The translations under genes and the position numbers were made by a program. Below the pieces are notes generated by a model. That model did not search any database. It was not told the DNA's origin and saw only the letters and a list, made by a program, of their open reading frames with translations. A DNA stretch of 53,823 bases from Leucoraja ocellata. Taxonomy: Eukaryota. Location: contig JAWMAR010001141.1 of the NCBI GenBank assembly GCA_036785375.1, positions 310,001 to 363,823 of the forward strand, in the 5' to 3' direction. Shown here piece after piece: positions 1 through 53,823 of this stretch (position 1 is its first letter; every line of letters begins with the position of its first letter).

Positions 1-129
1 CCGCTGTGTCTCCCTGTCCCTGGGATTAGCAGGGGGTGACCTAACAGCACAATATTCCCCTCCCCCTCCATGCCAACACAAAGGGCAATGATCCCAAGGC
101 TTTAGCGTCAGGAACAGCGGGCAGGTGAC

Positions 130-360
130 AAAGAGTGGTGAATCGCTGGAATTCTGTGCCACAGAAGGTTGTTGAGGCCAGTTCATTGGCTATATTTAAG
201 AGGGAGTTGGATGTGGCCCTTGTGGCTAAAGGTATCATGGGGTATGGAGAGATGGCAGGTACAGGATACTGAGTTGGATGATCAGCCATGATCATATTGA
301 ATGGCGGTGCAGGCTCGAAGGGCCGAATGGCCTACTCCTGCATCTATTTTCTATGTTTCT
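130..360 (+). mobile_element. CR1 LINE 3' end
   Basis: RVVN.WNS.PQKVVEASSLAIFKRELD coding remnant plus a (ctatgttt)n tail. Copies near 12470 and 25012. Confidence 0.8.
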
Positions 361-1580
361 TTTTAAAAAAAAATTTTAAACAATTTTAAATTTTTAAAAT
401 TTTTTTAAATTATTTTTTTTAAAAGATAGAAATAAAAGGAGTAAGGAAAATGAGCAAGAATCGTGAAGGTGCAGGAAAGTGTTGGGAAAAGAAAGCCCCT
501 TAGGGAAGAAGTTAGAGAAGGAAGTAAAGAAAGGAAATAAGACCCTAAAAAGAAAAGAAAGAAAAGGAAAAACAATCACTCTATTGTAACACAAAACTCG
601 CAAAAAAGGATATACCAACCGTGTTTTGAAAAAAAAATGTATTTTATACCCCCCGTTACCAGATCCTGGTATTATTTATATTTTAAATTACTATTGCACC
701 TTATGCTATGTTTCTATGTTTCTATGAAGGAACTGCAGATGCTCGTTAAAACCGAAGATTGGCTCAAAAACCTAGAGTTATTCATTGGGTGAGGCAGCAT
801 CTTTGGAGTAAAGGAATAGGTGATGTTTTGAGTCGAGACCTTTCTTCAGACAAAGTTAGGGGAAAGGGAAACAAGGGTAACAAGGGAAACAAGTCTCTTA
901 CCTAGAGTAGGGGAATCAAGACTCAGGGGACAAGGCTTCAGGTGAAAGCGAAAATATTTAATAGGATCCTGAGGGGCATCATTTTTTTACACAGTGAGTT
1001 GTGGGTGTATGGAATGAGCTAACTGATGAGGTAGTTGAGGCAGGTGCTACAAAAACATTTTAAAGGCATTTGGACAGTTACATGAATTGGACTAGTTTAG
1101 TAGGAGATGGACCAAATGCTGGCAGGAGGAACTAGAGTAGATGGGGCATCTTAGTTGATGTGATATGACAATCAAGCACACTAAACGCTTGCGTTTAACA
1201 ATACAATACAAAACAGTACAAAATCGACCAAATGTCCTCGACATGGATTCAGTTCCAGTGCGTAAAAAAAGTTATGAGAAGAATATACCTTGCACTATAT
1301 TTGTTTTGAGTACTGTTGATATCAATCTTGTAATTGGAGATAGTGTGGTTGTCATTGGTTCTGTTATAAAAATATATGTTATTGTTAATGTTTAATGTTT
1401 TAGGTGTCACTCCTAATGTCACAGTATGTCACATGTCACTCCTAATGTCACTGTATGTCACATTGCACTTGTGGGCAGAGCACCAAGGCAAATTCCTTGT
1501 ATGTGAATACTTGGTCAATAAACCTATTCATTCATAAACCTATTCATTCATTATTCATTCATCATTCCTTCATAAGTTTA

Positions 1581-1665
1581 TTCAAGTTCTGTTGAGGCAA
1601 GGAAATAAAATTAAGTCTCAGCTGTTTTCACATGCAGTGAATAAAGAGAACAAGATTGTCAGATG
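1581..1665 (-). pseudogene. Orphan remnant of a linker-exon acceptor region (copies near 13867-13951 and 26430-26514)
   Basis: Aligns by eye with 48737-48822, the gene D linker acceptor and its intron flank. Exon similarity stops after about 10 nt at an (attc)n-tailed repeat. Confidence 0.55.
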
Positions 1666-2701
1666 GAACCCATTGCTTTGAGTAAAGTGCCAATTAGTTT
1701 GAGGGATACGGTGACTTTCCTTCAGTGGAATTGGACGTCTTAGTTGAGTTTAGTTTAGTTTAGAGATACAGCATGGAAACAGGACCTTTGGCCCACCTAG
1801 TTGATGCCAACCAGCTATCTCCTCTGCACACCAGCACTATCCTGCATACACTAGGGTCAATTTACAATTTTACCAAAGCCAATTAACCTACAAACCTGCA
1901 CGTCTTTGGAGTGTGGGAAGAAACCAAAGATCTCAGAGAAAAGCCACTTGGTCATGGGGAGAACATACAAACTCCGTACAGACAGCACCCGTATCGAACC
2001 CGCGCCCCTGGCGCTGAAATGAACGCAGCAACACCACCGCTGTACACCCGTGCCGCCCTATGTATCATTTATATTTTTGTGTGTCTATGTGTATGTGATG
2101 TTGCCACAAGAGTGATTTTCATTGTATCTGCACCTCACCATACGTGCACATAAGAATGACAGACTTGACTTGAAAACAGCTCAGCAAAGTATATTACAGT
2201 GATGTTCTCATGAGAAAAAGTACTTCCAGAACATTTGATCTGATGGGATGTCATAGCTTATAGTTTCCCTCTTCTAAATATTCTTCACAGTTAAAACCAT
2301 GAGGCATTCCCAGGATTGAATACAATTTATTCCACATAACTGCAATGTCATGCTACACAACACAAAATAATAAGTCATTGCTATAAAGGCTAGCAACATT
2401 GTTTAAATGGCACCTTTACTGAGTGAATATTGTGTAAACTAAGTTAATAATTTTAGCAGAAGAAGCATTAATTCTGTGCAGTCTATTATGAAAGCAAAAT
2501 GAAAAACACTTTGTCAATGCTCTTTATGGGCGACTATTTGCATACCTTGGGTTAGCAAGCAAAGAATTTCACTGTGACTTGTCACACGTGACAATAAAGA
2601 ATTAATTAATTAATTTATTCATTCAAAATAATAATGATCATTTGGTCTTGTTGGAGAGTTGTTTCTCAGTCACTATCACCAGTGGATCTTCATTCTGCCT
2701 T

Positions 2702-2737
2702 CTACGGCAAGCTGTGAGGTTTCGGTTCAATGGGTCC
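2702..2737 (-). CDS. Gene A exon 5, short cytoplasmic tail
   Basis: Poly-T-gcag acceptor, GPIEPKPHSLP*. Two of the three differences seen in B and C are synonymous in this frame. Confidence 0.7.
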   Translation of the reverse strand, partial: GPIEPKPHSLP

Positions 2738-5700
2738 CTGCAAAAAAAAAAATGTTGAAGACATCAGATAATTGACTCCGGGAATTTTGCTTTATTTCAC
2801 AAGGCCACTAACAACAGAATTCTGCTTCCAATTGGCCCAGTGACAGCATCCAAGAATTTGCTTGGATTTTGACTTTGATGCTATCTGTGTGGAGTTTGCA
2901 TGTTCTCGCTGTGTCCATGTGGGTTTCCTCCGCGAGCTCCGGTTTCCTCCGCGAGCTCCGGTTTCCTCCCACCTCCCAAAGACTTGTGGGTTTACTGGTT
3001 AATTGGCCAATGTGAATTTCCCCGAATGTGTTGGGAGTTGGGATGATAGAATGGGATAACATCGAACTAATGCGTACGGGTGATCAATGGCCTGATTGAC
3101 ACAAAGTGATGGAGTAACCCAGCGAGTCTGGCACGATCTCTGGAGAAAAAGGATGGGTGACATTTTAGGTCGGGACCCTTCTTCAAACTGAAAGTAGAGG
3201 GGAGGGAACTGCGTGTCTGGCGGACAGCGGCACCGGGAGCCCGCGGGTCCCTGGAGGGAGACCGCTTTTCAGGGCTCTCGCAACGGCGACTTCTCCCGCC
3301 TGAGTTGCGGGGTCGAAGAGCTCCTGGAGCGGCTTGGAATGGCCGCGGGACTCTGCGAGCGCACGCCGGGGGCTCCAACAACAGGACCCGGTGTGCGACC
3401 TTGCACCACCCGTCGTGGCTTTAATGGCCGCGGGACAATCGCCATCGCCAGCCGGGGGCTTTGACTTTGACTCTGACATCGGGGGGGGGGGGGGGGGGAG
3501 AGTGCAGTGGAGAGATAAGTTTTTTTGGCCTTCCATCACAGCGATGTGATGGATGTTTATGTAAATTATGTTGTGTCTTGGGTCTATTTGTTTGTAATAT
3601 ATGGCTGCAGAAACGGCATTTCGTTTGGACCTCAAGGGGTCCAAATGACAATTAAATTGAATCTTGAATCTTGAATCTTGGGGTTCAGGCAAGATGGTCT
3701 GCGTGGTCACAGTGGGTCAAAGGGCCTGTTTCCATGCTGTATTTCTCTGATTCAATGACACTACAACATCTACATCAAACACTTCAGTTCATTCTGAGCA
3801 CAAACATCTTGTCAAGACCAATTGATATCATCTATGTAGAGCATTGGTTTGGCCTATATTTGTGAAATACTTTATCTAAATGCTTTCCGTTTGTTTAATT
3901 TTATCAGCATGTTTGAAGATATTAATGGACATCATTTGGAAGCATTCAGCAATTCTGATGATCTCCGCAAAACATACCTTCCTTATACTTGTGAACAATG
4001 AGACTGAGATGCTGCAGATCCCAAGCAGAGCGAAGTACAGCCAGCGTCCCACATTCCATATCGTGTAACTGAGCAAAAGGGGAAAGATACAGAATCAGTG
4101 GGAGGAAACAGACTAGTTCGTGTTGGAAACATTCATATCCTGATTGCTGTGAAATATCTGCATGGAGCAGGGTACAGCAACAGAGCCCAGGGAGTTCAGC
4201 TGGGAAATTCCACCGTCCAGGATCTCAACCTGAAACATCACCGATCCATGTTCTTCAGAGATGCTGCCTGACTCGCTGAGTTACTCCAGCATTTTGTGTC
4301 TAGCGTTGATAAATTTAGATAAGAAAAGATGGGAGAAGTGACGAGTGGTATGTAAACACCAGCATGGGATCAGTTCAGTTGATCTTTTCTGTGCCTTAAA
4401 TCCTATGTGATCAGATGCAAGTCTGATTAAACAAAGTTGGAAGATCTCCAATGAGGTAGTTGGGAGGTCAGGATCGCTGGTGAGGGGATGATTCAGTTGC
4501 CTGATAACCGTTGGGAAGAAAATGTCCCTGACTCTGCAGGTGTGCGTTTTCAAACCTCAACTCTACCGCTGCACCACCATGCCACCCTCGACAACCTAGA
4601 GTTACTCCAGTACTTTGTGTTGTACTCAAGGTTCCAGCATCCAGCCAGGTTAATTCCCGGGATGGCGGGACTGTCATATGATGAAAGAATGGAGCGACTG
4701 GGCTTGTATTCACTGGAATTTAGAAGGATGAGAGGGTATCTTATAGACACATATAAAATTATTAAGGGATTGGGCACGTGAGATGCAGGAAACATGTTCC
4801 CGATGTTGGGGGAGTCCAGAACCAGGGGCCACATTTTAAGAATAAGGGGTTGGCCATTTAGAACTGAGACGAGGAAAACCTTTTCACCCAGAGAGGTGGA
4901 AATCTGTGGAATTCTTTGCCTCAGAAGGCAGTGCAGGCCGATTCACTGGATACATTCAAAAGAGAGTTAGATAGAGTTCTTAAAGCTAGCGGAATCAAGG
5001 GATATGGGGACTAGGCAGGAACGGGGTACTGATTGTGGATGGTCAACCATGATCACATTGAATGGCGGTGAATGGCCTACTCCTGCACTATTGTCGATCT
5101 ATCTATGTATCTATGTATGGATCAACAGTTCCTTGTGTCTCCACCTCTCATATTGAAAAGCTAGGCCAATCAAAACTTGAGCAAGTGAAAATTATACCTG
5201 TTAGAGAAACTGGTCGCATGATGATTGTTTTCGGATGTTACTTTTGTAGTTGAAGTAAATGCTACTGTTGTTGTTGTAGACGATTCAGTATTAGATTCAG
5301 GTTCTGTTGAGAAAAGGAAATAAAAGACAATTAAAGATAGACAAAATATGCTGGAGTAACTCAGCGGGACAGGCAGCATCTCTGGAGAGAAGGAATGGGT
5401 GAAGTTTACAATAGAAACATAGAAATTAGGTGCAGGAGTAGGCCATTCGGCCCTTGGAGACTGCACCGCCATTCAATATGATCATGGCTGATCATCCAAC
5501 TCAGTATCCCGTACCTGCCTTCTCTCCATACCCCCTGATCCCCTTAGCCACAAGGGCCACATCTAACTCCCTCTTAATATAGCCAATGAACTGGCCTCAA
5601 CTACCCTCTGTGGCAGAGAGTTCCAGAGATTCACCACTCTCTGTGTGAAAAAAGTTCTTCCCATCTCGGTTTTAAAGGATTTCCCCCTTATCCTTAAGCT

Positions 5701-8700
5701 GTGACCCCTTGTCCTGGACTTCCCTAACATCGGGAACAATCTTCCTGCATCTAGCCTGTCCAACCCCTTAAGAATTTTGTAAGTTTCTATAAGATCCCCT
5801 CTCAATCTCCTAAATTCTAGAGAGTATAAACCAAGTCTATCCAGTCTTTCTTCATTCGGGTCTGAGGACGGGTCTCGGGCCGAAACGTCACCCATTCCTT
5901 CCCTCCAGAGACGCTGCCTGTCCCGCTGAGATACTCCAACATTTCAAGTTCAAGTTCACATATTGTCACATGCACCAATTAAGGTACAGTGGTATTTGAG
6001 TTATCATACAGCCATACAAGTTTAAAAACATAATGCAATACACAATATTTTTAACATAAACATCCACCACAGTGGAATCATCATTCCTCACTGTGATGGA
6101 AGGCAACAAGGTTCACTCATCTTCCTCCTTTGTTTACCCGTGGTGGTCGGGGCCTTGAACCCTCAGCACTGCCACTGCCGACGGCCCGATGTTCAAGCCC
6201 TCTCGTCGGGATGATGGAGACTCCGGCGTCGGGGAGGAACGGAAACACTCCGCGGCTTCACGGTATTAAAGTCCACAAGCCCCGCGGTTGGAGAGCTTCC
6301 ACAGCGATTCTCAGCAAAGGATCACAGCTCCGCAATGTTAAAGTCCGCGTCGCCCTTGCGGCGAAGATCCAGCCCGGTCTCCAGGAAAGGCCGCATCCAT
6401 CCAGTTGTTAGTCCGCGGGGAGGGGACGGAGACGTGACACGGGGAAAGATCACATCTCTGTTGCGGTAAGTGACTGAAAACGGTTTCGCCCCCTCCCCTC
6501 CCCTCCCCTCACCCCCCACATTAAAAAACACAGAGAGACATTAAAACATACATTTTAGACAGACTGACAATAACAAAAAAGTCGAACTAACACACAGGCT
6601 GCTGGCGAGGCTGCCATCTCAGCGCCATCCAGTGACGCATCTATCTGCTCTATAGATTTTGTGTCTATGTTCGATTGAAACAGCATCTGCAGTTCTTTCC
6701 AACACAATAAAAGACATTTCCCTGTTTGCCGTTTCATCATTATTCAAGATCCAGGGGCATCATCTGCACACTCCCATGAGGGGTAAGAACAGAATTCGGC
6801 CAAACAGCAAAGATCCCGGCACTGATCCCTATGGTGCATCATTAAGGGCGGCACGGTGGCGCAGCTGTAGAATTACTGCCTTACAGCGCCAGGGACCCGG
6901 GTTCGATCATGACCACGGGTACTTGTCTGTCTGTCTGTCTGGAGTTTGTACATTCTCCCCCTGACCTGCGTGAGTTTTCTCTGAAAACTTCGGTTTCCCC
7001 CCACACTCCAAACACGTACAGGTTTACAGGTTAATTGGCTTGGTATAAATGTAAAACGTACCGTCAGATACTTGGAGCTGAACGTTAAACAATGGATCCA
7101 AGCCAGATGCATCAATTCCACAGCTGTACCATCCTGTATCGCTAGAGTGAAAATCCTCCACAGTCACAGTAAATTTTCCTTGTGCCGGGTTATCTGTGAT
7201 TGACGCTCTTCCACGTCTGTGTTGCCCATTTGTTTTCACTACAACTGAACACGAGCGAGTCCACCCATGACACCAGTATTTTGTGTGTGAACGGTACCGT
7301 GCTACATAGTAACAATCGATTGTGATATTTTTCCCCACAACTCCTCTTACAGGTGTATTTGCCGTCAGAGCACCTGAAACTGAGAAGAAAAATCATCAGA
7401 ACATGTACAGGACAAATCTACTTAACACAGCGTTTGTTGTCCCATCCACTCATCCCCTAATCAACGATGGGCCGAATGGTCCAACCCGTGTGTGGACATT
7501 CACTTACCCTTGAGCCAAGCACAAAGTGCCCGTGTAACTCAGCAGATCTGGCAGCATCTGTGGAGGGAATGGACACGTGACGTGTCGGGTTGGGACCCTG
7601 CTTCAGACTGATTAAAGTAGGGTGGGGAAAGCTGGAAGAGAGGTGGAGATGGGATAAAGCCTGGCAAGTGACAGGTGGAAGGTAGACACAAATTGCTGGA
7701 GTAACTCAGCGGGACAGGCAGCACAACAAGTGGATACAGATGAGGGGGGAATTTTGACTGGTTCACGAGTGGACAAAGACTGGAGGTGAAAAGCGGTGAA
7801 AAGGTTGTCAGATGAGGAGAGATGAGAAGCGAAATGTAAAGACAGAGGGAGGGGTATATTTGGTAGGGGACAGGGTGAAAGGGAGGAAGAGGCATGGGTT
7901 AAATGGTGCACAGGAAAGTGAGAGAGGGTAGGGGGATGTGCAATGTAAAATTGGAGAATTTAATGATCATAAGATATTTTTCTATTGATTGAATTGATTG
8001 AAAAATACAGCATGGAAAGGTGCCCTTTGGCCCATCGAGTCCTCTTCACACTAAAGATAGACACAAGGTGCTGGAGTAACTCAGCGGGTCAGGCAGCATG
8101 TCTGGAGAAATAGAATGCGTGATGTTTCGGGATTGGGACCCTTCTTCAGACACCCTTCTAAGTTACTCCAGCACTTTGTTTCTATCTTTGGTACAAACCA
8201 GCACCTGCAGTTCTTTGGTCCTAACTGTTTACACCAGTTGGGCAGCACAGTAGCACAGCAGAAGAGTGGCTGCCTTACAGCGCCAAGGACCCGGGTTTGA
8301 TCCTGACTATGGATGCTGAGACACTAGAGACAGGAAACATGTTCCCGATGTTGGGGGAGTCCAGAACCAGGGGCCACAGTTTAAGAATAAGGGGTAAGCC
8401 ATTTAGAACGGAGACAAGGAAACACAGAGAGTTGTGAGTATGTGGAATTCTCTGCCCATTCTCTGGAAACTTGCAAGAGAGAGCTAGATAGGGCTCTTAA
8501 AGATAATAGTTAGGGGATATGGGGAGAAGGCAGGAAAGGGGTACTGATTGGGGATGATCAAGCATGATCGCATTCAATAAACAATGGACAATAGACAATA
8601 GGTGCAGGAGTAGGGCATTTGGCCCTTCGAGCCAGCACCGCCATTCAATGTGATCATGGCTGATCATCTCCGTTCTAAATGGCTTACCCCTTATTCTTAA

Positions 8701-11092
8701 ACTGTAGCTCCTGGTTCTGGACTCCCCCAACATCGGAAACATGTTTCCTGCCTCTAGCGTGACCAAACCCTTAATAATCTTAAAATAATTTTACAATAAT
8801 CTTACATGGCAGTGCTAGCTCGAAGGGCCGAATGGCCTACTCCTGCACCTATTGTCTATTGATGAGTACTGAGGCTTGTGGATCCCTACAACAACCTTAT
8901 CCCCCAAATGCACGTATATCGTTGGCCTGTTTTATGGAGGGTAAACCTTATTTGCCATCATCCCCATCTATAAACAAGGAAATAGTCACCTACACTTCAC
9001 GCTGCCTTGCAAGGCCACCAGCATAATCATGGAGCAGTTTCATCTCAGTCACTCCTTCTTTACCTGTCTACCATTAGGCACGAGGAACAGAAGTTTGAAC
9101 CCAATGCTCTAGATTCAGAGACAGTTTTCTTACCAACTGTTATCAGGCAACTGACCCATCCTCTCAGTAGCTAGAGCGCAGTCCTGGCCTCCTATTTACC
9201 CCCTTGAACAATCAATAATTGGACTTCTTTGGACTAAACTAAACTAAACTAGTAAAGCAATGATACTAGATTACCGGAAATGATCTGGTGAATGAAGACA
9301 GTTAATGTTGGCCTTCACCTGCATCTGAGCATCAGTGATAACATTGAAAAAAAGAATTTACTTGGTAACAATAAATTATTAATATTGCATGCTGATGACT
9401 TTGACAAATATGCATAGTTGATGTCCAAGAACAAGAAGGAAATGGCTACATTGCAAGAGCAACCCACAGCCCAAGAGGAACTGGACGTCAAACAACATCT
9501 GAACTTTAAATAAGAGGAAGTGTTGTAAAATGGAGACAATTGTTTTGGCATTATTGCTTGGCTGCTGTTAGTGAGTGCAAGCAAGCAATAAAACAATGTT
9601 TCATGAATAGACAGGGTCCCTTTGCACTTTGACACCGTTACTTTAGTTTAGTTTAGTTTAAGATAGAGCATGGAAACTGGCCCTTTGGCCCAACGTGACC
9701 GTGCTGACCTAGTATCTTGTACACTAGGGACAATTTACATAGTCCTTATTCCCTATTTTTAGAGGCCAATTAACCTACAAATCTGTGCGTCTTTGGGATG
9801 TGGGAGGAAACCAGGGGACTGGGTAAAAAACCCATGCGGTCACAGGGTGAAAGTGCAAACTCCCTACAGACAGTCCCCTTAGTTAGGATTGAACCCAGGT
9901 CTCTGGTACTGTAAGGCACCGCTGTGCCACTGTCCCAGTCACTTGTAATTGTCTCTGTTTTTCATTCACAGTCGCTTTGTGCTGTCAGATACATTGGCGG
10001 CCATGATTTATGTGTGGCACAGTGATGGAGACAGGAGGAGATTGGAAGACCACACTCTAATATTGAGACAAAAGAGATTGCAGATGCTGGAATCTGGAAC
10101 AACAAACAGCACACTGAAAGGACTCAGTGGGTCATGGAGGTTTGAAGGCAAAAAAGTAAAGTGTAAGTTGTTCTTTCAGATCGAGACCCTGCATCAGGAC
10201 TGAGAGGAGACAGAGATGTTTGGCAACATATAGATGTACTAATGGGTGGGAGGGTTGGGGCTGGTTGAGGAAGATGGAACTGGATGAAGAGGATGTGTTT
10301 GATAGAGAATACACAAGCAGAACATGAGATGTTGATTGATAGTTCAAAACTCAATGGTACAAACATTACATTTTCCAATTTTGGGTAATTCACACCCTCT
10401 GGTGTTCTCCTCACACACAAGCCCACCTGCCGATCCTGATTCAACCTTTCCTGCCTCCCTTGCTCAGTCCCGATACAGGGTCCTCTTCACATTCACAGAT
10501 GCAGGCTGACCCACTGAGTTCCTCTTTCTTGATCCACGCCCCAATATTGTTCAGTTATCTTTACATCTGCAAGCATTTAACTATCTCCACTGCAGAAATG
10601 GTACACAAGACCCAGTTACATTCTGATCACCAAAATGAATATCAAAATAAAACTATGGCGGTTAACAAAATCTAACACGAAAACAAAAAAATAATCAGGT
10701 GGTCAGGGCGCATCTGTGGGGAGAGATAAAGTTAGGTTTTAGGTCGAAGGATCTCTGATCTGAAAGGGTAACTCTTTTTCTCGGCACACCTGCTAAGTAT
10801 TTCCAGCATATGTAAAGGAAGGAACTGCAGATGCTGGTTTACACCGAAGATAGACACAAAATGCTGGAGTAACTCAGAGGGACAGGCAGCATCTCTGGAT
10901 AGAAGGTATGGGTGACATTTCGGGTCGAGACTTTTCTTCAGCCTGTCCCGCTGAGTTACTCCAGCACGTTGTGACTATCTCATACTTCCCGTAGAGTCTG
11001 GTCACATGACCGTCCAAATCAAGCTGTTACTTACCGGGCAGGGAATAAATGAGCAGCATTGGAATCCACATAGTTTTATCCAAGGAGACCAT
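2702..11092 (-). CDS. CD300/pIgR-like (MDIR-like) single-V activating-type receptor, gene A (~202 aa, 5 exons)
   Basis: complement(join(2702..2737,3978..4068,5198..5303,7062..7379,11035..11092)) = 609 nt, open. All introns GT-AG, phases 1,1,2,0. Leader MVSLDKTMWIPMLLIYSLP, V domain, S/T stalk, TM SYTIWNVGRWLYFALLGICSISVSLF, tail GPIEPKPHSLP*. Confidence 0.88.
3211..3680 (+). mobile_element. Unit-A-specific retroposon insertion with a (ttgaatc)n tail
   Basis: Absent in B (gggaact|gggttcag) and C. GC-rich body, poly-G tract and tandem 3' tail. Confidence 0.75.
3978..4068 (-). CDS. Gene A exon 4, transmembrane with Arg
   Basis: YTIWNVGRWLYFALLGICSISVSLFTSIRK. Acceptor ttttgctcag|, donor AAG|gtatgt. 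Confidence 0.88.
4645..5115 (+). mobile_element. CR1 LINE 3' fragment
   Basis: RLIPGMAGLSYDERMERLGLYSLEFRRMRG. Copies near 16480-16965 and 29025-29505. Confidence 0.88.
5198..5303 (-). CDS. Gene A exon 3, Ser/Thr-rich stalk
   Basis: EPESNTESSTTTTVAFTSTTKVTSENNHHATSFSN. Acceptor ttctcaacag|, donor AG|gtataa, phase 1 to 2. Confidence 0.85.
5410..5854 (-). mobile_element. CR1 LINE 3' fragment, inverted relative to 4645-5115
   Basis: ERLDRLGLYSLEFRRLRGDLIETYKIL..RVVNLWNSLPQ. Copies near 17252-17700 and 29800-30248. Confidence 0.88.
5858..5893 (+). ncRNA. Minimal type I hammerhead ribozyme-like motif in a Penelope-derived repeat (copies 17703-17738, 30251-30286)
   Basis: GGGU-CUGAGGA-stem II-GAAACGUC-ACCC. 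Stem I GGGU/ACCC is perfect, stem III is the palindrome ACGU, and stem II is degenerate in this copy. Confidence 0.5.
5945..6630 (-). mobile_element. Non-autonomous retroposon with a (ttgaac)n tail
   Basis: CpG-rich body, variable poly-C tract and tandem tail. Present in all three units. Family not identified. Confidence 0.5.
6846..7045 (+). mobile_element. tRNA-derived V-SINE next to the V-exon donor
   Basis: A box TGGCGCAG, B box GGTTCGATC and V-domain core tggagtttgtacattctcccc. Confidence 0.8.
7062..7379 (-). CDS. Gene A exon 2, V-type Ig domain (CD300/TREM/pIgR type)
   Basis: ITIDC..KYWC..C..DTGWYSC with the extra C-C' Cys pair. Acceptor ttctcag|, donor G|gtacgt, 318 nt. Confidence 0.95.
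9473..9522 (+). promoter_or_regulatory. Candidate intronic PU.1 sites
   Basis: AAGAGGAACT at 9473 and near-consensus AAGAGGAAGTG at 9512-9522. The second site is kept in all units, the first is deleted in C. Confidence 0.3.
11035..11092 (-). CDS. Gene A exon 1, signal peptide
   Basis: ATG at 11092 (alternative 11071), hydrophobic MWIPMLLIYSLP, phase-1 donor G|gtaagt. Confidence 0.85.
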
Positions 11093-11160
11093 GTTAGCAC
11101 TGACCTGCTGATCAGTTCTTAGTCCTCAGACTGAACGGTCTGACAAATATGGCATGTATT

Positions 11161-11202
11161 AAGAATGAGGAAGAAGGGAACAGGAAACCTGATTGTGAAA
11201 CC
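11161..11202. promoter_or_regulatory. Candidate TATA-less proximal promoter of gene A (ETS/PU-box and IRF-like cores), repeated in B and C
   Basis: GAGGAAG, CAGGAAA and GTGAAACC lie 75-110 bp upstream of the ATG. Motif match only. Confidence 0.3.
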
Positions 11203-11261
11203 AGAATGAGACATGATAAAATCTGAAACTTTAGAATTTGAAGTTGTCTCAGTTAAATTTA

Positions 11262-11650
11262 AGGTACACAAAAATGGTGGAGAAACTCAGCGGCTGCAGC
11301 AGCATCTATGGAGCGAAGGAAATAGGCAACGTTTCGGGCCGAAACCCTTCTTCAGACTGATAGGGGGTGGCGGGGAGAAGGAAGGAAAAAGGAGGAGGAG
11401 AAGCCCGAGGGCTGAGGGAAGGGGAGGAGACAGCAAGGGCTGACAAAATTGGAAGAATTCGATGTTCATGCCCGCAGGATGCAGACTCCCCAGGCGAAAT
11501 ATGAGGTGCTGTTCCTCCAATTTCCGGTGTTGCTCACTCTGGCAATGGAGGAGACCCAGGACAGAGAGGTCGGAATGGGAATGGGAGGGAGAGTTGAAGT
11601 GTTGAGCCACGGGAGGTCAGGTAGGTTCTTGCGGACCGAGCGAAGGTGTT
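11262..11650 (-). mobile_element. 5'-truncated Penelope-like element (GIY-YIG C-terminus plus terminal repeat), copies near 23806-24193 and 36534-36930
   Basis: VAQHFNSPSHSHSDLSVLGLLHCQSEQHRKLEEQHLIFRLGSLHPAGMNIEF followed by a ctgaaga..gaaacgt motif. Confidence 0.85.
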
Positions 11651-14600
11651 TAATAAAAGTTAGATTTAGTTCTGTTTAGTCAGTTAAATTTAGTTCTGAT
11701 TAGTTTAGTAAACAGGTCCTTCGGCCCACCGAGTCCATGCCGATCAGCAATCCTTGCACATTAACACTATCCTACACACACTAGGGACAGTTTTTTTACT
11801 TTTACCAAGCCAATTTACCTACATACCTGTACGTCTGGAGTGTAAAATAAAAGTAATCCAATTTTCATTGACTGATGTATATAGTCCAGCCTTTTATTTT
11901 TTTATTTTTTACTTTTGGAGATAATTGTGGAAAGAGGCCCTTTGTCCCACTAAGTCCGCACCGACCAGCGATGACCCCGCACACTAGCACCATTCTACAC
12001 TCTAGAAACAGTTTACAATTTTTCTTACCAAAGGATTCAACCAACAAACCTGTACGTCTTTGGGATGTGGGAGGAAACCGGAGCACCCGGAGGAAACCCA
12101 TGCAGTCGCAGGGAGAATGTACAAACTCTGCACGGACAGCACCCATAGTCGGGATTGAATCTAGGTCTCTGGCGCTGTGAGAGGGGGCGGGCGTCTTTAA
12201 TCTGTCTGGGGTGACATGGCTCTTGGGTTAGGCTGGGATCATTCTCTGCGGGATGATCTTAGTGCGGGAGACAAGTGTAGGACAGGTGTACTGACTGTGG
12301 GCAGCCACTTTGGAAGTGATTGCCCACCAGTCTCAAAAGCCGCTGTGTCTCCCTGTCCCTGGGATTAGCAGGGGGTGACCAAACAGCACAATATTCCCCT
12401 CCCGCTCCATGCCAACACGAAGGGCAACGATCCCAAGGCTTTAGCGTCAGGAACAGCGGGCAGGTGACAAAGAGTGGTGAATCTCTGGAATTCTGTGCCA
12501 CAGGAGGTTGTTGAGGCCAGTTCATTGGCTATATTTAAAAGGGAGTTAGATGTGGCCCTTGTGGCTAAAGATATCATGGGGTATGGAGAGATGGCAGGCA
12601 CAGGATACTGAGTTGGATGATCAGCCATGATCATATTGAATGGCGGTGCAGGCTCGAAGGGCCGAATGGCCTACTCCTGCACCTATTTTCTATGTTTCTT
12701 TTCTTTTTTTTTTTAAAACAATTTTTAATTTTTTTAATTTTTTTTTGTTATTTTTAAAAATAGATAGAAATAAAAGAAGTAAGGAAAGTGAGCAAGAATC
12801 GTGAAGGTGCAGGAAAGTGTTGGGAAAAGAAAGCCCCTTAGGGAAGAAGTTAGAGAAGGAAGTAAAGAAAGGAAATAAGACCCTAAAAAGAAAAGAAAGA
12901 AAAGGAAAAACAATCGCTCTATTGTAACACAAAACTCGCAAGAAAGGATATACCAACCGTGTTTTTTTTTTTTTAATGTATTTTATACCCCCCGTTACCA
13001 GATCCTGGTATTATTTATATTTTAAATTATTATTGCACCTTATGCTATGTTTCTATGAAGGAACTGCAGATGCTCGTTAAAACCGAAGATTGACTCAAAA
13101 ACCTAGAGTTATTCATTGGGTGAGGCAGCATCTTTGGAGTAAAGAAATAGGTGATGTTTTGAGTCAAGACCTTTCTTCAGACAAAGTTAGGGGAAAGGGA
13201 AACAAGGGTAACAAGGGAAACAAGTATCTTACCTAGAGCAGGGGAATCAAGACCCAGGGGACAAGGCTTCAGGTGAAAGGGGAAATATTTCATAGGATCC
13301 TGAGGGGCATCATTTTTTTACACAGTGAGTTGTGGGTGTATGGAATGAGCTAACTGATGAGGTAGTTGAGGCAGGTGCTACAAAAACATTTTAAAGGCAT
13401 TTGGACAGTTACATGAATTGGACTAGTTTAGTAGGAGATGGACCAAACGCTGGCAGGAGGAACTAGAGTAGATGGGGCATCTTAGTTGACGTGATATGAC
13501 AATCAAGCACACTAAACGCTTGCGTTTAACAATACAATACAAAACAATACAAAATCGACCAAATGTCCTCGACATGGATTCAGTTCCAGTGCGTAAAAAA
13601 ATTTATGAGAAGAATATACCTTGTACTATATTTGTTTTGAGTACTGTTGATATCAATCTTGTAATTGGAGATAGTGTGGTTGTCATTGGTTCTGTTATTA
13701 AAATGTATGTTATTGTTAATGTTTAATGTTTTAGGTGTCACTCCTAATGTCACTGTATGTCACATTGCACTTGTGGGCAGAGCACCAAGGCAAAATCCTT
13801 GTATGTGAATACTTGGTCAATAAACCTATTCATTCATCATTCATTCATCATTCCTTCATAAATTTATTCAAGTTCTGTTGAGGCAAGGAAATAAAATTAA
13901 GTCTCACCTGTTTTCACATGCAGTGACTAAAGAGAACAAGATTGTCAGATGGAACCCATTGCTTTGAGTAAAGTGCCAATTAGTTTGAGAGATACGGTGA
14001 CTTTCCTTCAGTGGAATTGGACGTCTTAGTTGAGTTTAGTTTAGAGATACAGCATGGAAACAGGACCTTTGGCCCACCTAGTTGACGCCAACCAGCTATC
14101 TCCTCCGCACACAAGCACTATCCTGCATACACTAGGGTCAATTTACAATTTTACCAAAGCCAATTAACCTACAAACCTGCACGTCTTTGGAGTGTGGGAA
14201 GAAACCAAAGATCTCAGAGAAAACCCATTTGGTCATGGGGAGAACATACAAACTCCGTACAGACAGCACCCGTATCGAACCCGCGTCCCTGGCGCTGAAA
14301 TGAAGGCAGCAACACCACCGCTGTACACCCGTGCCGCCCTATGTATCATTTATATTTTTGTGTGTCTACGTGTATGTGATGTTGCCACAAGCGCGATTTT
14401 CATTGTATCTGCACCTCACCATACGTGCACATAAGAATGACAGACTTGACTTGAAAACAGCTCAGCAAAGTATATTACAGTGATGATCTCATGAGAAAAA
14501 ATCCTTCCAGAACATTTGATCTGGGATGTCATAGCTTATAGTTTCCCTCTTCTAAATATTCTTCACAGTTAAAAGCATGAGGCATTTCCAGGATTGAATC

Positions 14601-14999
14601 CAATTTATTCCACATAACTGCAATGTCATGCTACACAACACAAAATAATAAGTCATTGCTATAAAGGCTAGCAACATTGTTTAAATGGCACCTTTACTGA
14701 GTGAATATTGTGTAAACTAAGTTAATAATTTTAGCAGAAGAAGCATTAATTCTGTGCAGTCTATTATGAAAGCAAAATGAAAAACACTTTATCAATGCCC
14801 TTTATGGGCGACTATTTGCATACCTTGGGTTAGCAAGCAAAGAATTTCACTGTGACTTGTCACACGTGACAATAAAGTATTAATTAATTAATTTATTAAT
14901 TAATTTATTAATTAATTCATTCAAAATAATAATGATCATTTGGTCTTGTTGGAGAGCTGTTTCTCAGTCACTATCACCAGTGGATCTTCATTCTGCCTT

Positions 15000-15035
15000 C
15001 TACGGCAAGCTGTGAGGTTTTGGTTCAATGGGTCC
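15000..15035 (-). CDS. Gene B exon 5, short tail
   Basis: GPIEPKPHSLP* after a poly-T-gcag acceptor. Confidence 0.7.
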   Translation of the reverse strand, partial: GPIEPKPHSLP

Positions 15036-18000
15036 CTGCAAAAAAAAAACTTAGAAGTCATCAGATAATTGACTCTGGGAATTGTGCTGTATTTCACAAT
15101 GCCACTAACAACAGAATTCTGCTTCCAATTGGCACAGTGATGCAGCTGATAGAGCTGCTGCCTCCCAGCGTCCAAGAATTTGCTTGGATTTTGACTTTGA
15201 TGCTATCTGTGTGGAGTTTGCATGTTCTCGCTGTGTCCATGTGGGTTTCCTCCGCGAGCTCCGGTTTCCTCCCACCTCCCAAAGACTTGTGGGTTTACAG
15301 GTTAATTGGCCAGTGTGAATTTCCCCTAGTGTGTTGGGAGTTGGGATGAGAGAATGGGATAACATCGAACTAATGCGTACAGGTGATCAATGGCCTGATC
15401 GGCACAAAGTGCTGGAGTAACCCAGCGAGTCTGGCGCGATCTCTGGAGAAAAAGAATGGGTGATATTTCTGGTCGGGACCCTTCTTCAAACTGAAAGTAG
15501 AGGAGAGGGAACTGGGTTCAGATGAGATGGTCTGCGTTTGTTACAGTGGGTCAAAGGGCCTGTTTCCCAGTTGTTTTTCTCTGATTCAATGACACTACAA
15601 CATCTACATCAAACACTTAATTTCATTCTGAGCACAAACATCTTGTCAAGACCAATTGATATCATCTTCGTAGAGCATTGGTTTGGCCTATATTTGTGAA
15701 GTACTTTATCTAAACGCTTTCCGTTTGTTTAATTTTATCAGCATGTTTGAAGGTGTTAATGGACATCATTTGGAAGCATTCAGCGATTCTGATGATCTCC
15801 GCAAAACATACCTTCCTTATACTTGTGAACAATGAGACTGAGATACTGCAGATCCCAAGCAGAGCGAAGTACAGCCAGCGTCCCACATTCCATATCATGT
15901 AACTGAGCAAAAGGGGAAAGATACAGAATCAGTAGGAGGAAACAGACTAGTTCGTGTTGGAAACATTCATAGCCTGATTGTTGTGAAATCTCTGCATGGA
16001 GCAGGGTACAGCAACAGAGCCCAGGGAGTTCAGCTGGGAAATTCCACCATCCAGGATCTCAAACTGAATCCTCACCTATCCATGTTCTTCAGAGATGCTG
16101 CCTGACTCGCTGAGTTACTCCAGCATTTTGTGTCTAGCGTTGATAAAGTTAGATAAGAAAAGATGGGAGAAGTGACGAGTAGTATGTAAACACCAACATG
16201 GGATCAGTTCAGTTGATCTTTTCTGTGCCTTAAATCCTATGTGATCAGATGCAAGTCTGATGAAACAAAGTTGGAACATCTCCAATGAGGTAGATGGGAG
16301 GTCAGGATCGCTGGTGAGGGGATGATTCAGTTGCCTGATAACCGTTGGGAAGAAAATGTCCCTGACTCTGCAGGTGTGCGTTTTCAAACCTCAACTCTAC
16401 CGCTGTACCACCATGCCACCCTCGACAACCTAGAGTTACTCCAGTACTTTATGTTGTACTCAAGGTTCCAGCATCCAGCCAGGTTAATTCCCGGGATAGC
16501 GGGACTGTCATATAATGAAAGAATGGAGCGACTGGGCTTGTAGTCACTGGAATTTATAAGGATGAGAGGGTATCTTATAGACACATATAAAATTATTAAG
16601 GGATTGGGCACGTGAGATGCAGGAAACATGTTCCCGATGTTGGGGGAGTCCAGAACCAGGGGCCACAGTTTAAGAATAAGGGGTAGGCCATTTAGAACTG
16701 AGACGAGGAAAACCTTTTCACCCAGAGAGGTGTGAATCTGTGGAATTCTTTGCCTCAGAAGGCAGTGCAGGCCGATTCACTGGATACATTCAAAAGAGAG
16801 TTAGATAGAGTTTTTAGGGCTAGCGGAATCAAGGGATATGGGGACAAGGCAGGAACGGGGTACTGATTGTGGATGGTCAACCATGATCACATTGAATGGC
16901 GGTGCTGGCTCGAAGGGCAGAATGGCCTCCTCCTGCACTATTGTCGATCTATCTATGTATCTATGTATGGATCAACAGTTCCTTGTGTCTCCACCTCTCA
17001 TATTGAAAACAAGGCCAATCAAAACTTGAGCAAGTGAAAATTATACCTGTTAGAGAAACTGGTCGCACGATCATTGTTTTCGGATGTTACATTTGTAGTT
17101 GAAGTAAATGCTACTGTTGTTGTAGACGATCCAGGATTAGATTCGGGTTCTGTTGAGAAAAGGAAATAAAAGAATTAAAGATAGACAAAATATGCTGGAG
17201 TAACTCATCGGGACAGGCAGCATGTCTGGAGAGAAGGAATGGGTGAAGTTTAGAATAGAAACATAGAAATTACGTGCAGGAGTAGGCCATTCGGCCCTTC
17301 GAGACTGCACCGCCATTCAATATGATCATGGCTGATCATCCAACTCAGTATCCCGTACCTGCCTTCTCTCCATACCCCCTGATCCCCTTAGCCACAAGGG
17401 CCACATCTAACTCCCTCTTAAATATAGCCAATGAACTGGCCTCAACTGCCCTCTGTGGCAGAGAGTTCCAGAGATTCACCACTCTCTGTGTGAAAAAAGT
17501 TCTTTTCATCTCGGTTTTAAAGGATTTCCCCCTTATCCTTAAGCTGTGACCCCTTGTCCTGAACTTCCCTAACATCGGGAACAATCTTCCTGCATCTAGC
17601 CTGTCCAACCCCTTAAGAATTTTGTAAGTTTCTATAAGATCCCCTCTCAATCTCCTAAATTCTAGAGAGTATAAACCAAGTCTATCCAGTCTTTCGTCAT
17701 TCGGGTCTGAGGATGGGTCTCGGGCCGAAACGTCACCCATTCCTTCCCACCAGAGACGCTGCCTGTCCCGCTGAGATACTCCAACATTTCAAGTTCATGT
17801 TCGCATATTGTCACGTGCACCAATTAAGGTACAGTGGTATTTGAGTTATCATACAGCCACAAGTTTAAAAACATAACGCAATACACAATAGTTCTAACAT
17901 AAACATCCACCACAGTGGAATCATCATTCCTCACTGTGATGGAAGGCAACAAGGTTCAGTCATCTTCCTCCTTTGTTTACCCGTGGTGGTCGGGGCCTTG

Positions 18001-21000
18001 AACCCTCAGCACTGCCACTGCCGACGGCCCGATGTTCAAGCCCTCTCGTCGGGATGATGGAGGCTCCGGCGTCGGGGAGGAACGGAAACACTCCGCGGCT
18101 TCACGGTATTAAAGTCCACAAGCCCCGCGGTTGGAGAGCTTCCACAGCGATTCTCAGCAAAGGATCACAGCTCCGCAATGTTAAAGTCCGCGTCGCCCTT
18201 GCGGCGAAGATCCAGGCCAGTCTCCAGGAAAGGCCGCATCCATCCAGTTGTTAGTCCGCGGGGAGGGGACGGAGACGTGACACCGGGAAAGATCACATCT
18301 CTGTTGCGGTAAGTGACTGAAAACGGTTTCGCCCTCCCCTCACCCCCCCCCCCCCCCCCCTCACCCCCCCTCCCCTCCCCTCACCCCCCACATTAAAAAA
18401 CACAGAGAGACATTAAAACATACATTTTAGACAGACTGAAAATAACAAAAAAGTCGAAATAACACACAGGCTGCTGGCGAGGCTGCCATCTCGGCGCCAC
18501 CCAGTGACGCATCTATCTGCTCTATAGATTTTGTGTCTATGTTCGATTAAAACAGCATCTGCAGTTCTTTCCAACACAATAAAAGACATTTCCCTGTTTG
18601 CCGTTTCATCATTATTCAAGATCCAGGGGCATCATCTGCACACTCCCAGGAGGGGTAAGAACAGAATTCGGCCAAACAGCAAAGATCCCGGCACTGATCC
18701 CTATGGTGCATCATTAAGGGCGGCACGGTGGCGCAGTTGTAGAATTACTACCTTACAGCGCCAGGGACCCGGGTTCGATCATGACCACGGGTACTTGTCT
18801 GTCTGTCTGGAGTTTGTACATTCTCCCCCTGACCTGCGTGAGTTTTCGCTGAAAACTTCGGTTTCCCCCCACACTCCAAAGACGTACAGGTTTACAGGTT
18901 AATTGGCTTGGTATAAATGTAAAACGTACCGTCAGATACTTGGAGCTGAACGTTAAACATTGGATCCAAGCCAGATGCATCAATTCCACAGCTGTACCGT
19001 CCTGTATCGTAAGAGTGAAGATCCTCCACAGTCACAGTAAATATTGCTCGTGCCGGGTTATCTGTGATTGACCATCTTCCACGTCTGTGTTGCCCATTTG
19101 TTTTCACTACATCTGAACACGAGCGAGTCCACCCATGACACCAGTATTTTGTGTGTGAACGGTACCATGTTCCATAGTGACAATCGATTGTGATATATTT
19201 CCCCACAACTCCTCTTACAGGTGTCTTTGCCGTCAGAGCACCTGAAACTGAGAAGAAAAATCATCAGAACATGTACAGGACAAATCTACTTAACACAGCG
19301 TTTGTTGTCCCATCCACTCTTCCCCTAATCAACGATGGGCCGAATGGTCCAACCCGTGTGTGGACATTCACTTACCCTTGAGCCAAGCACAAAGTGCCCG
19401 TGTAACTCAGCAGATCTGGCAGCATCTGTGGAGGGAATGGACACGTGACGTGTCGGGTTGGGACCCTGCTTCAGACTGATTAAAGTAGGGTGGGGAAAGC
19501 TGGAAGAGAGGTGGAGATGGGATAAAGCCTGGCAAGTGACAGGTGGAAGGTAGACACAAATTGCTGGAGTAACTCAGCGGGACAGGCAGCATAACAAGTG
19601 TTTGGTGGATACAGATGAGGGGGAAATTTTGACTGGTTCACGAGTGGACAAAAACTGGAGGTGAAAAGCGGTCAAAAGGTTGTCAGATAAGGACGGAAGA
19701 GAACCGAAATGTAAAGACAGAGGGAGGGGTATATTTGGTAGGGGACAGGGTGAAAGGGAGGAAGAGGCATGGATTAAATGGTGCACAGGAAAGTGAGAGA
19801 GGGTAGGGGGGTGTGCAACGTAAAATTGGAGAATTTAATGATCATAAGATATTTTTCTATTGATTGAATTGATTGAAAAATACAGCATGGAAAGACGCCC
19901 TTTGGCCCACCGAGTCCTCTTCACACTAAAGATAGACACAAGGTGCTGGAGTAACTCAGCGGGTCAGGCAGCATGTCTGGAGAAATAGAATGCGTGATGT
20001 TTCGGGATTGGGACTTTTCTTCAGACACCCTTCTAAGTTACTCCAGCACTTTGTTTCTATCTTTGGTACAAACCAGCACCTGCAGTTCTTTGGCCCTAAC
20101 TGTTTACACTAGTTGGGCAGCACAGTAGCACAGCAGAAGAGTGGCTGCCTTACAGCGCCAAGGACCCGGGTTTGATCCTGACTATGGATGCTGCCTGTAC
20201 AGAATTTGTACGTTCTCCCTGTGACCGCATGGGTTTCCTCTGTGTGTTCCAGTTTCCTCCCACAATCCAAACATGAGTAGGTTTGTAAGTTAATTGGCTT
20301 CTGTAAATTACCCCAAGGGTGTAGGATAGAACTGGTGCACGGGTAATCGTTGGTCGGCTTGGACATTGTGGGCCGAAGGGCCTGTTCAAGGCTGTATCTC
20401 TAAAACTAACTAATTGTCTTATTGCATTTAATGAGCTGTGAGAATATTCCCCAAGGTCCTTCTGTTCGTCCACACTCCCTCAACATCCATATATTAATGT
20501 CTTTATTTAGACCTCTTTGTCAAATGTAATTCCTCTCACTTCTCTGGATTAAACTGGCTTTGCCACTTTTCTGCCCTACTGGTTTGTTCATCCATATACG
20601 CCCTGGGGTCAAAAGCCTTCTCCTCCCTGTCAACCATCCAGCTGACCTTTGTCTCATCTGCAGAGGACTTCACCACGCCCCCTACATTTATCTACATAGA
20701 TGATTCTTGCTATTGAGGGAGTGCAGCGTAGGTTTACAAGGTTAATTCCTGGGATGGCGGGACTGTCATATGCTGAGAGAATGGAGCAGCTGGGCTTGTA
20801 CACTCTGGAACTTAGGATGAGAGGGGATCTTATTGAAACATGTAAGATTATTAAGGGTTTGGACACACTAGAGACAGGAAACATGTTCCCGATGTTGGGG
20901 GAGTCCAGAACCAGGGGCCACAGTTTAAGAATAAGGGGTAAGCCATTTAGAACGGAGACAAGGAAACACTGAGAGTTGTGAGTATGTGGAATTCTCTGCC

Positions 21001-23634
21001 CATTCTCTGGAAACTTGCAAGAGAGAGCTAGATAGGGCTCTTAAAGATAATAGGTAGGGGATATGGGGAGAAGGCAGGAAAGGGGTACTGATTGGGGATG
21101 ATCAAGCATGATCGCATTCAATAAACAATAGACAATAGGTGCAGGAGTAGGGCATTTGGCCCTTCGAGCCAGCACCGCCATTCAATGTGATCATGGCTGA
21201 TCATCTCCGTTCTAAATGGCTTACCCCTTATTCCTAAACTGTGGCTCCTGGTTCTGGACTCCCCCAACATCGGAAACATGTTTCCTGACTCTAGCGTGTC
21301 CAAACCCTTAATAATCTTAAAATAATTTTACAATAATCTTACAATAATCTTACATGGCAGTGCTGGCTCGAAGGGCCGAATGGCTTACTCCTGTACCTAT
21401 TGTCTATTGATGAGTACTGAGGCTTGTGCATCCCTACAACAACCTTATCCTCCAAATGCACGTATATCGTTGGCCTGTTTTATGGAGGGTAAACCTTATT
21501 TGCCATCTTTCCCATTTATAAACAAGGAAATAGTCACCTACACTTCACGCTGCCTTGCAAGGCCACCAGCATAATCATGGAGCACTTTCATCCCAGTCAC
21601 TCCTTCTTTACCTGTCTACCATTAGGCACGAGGGTCAGAAGTTTGAACCCAATGCTCTAGATTCAGAGACAGTTTTCTTCCCAACTGTCTTCAGGCAACT
21701 GACCCATCCTCTCACTAGCTAGAGCGCAGTCCTGACCTCCTATTTACCCCCTTGAACGATCAATAATTGGACTTCATTGGACTAAACTAAACTAAACTAG
21801 TATAGCAATGATCCTAGATTACCGGAAATGATCTAGTGAATGAAGACAGTCAATGTTGGCCTTCATCTGCATCTGAGCATCAGTGATAACATTGAAAAAA
21901 AAAATTAACTTGGTAACAATAAATTATTAATATTGCATGCTGATGACTTTGACAAATATACATAGTTGACATCCAAGAACAAGAAGGAAATGGCTACATT
22001 GCAAGAGCAACCCACAGCCCAAGAGGAACTGGACGTCAAACAATATCTGAACTTTAAATAAGAGGAAGTGTTGTAAAATGGAGACAATTGTTTTGGCATT
22101 ATTGCTTGGCTGCTGTTAGTGAGTGCAAGCAAGCAATAAAACAATGTTTCATGAATAGAAAGGGTCCCTTTGCACTTTGACACTGTTAGTTTATTTTAGT
22201 TTAGTTTAAGATGGAGCATGGAAACTGGCCCTTCGGCCCAACTTGTCCGTGCTGACCTAGTATCTTGTACACTAGGGACAATTTACATAGTCCATATTCC
22301 CTATTTATAGAGGCCAATTAACCTACAAACACATGTGTCTTTGGGGTGTGGGAGGAAACCAGAGGACTGGGAAAAAACCCATGCGGTCACAGGGAGAAGG
22401 TACTAACTCCATACAGACAGGTCCCTTAGTCAGGATCGAACCCAGATCTCTGGTACTGTAATGCACCGCTGTGCCACTGTCCCAGTCACTTGTAATTGTC
22501 TCTGTTTTTCATTCACAGTCGCTTTGTGCTGTCAGATACATTGGCGGCCATGATTTATGTGTGGCACAGTGATGGAGACAGGAGGAGATTGGAAGACCAC
22601 ACTCTAATATTGAGACAAAAGAGATTGCAGATGCTGGAATCTGGAACAACAAACAGCACACTGGAAGGACTCAGTGGGTCATGGAGGTTTGAAGGCAAAA
22701 AAGTGTAAGTCGTTCTTTCAGATCGAGACCCTGCATCAGGACTGAGAGGGGACAGAGTTGTTTGGCAACATATAGATGTACTAATGGGTTGGAGGGTTGG
22801 GGCTGGTTGAGGAAGATGGAACTGGATGAAGAGGATGTGTTTGATAGAGAATACACAAGCAGAACACAAGATGTTGATTGATAGTTCAAAACTCAATGGT
22901 ACAAACATTACATTTTCCAATTTTGGGTAATTCACACCCTCTGGTGTTCTCCTCCCACACAAGCCCACCTGCCGATCCTGATTCAACCTTTCCTGCCTCC
23001 CTTGCTCAGTCCCGATACAGGGTCCTCTTCACGTACACAGATGCTGGCTGACCCGCTGAGTTCCTCTTTCTTGATCCACGCCCCAATATTGTTCAGTTAT
23101 CTTTACATCTGCAAGCATTTAATTATCTCCACTGCAGAAATGGTGCACAAGACCCAGATACATTCTGATCACCAAAATGAATATCAAAATAAAACTACGG
23201 AGGTTAACAAAATCTAACACGAAACCAAAAAAATAATCAGGTGGTCAGGGCGCATCTGTGGGGAGAGATAGAGTTAGGTTTTAGGTCGAAGGATCTCTGA
23301 TCTGAAAGGGTAACTCTTTTTCTTGGCACACCTGCTAAGTATTTCCAGCATATGTAAAGGAAGGAACTGCAGATGCTGGTTTACACCGAAGATAGACACA
23401 AAATGCTGGAGTAACTCAGAGGGACAGGCAGCATCACTGGATAGAAGGTATGGGTGACATTTCGGGTCGAGACTTTTCTTCAGCCTGTCCCGCTGAGTTA
23501 CTCCAGCACGTTGTGACTATCTCGTACTTCCCGTAGAGTCTGGTCACATGACCGTCCAAATCAAGCTGTTACTTACCGGGCAGGGAATACATGAGTAGCA
23601 TTGGAATCCACATAGTTTTATCCAAGGAGACCAT
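15000..23634 (-). CDS. CD300/pIgR-like (MDIR-like) single-V activating-type receptor, gene B (~201 aa)
   Basis: complement(join(15000..15035,15812..15902,17047..17149,18930..19247,23577..23634)) = 606 nt, open, splice sites intact. Confidence 0.88.
15812..15902 (-). CDS. Gene B exon 4, transmembrane with Arg
   Basis: YMIWNVGRWLYFALLGICSISVSLFTSIRK. Confidence 0.88.
17047..17149 (-). CDS. Gene B exon 3, stalk
   Basis: EPESNPGSSTTTVAFTSTTNVTSENNDRATSFSN, 103 nt. Confidence 0.85.
18930..19247 (-). CDS. Gene B exon 2, V-type Ig domain
   Basis: VSGALTAKTP..IDCHYGTWYRSHTKYWCHGWTRSC..DTGRYSC, 318 nt. Confidence 0.95.
20115..20410 (+). mobile_element. Full-length V-SINE (also 33086-33381, truncated by deletion in unit A at ~8318)
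   Basis: tRNA-like head, V core and tail ggccgaagggcctg..tgtatctctaaa. Confidence 0.8.
20698..21400. mobile_element. CR1 3' fragment with an internal inverted CR1 piece (also ~8320-8860 and ~33669-34385)
   Basis: The plus strand encodes ILAIEGVQRRFTRLIPGMAGLSYAER, and a reverse-oriented copy lies at ~21120-21320. Confidence 0.8.
23577..23634 (-). CDS. Gene B exon 1, signal peptide
   Basis: MVSLDKTMWIPMLLMYSLP, donor G|gtaagt. Confidence 0.85.
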
Positions 23635-26600
23635 GTTAGCACTGACCTGCTGCTCAGCTCTTAGTCCTCAGACTGAACGGTCTGACAAATATGGCATGTA
23701 TTAAGAATGAGGAAGAAGGAAACAGGAAACCTGATTGTGAAACCAGAATGAGACTGGTGATAAAATCTGAAACTTTAGAATTTGAAGTTGTCTCAGTTAA
23801 ATTTAAGGTACACAAAAATGGTGGAGAAACTCAGCGGCTCCAGCAGCATCTATGGAGCAAAGGAAATAGGCAACGTTTCGGGCCAAAACCCTTCTTCAGA
23901 CTGATAGGGGGTGGCGGGGTGAAGGAAGGAAAAAGGAGGAGGAGGAGCCCGAGGGCTGGGGGATGGGAGGAGACAGCAAGGGCTGACAAAATTGGAAGAA
24001 TTCGATGTTCATGCCCGCAGGATGCAGACTCCCCAGGCGAAATATGAGGTGCTGTTCCTCCAATTTCCGGTGTTGCTCACTCTGGCAATGGAGGAGACCC
24101 AGGACAGAGAGGTCGGAATGGGAATGGGAGGGGGAGTTGAAGTACTGAGCCACGGGAGGTCAGGTAGGTTCTTGCGGACCGAGCGAAGGTGTTTAATCAA
24201 AGTTAGATTTAGTTCTGTTTAGTCAGTTAAATTTAGTTCTGATTAGTTTAGTAAACAGGCCCTTCGGCCCACCGAGTCCATGCCGATCAGCAATCCTTGC
24301 ACATTAACTCTATCCTGCATACACTAGGGACAGTTTTTTTACTTTTACCAAGCCAATTTACCTACATACCTGTACGTCTGGAGTGTAAAATAAAAGTAAT
24401 CCAATTTTCATTGACTGATGAAAGTACTCCAGCCTTTTATTTTTTTATTTTTTACTTTTGGAGATACTTGTGGAAAGAGGCTCTTTGTCCCACTGAGTCC
24501 GCACCGACCAGCGATGACCCCGCACACTAGCACCATTCTACACTCTAGAAACAGTTTACAATTTTTCTTACCAAAGGTAATCAACCAACAAACCTGTACG
24601 TCTTTGGGATGTGGGAGGAAACCGGAGCACCCGGAGGAAACCCATGCAGTCGCAGGGAGAATGTACAAACTCTACACAGACAGCACCATAGTCGGGATTG
24701 AATCTAGGTCTCTGGCGCTGTGAGAGGGGGCGGGCATCTTTAATCTGTCTGGGGTGACATGGCTCTTGGGTTGGGCTGGGATCATTCTCTGCGGGATGAT
24801 CTTAGTGCGGGAGACAAGTGTAGGACAGGTGTACTGACTGTGGGCAGACACTTTGGAAGTGATTTCCCACCAGTCTCAAAACCCGCTGTGTCTCCCTGTC
24901 CCTGGGATTAGCAGGGGGTGACCAAACAGCACAATATTCCCCTCCCGCTCCATGCCAACATGAAGGGCAACAATCCCAAGGCTTTAGCGTCAGGAACAGC
25001 GGGCAGGTGACAAAGAGTGGTGAATCTCTGGAATTCTGTGCCACAGGAGGTTGTTGAGGCCAGTTCATTGGCTATATTTAAAAGGGAGTTAGATGTGGCC
25101 CTTGTGGCTAAAGGTATCATGGGGTATGGAGAGATGGCGGGCACAGAATACTGAGTTGGATGATCAGCCATGATCATATTGAATGGCGGTGCAGGCTCGA
25201 AGGGCCGAATGGCCTACTCCTGCACCTATTTTCTATGTTTCTTTTTTTTAAAAATTTTATACCAATTTTTAATTTTTTAATTTTTTTTTTATTATTTAAA
25301 AAAAAAGATAGAAATAAAAGAAGTAAGGAAAGTGAGCAAGAATCGTGAAGGTGCAGGAAAGTGTTGGGAAAAGAAATCCCCTTAGGGAAGAAGTTAGAGA
25401 AGGAAGTAAAGAAAGGAAATAAGACCCTAAAAAGAAAAGAAAGAAAAGGAAAAACAATTGCTCTATTGTAACACAAAACTCGCAATAAAGGATGTACCAA
25501 CCGTGTTTTTTTTTTAATGTATTTACCCCCCGTTACCAGATCCTGGTATTATTTATATTTTAAATTACTATTGCACCTTATGCTATGTTTCTATGTTTCT
25601 ATGAAGGAACTGCAGATGCTCGTTAAAACCGAAGATTGACTCAAAAACCTAGAGTTATTCATTGGGTGAGGCAGCATCTTTGGAGTAAAGGAATAGGTGA
25701 TGTTTTGAGTCGATGCCTTTCTTCGGACAAAGTTAGGGGACAGGGAAACAAGGGTAACAAGGGAAACAAGTCTCTTACCTAGAGCAGGGGAATCAAGACT
25801 CAGGGGACAAGGCTTCAGGTGAAAGCAAAAATATTTAATAGGATCCTTAGGGGCATCATTTTTTTACACAGTGAGTTGTGGGTGTATGGAATGAGCTAAC
25901 TGATGAGGTAGTTGAGGCAGGTGCTACAAAAACATTTTAAAGGCATTTGGACAGTTACATGAATTGGACTAGTTTCGTAGGAGATGGACCAAACGCTGGC
26001 AGGAGGAACTAGAGTAGATGGGGCATCTTAGTTGACGTGATATGACAATCAAGCACACTAAACGCTTGCGTTTAACAATACAATACAAAACAATACAAAA
26101 TCGACCAAATGTCGTCGACATGGATTCAGTTCCAGTGCGTAAAAAAAATTATGAGAAGAATATACCTTGCACTATATTTGTTTTGAGTACTGTTGATATC
26201 AATCTTGTAATTGGAGATAGTGTGGTTGTCATTGGTTCTGTTATAAAAATATATGTTATTGTTAATGTTTAATGTTTTAGGTGTCATTCATAATGTCACT
26301 GTGTGTCACATTGCAATTGCGTGCGGAGCACCAAGGCAAATTCCTTGTATGTGAATACTTGGTCAATAAACCTATTCATTCATAAACCTATTCATTCATC
26401 ATTCATTCATCATTCCTTCATAAGTTTATTCAAGTTCTGTTGAGGCAAGGAAATAAAATTAAGTCTCAGCTGTTTTCACATGCAGTGAATAAAGAGAACA
26501 AGATTGTCAGATGGAACCCATTGCTTTGAGTAAAGTGCCAATTAGTTTGAGAGATACGGTGACTTTCCTTGAGTGGAATTGGACGTCTTAGTTGAGTTGA

Positions 26601-27544
26601 GTTTAGTTTAGAGATACAGCATGGAAACAGGACCTTTGGCCCACCTAGTTGACGCCAACCAGCTATCTCCTCCGCACACCAGCACTATCCTGCATACACT
26701 AGGGTCAATTTACAATTTTACCAAAGCCAATTAACCTAAAAACCTGCACGTCTTTGAGTGTGGGAAGAAACCAAAGATCTCAGAGAAAACCCACTTGGTC
26801 ATGGGGAGAACATACAAACTCCGTACAGACAGCACCCGTATCGAACCCGCGTCCCTGGCGCTGAAATGAAGGCAGCAACACCACCGCTATACACCCGTGC
26901 CGCCCTATGTATCATTTATATTTTTGTGTGTCTACGTGTATGTGATGTTGCCACAAGTGCGATTTTCATTGTATCTGCACCTCACCATACGTGCACATAA
27001 GAATGACAGACTTGACTTGAAAACAGCTCAGCAAAGTATATTACAGTGATGTTCTCATGAGAAAAAGTAGTTCCAGAACATTTGATCTGATGGGATGTCA
27101 TAGCTTATAGTTTCCCTCTTCTAAATATTCTTCACAGTTAAAACCATGAGGCATTTCCAGGATTGAATACAATTTATTCCACATAACTGCAATGTCATGC
27201 TACACAACACAAAATAATAAGTCATTGCTATAAAGGCTAGCAACATTGTTTAAATGGCACCTTTACTGAGTGAATATTGTGTAAACTAAGTTAATAATTT
27301 TAGCAGAAGAAGCATTAATTCTGTGCAGTCTATTATGAAAGCAAAATGAAAAACACTTTATCAATGCCCTTTATGTGCGACTATTTGCATACCTTGGGTT
27401 AGCAAGCAAAGAATTTCACTGTGACTTGTCACACGTGACAATGAAGTATTAATTAATTAATTCATTCAAAATAATAATGATCATTTGGTCTTGTTGGAGA
27501 GTTGTTTCACAGTCACTATCACCAGTGGATCTTCATTCTGCCTT

Positions 27545-27580
27545 CTACGGCAAGCTGTGAGGTTTCGGTTCATTAGGTCC
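27545..27580 (-). CDS. Gene C exon 5, short tail
   Basis: GPNEPKPHSLP*. Confidence 0.7.
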   Translation of the reverse strand, partial: GPNEPKPHSLP

Positions 27581-30500
27581 CTGCAAAAAAAAATGTTTGA
27601 AGTCATCAGATAATTGACTCCGGGAATTGTGCTTTATTTCACAAGGCCACTAACAACAGAATTCTTGTTCCAATTGGCACAGTGATGCAGCTGATAGAGC
27701 TGCTGCCTCCCAACGTCCAAGAATTTGCTTGGATTTTGACTTTGATGCTATCTGTGTGGAGTTTGCATGTTCTCGCTGTGTCCATGTGGGTTTCCTCCGC
27801 GAGCTCCGGTTTCCTCCCACCTCCCAAAGACTTGTGGGTTTCCAGGTTAATTGGCCAGTGTGAATTTCCCCTAGTGTGTTGGGAGTTGGGATGAGAGAAT
27901 GGGATAACATCAAACTAATGCGTACGGGTGATCAATGGCCTGATCGGCACAAAGTGCTGGAGTAACCCAGCGAGTCTGGCACGATCTCTGGAGAAAAAGG
28001 ATGGGTGACATTTCAGGTCGGGACCCTTCTTCAAACTGAAAGTAGAGGGGAGGGAATTGGGTTCAGATAAGATGGTCTGCGCTTGTTACAGTGGGTCAAA
28101 GGGCCTGTTTCCCAGTTGTATTTCTCTGATTCAATGACACTACAACATCTACGTCAAACACTTCAGTTCATTCTGCACACACACATCTTGTCAAGACCAA
28201 TTGATATCATCTTCGTAGAGCATTGGTTTGGCCTATATTTGTGAAGTACTTTATCTAAACGCTTTTCGTTTGTTTTATTTTATCAGCATGTTTGAAGGTA
28301 TTAATGGACAGCATTTGGAAGCATTCAGCGATTCTGATGATCTCCGCAAAACATACCTTCCTTATACTTGTGAACAATGAGACTGAGATGCTGCAGATCC
28401 CAAGCAGAGCGAAGTACAGCCAGCGTCCCACATTCCATATCATGTAACTGAGCAAAAGGGGAAAGATACAGAATCAGTAGGAGGAAACAGACTAGTTCGT
28501 GTTGGAAACATTCATAGCCTGATTGTTGTGAAATCTCTGCATGGAGCAGGGTACAGCAACAGAGCCCAGGGAGTTCAGCTGGGAAATTCCACCATCCAGG
28601 ATCTCAACCTGAAACCTCACCTATCCATGTTCTTCAGAGATGCTGCCTGACTAGCTGAGTTACTCCAGCATTTTGTGTCTAGCGTTGATAAAGTTAGATA
28701 AGAAAAGATGGGAGAAGTGACGAGTGGTATGTAAACACCAGCATGGGATCAGTTCAGTTGATCTTTTCTGTGCCTTAAATCCTATGTGATCAGATGCAAG
28801 TCTGATGAAACAAAGTTGGAAGATCTCCAATGAGGTAGATGGGAGGTCAGGATCGCTGGTGAGGGGATGATTCAGTTGCCTGATAACCGTTGGGAAGAAA
28901 ATGTCCCTGACTCTGCAGGTGTGCGTTTTCAAACTTCAACTCTACCGCTGCACCACCATGCCACCCTCGACAACCTAGAGTTACTCCAGTACTTTGTGTT
29001 GTACTCAAGGATCCAGCATCCAGCCAGTTTAATTCCCGGGATGGCGGGACTGTCATATGATGAAAGAATGGAGCGACTGGGCTTGTATTCACTGGAATTT
29101 AGAAGGATGAGAGGGTATCTTATAGACACATATAAAATTATTAAGGGATTATTAAGGGACACGTGAGATGCAGGAAACATGTTCCCGATGTTGGGGGTGT
29201 CCAGAATCAGGGGCCACAGTTTAAGAATAAGGGGTAGGCCATTTAGAACTGAGACGAGGAAAACCTTTTCACCCAGAGAGTTGCGAATCTGGGGAATTCT
29301 TTGCCTCAGAAGGCAGTGCAGGCTGAATCACTGGATACACTCAAAAGAGAATTAGATAGAGTTCTTAGGGCTAGCGGAATCAAGGGATATGGGGACAAGG
29401 CAGGAACGGGGTACTGATTGTGGATGGTCAACCATGATCACATTGAATGGCAGTGCTGGCTCGAAGGGCAGAATGGCCTACTCCTGCACTATTGTCTATC
29501 TATCTATGTATGGATCAACAGTTCCTTGTGTCTCCACCTCTCATATTGAAAACAAGGCCAATCAAAACTTGAGCAAGTGAAAATTATACCTGTTAGAGAA
29601 ACTGGTGGCATGATCATTGTTTTCGGATGTTACTTTTGTAGTTGAAGTAAATGCTACTGTTGTTGTTGTTGACGATCCAGGATTAGGTTCAGGTTCTGTT
29701 GAGAAAAGGAAATAAAAGACAATTAAAGATAGACAAAATATGCTGGAGTAACTCAGCGGGACAGGCAGCATCTCTGGAGAGAAGGAATGGGTGAAGTTTA
29801 GAATAGAAACATAGAAATTAGCTGCAGGAGTAGGCCATTCAGCCCTTCGAGACTGCACCGCCATTCAATATGATCATGGCTGATCATCCAACTCAGTATC
29901 CCGTACCTGCCTTCTCTCCATACCCCCTGATCCCCTTAGCCACAAGGGCCACATCTAACTCCCTCTTAAATATAGCCAATGAACTGGCCTCAACTACCCT
30001 CTGTGGCAGAGAGTTCCAGAGATTCACCACTCTCTGTGTGAAAAAAGTTCTTCTCATCTCGGTTTTAAAGGATTTCCCCCTTATCCTTAAGCTGTGACCC
30101 CTTGTCCTGGACTTCCCTAACATCGGGAACAATCTTCCTGCATCTAGCCTGTCCAACCCCTTAGGAATTTTGTAAGTTTCTATAAGATTCCCTCTCAATC
30201 TCCTACATTCTAGAGAGTATAAACCAAGTCTATCCAGTCTTTCGTCATTCGGGTCTGAGGATGGGTCTCGGGCCGAAACGTCACCCATTCCTTCCCTCCA
30301 GAGACGCTGCCTGTCCCGCTGAGATACTCCAACATTTCAAGTTCAAGTTCACATATTGTCACGTGCACCAATTAAGGTACAGTGGTATTTGAGTTATCAT
30401 ACAGCCATACAAGTTTAAAAACATAACGCAATACACAATAGTTTTAACATAAACATCCACCACAGTGGAATCATCATTCCTCACTGTGATGGAAGGCAAC

Positions 30501-33500
30501 AAGGTTCAGTCATCTTCCTCCTTTGTTTACCCGTGGTGGTCGGGGCCTTGAACCCTCAGCACTGCCACTGCCGACGGCCCGATGTTCAAGCCCTCTCGTC
30601 GGGATGATGGAGACTCCGGAGTCGGGGCGGAACGGAAACTCTCCGCGGCTTCACGGTATTAAAGTCCGCAAGCCCCGCGGTTGTAGAGCTTCCACAGCGA
30701 TTCTCAGCAAAGGATCACAGCTCCGCAATGTTAAAGTCCGCGTCGCCCTTGCGGCGAAGCTCCAGCCCGGTCTCCAGGAAAGGCCGCATCCATCCAGTTG
30801 TTAGTCCGTGGGGAGGGGACGGAGACGTGACACGGGGAAAGATCACATCTCTGTTGCGGTAAGTGACTGAAAACGGGTTCGCCCCCCCCTCCCCTCCGCT
30901 CACCCCCCCTCACCTCACCTCCCCTCACCCCCCTCCCCTCCCGTCACACCCCACATGAAAAAAACAAAGAGAAACATTAAAACATACATTTTAGACAGAC
31001 TGAAAATAACAAAAAAGTCGAAATAACACACAGACTGCTGGCGAGGCTGCCATCTCGGCGCCACCCAGTGACGCATCTATATTATCTATAGATTTTGTGT
31101 CTATGTTCGATTAAAACAGCATCTGCAGTTCATTCCTCCACAATAAAAGACATTTCCCTGTTTGCCGTTTCATCATTATTCCAGATCCAGGGGCATCATC
31201 TGCACACTCCCAGGAGGGGTAAGAACAGAATTCGGCCAAAGCTCAAAGATCCCGGCACTGATCCCTATGGTGCATCATTAAGGGCGGCACGGTGGCGCAG
31301 CTGTAGAATTGCTGCCTTACAGCGCCAGGGACCCGGGTTCGATCATGACCACGGGTACTTGTCTGTCTGTCTGTCTGGAGTTTGTACATTCTCCCCCTGA
31401 CCTGCTTGGGTTTTCTCTGAAAACTTCGGTTTCCCCCCCACACTCCAAAGACGTACAGGTTTACAGGTTAAGGTTCAAGAACCAAGCTGACCTCCCGGTG
31501 GCTCAGCACTTCAACTCCCCCTCCCACTCCGTCTCCGACCTCTCTGTCCTGGGTCTCCTCCATGGCCACAGCGAGCAGCACCGGAAATTGGAGGAACAGC
31601 ACCTCATATTCCGTTTGGGGAGTCTGCACCCCGGGGGCATGAACATCGAATTCTCCCAATTTTGTTAGTCCTTGCTGTCTCCTCCCCTTCCTCAGCCCCC
31701 CCCCCCCCCGCTGTCTCCTCCCATCCCCCAGCCTTCTGGCTACTCCTCCTTTTCCCTTTCATGTCCCCACCCACCCCCGCCCCCGATCAGTCTGAAGAAG
31801 GGTTTCGGCCCGAAACGTTGCCTATTTCCTTCGCTCCATAGATGCTGCTGCACCCGCTGAGTTTCTCCAGCTTTTTTGTGTAACCCAGGTTTACAGGTTA
31901 ATTGGCTTGGTATAAATGTAAAACGTACCGTCAGATACTTGGACCCGAACGTTAAACATTGGATCCAAGCCAGATGTATCAATTCCACAGCTGTACCGTC
32001 CTGTATCGCTAGAGAGAAGACCCTCCACAGTCACAGTAAATATTCCTTGTGTCGAGTTATCTGTGATTGACCCTCTTCCACTCCGTCCGTGTTGCCCATT
32101 TGTTTTCACTACATCTGAACACGAGTTAGTCCACCCATGACACCAGTATTTTGTATGTGAACGGTACCAGACTTCATAGTGACAATCGATTGTGATATCT
32201 TTTCCCACAACTCCTCTTACATATTTCTCTGCCCACAGAGCACCTGAAACTGAGAAGAAAAATCATCAGAACATGTACAGGACAAATCTACTTAACACAG
32301 CGTTTGCTGTCCCACCCACTCTTCCCCTAATCAACGATGGGCCGAATGGTCCAACCCGTGTGTGGACATTCACTTACCCTTGAGCCAAGCACAAAGTGCC
32401 CGTGTAACTCAGCAGATCTGGCAGCATCTGTGGAGGGAATGGACACGTGACCTGTCGGGTTTGGACCCTGCTTCAGACTGATTAAAGTAGGGCGGGGAAA
32501 GCTGGAAGAGAGGTGGAGATGGGATAAAGCCTGGCAAGTGACAGGTGGAAGGTAGACACAAATTGCTGGAGTAACTCAGCAGGACAGGCAGCACAACAAG
32601 TGGATACAGATGAGGGGGGAATTTTGACTGGTTCACGAGTGGACAAAGACTGGAGGTGAAAAGCGGTCAAAATTTTGTCAGATAAGGAGAGAAGAGAAAC
32701 GACATGTAAAGACAGAGGGAGAGGTATATTTGGCAGTGGACAGGGTAGAAAGGGAAGAATATGCATGGGTTCAATGGTGGGGGATGTGCAACGTAAAATT
32801 GGCGAATTTAATGATCATAAGATATTTTTCTATTGATTGAACTGATTGAAAAATACAGCATGGAAAGATGCCCTTTGGCCCATCGAGTCCTTTTCACTAA
32901 AGATAGACACAAGGTGCTGGAGTAACTCAGCGGGTCAGGCATCATGTCTGGAGAAATAGAATGCGTGATGTTTCGGGATTGGGACTTTTCTTCAGACACC
33001 CTTCTAAGTTACTCCAGCACTTTGTTTCTATCTTTGGTACAAACCAGCACCTGCAGTTCTTTGGTCCTAACTGTTTACACTAGTTGGGCAGCACAGTAGC
33101 ACAGCAGAAGAGTGGCTGCCTTACAGCGCCAAGGACCCGGGTTTGATCCTGACTATGGATGCTGCCTGTACAGAATTTGTACGTTCTCCCTGTGACCGCA
33201 TGGGTTTCCTCTGTGTGTTCCAGTTTCCTCCCACAATCCAAACATGAGTAGGTTTGTAAGTTAATTGGCTTCTGTAAATTACCCCAAGGGTGTAGGATAG
33301 AACTGGTGCACGGGTAATCGTTGGTCGGCTTGGACATTGTGGGCCGAAGGGCCTGTTCAAGGCTGTATCTCTAAAACTAACTAATTGTCATATTGCATTT
33401 AATGAGCTGTGAGAATATTCCCCAAGGTCCTTCTGTTCCTCCACACTCCCTCAACATCCATATATTAATGTCTTTATTTAGACCTCTTTGTCAAATGTAA

Positions 33501-36364
33501 TTCCTCTCACTTCTCTGGATTAAACTGGCTTTGCCACTTTTCTGCCCTACTGATTTGTCCATCCATATACGCCCTGGGGTCAAAAGCCTTCTCCTCCCTG
33601 TCAACCATCCAGCTGACCTTTGTCTCATCGGCAGAGGACTTCACCATGCCCCCTACATTTATCTACATAGATGATTCTTGCTATTGAGGGAGTGCAGCGT
33701 AGGTTTACAAGTTTAAACCCCGGGATGGCGGGACTGTCATATGCTGAGAGAATGGAGCAGCTGGGCTTGTATACTCTGGAACTTAGGATGAGAGGGAATC
33801 TTATTGAAACATGTAAGATTATTAAGGGTTTGGACACGCTAGAGACAGGAAACATGTTCCCGATGTTGGGGGAGTCCAGAACCAGGGGCCACAGTTTAAG
33901 AATAAGGGGTAAGCCATTTAGAACGGAGACAAGGAAACACAGAGAGTTGTGAGTATGTGGAATTCTCTGCCCATTCTCTGGAAACTTTCAAGAGAGAGCT
34001 AGATAGGGCTCTTAAAGATAATAGTTAGGGGATAAGGGGAGAAGGCAGGAACGGGGTACTGATTGGGGATGATCAAGCATGATCACATTCAATAAACAAT
34101 GGACAATAGACAATAGGTGCAGGAGTAGGGCATTTGGCCCTTCGAGCCAGCAACGCCATTCAATGTGATCATGGCTGATCATTTCCGTTCTAAATGGCTT
34201 ACTCATTGTTCTTCAACTGTGGCTCCTGGTTCTGGACTCCCCCAACATCGGAAACATGTTTCCTGCCTCTAGCGTGTCCAAACCTTTAATAATCTTAAAA
34301 TAATTTTACAATAATCTTACAATAATCTTACATGGCAGTGCTGGCTCAAAGGGCCAAATGGCCTACTCCTGTACCTATTGTCTATTGATGAGTACTGAGG
34401 CTTGTGGATCCCTACAACAACCTTATCCCCCAAATGCACGTATATCGTTGGCCTGTTTTATGGACGGTAAACCTTATTTGCCATCTTTCCCATTTATAAA
34501 CTAGGAAATAGTCACCTACACTTCACGCTGCCTTGCAAGGCCACCAGCATAATCATGGAGCAGTTTCATCCCAGTCACTCCTTCTTTACCTGTCTACCAT
34601 TAAGCACGAGGAACAGAAGTTTGAACCCAATGGTCTAGATTCAGAGATAGTTTTCTTCCCAACTGTCTTCAGGCAACTGACCCATCCTCTCACTAGCTAG
34701 AGCGCAGTCCTGGCCTCCTATTTACCCCCTTGAAAAATCAATAATTGGACTTCATTGGACTAAACTAAACTAAACTAGTATAGCAATGATCCTAGATTAC
34801 CGGAAATGATCTGGTGAATGAAGACAGTTAATGTTGGCCTTCACCTGCATCTGAGCATCAGTGATAACATTGCAAAAAAGAATTTACTTGGTAACAATAA
34901 ATTATTAATATTGCATGCTGATGACTTTGACAAATATGCATAGTTGACGTCCAAGAACAAGAAGGAAATGGCTACTTATTGCAAGAGCAACCCACAGCCC
35001 AAGATGGACGTCAAACAACATCTGAACTTTAAATAAGAGGAAGTGTTGTAAAATGGAGACAATTGTTTTGGCATTATTGCTTGGCTGCTGTTAGTGAGTG
35101 CAAGCAAGCAATAAAACAATGTTTCATGAATAGACAGGGTCCCTTTGCACTTTGACACTGTTACTTTAGTTTAGTTTAAGACAGAGCATGGAAACTGGCC
35201 CGTTGGCCCAATGTGACTGTGCTGACCTAGTATCTTGTACACTAGGGACAATTTACATAGTCCTTATTCCCTATTTTTAGAGGCCAATTAACCTACAAAT
35301 CTGTGCGTCTTTGGGATGTGGGAGGAAACCAGAGGACTGGGGAAAAAACCCATGCGGTCACAGGGTGAAAGTGCAAACTCCCTACAGACAGTCCCCTTAG
35401 TTTGGATTGAACCCAGGTCTCTGGTACTGTAAGGCACCGCTGTGTCACTGTCCCAGTCACTTGTAATTGTCTAATTGAGGGGACAGAGATGTTTGGCAAC
35501 ATATAGATGTACTAATGGGTGGGAGGGTTGGGGCTGGTTGAGGAAGATGGAACTGGATGAAGAGGATGTGTTTGATAGAGAATACACAAGCAGAACATGA
35601 GATGTTGATTGATAGTTCAAAACTCAATGGTACAAACATTACATTTTCCAATTTTGGGAAATTCACACTCTCTGGTGTTCTCCTCCCACACAAGCCCACC
35701 TGCCGATCCTGATTCAACCTTTCCTGCCTCACTTGCTCAGTCTCGATACAGGGTCCTCTTCACATTCACAGATGCTGGCTGACCCACTGAGTTCTTTTTT
35801 CTTGATCCACGCCCCAATATTGTGCAGTTATCTTTACATCTGCAAGCATTTAACTATCTCCACTGCAGAAATGGTGCACAAGACCCAGATACATTCTGAT
35901 CACCAAAATGAATATCAAAATAAAGCTATGGAGGTTAACAAAATCTAACACGAAAACAAAAAAATAATCATGTGGTCAGGCCGCATCTGTGGGGAGAGAT
36001 AGAGTTAGGTTTTAGGTCGAAGGATCTCTGATCTGAAAGGGTAATTCTTTTTCTCGGCACACCTGCTAAGTATTTCCAGCATATGTAAAGGAAGGAACTG
36101 CAGATGCTGGTTTACACTGAAGATAGACACAAAATGCTGGAGTAACTCAGAGGACAGGCAGCATCTCTGGATAGAAGGTATGGGTGACATTTCGGGTCGA
36201 GACTTTTCTTCAGCCTGTCCCGCTGACTTACTCCAGCACTTTGTGACTATCTCGTACTTCCCGTAGAGTCTGGTCACATGACCGTCCAAATCAAGCTGTT
36301 ACTTACCGGGCAGGGAATAAATGAGCAGCATTGGAATCCACATAGTTTTATCCAAGGAGACCAT
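27545..36364 (-). CDS. CD300/pIgR-like (MDIR-like) single-V activating-type receptor, gene C (~203 aa)
   Basis: complement(join(27545..27580,28357..28447,29590..29695,31929..32249,36307..36364)) = 612 nt, open, splice sites intact. Confidence 0.88.
28357..28447 (-). CDS. Gene C exon 4, transmembrane with Arg
   Basis: YMIWNVGRWLYFALLGICSISVSLFTSIRK. Confidence 0.88.
29590..29695 (-). CDS. Gene C exon 3, stalk
   Basis: EPEPNPGSSTTTTVAFTSTTKVTSENNDHATSFSN. Confidence 0.85.
31472..31885 (+). mobile_element. Unit-C-specific 5'-truncated Penelope insertion with a 16 bp TSD
   Basis: TSD caggtttacaggttaa at 31456-31471 and 31886-31901, GIY-YIG C-terminus, empty site in A and B. Confidence 0.92.
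31929..32249 (-). CDS. Gene C exon 2, V-type Ig domain
   Basis: VSGALWAEKY..IDCHYEVWYRSHTKYWCHGWTNSC..DTGRYSC, 321 nt (one extra codon). Confidence 0.95.
36307..36364 (-). CDS. Gene C exon 1, signal peptide
   Basis: MVSLDKTMWIPMLLIYSLP, donor G|gtaagt. Confidence 0.85.
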
Positions 36365-39300
36365 GTTAGCACTGACCTGCTGCTCAGTTCTTAGTCCTCA
36401 GACTGAACGGTCTGACAAATATGGCATGTATTAAGAATGAGGAAGAAGGGAACAGGAAACCTGATTGTGAAACCAGAATGAGACATGATAAAATCTGAAA
36501 CTTTAGAATTTGAAGTTGTCTCAGTTAAATTTAAGGTACACAAAAATGGTGGAGAAACTCAGCGGCTGCAGCAGCATCTATGGAGCGAAGGAAATAGGCA
36601 ACGTTTCGGGCAGAAACCCTTCTTCAGACTGATAGGGGGTGGCGGGGAGAAGGAAGGAAAAAGGAGGAGGAGGAGTCCGAGGGCTGGGGGATGGGAGGAG
36701 ACAGCAAGGGCTGACAAAATTGGGAAAATTCGATGTTCATGCCCGCAGGATGCAGACTCCCCAAGCAAAATATGAGGTGCTGTTCCTCCAATTTCCGGTG
36801 TTGCTCACTCTGGCAATGGAGGAGACCCAGGACAGAGAGGTCGGAATGGGAATGGGAGGGGAAGTTGAAGTGCTGAGCCACGGGATGTCAGGTAGGTTCT
36901 TGTGGACCGAGCGGAGGTGTTCGGAGGTGTTTAATCAAAGTTAGATTTAGTTCTGTTTAGTCAGTTAAATTTAGTTCTGATTAGTTTAGTAAACAGGCCC
37001 TTCAGCCCACCGAGTCCATGCCGATCAGCAATCCTTGCACATTAACACTATCCTACACACACTAGGAACAGTTTTTTTTACTTTTACCAAGCCAATTTAC
37101 CTACATACCTGTACGTCTTTGGAGTGTAAAATAAAAGTAATCCAATTTTCATTGACTGATGAAAGTACTCCAGCCTTTTATTTTTTTATTTTTTACTTTT
37201 GGAGATACTTGTGGAAACAGGCCCTTTGTCCCACTGAGTCCGCACCGACCAGCGATCACCCCGCACACTAGCACCATTCTACACTCTAGAAACAGTTTAC
37301 AATTTTTCTTACCAAAGATAATCAACCTACAAACCTGTACGTCTTTGGGATGTGGGAGGAAACGGAGCACCCGGAGGAAACCCATGCAGTCGCAGGGAGA
37401 ATGTACAAACTCTGCACAGACAGCACCCATAGTCGGGATTGAATCTAGGTCTCTGGCGCTGTGAGGCAGCAGCTCTACCGTTGCTCCACTGTCCCACCCC
37501 TAACAGCCAAGTCAAGCCAAATGTATTGTGATGTGCACAAGAACAGCGAAGCACAGGGCCAATGAAAATCTTACTTACAGCAGCATCACAGGCACATGTC
37601 AAAATAAAAGCTAAATTCAAAATATATTCACTCTTGGTGTTGTTAATGTCGCAGCAATTAATTGCATGATTACTGCAGGTACAGCTGTATGGAATGCCAG
37701 TAAACCAGACTACATATAGCTTGGATAGGCACAAAATGCTGGAGTAACTCAGCAGGATAGGCAGCAACTCTAGAGGGGAGGAATCTCCAAAGATGCTGCT
37801 TCTCCCACTGAGTTACTCCAGCATTTTGTGTCTATCTTTGATTAAAATCAGCATCTGCAGTTCCTTCTTATACATAAAGTTTGGATTATATTTATCTCTG
37901 GGCTCAAGGCCTGCGCTAATGATCCTTCTCATAGTCAACACAGTCTCCCATGTATTAGTCTTTCATCACTGTCTCATCCCATCTGTTACCGAAATGCATT
38001 TCCATCCAGTGTGTTGCTGTTCCAGATGTCTCTTGTGTAAATTATCATCTTCCTCCCACCAACAATTTAAGATCATCTAAATATCACAATGCACATTAAA
38101 CTGCACTTGGTAAACTCATTTATAGAGCGATACAGCATGGAAAAGGCCCAGCGGACAACCAAGTCCACACCGACCACTTTCGCATCCACTCTCTACCCAC
38201 GAGGGTGAATTTGCAGAGGGCCAATTAACCTACAAACCCACACGTCTTTGGGATGTGGGAGGAAATACGCACACCCGGAGGAAACGAACATGGTAACACA
38301 GAGAACGTGCGAACTCCACACAGACAGCACCCAAGGTCAGGATCGAACCCGGGACTCGGATGCTGTGAGGTAGCGGCTCTACCTGTGATTGTCTGACATA
38401 TCCTTCAACTTACCTTGCAGGCAAGAACAAGGATTGAACTCTGGTTAGCAGCGTGGGAGCTGCATGCCTGCAAACTAGCAAGCAAACCGCAGGGTTAAGT
38501 CTAAGGTACTTCCTCCCCGATGATTTTGCAAGCCGACTGTGAACATCCTTCCTTGTGTGTTGGTGGGAAGGGCTCCAAAGTCAGATCCTTTTTGCGTTGC
38601 ATTGTGTTGCACAACCACAGAGCTACACAAGGCAGCTGTGCTCTGGACAAAACTGTTATCCATCTATTTCTGGAGTGTGCAATTGGCAAGAAAACTTTAT
38701 AGATACAGCATGGAAACAGGCTCTTCGGCCCACTGAGACCATGCCAACCAGTGTTCACCCCGTATACAATTTACTGAGCAGATTAACCTACAAACCTGTA
38801 CGTCTTTGGAGTGTGGGAGGAAACCGGAGCACCCAGTGAAAACCCATGCGGACACAGGGAGAACGTACAAACTCCATACAGACAGCACCCGAAGTCAGCA
38901 TTGAACCTGGGTCTCTGGCGCTGAAAGGCAGCAGCTCTACTATTGTGCCACTGCGTTCTACCTGAAACCCACTGACCTGCCAGGGCAAGGTGCTCTCCCT
39001 GAGCTAACATTCTTATACTCTACATGTTCTTACTGGATACTTGAGAATCTGGGGACATAGTTTGAGAGCCAGGGGACATAGGTTTATAGTGAGGGGGAAA
39101 GATTTAATAGGAACCTGGGGGAATCTGGACAGGATGGGTTTACAGAGATATGGGCCAAATTTCTTTAGTCAAAGGATGGTGAATTTGTGGAAGCCAAGTC
39201 AATGAATATTGTTAGGCAGAGATTGACAGATTCCTGATTAGAGGGGGTGTTAGGGGTTATGGGGAGAAGGCAGGAGAAAATACATCAGCCATGATTGAAT

Positions 39301-40413
39301 GGTAGACTTGATGGGCCGAAAGGCCTAATTCTGCACTTCGAACTTATGAACCTATGAACATTGTTTGTTTGTGGCTTTCTGCTGCAGTCATATTCTGAGA
39401 AAAGTCTGAAGTAGGGTCGTGACCTGAAATGTCATCTGTCCATTTCCTTTTTGTGTTTTGCTCAGCCAGGAAGCACGTAAACCACAGCCAGATGCAGCTC
39501 ACACTCAATGTTTCATTCCATGGCATGTTGGCCTTTGATGTGTTTGTACATTGACTGGAAATGTGTTCATAACAAATGAATATGTATTGTAGGGTCAACA
39601 AATTAATGAACAAATATGTCAGTCCCCATTTGTCCTTTATAACTACACCATGCATTGAAATCATAGCTTATCCATCATGTCAATATCCAGTGCTAGTTCT
39701 ATTTCCATAGGTCCTTTAATATCTAAGAAACAATTGTTCCCAGGCTAGATTGTATTGTAGTCATAGAGCAATACAACGCAGAAACAGGCCCTTCAGCCCA
39801 ACTTACACCTCCTCACTGCGTCTGGACAATTGAGACAAGGAAAACCTCATCCCTTCTCCTGCACTCTTCTGCCCAGTAAGAGTTTTGCATATTTCGAACA
39901 GAGTACCTCTAGAGTTGAGAAGAGGTCCTGTAGCAATGCTGCTAAGACCAGAATTTCCAATCGAACTTCCTTCTGCTACAGAAATTCCCTTTTTTGTGGG
40001 ATGGTTTCTGTGGTCATGACAGTTGAATCTTCTTGTTTTCGGATCTCACCCAGAAATGTGCAGTTCAGGCAGTGACGTACTCTACCAGTTGGCACTGTGG
40101 TGCTCGTAGGTCATGTGCTCATTTACTGGGGAGGGACGTTGTAGATGGGAACATTTCACGTGGACTTTGGGATTGTTTTCAGAACCAATTATTTTAATTA
40201 CAAATTGGCCAACTTTGGTTACACATGTCCTGGGGTTGATGCCCTCAGATACAAAACATTCAGTGCCTTTTACACAACCACATCTACATTACCTTCCTCT
40301 CCTACCTCCAACTTGCATTCTCAGCGAGTACAAAAGATAAAGGAATTCATGTATATTACTCTGTTGTGCTGCTGCAAGTATATACTCTAAGACAATAAAA
40401 CTCTCTTGACTCA

Positions 40414-41254
40414 GATTCAGATTCAATTTTAATTGTCATTGTCAGTGTACAGTACCGAGACAACGAAATGCATTTAGCATCTCCCTTGAAGAGCGACATA
40501 GCAAACGATTTGAATAAAAAATAATAAGTGTCCGGGGGGGGGGGGGGGGGGTGGTGATTGGCAGTCACCGAGGTACGTTGTTGAGTAGAGTGACAGCCGC
40601 CGGAGAGTAGCTGTTCCTCGACCTGCTGGTTCGGCAACGGAGAGACCTGTAGCGCCTCCCGGATGGTAGGAGGGTAAACAGTCCATGGTTGGGGTGAGAG
40701 CAGTCCTTGGCGATGCTGAGCGCCCTCCGCAGACAGCGCTTGCTTTGGACAGACTCAATGGAGGGGAGCGTGGAACCGGTGATGCGTTGGGCAATTTTCA
40801 CCACCCTCTGCAATGCCTTCCGGTCGGAGACAGAGCAGTTGCCATACCATACTGTGATGCAGTTGGTAAGGATGCTCTCGATGGTGCAGCGGTAGAAGTT
40901 CACCAGGATCTGAGGAGACAGATGGACCTTCTTCAGTCTCCTCAGGAAGAAGAGACGCTGATGAGCCTTCTTGATCAGAGTAGAGGTATTGTGGGTCCAA
41001 GAGAGGTCATCGGAGATGTTGACTCCCAGGAACCTGAAGCTAGAAACACGTTCCACCTCCGTCCCGTTAATGTGGATGGGGGTGTGCGTGCCGCCTCTGG
41101 ACTTCCTGAAGTCTACAATGAGCTCCTTGGTCTTCTTGGAGTTAAGGGCCAGGTTGTTGTCAGCGCACCATGCTGCTAAGTGCTGGACCTCCTCCCTGTA
41201 GGCCAGCTCATCGATGTTGCTGATGAGGCCAATCACCGTTGTATCATCTGCATA
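40414..41254 (-). mobile_element. 5'-truncated Rex1/Babar-type LINE (RT C-terminus)
   Basis: YADDTTVIGLIS..NSKKTKELIVDFRK..GRRYRSLRCRTSR in an open frame, (gaatct)n tail, direct repeat cttgactca at 40405 and 41255. Confidence 0.88.
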
Positions 41255-42074
41255 CTTGACTCACTTCTTGCCCTGTTAATAGGCTATAAAAGCTATGAAT
41301 AGTTCTGCAGTTCCACGCTACATTACTGTCCTCCCTCTCCCCATTTCCCCTTGGCTGTGCAGTATCTAGGGATGGGCTCACTTAAGGTTTTATTTGCAAC
41401 TGATCACTGAGGCAGGTAAAATCCAGTCTTGACCAAGTTTCAGTGAGGCCCCTTACCCAGGCTTGAGGATCATTTTACATCTTGGGCTTATCTGCCTTAG
41501 CCCACTATCCACTCGAACCCATTTTCTTGCTTGATCCATTGCCCCTTTACAGACTTGAACCCACAATATTTTGCCCCAGAGACAATGGGGTGTGGTGTGC
41601 TTAGGCTGACCCTTGCAAGGAATGATGATGGTAGGGTTGGGGAACTTGTGGGTGGGGGGAATGAGGGTGGGTATAATAGGAATGGGAAGCAGCGCCATTT
41701 TATCATTTGTATGCATGATCTAGGCTCATTCATTATACTAGCGGATGAAAGAGATTGGTGATGGGAGTGGAATTCATAAAGCCATTTGTGATAGGAGCAC
41801 GCAATTTGGTTATTCAAGGCTACTCCACCATTCCTTCATCGTTAATCTACCACTCCCTCCTGCCTCCTCCCCATCACCCCTGACACCCGACGAATTGAAC
41901 CAAACCGCTCAGAAATAGCTATAATAAATGCTGGTTTATACCAAAGACAAACCCAAAATGCTGGAGTAACTTAGATGGTCAAAAAACATCTCTGGCGGAA
42001 ATGGATTGGTACTATTTTGGGTCAGGACCTTTCTCCAGACCATCTGAAGAAGGGTCCCAACCTCAAAGGCCTCC

Positions 42075-43170
42075 TATAACCATATAACAATTACAGCACG
42101 GAAACAGGCCATCTGGACCCTTCAAGTCCGTGCCGAACACTTATTTTCCCCTAGTCCCATCTACCAGCACTCAGACCATAACCCTCCATTCCTTTCCCGT
42201 CTCTATACCTATCCAATTTATTTTTAAATGATAAAATCAGACCTGCTTCCACCACTTCCACTGGAAGCTCATTCCACACAGCCACCACTCTCTGAGTAAA
42301 GAAGTTCCGCCTCATGTTACCCCTAAACTTCTGTCCCTTAATTCTCAAGTCATGTCCTCTTGTTTGAATCGTCCTACTCTCAATGGGAAAAGCTTATCCA
42401 CGTCAACTCTGTCTATCCCTCTCATCACTTTAAAGACCTCTATCAAGTCTCCCCTTAACCTTCTGTGCTCCAAAGAATAAAGACCTAACTTGTTCAACCT
42501 TTCTGTAACCCAGGCAACATTTTAGTAAACCTCCTCTGTACTCTCTCTATTTTGTTGACATCCTTCCTATAATTAGGCGACCAAAATTGTACACCATACT
42601 CCAGAATTGGCCTCACCAATGCCTTGTACAATTTTAACATTACATCCCAACTTCTATACTCAATGCTCTGACTTATAAAGGCCAGCACACCAAAAGCTTT
42701 CTTTACCACCCTATCCATCCTATATATTTTTTTAAATTGCTGTGTTTTTGTTCCCTTTTTCCTTCCGCCCACAATATTTAATATGGAAAAGAATATGTGA
42801 TTCTGTTACATTCTGTTTGTAGTTTGTTTGGTTGTTTGTCTTTTTGCACAAAGTCGCGAGCATTGCCACTTTTCATTTCACTACACATCTCGTATGTGTA
42901 TGTGACGAATAAACTTGACTTGACTTACATGAGATTCCACCTTCAGGGAACTATGCACAGTTATTCTTAGATCCCTCTGTTCAACTGCATTCATCAATTC
43001 GCTACAATTTACTATGTACGTCCTATTTTGATTTGGCCTGCCAAGATGTAGCACCTCACACTTATCAGCATTAAACTCCATCTGCCATCTTTCAGCCCAC
43101 TCTTCCAAATGGCCTAAATCTCTCTGTAGACTTTGAAAATCGACTTCATTATCCACAACACCACCTATCT
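42075..43170 (-). mobile_element. CR1 LINE RT fragment with a nested insertion (~42715-42925)
   Basis: WAERWQMEFNADKCEVLHLG, LYKALVRPILEYGVQFWSP, RNFFTQRVVAVWNELP. Confidence 0.9.
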
Positions 43171-43331
43171 TAGTATTACCTTAGTATCACCACCTGTCCA
43201 ATTTCTCCAGAGATGCTACCCGACCTGCTGAGCTACTCCAGCATTTTGTGTCCATCTTTGATAAAGTATTGAACAGATTAATGCAGTAAAGCAAGTATTG
43301 CCAAAAACTCACACCAAATTAAAAATCTCTC

Positions 43332-43598
43332 CTAAGAAACGACAGAGGCATAGGTTGACTCAGGGTTCTCTGGAGTCCCAGGAGATTGGGGTTTCCGAAT
43401 GCCCTTTGGGCAGTTGCGATGAAACTTGACATCTGCGTAGACGACAGCGTTTTCAGCCACATGCTGCCTTGGTCTCGTCTTCTTTTGAAATTTCACCACT
43501 GCATACGTGATTCCACCTTCATTGTTATCCAAATGGTCACCTGCCCTGTTGTTTTCCAGATTTGCATCAACGTGGTCCTCTTTCAACACTGCCATTTC
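43332..43598 (-). CDS. Gene D terminal exon with ITIMs
   Basis: EMAVLK..GGITYAVVKF..AVVYADVKF..ESTYASVVS*. Acceptor cattttag|. Confidence 0.92.
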   Translation of the reverse strand, partial: EMAVLKEDHVDANLENNRAGDHLDNNEGGITYAVVKFQKKTRPRQHVAENAVVYADVKFHRNCPKGIRKPQSPGTPENPESTYASVVS

Positions 43599-46500
43599 CT
43601 AAAATGTAACACAATCCAATTTTACAACCTAATAGATTTGAAAGGTCCTCAACAGAGGTCTATTACAAAGTAGGTCTCAAACTGTTCAGTGTATAGAACA
43701 AGCCATTGCTGCTGTTTACAACACAAAGATAGTGCAGTACGGTGGAGCAGCAGTAGAGTTGCTGCCTGACAGCGCCTACAACAGGCTTGTGGGCTAATTG
43801 GTTTGGCATAATTGCAAATTGCCCCTAGTGTGTGTAGGATACTGTACATGTGCAGGGTTCGTTAGTCGGCCTAGACTCTGTGGGCCAAAGGGCCTGTTTC
43901 TGCGCTGGATCTCTTAACTGGACTGGACTGGTGTTGCTAAACGACCTGTGTAAACACTGATAATTCAATGCTATATATTCTTCATCACTCAGAGAATTTA
44001 TATTTCACATTTTTACCTGGGTTTCATTGTTGTCTTCACCGTGTGATGTATTGCGCTTGGATTCTGGAAAATATGTTGTCGATAGAGCCATATCAGGAAC
44101 AGGTTTAAACATCATTCATTCATATATTCCATTCATTTGTTCTATGTATCTTCGAGATCTCTTGTTTCCCTTTCCCCTGACTCTCAGTCTGAAGAAGGGT
44201 CTCGACTCGAAACGTCACCTGTTCCTCTTCTGCATAGACGCACCCTGACCCGCTGAATTGCTTGAACATTTTGTGTTTATCTTCATTGTAAACCAGCATC
44301 TGTAGTTCCCTCCAACACACAGAAACATCTACGTGTTGTGTGCAAGACCTTATATTTAGGTCAAAAGTACTGCACGTACGGAATAAGAATCAGCCCTGTT
44401 GTTCTGGTTGCTGTATCATATTCCCTGTGCTCTACCCATCCCTCCTAACAGATGCCTAAACCTACCCGATCTCCCGGTTGCTCAACACTTTAACTCCTCC
44501 CCCCATTCCCACACTAACCTTTCTGTCCTGGGCCTCCTCCGTTGTCAGAGTGAAGCCCAGCACCAATTGGAGGAACAGGACCTCATATTTTGCTTGGGCA
44601 GCTTACACCCCAGCGGTATGAACATTGACTTCTCTAACTTCAAGTAACCCTTGTTTTTCCCTCTCTCTCCATCCCCTCCCCATTCCCAGTTCTTTGACTA
44701 GTCTTACTGCCTCCGACTACATTTTATCTCTGTACTACCAACTCCCCTGACATCAGTCTGAAAAGGGGTCTTGACCCGAAATGTCACACATTCCTTCTCT
44801 CCAGAGATGCTGCACGTTCCACTCAGTTACTCCAGCATTTTGTGTCTATTGTCCTAACCTTATCTGCTAAAACAGGTTTCATAAGTTCAGTAAGTGATAG
44901 GAGCAGAATTATGCTAATCGGCCCATCCATCTACCATCATCGGTGGTGAAGATAGTTGGCAGCTTCAAGTTCATGGGCGTTCACATCTTGGATTACCTGT
45001 CCAAGCTAGACCAGCTCTGCCTCAACTACCTCCTCTGGCAGCTCCTGCCATATACCCACCACCCTCTGTGTGATGCAGGTATGTTGTACGTTGTCGATGT
45101 CCATGTGAGGCTGCAGGCGTGATCTTCATTGTAACTGTACTTCACCATGCTTGTGCATGTGACAATAAACACGACTTCACCTGAATCGAAATACAACAGC
45201 TAATCACACAAAGCATATTCTAACAGCTGAGAGGATGTGAGTATCTATGTAAATCTTACTTCTACCTGGCCTCTTAGTTCTCACACATCTCTGCCATTTC
45301 ACACTCAAGACAGTTTCTGTACAATGATGTTCAAAGAACAATTTTTCACTGAGTCACCATGAAAGCATCAAACATGATAGCATTATTGATCATTCATGCT
45401 TCCCCCCACATTTTATTACTTTAATGCAGGGCATTTGTTGATTAGAACATAATTAAATCTCTTGACATTCTGCAAGGGACTGAGACATGTATTGTGAAAT
45501 TATTTAAGGGAAATCAGAAACTCACCCTTGGTTTTACGCTTTCGGTACCAAAAGAAGGCAATGATGAGAATCAGGAGAAGCACAGTGACACCAGACGCAA
45601 CTATGTAAATGATCCTGTTGGACAGAGAATAGGGAAGGGTGAGACGTGGCTCATCATTGATTCTTGGACTTCAGTAAAGAACAAAAGTCAAGCATTTATA
45701 TGGCACCTTTCATGATTTTTTTGAAGTGTGCAGCAAAGGAAATGAGGTGTAGAGTTTGTTTCGGTGGGTAATGCAGCAGCTAATCTGCTCACAGTAAGGT
45801 GACACTGACAAACGATCGTGAAACTGGTTGAAGAGCAAATGCGTCCAACCATTAAGGAACCCTCCCTCCTCCTTGACAAACAATGTATGGAAACTGTTAC
45901 ACTTTTATTGCAGTGATTAGTTGAGTTGAGTTTCGATTAGATTAGTTGAGTTTAGAGATACAGCATGGAAACAGGCCTTTCGGCCCACCAAGTCTGCATC
46001 GGTCAGCAATCCCCATACACTAGATCTGTCCTAAACATCGGAGACAATTTACTGAAGCCAATTAACCTACAAACCTGCACGTCTTTGGAATGTGGGAGAA
46101 AACTGGAACACCCAGAGAAAACTGGAGCCAACCCCTGTGGTCACTGAAAGAACGAACAAACTCCGTACAGGCAGCATCCGTTGTCAGGATCGAACACGTC
46201 TCTGGGGCAATAAGGCAGAAACTCTACCACTGTGCCTCCATGCCACTGTTTTTGGAGTTTTCATATCTGACTGCCAGCATGCTGCCCCCCCCCCCCCCCC
46301 CCCCCCCCCACCCCCTCAATACTGCAGTGTCTTAACCAAATATTTGCAGCTATCATTGAAACCACCACTGTGTGAATACAGTTCTACAACCTTGTTCCAA
46401 CCTCGGTGGAGAGAACACCAGGCCAATGAGAAAACAATGCACTTGGTTCCCAACAAATCTCACCACAATGCCATTTACAACTCCATCTTCACCTCCACCA

Positions 46501-49500
46501 ACATTGGGTTTGGACAGTGACTGTTCGCTAAGAGCTGTCTGGAATATGAAACATCTTCAACATATCCAGAAGACGGCTCACCATGACCATCTCAAGGTCA
46601 GCAGTGTGATCTAACGTGCCTACCATCCCAGGGTCACGTTCTAGGTGGAGACACTTCCTGCTGTTGGAGTGACTGACATTGAGACTTTGACCAACTCTGC
46701 AAGGTGTTGCCATACGTGATATCAAAGGTAGTGTTTTAGCCCATAATTCACTATGCATTTTCCTATCAGTACCACGCCAGAGCAGGTCACAGCAAGGCAA
46801 AGCAACTATACTTGGGTTTGGCAACTATACTCATCTCACACCATGGGATGAGGTTAGTGATGGAGAAGTCATGGTGAATACCGCAGGGAGTACAGGTACC
46901 ACAAATGGAGGAAGTGTTCTTATCACCCAAGCATATACACAACACAATGAGATGCAAACCAGCGCAATTTCACTATTGGTGAGTTAACTAATATCTGGTT
47001 TGCAAGTCATATACATATTATGATAGAATAAGGTCATAAGCAATATGAGAAGAATTAGGGAATTTGGCCTATCACATCTACTCCGCCATTCAATCATGAC
47101 TGATCTATCTCTCCCTCCAAACTCCATTGTCCTGCCTTCTCCTCATAACCTCTAACACCCGTACTAATGAAGAATCTAGCTATCTCTGCCTTAAAAATAT
47201 CCACTGATTAGCCTCCACAGAATTCTGAGGCAAATAATTCCACAGATTCACCCTCAAACTAAAGGATTTTCTCCTCATCTTCTTCCTAAAAGAACATCTC
47301 ATTCTGAGGCTGTGACCTCTGGTCCTAGAATCTCCCACTGGTGGAAACATCCTCCCCACATCCACTCTATACAAGCCTTTCACTATCACGTATGTTTGAG
47401 GTCCCCTATACCTCCCTGGTTATCTCATCTTTTCCCATCCAATAGCTCTCCCCAATTCCTTCCCTTTCTACCACAGAAAACGCAACACCTGTCCCCGTAC
47501 CTCCTCCCTCGACTCTGTCCAAGGACCTCAACTGTCCTTTCAGGATAGAGTTCATTTGAACCTCATCCAACCTCATCTACTGTATGAGGTGTGGACTCTT
47601 ATACATCAGCAGGACCAAACGTTGACTGGGCGATCGTTTCACTGAACACCTATGCTCAGTCCTCCTGGCACTATATGATCTCCCAGTTGCTAAACACTTT
47701 AACTCCCCCGCCCATTCCCAAACTGACTGTTCTGTCCTGGGCTTCCTCCATTGCCAGAGTGAGGCCATATGCAAATTGGAGGACCAGCACCTCATACTTC
47801 TCTTGGGCAGCTTACTGCCAAAGCAGTATAAATGTTGATTTCTCTAACTTTAAATTACCCTTGCATCTCCTCTCTCTTCGTCCTTCCCCCACTCTAGTTG
47901 TGGTATGAATGTCACTGTTGTCTTGTAGTGTCTCATTGTCTGTATAACTCGTTTTCACCTAACCCACAGCTACCTATGGATCGTTTCCTTGATCATCGTT
48001 ACTTTTTTGCATATCTTTCATTCATTGTTTTATATCTTTCTATATCACCGTCGATATCGCTCTCGTTTCCCTTTCCCCTGACTCTCACTCTGAAGAAGGG
48101 TCTCAACCCGAAACGTCACCTATTCCATTTCTCCAGAGACGCTGTCTGACCCGATGAGTTACTCCAGTTGTTTGTAGCTATATTCAGTTTAAACCAGCAT
48201 CTGCAGTTCCTTCCAACACAATGAAAGCAAAATATGCAGAACACACATAGACGGCACCTAAGTTCAGGGTCTTGGCTTTGTGAGGCTGTGGTTCCACTGG
48301 CTGTGTCACTGTGTGTACAGATCAATACTCCAACTGGCCTTGAATGTCAGTGAACGGAAGACACAAACTTCTCCCAATTGAAGCAATCCCAATCAAAACA
48401 CCAGCAATTAGTACATGGCGCCTTTCATTGGAAACAGAGTAGTTAACCTTGAAGGTAGACAAAAGTGCTGGTGAAACTCAGCGGGTGCAGCAGCATCTAT
48501 GGAGCGAAAGAAATAGGCAACGTTTTGGGCCGAAACCGTTCATCAAGCCCTCCATCAGTCTGAAGAAGGGTTTCGGCCCGAAACGTTGTCTATGTCCTTC
48601 GCTCCATAGATGCTGCTGCACCCGCTGAGTTTGTCCAGCACTTTTGTCTACCTTCGATTTTCCACCATCTGCAGTTCATTCTTAAACAGTTTACCTTGAA
48701 GTATACTTGGATCTTTTTGAAGTTTCACAAGAATATTCAAGTCCTGTTGGAACAAGGAAATAAAAAATCAGTTTCACTGCTTTTCACTTGCAGTTGAACA
48801 AGAGAGCATGCTTGTCCGATGTAAGGAGTTTATAGGCTTAATAGACAGGGCAATGATCCCGACCACGGGTGCTGCCTGTATGGAGTTTGTACGTTCTCCC
48901 CGTGACCTGCGTGGGTTCTCTCCGAGATCTTCGGTTTCCTCCCACACCCCAAAGACGTACAGGTTTGTAGGTTAATTGCCTTTGGTTAATATCCCTAGTG
49001 GGTGTAGGATGGTTAATAATGTGCGGGGATCGCTGGTCGGCCCAGACCCGGTGGGCTGAAGGGCTTGTTTAGGCACTGTACCTCTAAACTAAAGACGTGC
49101 AGGTTTGTAGGTTAATTGGCTTCTGTAAATTGTCCCTTAATTTAGAATTGTCCCTAATTGTAGAATGGGTGTACCGGTGAAAGGCAGCTGCTTCCACGCT
49201 GGATCTTTAAACTAAACTGGCTGGATAGCTGGGGTTTTATTCCACACAGGAGAGGAACCAGGAAGCTAATACAGGTGTGCCTGTAATGTCGCTATGAGGG
49301 ACATAGATAAGGTACTTCGTGGGAAATCAGCACAGCAGATGTGCATAGACGTGGAGAACATAGCGTTGAGTTTAGGAGTAGAATATTTGGAGGGTGTCTG
49401 AGCAAGAAATATTATTAAACCTAGATGGTGAAGGCACTTGAATTGTCAAGTCTGAGAAGACTATGGGTGAGGAGCTGGTAAAAATTGGATAAGTATCGAT

Positions 49501-52423
49501 GGTACTTAATGGTAACACAGTGGACCAAATCTGATAGAGTCTAGAAGTTAACTGTGGTCACATTTACTGATAATTTCTGTTCCCTTCCCATATTTGAGTG
49601 TCGGTCATGTGGAGATGATGGAAAGTGAAAGTGCTTGGACTGATGTCACTACAGACCTAATTTAAAGCAGTGTAAACATAAGAGGAAGTTCTAGCCGGGA
49701 AGCTGGTCTACACCAGCACTGGGAAATCTATTTCTGGAGCCCAGCAACCAAGTATTGACAAATGGGCCACAATTCCATCATTTTAATCTTGATAAGAATT
49801 AAATAACGTGCATGGATTTCAGGGTGTCGGGGGTTATGTGGAGAAGGCAGGAGAATGGGGTGAAGAGGGGAAGATAGATCAGCCATGATTGAATGGTCTA
49901 TTTCTGCTTCTATCACATGTGATCTTATGAACCACCCCACCCGCACTTCCCCTTCTTCTCCCCATTCCCTCCACTACTTACCAGTTCCGTTGATTTTCAC
50001 TGGGAAACTGCAGGGCACGTCACTGCTTGAGATGGACACGTTGACCATTTCACTGGATTTTGATCCACGTTTATTTGAGGCTGTGCAATAATATTGATGG
50101 TGCTGGTGTTTGAAGGATTGACAATGTAGATCCAGGGCATTGTTGTCTGAGATCTTTGAATCCACAGATGGGGTCTTTTCATACCAGGTGTAGTTAATGG
50201 GAAGGGATCCCCGGAACGACTCGCAGGACACTGTCACTGAGCCCCCGAGACAGGAGACATTGGCTGGTGACAGAAATCCAAGTACAGGAACAGACACGGG
50301 TTCTGTGGGAAAGGAGCAAACAGTCAGACACTGAGTCAACATCTGAAAATGAAACACTCGCCAATATCCAACATCTCTGTATCATAGCCAGAGCCGCCAG
50401 TTTGGAATCTGACCCATCCATCTACATATAACCATAGTCATGCAGCGTAGAAACAGTTCCTTCTGTCTAACTTGCCCGCACTGACCAACACGCCCAATCT
50501 ACACTAGTTCCACCTGCCCATGCTTGGCCCTTAACCCTCCAAACTAATCCTATTCATGTACCTGTTCAAAATTTTCTTGAATGTTATGATAGTACCTGCA
50601 ATAACTGCTTCCGTCAGCAGTTCGTTTCATATACCTACCAACCTTGTGTAAAAACGTTACTCCCCAGATTCTTGTTAAATCATTCTCCTCATCTTAAAAC
50701 TATGTCCTCTGGTTCTCGATTCCCCTACTCTGGGCAACAGACTCTGTGCATTTACTCGACCTATTCGTTGCATGATTTTTTTTTTACCTGCCTGAAGATC
50801 ATCCCTCATCCTCCTGCGCTCCAAAAAGTAAAGTGCTAGACTGCTCAACTCCTCCCTCTGGGTCGGGTCCTCAAGTCATTCTAAGTCTTCTCTGCACCCT
50901 ATCCAACTTGTCAGCATCTTTCCGATAACATGGTGGTTAAAACTGACCACAAATCAGACAAATCATCAGACAATCTTAGATTCTCTTTATTTCAGGAATT
51001 ACCAGCAGGAAAACATATAAGATAGAAAATAGGTGCAGGAGTAGGCCATTCAGCCCCTCGAGCCTGCACCGCCATTCAATATGATCATGGCTGAATATCC
51101 AACTCAGTATCCTGTACCTGCCTTCTCTCCATACCCCCTGATACATATAGCCACAAGGGCCACATCTAACTCCCTCTTAAATAGAGCCAATGAACTGGCC
51201 TCAACTACTTTCTGTGGCAGAGAGTTCCAGAGATTCACCACTCTCTGTGTGAAAAATGTTTTTCTCATCTCGGTCCTAAAAAACTTCCCCCATATCCTTG
51301 CATATGGATAACTATGAAAAGGGAGCATCGTTTATGCAACAGTGTTGGCTATTCAAAGCAACAAGGAAGCTGCCCATTTGTCGAATCAAAATCAAACTGT
51401 TGCAGAAATGCAATTTCATAGGAAATCGACAGGGACACATTCCAGCACAGATGAGGACAATGTCAGCTACTCAGATATTACATTTCAAAGCAACAGCCAA
51501 ATTGTCCTTCAGAAAGATCCATCGACTCACAATCCATTTACCAGATTTATACATCTCTGTGTCTCTCCATTCTCTCAGCTGCCAGAACCACCATGTCTGC
51601 CACTGGACCAGTACACAGCAGCACCATCTCTCTTTGTTTTACAATTCCTACAATCTACAGTTAATCTTTTAATCTAAAACTCTGCCACAATTCTACAATA
51701 CCAAGATTCAAACACTTCATCAGTGCAACAGTATCACTCTCAGCAACTTTTTTAATTTGCTTGTATAAAATTGTTGATGGTGATACTGTTGCACTAATGA
51801 TGTGTGTGAATGGCGGTATTGTAGAATTGTGTGTAGGGAGCGAATGGGAAAGTGGAACAACATAGAACTAGTGTGACCGGTGATCGCTAGTCGGTGTGGA
51901 CACGGTGGGCCGAAGGATCCGTTTCCATGTTGCATTTGTAAACTACAACTAAATATCCCAGTGACATTTTCTGTAACCTCTCCAAACCTTCCACATCTTT
52001 TGTTTTATAAAGCGGGGACCAGAACTGTGCACCAGACTCCCACCTAACAAATGTTTTATGCGGATGCCAAAGTGGAGACATAAAGTCCCTCATTGAGAAA
52101 CCTACCTTCAGATACTTGGAGATATACTTTAAATGTTGGTTCGCCAGGTGCAGTAATTCCACATCTGTACCATCCTGTATCTCCAGAGTGAAGATCCTCC
52201 ACAGTCACAGTAAATATTCCTCGTGCCGGGTTATCTGTGATTGACACTCTTCCGCTCTGTCCATGTTTCCCATTTGTTTCCACTACATGTGTACACTGGC
52301 GACTTGTCTCACGGCACCAGTATTTTGTGTGTGAGCGGTACACTGCTGCATAGTGACAATCGATTGTGATCGCTCTTCCCACAACCCCTCTTACTTCGCT
52401 CTCAGCCCACAGTGCACCTGAAA
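43332..52423 (-). CDS. CD300/pIgR-like (MDIR-like) inhibitory receptor, gene D (V-C2-TM-ITIMs), 5' end not in view
   Basis: complement(join(43332..43598,44017..44063,45260..45316,45526..45614,48695..48743,49982..50302,52106..52423)) is open with GT-AG introns and matching phases. Tail motifs ITYAVV, VVYADV, STYASV. Confidence 0.88.
44017..44063 (-). CDS. Gene D cytoplasmic exon 2
   Basis: SKRNTSHGEDNNETQ. Acceptor ttttccag|, donor CAG|gtaaaa, phase 1 to 0. Confidence 0.78.
44455..44850 (+). mobile_element. Penelope-like element 3' fragment
   Basis: LPVAQHFNSSPHSHTNLSVLGLL..GSLHPSGMNIDFSNFK plus the terminal repeat. Confidence 0.82.
45260..45316 (-). CDS. Gene D cytoplasmic exon 1 (symmetrical, could be skipped)
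   Basis: ETVLSVKWQRCVRTKRPGR. Acceptor ttgtacag|, donor A|gtaaga (alternative end 45266), phase 1-1. Confidence 0.6.
45526..45614 (-). CDS. Gene D transmembrane exon (uncharged)
   Basis: IIYIVASGVTVLLLILIIAFFW followed by YRKRKTK stop-transfer, donor G|gtgagt. Confidence 0.92.
47040..47388 (-). mobile_element. CR1 3' fragment
   Basis: GDSRTRGHSLR..RVNLWNYLPQ. Confidence 0.75.
47530..48220 (+). mobile_element. Degenerate Penelope-like element with a recognisable GIY-YIG domain
   Basis: SSNLIYCMRCGLLYISRTKR*LGDRFTEHL, HFNSP region, and hammerhead-like motif at ~48086-48122. Confidence 0.82.
48455..48687. mobile_element. Palindromic Penelope terminal-repeat insertion at the gene D linker-exon donor
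   Basis: ~90 bp inverted arms (48451-48541 and 48565-48655), flanked by agtt(a/t)accttgaag at 48441 and 48688. Confidence 0.8.
48695..48743 (-). CDS. Gene D linker exon
   Basis: GLEYSCETSKRSKYTS. Acceptor ttgttccaacag|, donor AG|gtaaac. Its 49 nt exactly bridge phase 1 to phase 2. Confidence 0.8.
49982..50302 (-). CDS. Gene D C2-type (FcR-like) Ig domain exon
   Basis: EPVSVPVL..GGSVTVSCESFRGSLPINYTWY..YYCTASN, 321 nt, phase 1-1, donor G|gtaagt. Confidence 0.93.
50996..51570 (+). pseudogene. Inverted relic of an ITIM-bearing terminal exon, split by CR1 and frameshifted
   Basis: Acceptor ttctctttatttcag|GAA at 50996. After the CR1 it reads HMDNYE/GSIVYATV..TVAEMQFHRK..NVSYSDI../DLYISV, which aligns with gene D HLDNNEGGITYAVV..VVYADVKFHRN..STYASV. 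Confidence 0.7.
51013..51298 (-). mobile_element. CR1 3' end interrupting the inverted ITIM pseudo-exon
   Basis: KTFFTQRVVNLWNSLPQKVVEASSLALFKRELD. Confidence 0.85.
52106..52423 (-). CDS. Gene D V-type Ig domain exon
   Basis: VSGALWAESEVRGVVGRAITIDCHY..KYWCRETSRQC..DTGWYRC. Acceptor ccttcag|, donor G|gtagg. Confidence 0.95.
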
Positions 52424-52864
52424 CTGAAGGAAACATCTTTGATAAATTGAAGAGAAAAAGTAGCCTTTCACAAACATACACATTATAGTATACATCAATG
52501 TGTACAGGGGAGTCCGCCCAATCATTTTCTTAACTGTGCTCAATTCCACATAGATTGCGATGAGAGACAGATACTGTACACCGTCCCTCACCATCTGCAC
52601 AGGTCGTTCCAAAGCGCTTCCCAGCCAATGTGGGTGTGAATGGTGAAGAATGATGCATTGAACATGGAGCCTGTTGCAATTGGAAGGCGCTGTCTAGGGA
52701 GTGTTGGTGAGTTGCTGCAGTTCATCGTGCAGATGGTGCAAACTGCTGCTGCTGCTGCTGCTGCTCTGCATCAGCGGGGGAGGTTGAGGATGGAGTGTCT
52801 ATCAAGCGCGATTCTGGGTTATGACAGACCAAGCACAAGTGTTTAGCGAAACTGTGGCCTAGGC

Positions 52865-53089
52865 CAGTGCTTCTTAAACTGATGAATGGTTCACCCAAGG
52901 GTGAATGAAATTATTTTGAGTGATTATGTTTTTTGCTCATGTGACTAAATAAATTATATAAAGAATTATACACAAGAGAGAATAAGACGAAAATGACCAC
53001 AAAAAAAAAGAAAATTTAGTCGAGGGTGAATGAAATTTTGTGATAAAGACTCAAGGGTGAATGAAACTGAAATAGTTTAAGATGCACTG
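52865..53089. mobile_element. hAT (Charlie-like) MITE, 225 bp
   Basis: 16 bp TIRs cagtgc(t/a)tcttaaact, 8 bp TSD gcct(a/t)ggc and three internal agggtgaatgaaa repeats. Confidence 0.8.
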
Positions 53090-53713
53090 GCCTTGGCTGC
53101 GCTTGGTCTCGCTGTTGTAAACCATTCACACTCTATTCTGGACTTCCAATCTGAGCGTCTCCACACCTACCGGGGGTTTCATTTCAAAATGATTTTTGAC
53201 AAAGGTAAGAGTTATACTTGATGGAGTGACGGCCAAGTAGATTCCACTTTAATTTTGTGAGATTACTGGAGTTCATGTGATTCACACAAATTAACAGAGT
53301 GAAAAATATGAACATGATGATGAAATTGTACATCCTTGGTTATAAATGATGATGGATCCACATAGAATGCATTTGATTGCTTTCGATGTCTCAAAGTGAA
53401 TGTGAGATCTTAAACTGTAGCCAGAAAATCATTTTTAGCAGACATTTGGTGGAATGCTCTCGACCCGTTGAGATAAGTGCCGGTCTCTCTCTCCTTTCGA
53501 AGCTCAACACCTCCCAGGTGAAAGCAATAGGCAACTGTTTGCCAGTCCCCCAAACAAACTCGCACATTTTACACCATGAGCTCACGGTGGCTGCAATGAT
53601 GCCGCCTGCAAATACCTAGAAACCCACGACCATCACCACAAGGTGAAAAGCAGCAGCTACAAGAACACGAGAGGAATTGTGAAACTGTATTCCCATGGGA
53701 AAATAACACTCAC

Positions 53714-53823
53714 CTGTATTGTTCATTTCTGTCACATAACTGCACGTGGCTGCTCCTTTGAAGACTTTCACATTGAGTATTTCACTGTATTTTATCCCAC
53801 GAGTATTTGAGGCTGTGCAGTAA
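53714..53823 (-). CDS. Partial C2-type Ig exon (3' end), upstream module of gene D or of a neighbouring paralog
   Basis: YCTASNTRGIKYSEILNVKVFKGAATCSYVTEMNNT then G|gtgagt. Homologous to the end of the 49982-50302 exon. Confidence 0.88.

What the first reader, a model, noticed from the sequence alone, without database searches (positions are those of the whole stretch)
2702..53823. Paired activating/inhibitory CD300-like receptor cluster in a probable cartilaginous fish
Seen: three intact single-V receptors with a charged TM and no signalling tail lie in tandem with a receptor whose closely related V domain is joined to a neutral TM and ITYAVV/VVYADV/STYASV motifs. Known: this is the architecture of paired-receptor systems such as KIR, Ly49, LILR/PIR and CD300, and skate MDIRs combine CD300/TREM/pIgR-like V domains with FcR-like C2 domains. 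Inference: an innate paired-receptor system whose activating arm recently tripled, possibly to counter pathogen ligands aimed at the inhibitory member. The ORF track does not show these spliced models.
Basis: partly seen in the sequence, partly recalled or inferred. Interest (0 to 1): 0.85.

Follow-up and report, generated by a model that had tools for sequence, protein, structure and literature searches.

The report
Skate activating and inhibitory Ig-receptor cluster
This stretch of a skate-like genome holds three tandem copies of a small activating-type immune receptor gene next to the tail end of a large inhibitory relative, an ordinary piece of a receptor family already known from skates, sharks and rays.

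Summary
The sequence features are real. On the minus strand lie three tandem units of about 12.5 kb that differ by 3.1-3.4% in substitutions. Each unit carries an intact five-exon gene: leader, CD300/pIgR-type V domain, Ser/Thr stalk, transmembrane exon with an N-V-G-R arginine, and an 11-residue tail. All 30 splice sites are canonical and the phases fit.

Gene D has the neutral transmembrane exon and a last exon with ITYAVV, VVYADV and STYASV. It is not a single-V gene. Its exons run (partial C2 at the window edge)-V-C2-stalk-TM-cyt-ITIM tail, collinear with an 809-aa (V-C2)x3 RefSeq model from Rhinoraja. Its 5' end lies outside the window.

D's V domain is only 66-69% identical to those of A-C and sits in a separate, well-supported clade. 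The strict "paired" reading is therefore not supported. A-C V exons show excess amino-acid change: 17 replacement and 0 silent differences between A and B.

The family matches skate MDIRs and the "CMRF35-like"/"pIgR-like" models annotated across chondrichthyans, so this is a new member of a known kind. RNA support is indirect. Unchecked first-reader notes of this scan describe similar clusters elsewhere in this genome.

The parts
1..37465 (-). Three tandem repeat units (1-12339, 12340-24882, 24883-37465), each holding one activating-type gene. The array may continue before base 1.
   Evidence: Self-BLAST gives 92.7-96.5% identity. MAFFT of the three units gives pairwise substitution differences of 3.10%, 3.39% and 3.28%.
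11035..11092 (-). Gene A leader exon (19 codons plus 1 base; donor gtaagt)
   Evidence: tblastn: 19 of 19 residues identical to the leader of Leucoraja erinacea CMRF35-like molecule 1, P0004. Borders checked.
7062..7379 (-). Gene A V exon (318 nt, phase 1 to 1)
   Evidence: Pfam V-set E 8.9e-9. DNA read, borders. Model pLDDT 80.9, best fold match CD300lf with TM 0.82.
5198..5303 (-). Gene A Ser/Thr-rich stalk exon (106 nt, phase 1 to 2)
   Evidence: DNA read. Matches the stalks of P0006 and P0004 and of the P0007 single-V part (E 3.2e-9).
3978..4068 (-). Gene A TM exon with arginine (Y-T-I-W-N-V-G-R-W...; 91 nt, phase 2 to 0)
   Evidence: DNA read. Charged-TM family HMM E 4.6e-19.
2702..2737 (-). 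Gene A tail exon (11 residues plus TAG). AATAAA lies about 83 nt downstream.
   Evidence: DNA read, borders. The tail matches P0006 and P0062.
23577..23634 (-). Gene B leader exon
18930..19247 (-). Gene B V exon
   Evidence: Pfam V-set E 4.3e-7; borders
17047..17149 (-). Gene B stalk exon (103 nt)
15812..15902 (-). Gene B TM exon (N-V-G-R-W)
   Evidence: Charged-TM HMM E 1.6e-20. 31 of 31 residues identical to the transcript-derived P0006.
15000..15035 (-). Gene B tail exon plus stop
36307..36364 (-). Gene C leader exon
31929..32249 (-). Gene C V exon (321 nt, one extra codon)
   Evidence: Pfam V-set E 1.6e-7
29590..29695 (-). Gene C stalk exon
28357..28447 (-). Gene C TM exon (N-V-G-R-W)
   Evidence: Charged-TM HMM E 1.6e-20
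27545..27580 (-). Gene C tail exon plus stop
   Evidence: 11 of 12 aligned residues match P0006, and the 11 tail residues are identical.
53714..53823 (-). 3' part of a C2 exon cut by the window end. Its donor is G|gtgagt in phase 1, so it can splice into D's V exon.
   Evidence: C2 HMM E 7.6e-11, profile positions 71-105. DNA. The same C2-to-V junction stands in P0009, P0010 and P0029.
52106..52423 (-). Gene D V exon (318 nt, phase 1 to 1)
   Evidence: Pfam V-set E 4.8e-14. DNA, borders. 98/105 identical to P0029, 94/105 to P0010, 92/105 to P0009.
49982..50302 (-). Gene D C2 exon (321 nt, phase 1 to 1)
   Evidence: DNA, borders. Best PDB sequence match is FCRL5, E 1e-47. Pfam Ig_3 and Ig_2 fall just below their cut-offs.
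48695..48743 (-). Gene D membrane-proximal stalk exon (49 nt, phase 1 to 2)
   Evidence: DNA, borders. 12/15 identical to P0007 and P0029; 10/10 in a local match to P0009.
45526..45614 (-). Gene D neutral TM exon (89 nt, phase 2 to 1)
   Evidence: DNA, borders. E 3.9e-8 against the P0009 tail. One 182-nt run contig matches 45526-45613 and diverges at both ends, with 8 of 88 letters different (X1 record 4).
44017..44063 (-). Gene D small cytoplasmic exon (47 nt, phase 1 to 0)
   Evidence: DNA and borders. 12/15 identical to P0009.
43332..43598 (-). Gene D last exon with ITYAVV, VVYADV and STYASV, then the stop
   Evidence: DNA. BLASTP to P0009: 57/91 identical, E 9e-34.
51318..51674 (+). Inverted orphan ITIM-tail fragment inside D's V-C2 intron. 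It is homologous to the tail of the single-V inhibitory receptor type.
   Evidence: BLASTP to P0007 residues 784-857: 50/74 identical, E 6e-27. phmmer E 1.9e-23. No V, C2 or TM exon was found on the + strand.

Best explanation
The window is a piece of a large chondrichthyan multigene family of modular Ig receptors. The family has CD300/pIgR-type V domains and FCRL-type C2 domains. It was described in skate as MDIRs, and RefSeq names its members 'CMRF35-like' or 'polymeric immunoglobulin receptor-like'.

The window holds at least three tandem paralogues (A, B, C) of a single-V receptor. Its transmembrane arginine (N-V-G-R) and 11-residue tail leave it no signalling motif of its own. It would therefore have to signal through an ITAM adaptor, either FcR-gamma-like or DAP12-like (inferred).

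The window also holds the 3' two-thirds of a multi-domain (V-C2)n receptor, gene D. D has a neutral TM and a tail with three ITIM-type tyrosines. Once phosphorylated, these would recruit SHP-1/2-type phosphatases and damp activation (inferred).

A, B and C arose by tandem duplication of a unit of about 12.5 kb. Since then their V exons have gained amino-acid changes faster than the surrounding DNA gained substitutions, which points to diversifying selection on ligand binding.

D is a neighbour from another branch of the family. It is not the inhibitory twin of A-C.
For: Gene structure:
- All 15 exons of A-C are open, have canonical splice sites and fit in phase.
- All 6 complete D exons and the partial edge exon are likewise canonical and in phase.

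Transcript-level support for the A-C architecture:
- P0006 is a 191-aa protein called on a 1028-nt Logan contig. That is too short to be unspliced, because V to tail spans 4.7 kb here.
- It reads V-stalk-TM-tail. Its TM exon is 31/31 identical to B and C, and its tail equals that of C.

D model:
- V, C2, stalk, TM, cyt1 and the last exon align collinearly to P0009 (XP_078277138.1, Rhinoraja longicauda, 809 aa). The alignment starts are at residues 445, 551, 658, 674, 704 and 719.

Domain types:
- V: best PDB sequence matches are pIgR, CD300f and CD300a. The best fold match is CD300lf, TM 0.82.
- C2: best match is FCRL5, E 1e-47.

Family size and spread:
- 2767 representative proteins match at E<=0.001.
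- Named members come from skates, rays, sawfish, sharks and a chimaera.

Selection on the V exons of A-C:
- A versus B: 17 replacement and 0 silent differences.
- dN/dS is 1.74 for A-C and 1.54 for B-C.
- Replacement counts exceed the unit-wide substitution rate, with Poisson P of 1.9e-3, 5e-8 and 1e-6.

TM motif:
- NxxR at the outer end of the TM is the motif of FcR-gamma-associating receptors (passages of PMC2413239 and PMC6557307).

MDIR description:
- Skate MDIRs are described as multigenic activating/inhibitory receptors resembling CD300, TREM, FCAR and pIgR (passages of PMC3031540).
Against: - There is no direct RNA evidence for these four genes. The four runs laid were contigs, probably largely DNA, and covered almost only repeats. 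The D last exon had zero depth.
- P0009 and the other XP_ proteins are automatic models, and some are plainly chimeric: P0029 is fused to a TRIM gene, and P0007 runs into the next gene.
- D's 5' end and leader are outside the window, so its integrity cannot be judged.
- The N of N-V-G-R is not conserved in the other charged-TM homologues, which have K, S or T there in 8 of 10 family sequences. The FcR-gamma reading therefore rests on a weak motif.
- Gene conversion from other paralogues could mimic part of the dN excess. Silent differences between C and A/B run at about twice the background rate.
- Adaptor pairing and phosphatase recruitment are untested.
Confidence: 0.82

Rival explanations
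1. Strict paired-receptor system. D is the inhibitory partner whose V domain gave rise to A-C, and the tripled activating arm counters pathogens that exploit D.
For: - Both receptor types lie within 16 kb in the same orientation.
- The V exons of D and A share 80% DNA identity over 344 nt.
- dN/dS is above 1 among A-C.
- The closest solved fold, CD300lf, is itself used as a receptor by a virus, according to the entry titles.
Against: - D and A-C fall in different starred clades in the tree.
- Protein identity is only 66-69%, and dS is about 0.2 between D and A-C against 0-0.07 within A-C.
- No intron homology exists between D and the A unit apart from repeats.
- D's ectodomain has at least C2-V-C2, against a single V in A-C.
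- A closer inhibitory type exists: P0007 residues about 586-870, with an A-C-like V and stalk.
Confidence: 0.1
2. A, B and C are young duplicates that are silent or on the way to becoming pseudogenes. The amino-acid changes would then reflect relaxed constraint, not selection.
For: - No reads were shown for these copies (one search did not cover them).
- No database protein above 86% identity to any of them was found.
- dN/dS near or above 1 can arise when constraint is lost.
Against: - There is no stop, frameshift or broken splice site in any of 15 exons.
- TM, tail and leader exons are nearly unchanged while the V exon changes.
- The replacement rate in V (7.0-11.6%) exceeds the neutral-like 3.1-3.4% of the unit, which relaxation alone cannot produce.
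- A transcript of the same build exists (P0006).
Confidence: 0.08
3. The D exons belong to two transcription units. One would be an ectodomain gene (V-C2-stalk) that once ended in a charged TM. The other would be a separate TM-ITIM remnant. Alternatively, D as a whole is a truncated pseudogene.
For: - The closest V (P0029, 98/105 identical) is modelled with a charged TM.
- tblastn gave a faint TM-like match at 48280-48459, right after the stalk exon (E 0.65-1.1).
- D's 5' end is not in the window.
Against: - The charged-TM family HMM does not find that stretch at all at E<=30, while it finds A, B and C at E<=5e-19. Its would-be splice sites are AA and GC.
- The stalk-TM-cyt1-tail phases fit and are collinear with P0009.
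- A run contig ends within one base of the predicted TM exon borders.
Confidence: 0.06

Closest known systems
Skate MDIRs (modular domain immune-type receptors; Cannon et al. 2006, Immunogenetics 58:362). I know this paper only through passages and the reference list of PMC3031540.
   Same: - The host is a skate-like cartilaginous fish.
- It is a multigene family with activating and inhibitory forms.
- The domains resemble CD300/TREM/pIgR and Fc receptors, and are combined in a modular way (V alone, V-C2, repeated V-C2).
   Different: - No direct sequence comparison with MDIR1-5 was possible, because the paper and sequences are not held.
- The genomic layout given here comes from this window: a 12.5-kb tandem triplication next to a (V-C2)n gene. 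I could not check it against the paper.
Mammalian CD300 (CMRF35-like) family
   Same: - A single V-type Ig domain with the extra cysteine pair.
- The best solved fold is CD300lf (TM 0.82, 37-39% identity).
- The cluster mixes ITIM-bearing members with charged-TM, short-tail members.
   Different: - The activating members here have an arginine at the outer end of the TM in an N-x-x-R setting. From my own recall, not tested, mammalian activating CD300 members have a mid-membrane lysine or glutamate.
- The inhibitory neighbour has added FCRL-like C2 domains.
- Orthology and synteny were not testable.
Polymeric Ig receptor (pIgR) and RefSeq 'pIgR-like' models of elasmobranchs (e.g. XP_078277138.1, Rhinoraja longicauda)
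   Same: - Repeated CD300/pIgR-type V domains.
- D's exons are collinear with the C-terminal 365 residues of that model, with V 92/105 and the tail 57/91 identical.
   Different: - True pIgR has five V-like domains, no interleaved C2 domains and no ITIM tail (recalled, apart from the domain matches).
- The RefSeq name is automatic.
NxxR-TM receptors that dock FcR-gamma (LILRA, PIR-A, OSCAR, FcalphaR, NKp46, GPVI; Xenopus FcR-like XFL). Source: passages of PMC2413239 and PMC6557307.
   Same: - N-x-x-R at the N-terminal end of the TM, with a Y-T just before it in gene A.
- A short tail.
- The motif is used in a strongly expanded, diversifying family.
   Different: - The ectodomain is CD300/pIgR-like, not LRC- or FcR-like.
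- The asparagine is replaced by K, S or T in the other charged-TM homologues.
- Association with any adaptor is untested.

Membership tests
MDIR (skate modular domain immune-type receptors) | Found in cartilaginous fish as a multigene family | tested here: met
   All named close homologues are chondrichthyan. 132 representatives match at E<=1e-30.
MDIR (skate modular domain immune-type receptors) | Ig domains resembling CD300/TREM/pIgR, combined with Fc-receptor-like domains | tested here: met
   V: pIgR, CD300f, CD300a and TREM2 by sequence and by fold. C2: FCRL5, E 1e-47.
MDIR (skate modular domain immune-type receptors) | Both activating (charged TM) and inhibitory (ITIM) forms occur | tested here: met
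   A-C TM arginine and short tail. D neutral TM and three (S/I/V/L)xYxx(I/V/L) motifs.
MDIR (skate modular domain immune-type receptors) | Sequence relationship to the published MDIR1-5 proteins | not testable with these tools
   PMC3701310 and PMC2823954 are not held. No protein named MDIR came back from any search.
CD300 / CMRF35-like | Single V-type Ig ectodomain of the CD300 fold with a second cysteine pair | tested here: met
   A-C have one V exon. C22, C36, C43 and C86 are invariant or nearly so. Fold match to CD300lf, TM 0.82.
CD300 / CMRF35-like | Orthology or synteny with the mammalian CD300 locus | not testable with these tools
Paired receptors in the strict sense (KIR, Ly49, CD300A/C style) | Activating and inhibitory genes lie adjacent in one cluster | tested here: met
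   D's last exon lies 7 kb upstream of gene C's leader, on the same strand.
Paired receptors in the strict sense (KIR, Ly49, CD300A/C style) | Ectodomains of the two partners are each other's closest relatives | tested here: not met
   66-69% protein identity. Separate starred clades. Different domain numbers.
Paired receptors in the strict sense (KIR, Ly49, CD300A/C style) | The partners share a ligand | not testable with these tools
   Needs binding experiments.
NxxR-TM, FcR-gamma-docking receptors | N-x-x-R at the N-terminal end of the TM | tested here: inconclusive
   Present in A, B and C and in 2 of 10 family homologues (P0006, P0062). The other 8 have K, S or T in place of N.
NxxR-TM, FcR-gamma-docking receptors | Physical association with FcR-gamma | not testable with these tools
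   Needs co-expression and co-precipitation.

The most novel reading that the evidence does not exclude
The window may catch an activating-only array in the making. In this reading an ancestral single-V inhibitory gene stood next to the D-type gene. Such a gene follows the D-like exons in the Rhinoraja fusion model P0007 (V, the same stalk, a neutral TM, ITIMs). Here its place is taken by single-V genes that carry a charged-TM exon and a short tail instead. One leftover ITIM exon was inverted into D's intron (51318-51674). The new activating gene was then amplified at least threefold and its V domain driven apart by selection. That would be a dated, exon-level example of how an activating 'counter-receptor' arm is born from an inhibitory gene in a basal jawed vertebrate.
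Probability: 0.15. Interest if true: 0.55.

Novelty: new member of a known kind. Interest (0 to 1): 0.33.

Why it matters
The window gives an exon-level genomic picture of a modular activating/inhibitory Ig-receptor family in a cartilaginous fish. It shows exact splice phases that allow V and C2 exons to be shuffled, since every Ig exon is phase 1 to 1. It also shows a young tandem amplification of the activating form and a clear excess of amino-acid change in its V domain.

This is useful for annotating such clusters, which automatic pipelines mis-join. Two of the closest RefSeq models are gene fusions. It is also useful for choosing genes for ligand and adaptor tests.

It does not change the known picture. 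Paired or mixed activating/inhibitory Ig families with rapid V-domain evolution are expected in all jawed vertebrates, and this family was described in skate in 2006.

Tried and rejected
1. A decayed charged-TM exon in gene D at about 48280-48459, suggested by tblastn (E 0.65-1.1). I rejected it. An HMM of 10 charged-TM family segments finds A, B and C at E 1.6e-20 to 4.6e-19 but does not list that stretch at E<=30 among 2706 six-frame segments. Its would-be splice sites are not AG/GT.

2. A decayed V exon at 38505-38621. The V HMM gives E 2.3, which is not significant.

3. RNA evidence. The look-up of sequencing runs gave 13 runs, none on record as RNA.
- Read laying of X1, X2, X3 and X5 on 43300-49299 at 90% likeness laid 22,315-34,720 contigs per run, almost all on repeats.
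- Depth over 43300-43699 (D's last exon) was 0.
- The listed joints are between repeat copies.
- One 182-nt contig fits the TM exon.

4. Searches for near-identical database proteins.
- The A V ORF gave 5 hits among 7 candidates, the best at 78-80% identity.
- The D V ORF gave 6 hits among 25 candidates.
- D's last exon had no candidate in the 48-154 aa length range, which says nothing about longer proteins.

5. Literature. Searches for MDIR, skate and immune-type receptor, for 'modular domain immune-type receptor', for CD300, cartilaginous fish and paired receptors, for CMRF35-like with shark, skate or elasmobranch, and for MDIR, CD300 and zebrafish gave only PMC3031540 as a source on MDIRs. 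The primary MDIR paper and a review by the same group are not held. I found no paper on the genomic organisation of this family in skates, but subscription journals are not covered.

6. Species assignment. It is not resolved beyond 'a skate, or a close relative of Leucoraja, Amblyraja or Rhinoraja'.

7. Joined models. The spliced proteins were never assembled, printed or searched. All searches and translations were done exon by exon, and split codons were worked out by hand from the phases.


Full report
**What is in the sequence.** The window has no N runs. Its first 37.5 kb is a tandem repeat: three units of about 12.5 kb align at 92.7-96.5% identity. Over 11,360-12,059 aligned columns they differ by 3.10% (A-B), 3.39% (A-C) and 3.28% (B-C) in substitutions. 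The repeat reaches base 1 of the window, so three copies is a minimum. All receptor exons lie on the minus strand. Pfam finds a V-set domain in four ORFs at 7.0-7.4, 18.9-19.2, 31.9-32.2 and 52.1-52.5 kb (E 8.9e-9 to 4.8e-14). It also finds a C2-like Ig ORF at 50.0-50.4 kb, just under the Ig_3 and Ig_2 cut-offs. A family HMM search of all 2706 six-frame segments found exactly four V exons, one complete C2 exon and the last third of a second C2 exon cut by the window end (53822-53619 segment, E 7.6e-11). Nothing else was significant.

**Genes A, B and C.** I mapped the exons with batoid homologues by tblastn and read the borders in the DNA. Each gene has five exons:
- a leader of 19 codons plus 1 base;
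- a V exon of 318 or 321 nt;
- a Ser/Thr-rich stalk of 103 or 106 nt;
- a TM exon of 91 nt;
- a tail of 11 codons plus the stop.

Every acceptor is AG and every donor is GT. The phases are 0-1, 1-1, 1-2, 2-0 and 0-stop, and the coding lengths add to 202, 201 and 203 codons. I worked this out exon by exon and never assembled or searched a joined protein. The TM exon reads Y-(T/M)-I-W-N-V-G-R-W followed by a hydrophobic run. The tail has no tyrosine. An AATAAA follows the stop of gene A by about 83 nt.

The architecture has transcript-level support from P0006. This 191-aa protein was called on a 1028-nt Logan contig, which is far shorter than the 4.7 kb that V to tail spans here. It reads V, stalk, TM and tail in that order. 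Its TM exon is 31/31 identical to B and C, and its 11 tail residues equal those of C. Its V domain is only 77-81% identical, so it comes from a paralogue or a related species, not from these copies.

**Gene D.** Its last exon (43598-43332) holds ITYAVV, VVYADV and STYASV. All three fit (S/I/V/L)xYxx(I/V/L). The neutral TM exon is 45614-45526. The TM exon ends in phase 1 and the last exon starts in phase 0, so an exon must lie between them. A 47-nt exon at 44063-44017 has canonical sites and restores the frame. Upstream lie a 49-nt stalk exon (48743-48695), the C2 exon (50302-49982) and the V exon (52423-52106), all canonical and in phase.

These six exons align in order to P0009, the 809-aa RefSeq model XP_078277138.1 of Rhinoraja longicauda:

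| Exon | Identity to P0009 | Start in P0009 |
|---|---|---|
| V | 92/105 | 445 |
| C2 | 89/105 | 551 |
| stalk | 10/10 (local) | 658 |
| TM | 20/28 | 674 |
| small cytoplasmic | 12/15 | 704 |
| last | 57/91 | 719 |

P0009 reads leader, then (V-C2) three times, then stalk, TM and an ITIM tail. The partial C2 exon at the window edge ends G|gtgagt in phase 1. The resulting C2-to-V junction is the one seen in P0009, P0010 (Leucoraja erinacea) and P0029. No leader-like exon lies between it and D's V exon. D is therefore the 3' part of a multi-domain inhibitory-type receptor whose start lies beyond base 53823.

**RNA.** The one reads call went to 43300-49299, which covers D's stalk through its last exon. 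None of the 13 runs offered is on record as RNA. The four runs laid are contigs, and they covered repeats almost exclusively. D's last exon had no depth. One 182-nt contig of run X1 matches 45526-45613, within one base of the predicted TM exon. It has 8 of 88 letters different and non-matching sequence on both sides, as a spliced transcript of a paralogue or relative would. This is a hint that the exon borders are real.

**Relationship of the V domains.** D's V exon is 80% identical in DNA to that of A over 344 nt, and nothing else in the D region matches the A unit except repeats. Protein identity is 66-69% between D and A-C, against 77-86% among A, B and C.

I built a maximum-likelihood tree of 63 V domains. 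These were the four from the window plus 59 domains scoring 95 bits or more, taken from the stored homologues.
- A, B and C fall in a starred clade (98/89) with P0004, P0006 and P0062. P0006 and P0062 have the arginine TM, and P0004 is a truncated model.
- D falls in a different starred clade (98/98) with P0029, P0010 and the internal V domains of P0007 and P0009.
- The alignment has only 106 columns, many deeper forks are open and the bootstrap had not fully settled. The two clades named here are nevertheless well supported.

**A better inhibitory counterpart.** The C-terminal 285 residues of the Rhinoraja model P0007 come from a neighbouring gene run together with a D-like gene. They read an A-C-like V, an A-C-like stalk (E 3.2e-9 to the gene A stalk segment), a neutral TM and an ITIM tail. 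In this window that tail type is present only as a plus-strand fragment at 51318-51674, inside D's V-C2 intron. The fragment is 50/74 identical to P0007 (E 6e-27) and still shows SIVYATV and VSYSDI. It has lost one tyrosine through a one-residue gap and its end has diverged. No other plus-strand receptor exon was found.

**Selection.** Counts for the V exons of A-C by the Nei-Gojobori method:

| Pair | Replacement differences | Silent differences | dN/dS |
|---|---|---|---|
| A-B | 17 | 0 | not defined |
| A-C | 28 | 5 | 1.74 |
| B-C | 25 | 5 | 1.54 |

- Against the unit-wide substitution rate, the replacement counts are 2.3 to 3.4 times the expectation, with Poisson P of 1.9e-3, 5e-8 and 1e-6.
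- The chance that all 17 A-B differences are replacements is 0.011.
- The 300 columns just upstream of the V exon differ by only 0.7% between A and B.
- On a predicted model (pLDDT 80.9) the variable sites lie in the N-terminal strand, the B-C loop (4 sites), the D-E region (5 sites), the E-F turn and scattered elsewhere. No ligand site is known, so I draw no structural conclusion.
- Against D, dN/dS is about 1.0.
- Gene conversion from other paralogues is not excluded.

**What it is like.**
- By sequence the V domain is closest to pIgR domains, CD300f/CLM-1 (E 1.4e-19), CD300a, then TIM, NKp44 and TREM2.
- By fold it is closest to CD300lf (TM 0.82, 37-39% identity), pIgR D1, CD300a, CD300c and TREM2.
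- The C2 domain is closest to FCRL5 (E 1e-47 over six domains).
- The family is large: 2767 representatives match at E<=0.001 and 132 at E<=1e-30.
- Its named members come from skates (Leucoraja, Amblyraja, Rhinoraja), rays (Hemitrygon, Hypanus, Mobula, Narcine), a sawfish, sharks (Scyliorhinus, Chiloscyllium, Mustelus, Heptranchias) and a chimaera.
- They carry automatic names such as CMRF35-like molecule, polymeric immunoglobulin receptor-like, Fc receptor-like 5 and CXADR-like.
[quoted passage not shown] 2006 (reference list). I could not read that paper or compare its sequences.
- Passages of PMC2413239 and PMC6557307 define the NxxR motif at the outer end of the TM as typical of FcR-gamma-associating receptors, preceded by a DYT consensus, and show FcR-gamma association for Xenopus FcR-like receptors.
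- A-C have N-V-G-R, and gene A has Y-T before it. However, 8 of the 10 family TM segments have K, S or T instead of N.

**How it most likely works.**
- Shown: the gene structures, domain types, motifs, duplication and substitution pattern.
- Inferred for A, B and C: they sit in the membrane with a buried arginine that pairs with the acidic residue of an ITAM adaptor, and they signal activation when the V domain binds its ligand.
- Inferred for D: after tyrosine phosphorylation of its three motifs it recruits SH2 phosphatases and inhibits.
- Inferred for the duplicated V domains: they are being selected for different or escaping ligands.

**Verdict.** The thing is a new member of a known family. 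First-reader notes of this scan describe similar clusters on other pieces of this genome and in the adjoining window. Those notes are unchecked and are used here only as leads. No supplementary files were needed or seen.

Noticed in passing
window 51318-51674 (+): An open 119-codon segment on the opposite strand, inside D's V-C2 intron. It is 50/74 identical to the ITIM tail of the single-V inhibitory part of Rhinoraja model P0007. It keeps SIVYATV and VSYSDI but has no V, stalk or TM exon on its strand. It looks like an inverted leftover of another receptor gene.
   Followed up: partly
window 53714-53823 (-): The last third of a C2 exon is cut by the window end. Its donor is in phase to splice into D's V exon, so D continues upstream of the window.
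   Followed up: partly
proteins P0007 and P0029 (RefSeq models of Rhinoraja longicauda): Two of the closest database models are gene fusions. P0029 joins a TRIM69-like N-terminus to C2-V-C2-TM. P0007 runs from a D-like TM exon straight into the V exon of the next receptor gene. Automatic annotation of this cluster type is unreliable.
   Followed up: no
window 5563-5895, 17345-17740, 29893-30288, 40565-41236 (all -), and others: Retroelement-derived ORFs recur in every unit and between genes C and D. They include a reverse-transcriptase-like 223-aa ORF at 40565-41236 and repeated fragments of about 110-130 aa. These repeats dominated the laid contigs.
   Followed up: no
window 45526-45613 (-): A single 182-nt contig of run X1 matches within one base of the predicted neutral TM exon at 91% identity and diverges on both sides. 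It is the only non-repeat record laid on the D region.
   Followed up: no
window 9656-9955 and 94-692: Patches where one unit differs from the other two by 6-10% against a 3% background. Unit B stands out at 9656-9955 and unit A at 94-692. This could be local gene conversion or insertions of diverged repeats.
   Followed up: no

Follow-up and report, generated by a model that had tools for sequence, protein, structure and literature searches.

Three tandem receptor genes in DNA of the skate Leucoraja ocellata each combine a V-type ectodomain with an arginine at the outer end of the transmembrane (TM) segment, which raises the question of the partner through which they would signal and of whether their anchor belongs with the NxxR anchors of LRC receptors. 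The window, that is, the whole stretch of 53,823 nucleotides analysed here, was scanned in six frames, and three copies of the anchor motif were detected, all on the minus strand, with starts at 4067, 15901 and 28446. The copy at 4067 (gene A) is SYTIWNVGRWLYFALLGICSISVSLFTSIRK, while those of genes B (15901) and C (28446) begin with SYMIWNVGRW, in agreement with the original prediction, in which the motif had been read as SYTIWNVGRWL for gene A and as SYMIWNVGRWL for the other two genes. The position given there for the motif, 3978..4068, is exactly the 91-nt TM exon of gene A, bounded by AG and GT. This exon (4068-3978, minus strand) is entered in phase 2 and left in phase 0, and the intron splits a Ser codon.

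Genes A, B and C each consist of five exons (leader, V, Ser/Thr stalk, TM and tail); their splice sites are canonical, and their reading frames stay open over 202-204 aa. The exons of gene A, all on the minus strand, are the leader (11035..11092), matching the N-terminus of P0076; the Ig V exon (7062..7379), CD300/pIgR-like and assigned to the MDIR family by its V-set class, PDB matches and MDIR similarity; the Ser/Thr-rich stalk (5198..5303), running from phase 1 to 2 and also present in P0075; the TM exon (3978..4068), encoding YTIWNVGRW, 20 uncharged residues and RK; and the tail (2702..2737), encoding 11 residues and a stop, as in P0075 and P0076. The tail exon is 36 nt long and free of tyrosine in each of the three genes. 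Gene B (15000..23634, minus strand; 202 aa, open) has exons 23634-23577, 19247-18930, 17149-17047, 15902-15812 (TM, YMIWNVGRW) and 15035-15000, and gene C (27545..36364, minus strand; 204 aa, open) has exons 36364-36307, 32249-31929, 29695-29590, 28447-28357 (TM, YMIWNVGRW) and 27580-27545. The gene model is supported by the matches of P0075 and P0076 to parts of these genes. P0075, 191 aa long and encoded on a 1028-nt Logan contig, has leader, V, stalk, TM and tail in the same order, an arrangement that implies splicing of such a transcript in a close relative, and P0076, an Amblyraja model, has the same TM and tail. When contigs of four sequencing runs were compared with window positions 2500-7500, no splice joint was found among the matches listed, and these contigs resemble genomic DNA.

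The tandem units carrying the three genes are about 12.5 kb each and 93-96% identical, so that A, B and C count as one recent event and not as independent observations. The V exons of A (7062-7379) and B (18930-19247) differ at 17 non-synonymous and 0 synonymous sites (P about 0.011), and the same comparison was not significant for A-C and B-C. Genes A, B and C are intact, recently duplicated MDIR members with a predicted activating role. The last intron of gene A holds an insertion of a high-copy repeat of about 470 bases (window 3214-3681), absent from B and C. A fourth MDIR-type V exon (52106..52436, minus strand; acceptor position provisional) shares 80% DNA identity with gene A and resembles the second V domain of MDIR5. 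No TM exon of the A/B/C type lies between it and gene C in the window, so it may be a fragment or may splice to other exons.

The ectodomain had been predicted to be CD300-like, and this was borne out. The V exon was classed as V-set, and its best single-domain PDB matches were CD300/CLM (E 1e-19), followed by pIgR domain 1, TIM, NKp44 and TREM2. The V exons of A, B and C encode four Cys, including a pair after the C-strand Trp, and matched CLM-1 and CD300 in the PDB. Mammalian CD300/CLM and pIgR/FCAMR/FCMR likewise have V-set domains with four Cys and both activating and inhibitory members. In an atlas comparison, whole P0110 fell with CMRF35/pIgR-like clusters, and the TM region gave a sub-threshold lead (0.80) to a chordate TREM-like cluster. 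Over the whole domain, the V exon is 64-68% identical to Rostroraja MDIR2 (P0090), MDIR3 (P0031) and MDIR5 (P0064), and a Leucoraja protein shares 97% identity with one of the V exons of contig C70. Among 108 database matches of the V exon, 107 were from sharks or rays or, in the case of P0075, close to the window sequence; the one bony-fish match seen, P0108, carries a Lys and not an anchor of the A/B/C type. A V-profile search returned no bony vertebrate among the best 120 of 146 matches, all of which were elasmobranch. The clearnose skate MDIR proteins resemble A/B/C in the V domain and include paired members bearing ITIM-like motifs. MDIR5 also shares the anchor type Y-x-x-W-x-V-G-R-W and a short tail, although it has K at -3 (counted from the arginine at 0), where A/B/C have N, and the A/B/C tail is shorter. 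The deposited MDIR have several V and C2 domains, in contrast to the one V domain and Ser/Thr stalk of A/B/C. One Rhinoraja model, P0101, in which a TRIM-type N-terminus precedes an MDIR V domain with its Arg anchor, is probably a read-through.

Conservation of the anchor was determined in 141 database proteins, left from 145 after removal of one repeat protein and three isoforms. From these, 57 anchor segments, 49 of them distinct, were picked on downstream residues alone, with the position of the arginine not used. Arg was found in all 57, and in 50/50 segments of another set also picked without that position; among the TM exons of the skate's own genome, 30 of 36 were read, and the codon was CGC in 30/30. 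The distinct database anchors have W at -4 in 46/49, Y at -7 in 29/49, T at -6 in 1/49 and D at -8 in 0/49. The -3 residue is far more variable, being K in 19, S in seven, D in seven, N in six, A in four and T in two, with four singletons; in the 30 own-genome exons it is E in 16, K in six and N in eight. Two of these eight N-type exons have Thr at -6, which is one base from Met. The full Y-T-x-x-N-x-x-R occurs in 0/49 distinct database anchors and 2/30 own-genome exons, and Y-x-x-x-N-x-x-R in 6/49. Conservation of the arginine is therefore far beyond chance (57/57), that of the full Y-T-x-x-N-x-x-R is not, and the family motif is W-x-V-x-R-W. The low-entropy positions W-4, R0, F+4 and L+7 share one helix face, with conservation at +1 to +8 partly built into the pattern used for picking. 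Shark anchors carry N, D or S at -3 in 11/12 and Ile at -1 in 10/12, and N at -3 occurs in the genera Mustelus, Stegostoma and Pristiophorus. A TM tree (35 rows, 44 columns; 18/32 forks open) contains a Rhinoraja member of the A/B/C subfamily with K at -3, and N retained is not separated there from N regained. The Mustelus anchor (P0006 999-1040), used as the query of a region search, gave four candidates, none of which scored. A second subfamily on C70 (4.78-4.92 Mb) keeps W-x-V-x-R-W without the Y or N. Its loci (L046-L057, L066-L083) are genes with several V domains, in which the extra Cys pair is missing, and include five W-G-V-L-R-W anchors and one uncharged anchor.

The arginine was also found to be associated with the type of tail. 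The last TM segment could be classified in 86/116 database homologues: 42/45 proteins with an Arg anchor lacked an ITIM-like motif (one exception being a fused gene model), and 38/41 with an uncharged anchor had one. Judged by its sequences, MDIR is a paired activating and inhibitory receptor family. We consider it probable, at about 0.7, that the activating MDIR receptors dock through their membrane-edge arginine on FcR-gamma or CD3-zeta and act like NxxR receptors. Ligand binding by the V domain would cluster the receptor, the arginine would dock on the aspartate pair of the FcR-gamma or CD3-zeta dimer, and the borrowed ITAMs would signal through Syk/ZAP-70 with a predicted activating output. 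On this view the working unit would be formed by the arginine and the conserved helix face on which it lies (W-4, R0, F+4, L+7), and the T and N would have no part in it.

The choice of adaptor follows published rules. According to Feng et al. (PMC1440944), partners of FcR-gamma have an Arg in the N-terminal TM segment and partners of DAP12 a central Lys, and adaptor-docking sites arise easily by point mutation. The Arg that had been placed at the TM's outer end was confirmed there, together with a short tail without tyrosine, and by these rules it would point to FcR-gamma or CD3-zeta over DAP12. The Pfam zeta/gamma TM model placed two exons of the genome over the cut-off. One is an FcR-gamma TM exon with intact Cys and Asp at G000:C201, which makes coupling of A/B/C to FcR-gamma or CD3-zeta likely in our analysis. 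The other is a CD3-zeta-like TM exon (L032; G000:C175, about 2976731-2976830, minus strand) that is one base short in the assembly, leaving its two halves in different frames; the missing base is probably an assembly error. Coupling of A/B/C to DAP12 or DAP10, as in mammalian TREM and some CD300 members, would suit a CD300/TREM-type ectodomain, yet the TM segments hold no mid-TM Lys or acidic residue, the preference of DAP12 being for a central Lys (PMC1440944), and a family search for DAP10, a test that does not imply absence, had no match in the genome. We regard this coupling as very improbable. FcR-gamma use by a CD300-type receptor is already known, since CD300C signals through FcR-gamma via a TM Glu (PMC12447643), and both this Glu and the mid-TM Lys of DAP12 partners are unlike the Arg anchor of A/B/C. 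Catfish LITR 2.6b is described as binding FcR-gamma-L with Lys or without charge (PMC4810170), so charge rules drawn from mammals need not hold for fish receptors.

The depth of the arginine bears on whether it touches a partner at all. In A/B/C the most hydrophobic stretch of 19 residues begins two residues past the Arg, and the 20 uncharged residues that follow the Arg are sufficient alone to span the bilayer. From Arg to the first cytoplasmic basic residue there are 19 residues in the family and 21 in A/B/C, against 16 from the Asp in skate FcR-gamma, and for this reason Arg may be interfacial. By hydropathy it lies at the membrane edge, with its depth uncertain. An AlphaFold2 model of P0075 places motif and TM in one 32-residue helix (148-179), with pLDDT 74-91 over 151-170 and a mean of 56, and does not fix the depth of Arg. 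This model gave no support to the idea that Asn caps the helix. When the TM exon was modelled together with a pair of FcR-gamma TM exons from the skate, the complex had an uninformative score of 0.02. The arginine could instead be a snorkelling interfacial residue that sets topology or self-association, the receptors being adaptor-free decoys, adhesion or uptake receptors, or using another partner. Besides the hydropathy, which puts Arg just outside the core, this would fit Trp-Arg-Trp, a typical membrane-interface signature. The abstract of the 2006 MDIR paper, moreover, reportedly lists MDIR5 without activating or inhibitory motifs. A luminal Arg in 57/57 segments, including the divergent second subfamily without Y and N, nevertheless fits partner contact better, and the arginine is tied to ITIM-less tails and shares its helix face with W-4, F+4 and L+7; we therefore consider a purely interfacial role unlikely.

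The original prediction further held that the anchor is an LRC-style Y-T-x-x-N-x-x-R module, and this part was not supported. With Asn in 6/49, Thr in 1/49 and the full motif in 0/49 database anchors, the family departs from the NxxR type, in which Asn is invariant, and N is found in only 8/30 of the own-genome exons. The DYT start and acidic C-end described for LRC anchors (PMC6557307) are absent: the start reads S-Y-T in A and S-Y-M in B and C, and no acidic residue lies at the TM C-end of A/B/C. Of 43 anchors, 15 carry E or D at +20, a position beyond the first basic residue. LILRA, CD89, GPVI, OSCAR, NKp46, TARM1 and Xenopus XFL TM1, ILR and SLAM-like receptors share with A/B/C an Arg at the outer TM end, and the likeness extends to Tyr seven residues before Arg, a short signal-less tail, pairing with ITIM receptors and a literal NxxR. 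The ectodomains are of C2 type in NxxR receptors and of V type in A/B/C. Xenopus NxxR receptors, including XFL TM1, encode TM and tail in one exon according to PMC2413239, unlike the separate 91-nt TM and 36-nt tail exons of A/B/C. The conserved flanking Trp of A/B/C, W-4, is absent from the LRC features described in the available parts of PMC6557307 and PMC2413239. A/B/C thus fail most membership features of the NxxR anchor type.

A common origin can still be proposed, in which one TM exon of the ancestral jawed vertebrate was shuffled between V-type and C2-type families and gave both the MDIR anchor and the NxxR anchor of LRC and Xenopus receptors. The spacing is the same, with R at 0 and Y at -7 (29/49), and NxxR anchors are already common to the LRC, FCRL and SLAM families, as given in PMC6557307 and PMC4536121. 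Shark anchors come nearer to the 'QNLIR' of CD89 (PMC13107469), having N, D or S at -3 and Ile at -1 in the proportions given above, and N at -3 in three shark genera. Against this stand the scarcity of N and T, the W-4 and the separate tail exon. A 30-column TM profile searched against 1.84 billion proteins gave 16 matches, 15 elasmobranch and one repeat, and none from a bony vertebrate or LRC receptor, although so short a profile is a weak test for remote matches; the same short profile had 0 matches in the PDB at E<=10. Three LRC-type DNA patterns, of low sensitivity, had 6, 1 and 36 matches in this genome against 4, 5 and 61 for reversed-pattern controls, with no TM exon among the matches read (6/6, 1/1 and 30/36). 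One candidate LRC-type TM start, L045, proved to be a retrotransposon RNase H motif. We hold the shared ancestral exon to be doubtful, and only tentatively suggest that the MDIR anchor could be a cartilaginous-fish survivor of the docking exon of LRC, Xenopus FCRL and SLAM receptors, with Y-x-x-W-N/D-V-I-R as its shark form. We prefer to class the A/B/C anchor as a W-x-V-x-R-W type specific to MDIR, which would work like the LRC NxxR anchor and may or may not share its origin.

An NxxR anchor common to LRC receptors, Xenopus FCRL and SLAM families and chicken ggFcR is described in the available portions of PMC2413239, PMC6557307 and PMC4536121, and the sharing of this anchor among receptor families by shuffling is already published, so the broader idea should hold little surprise for a specialist. 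These portions make no mention of cartilaginous fish or CD300 with the NxxR anchor. The MDIR family is mentioned in PMC3031540, and extension of an NxxR-type anchor to MDIR was not found in the literature searched, a scope outside which the original MDIR description lies. Docking on FcR-gamma or CD3-zeta would be a likely means of activation for about half the members, MDIR5 among them, of this large and little-studied family of shark and ray receptors. The MDIR anchors also form a natural allelic series, keeping Arg and carrying K, E, D, S, N, A or G at -3. This series bears on the role of polar residues one turn above the CD89 Arg: a 2026 review (PMC13107469) notes that the CD89 complex has no structure and that the Gln/Asn above the Arg has had no direct test. 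Were the common origin true, the docking module would date to the last common ancestor of jawed vertebrates, on a CD300/pIgR-type ectodomain, and the K/E/D/S/N series at -3 would test the role of Asn.

Matches in the skate's own genome were concentrated in one region. The V matches, 131 in number, are confined to C70 (3.87-4.92 Mb) and C1141, as are 35/36 TM-exon matches (3.87-4.69 Mb on C70). The MDIR cluster is thus a large multigene cluster with activating-type members, the ITIM-type members having been counted in database homologues. The mammalian CD300 synteny is the TTYH2/NHERF1 region, and the human PIGR region has IL10-like and PFKFB neighbours. C70 carries a weak IL10-family match and PFKFB exons at 8.28-8.33 Mb, 3.4 Mb from the cluster, and SARG adjoins PFKFB on C1929. 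Tweety, an LRC neighbour (PMC6557307), was found on C48, C2644 and C20, and NHERF on C20, C519 and C1343, with none on C70 or C1141 in this contig-level assembly. IL10-like and PFKFB, not Tweety or NHERF, thus share the cluster contig; this hints at linkage of the MDIR cluster with the PIGR-syntenic region and does not establish orthology to CD300 proper. Part of C70 (4.6-4.92 Mb) recurs in reverse on C1141, which may be a second haplotype of that region. There are six N-type TM exons on C1141 and two on C70, a haplotype difference in copy number or a collapse in the assembly.

Follow-up and report, generated by a model that had tools for sequence, protein, structure and literature searches.

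Related receptor systems

Besides the canonical B-F disulfide, immunoglobulin domains of the CD300/pIgR type carry as a hallmark a second pair of cysteines, which links C to C'. KIR, LILR, NITR and SIRP evolve by birth and death in tandem arrays, include activating as well as inhibitory receptors and show an excess of replacements in the ligand-binding domain; they are named here only to place the skate pattern.

Gene conversion affects the ectodomains of CD300A and CD300C, which are paired as an inhibitory and an activating receptor (excerpts of PMC12447643). In the clearnose skate, the MDIRs were described as forming a multigene family whose receptors, activating or inhibitory, bear CD300/TREM/pIgR-like Ig domains (excerpts of PMC3031540, citing Cannon et al. 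2006, Immunogenetics 58:362). Bovine CEACAM32 and CEACAM1 are most similar in the introns that flank the N-domain (IgV) exon but differ strongly in that exon, a divergence that the authors credited to natural selection on the ligand-binding face (excerpts of PMC7042247).

The locus studied here lies in a window of 53,823 nucleotides from Leucoraja ocellata (contig JAWMAR010001141.1, positions 310,001 to 363,823). Like CD300 and pIgR domain 1, the skate receptor is built on one V-set Ig domain in which a second pair of cysteines is present. Identity of the skate V domain to mammalian members is only 29-38%, so that no orthology claim is possible. In primates, conversion keeps the CD300A/C ectodomains alike (excerpts of PMC12447643), whereas those of the skate neighbours are driven apart. 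By their description the MDIRs resemble the present genes, and membership is to be taken as a lead; the name MDIR was carried by none of our sequence-search matches, and no dN/dS analysis of MDIR genes was found in the literature searched. As with CEACAM32/CEACAM1, the ligand-binding exon of the skate genes would have slipped out of concerted evolution, in a different Ig family and host. Yet, CEACAM displayed a mean dN/dS of 0.65 and one significant codon in the excerpts of PMC7042247, as against no synonymous difference between skate copies A and B and about 20% of sites modelled near an omega of 11. In further contrast to CEACAM32/CEACAM1, all three skate copies retain one signalling module.

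Organization of the tandem array

Self-BLAST and MAFFT revealed three tandem units of about 12.5 kb (A, B and C). They were about 97% identical overall, with substitutions amounting to 3.05% (A-B), 3.35% (A-C) and 3.28% (B-C). Each contained a five-exon gene on the minus strand, whose product is a single-V CD300/pIgR-type receptor of the activating type. Exons were translated and searched one by one, without joining them into a spliced protein. The features were as follows.

1..12339, no strand: tandem unit A, truncated by the window start (self-BLAST and MAFFT)
12340..24882, no strand: tandem unit B (self-BLAST and MAFFT)
24883..37465, no strand: tandem unit C (self-BLAST and MAFFT)
11035..11092, minus strand: gene A leader exon, ATG at 11092; 19/19 residues shared with the N-termini of skate proteins P0030 and P0033, gtaagt donor next to it
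7062..7379, minus strand: V exon of gene A (318 nt, both ends in phase 1), CD300/pIgR-type IgV (Pfam V-set E=4.5e-11)
5198..5303, minus strand: gene A Ser/Thr-rich stalk exon; 79% match to the P0151 stalk over 39 residues
3978..4068, minus strand: gene A transmembrane exon with Arg in the membrane span; 97% identity to P0033 and P0151 over 30-31 residues
2702..2737, minus strand: gene A short cytoplasmic tail exon and stop codon; 10/12 residues shared with the C-termini of P0033 and P0151
18930..19247, minus strand: gene B V exon, from the comparison with V exon A
31929..32249, minus strand: gene C V exon, one codon longer; 31/318 aligned bases differ from A and 28/318 from B
52106..52423, minus strand: gene D V exon, taken from a diverged neighbour as the outgroup; about 80% DNA identity

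The reading frames of all exons were open in A, B and C. The exon limits 7062-7379 were sound: they agree with the splice acceptor and donor, each end is in phase 1, and the leader-V junction is as in related skate proteins. Outside the V exon, A and B differed by one replacement and one synonymous change in the leader exon, by five replacements, one synonymous change and one codon indel in the stalk exon, and by one synonymous change in the tail exon. Transmembrane exons, initially called nearly invariant, did display few changes (two between A and B in 91 nt, one replacement and one synonymous), but this is about the background rate.

Identity of the V domain

Pfam V-set (PF07686) was recognized in V exons A and B with 43.4 and 37.4 bits, respectively (cut-off 26). 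Among solved structures, phmmer retrieved pIgR (1.3e-46 for the whole chain, 1.6e-11 for domain 1) and CD300lf/CLM-1 (1.4e-19). Likewise, the V fold, predicted with a pLDDT of 81.5, was matched by Foldseek to CD300lf (TM 0.80 at 37% identity) and to pIgR domain 1 (TM 0.78-0.79). The framework was fixed in 16 aligned domains: both cysteine pairs (C22 and C86 for B-F, C36 and C43 for the putative C-C' pair) were invariant, as were the Trp, the Arg/Asp and the D-x-G-x-Y-x-C motif. The nearest skate proteins carry the NCBI name 'CMRF35-like molecule'; the word-indexed protein search matched five proteins, none of them from this genome. Traits of the activating type were present, namely an Arg inside the hydrophobic span and an 11-residue tail with neither tyrosine nor ITIM, and the receptor would presumably signal via an adaptor.

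Differences between V exons A and B

According to the initial annotation, V exons A and B differed at amino-acid-changing sites only. The ungapped comparison of 7062-7379 with 18930-19247 reproduced this exactly: the 17 differences in 318 bases fell in 15 codons (13 with one change, two with two), all were replacements and none was synonymous. The residue pairs YYVAR/HYGTW, A/W, QGK/RAI, S/Y and W/R were all found. With S=71.5 and N=237.5, a 17:0 ratio of replacement to synonymous changes leaves omega unbounded (Fisher p=0.010); the pairwise likelihood ratio against omega=1 reached 9.49 (p=0.002), and the probability of no synonymous change among 17 was 0.003-0.011 under the mutation spectra tested. 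The V exon was also more replacement-biased than the other exons of the gene (17:0 versus 7:4, Fisher p=0.016). Gene C had been described as diverging further at many of these positions; at the 15 A/B-variable codons, C displayed a third residue at five, matched B at seven and matched A at three.

Mis-assembly, collapsed alleles or sequencing errors might give false differences between copies, and near-identical 12.5 kb tandem repeats are difficult to assemble. Yet, the differences did not behave as assembly errors: contigs from other runs reproduced V exon A with no or one mismatch (X1 over 173 nt with none and over 189 nt with one, X3 over 119 nt with none), although the short-read runs may include the assembly's own sample, and among the rows listed in the contig comparison B letters occurred at at least four of the 17 sites (7092, 7244, 7311 and 7357). 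One locus with two alleles could not yield three distinct versions, and errors would neither spare synonymous sites nor leave every frame open. We consider such an artefact very improbable. In the RNA run, no reads were seen over the V exon.

Other origins of the 17 differences were examined and rejected. A hypermutation-like process was not apparent: three of the 17 sites lay in WRC/GYW motifs, which make up 42 of 309 positions (p=0.41), and transitions to transversions were 7:10 versus 185:156 in noncoding DNA (p=0.33). Neither did multi-base events account for the 17:0 count. A neighbour within 7 bp was present for 11 of the 17 sites, with a random mean of 8.8 (P=0.25), and the A/W codon was best described as having changed twice from the state in C, by one step in each of two lineages. 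With 11 events, the probability of no synonymous change is still 0.02-0.05.

Divergence against the noncoding background

The adjacent intron had been described as almost identical. Only one difference in 343 positions was indeed found between 7381-7723 and 19249-19591, but the contrast came partly from where this interval was cut, with nine differences in the 106 bp at 7724-7829. The A-B noncoding background was 7/696 (1.0%) within 350 bp on each side, 31/1396 (2.2%) within 700 bp and 332/11176 (2.97%) over the whole unit. V exon divergence between A and B (5.35%) exceeded the noncoding 2.97% (p=0.017) and the 350-bp flanks (p=7e-5). It rose to 9.75% versus 3.18% for A-C (p=1e-7) and to 8.8% versus 3.2% for B-C (p=3e-6).

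In 318-bp sliding windows, the V exon ranked first in the unit for A-C (31 differences, a count matched or exceeded in 0.27% of windows) and stood near the top for B-C (1.3%). For A-B, the notion of an exceptionally diverged exon failed at this scale, 9% of windows having at least 17 differences and noncoding windows up to 29. Lineage-specific V-exon changes numbered nine for A, six for B and 20 for C or the A/B stem, so that divergence stood above the local background, at 1.6-3.2 times the flanks, on each of the three lineages.

Relaxed constraint on redundant duplicates combined with chance, the 17:0 ratio being a lucky draw among many comparisons, seems improbable. It would be in keeping with the expectation of 0.7-2.1 synonymous changes, by which zero alone is unremarkable, and with the many features of the window that were inspected at first, which make a p near 0.01 weaker than its face value; for the whole domain, moreover, omega stayed near 1 in comparisons with D and did not significantly exceed 1 for A-C or B-C. 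Against it, drift cannot exceed the neutral rate, whereas A-B divergence at replacement sites was 7.2% versus 1-3% in noncoding DNA, and the probability of at least 17 changes was 1e-3 to 8e-10 depending on the background chosen. The excess was present on all three lineages, reading frames and framework residues were all intact, and the site-model ratio (see below) lay far beyond the simulated M1a null, which combines neutral and purifying classes.

Short-tract gene conversion as an alternative

A more serious alternative, which we nonetheless hold to be rather unlikely, is that short conversion tracts from other CD300/pIgR-like family members imported ready-made V patches, with selection acting at most on their retention. 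Such events are known between CD300A/C (excerpts of PMC12447643) and between CEACAM paralogs (excerpts of PMC7042247). The units were themselves mosaic, with A-only runs near 1-400, B-only runs near 9600-10000 and a local tree that shifts along the unit, and 16% of noncoding differences had a neighbour within 1 bp, suggesting complex events. C equals D at eight sites that set it apart from both A and B, and these are clustered at codons 3-13 and 53-54, beside a codon indel.

The A/B sites themselves gave a divided picture. Both residues recurred among close relatives at five of the 15 (the F and R of A in P0151, the W of B in P0030 and P0151), as expected of imported patches, but at the other ten one of the two residues occurred in none of the six closest relatives, in line with new substitutions. 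A-specific and B-specific changes alternated along the V exon, leaving no one-lineage tracts; this pattern ruled out one large conversion tract. With C and D as donors within the window, no contiguous donor-matching run on one lineage was found in the V exons, and neither C nor D supplied two adjacent A/B variants. A D-like donor would contribute patches with 23% synonymous changes (P=0.011 for none among 17), a C-like donor patches with 15% (P=0.06). Clustering of the 17 sites was, moreover, no stronger than under random placement (P=0.25).

Codon models

Codon models were run with our own code rather than PAML or HyPhy, on four sequences and with recombination left unmodelled. On the four V exons, M2a was preferred over M1a (ratio 25.5, p=3e-6) and assigned about 20% of sites an omega near 11.5. 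In a reduced M1a/M2a procedure, the observed ratio of 24.0 was reached by none of 41 null simulations (maximum 7.7). Averages over the domain were less extreme: omega was 1.54 under M0, 1.7-2.0 for A-C, 1.5-1.8 for B-C and about 1.0 for A, B and C against D (dS 0.21-0.24), none significantly above 1. The branch setting C apart carried five synonymous changes, a dS of 0.074 versus about 3% in noncoding DNA, which hints at imported sequence or an older split.

Site-model tests are prone to false positives under recombination, and units A, B and C are visibly mosaic.

Probable diversifying selection on a concerted background

Strong diversifying selection or else conversion from other family members, with the ligand-binding domain as its focus, had been put forward in the initial annotation. 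Faster replacement in the V exon was supported by the 17:0 ratio, the flank ratios, the sliding windows and the site model. These comparisons established how the copies are arranged and that both replacements and rate are in excess; the V-exon signal is real, yet of a kind familiar from immune receptors selected for diversity. Diversifying selection upon a mosaic background of concerted evolution is probably the best reading. A unit of about 12.5 kb has recently been triplicated in tandem, its gene encoding a predicted receptor with a leader, one CD300/pIgR-type IgV, a Ser/Thr stalk, a transmembrane helix with an arginine and an 11-residue tail. After copying, V-exon replacements accrued two to three times faster than changes in the surrounding noncoding DNA on every lineage, the framework residues of the V domain being held fixed meanwhile, while recombination and conversion between units would hold the remainder about 97% alike. 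The most likely driver would be positive diversifying selection acting on the surface that the ligand-binding domain exposes, presumably exerted by ligands or pathogens, and as an outcome the three neighbours may recognise different ligand variants.

A broader and more doubtful proposal is that the array acts as a germline repertoire generator, providing KIR- or NITR-like combinatorial innate recognition within the CD300/pIgR lineage, already in cartilaginous fish. Unequal crossing-over and conversion would keep promoter, introns and signalling exons of neighbouring genes uniform, selection would impose and micro-conversion would reshuffle a restricted choice of residues at about 20 V surface positions, and several residue choices would persist across skate species.

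With diversifying selection as the preferred reading, the locus offers, on a single contig and at single-base resolution, a young innate-receptor array of a cartilaginous fish that would split binding specificities with one signalling module kept. It is a clean early-branching jawed-vertebrate example of a pattern known from mammalian KIR, LILR, CEACAM and CD300, and leaves current ideas unchanged.

Position of the variable sites in the fold

About 15-20 V residues were singled out as candidates for binding specificity. By the strands of the predicted model, A/B sites 25-27 correspond to the B-C loop, 66-68 to the D-E loop and 96 to the F-G/G edge, with sites 7, 17, 45, 58, 76, 79 and 83 outside those loops. 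About half of the 15 A/B sites were placed in membrane-distal loops of the predicted model; the variable sites are spread over the domain, including membrane-proximal loops.

Receptor genes of the triplicated array

From its start to 37.5 kb, the window consisted of a head-to-tail triplication with a unit of about 12.5 kb and one minus-strand gene per unit. The exons of gene A, each compared singly, matched in the same order P0151 (a 191-residue protein from a transcript-like contig) as well as the NCBI proteins P0030 and P0033, from little skate and thorny skate; the five-exon structure listed here is composed of these one-by-one matches.

Units and exons of the CD300/pIgR-type receptor genes (window coordinates)
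1-12339, unit A
12340-24882, unit B
24883-37465, unit C
11092-11035, minus strand, gene A leader exon
7379-7062, minus strand, gene A V exon
5303-5198, minus strand, gene A Ser/Thr-rich stalk exon
4068-3978, minus strand, gene A transmembrane exon
2737-2702, minus strand, gene A tail exon (11 residues and stop codon)
52106-52423, gene D V exon, ~80% identical to the V exons of A, B and C
41456-41539, 43341-43598, 49980-50303 and 53520-53822, minus strand, further exon matches outside the triplication (leader, cytoplasmic-type exon, two C2-type Ig exons)

Gene D is a separate neighbouring gene, also provided with a C2 exon, and its V exon served as outgroup for those of A, B and C. The further exons outside the triplication belong to gene D and to at least one more receptor gene. 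Gene A displayed an arginine in the transmembrane span and a tail devoid of tyrosine, a pattern that would be that of an adaptor-requiring activating receptor. The clearnose skate MDIR genes are described as a multigene family of activating and inhibitory members with CD300/pIgR-like domains (PMC3031540).

The V exon product is a V-set Ig domain whose nearest solved relatives, in sequence and fold, are pIgR domain 1 and CD300lf/CLM-1 (predicted fold against CD300lf, TM 0.80; model pLDDT 81.5). Both cysteine pairs, the Trp, the Arg/Asp pair and the D-x-G-x-Y-x-C motif were invariant in 16 aligned domains. Among 1.84 billion representative proteins, 2409 relatives of the domain were found, the closest being proteins of skates and rays annotated as CMRF35-like or pIgR-like.

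Read-through at the stalk donor (5185-5197, and the same place in B and C) gives eight open residues followed by a stop. This tail is identical in A, B and C, and P0030, the 169-aa NCBI model of little skate, terminates in exactly this read-through; either a soluble isoform is conserved here or the annotation is at fault.

Replacement changes in the V exons

The V exons of these young tandem paralogs present a real and well-supported acceleration of amino-acid change. As claimed in the initial annotation, A and B differed at 17 of 318 bases in 15 codons, all changes being replacements and none synonymous (S = 71.5 and N = 237.5 sites; Fisher p=0.010). The probability that 17 random non-stop mutations would all be replacements was 0.003-0.011 across the tested transition biases, and 0.02-0.05 when just 11 independent events were assumed. 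The pairwise codon likelihood test against omega (dN/dS) = 1 reached 9.49 (p=0.002). The other exons of the gene displayed 7 replacements and 4 synonymous changes between A and B, from which the V exon was distinguished at Fisher p=0.016.

The site-model check proposed for the paralogs went in the same direction. It was run as a comparison of codon models M1a and M2a with a custom Goldman-Yang implementation, on the V exons of A, B, C and D only, and gave a ratio of 25.5 (p=3e-6), placing ~20% of sites in a class with omega near 11.5; the M0 omega of 1.54 did not significantly exceed 1. A reduced procedure returned a ratio of 24.0 for the actual data, and 41 simulations under the fitted M1a gave a 95th percentile of 5.2 and a maximum of 7.7. 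Recombination inflates site-model tests, and the result is weakened by this inflation as well as by its reliance on four sequences only.

The near-identity of the adjacent intron, with which the V exon had been contrasted, was confirmed. A single difference was recorded in 7381-7723, but the contrast was somewhat flattering since the very next base opens a tight group of nine A-B substitutions (7724-7829, 106 bp), beside a 1-bp indel. The A-B background was 1.0% in flanks of 350 bp, 2.2% in flanks of 700 bp and 2.97% in the noncoding DNA as a whole. At neutral values of 1.0-3.0%, 2.4-7.1 replacements were expected against the 17 seen (Poisson P 8e-10 to 1e-3), an estimate that is too kind because noncoding divergence is patchy; 9% of 318-bp A-B windows hold at least 17 differences, with a maximum of 29. 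For comparisons with C, the V exon stands out even against empirical windows: its 31 A-C differences are the unit maximum (0.27% of windows reach 31) and its 28 B-C differences are reached by 1.3% of windows. Split by lineage, the V-exon changes (9 A-only, 6 B-only and 20 on C or the stem) were 1.6-3.2 times those of the local flanks.

Probable selection and possible conversion

With D as outgroup, the derived state could be assigned clearly to A for 6 A/B differences and to B for 4; the remaining ones lie at positions where three or four paralogs differ. The second base of one codon carries all four nucleotides across the paralogs. A-specific and B-specific changes alternated along the V exon and were no more clustered than under random placement, and no two adjacent A/B variants supplied by C or D were found. 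This favours many independent substitutions on both lineages. Conversion may nevertheless have produced a share of the differences: at 5 of the 15 sites, both amino acids are also present among the six closest relatives; eight sites where C equals D are clustered beside a codon indel; 5 synonymous changes lie on the branch to C; and patches from a C-like donor would show no synonymous difference with P=0.06. Between the two causes initially put forward, diversifying selection with some contribution of conversion is the most likely one.

Both processes have been described elsewhere. In the account of bovine CEACAM32, introns are alike and the ligand-binding exon is set apart, which is attributed to selection resisting concerted evolution (PMC7042247). 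For primate CD300A/C, conversion is described as keeping ectodomains alike (PMC12447643). Searches of open-access literature text yielded no study of selection on skate CD300-like genes. As a type the pattern is an ordinary one; only its occurrence in this CD300/pIgR-like family and skate host is new.

Position of the variable sites

Across 53 related domains, the 15 A/B sites were more variable than the other 88 (mean entropy 1.84 vs 1.13 bits; Mann-Whitney p=0.0014). No more than 3 of them ranked among the 15 most variable positions. The B-C, D-E and F-G loops of V domains form the membrane-distal tip. In the predicted model, residues 25-27 are located in the B-C loop (residue 23 adjoining), residues 66-68 in the D-E loop and residue 96 where the F-G loop ends. 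Seven other residues (7, 17, 45, 58, 76, 79 and 83) lie outside those loop groups, and A and B show no difference across the C'-C'' region or within the F-G loop proper. A focus on the ligand-binding site was thus only partly borne out.

Glycosylation sequons varied among copies, in the V domain and in the stalk. Residue 17 (7329 in A, 19197 in B) belongs to an N-I-T sequon in A and four skate relatives that is lost in B and C, the Asn being replaced by Y and D, respectively. In the stalk (near 5235 and its B equivalent), a K-to-N change gives B an N-V-T sequon.

Sequencing runs and mosaic background

The V exon of A was reproduced by contigs of sequencing runs X1 and X3. Contigs of these runs carried the B nucleotide at a minimum of 4 of the 17 sites, these four being states inferred ancestral. 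The bulk RNA run X24 (other species label, ~5% sampled) gave 0 reads on the V exon and 3-4 reads on the stalk and transmembrane exons of a related copy, both uninformative on the expression of A, B and C.

In the three-way alignment of the units, substitutions amounted to 3.05% for A-B (358/11752), 3.35% for A-C and 3.28% for B-C. Private sites numbered 171 in A, 170 in B and 200 in C, and the overall unit tree is therefore nearly a star. Locally this tree varied: runs of A-only sites lay near 1-400 and runs of B-only sites near 9600-10000, and C-only sites predominated from ~6000 to 8800 along the unit. The units are thus mosaics, which sequence exchange between them would be expected to produce.

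Three noncoding stretches (53-690, 2884-3530 and 9481-10100 in unit A coordinates) reached 17-29 A-B differences per 318 bp. Most of these differences belong to a single unit, being A-only near the start and B-only near 9600-10000, and the stretches resemble tracts converted from donors beyond the window. About 470 bp of unit A (3209-3680) were absent from B and C, and about 670 bp of B (20194-20861) and C (33165-33832) from A. Word depth was very high in all runs over much of 4162-6126, 6651-7174 and 7437-7800, indicating introns full of dispersed repeats.
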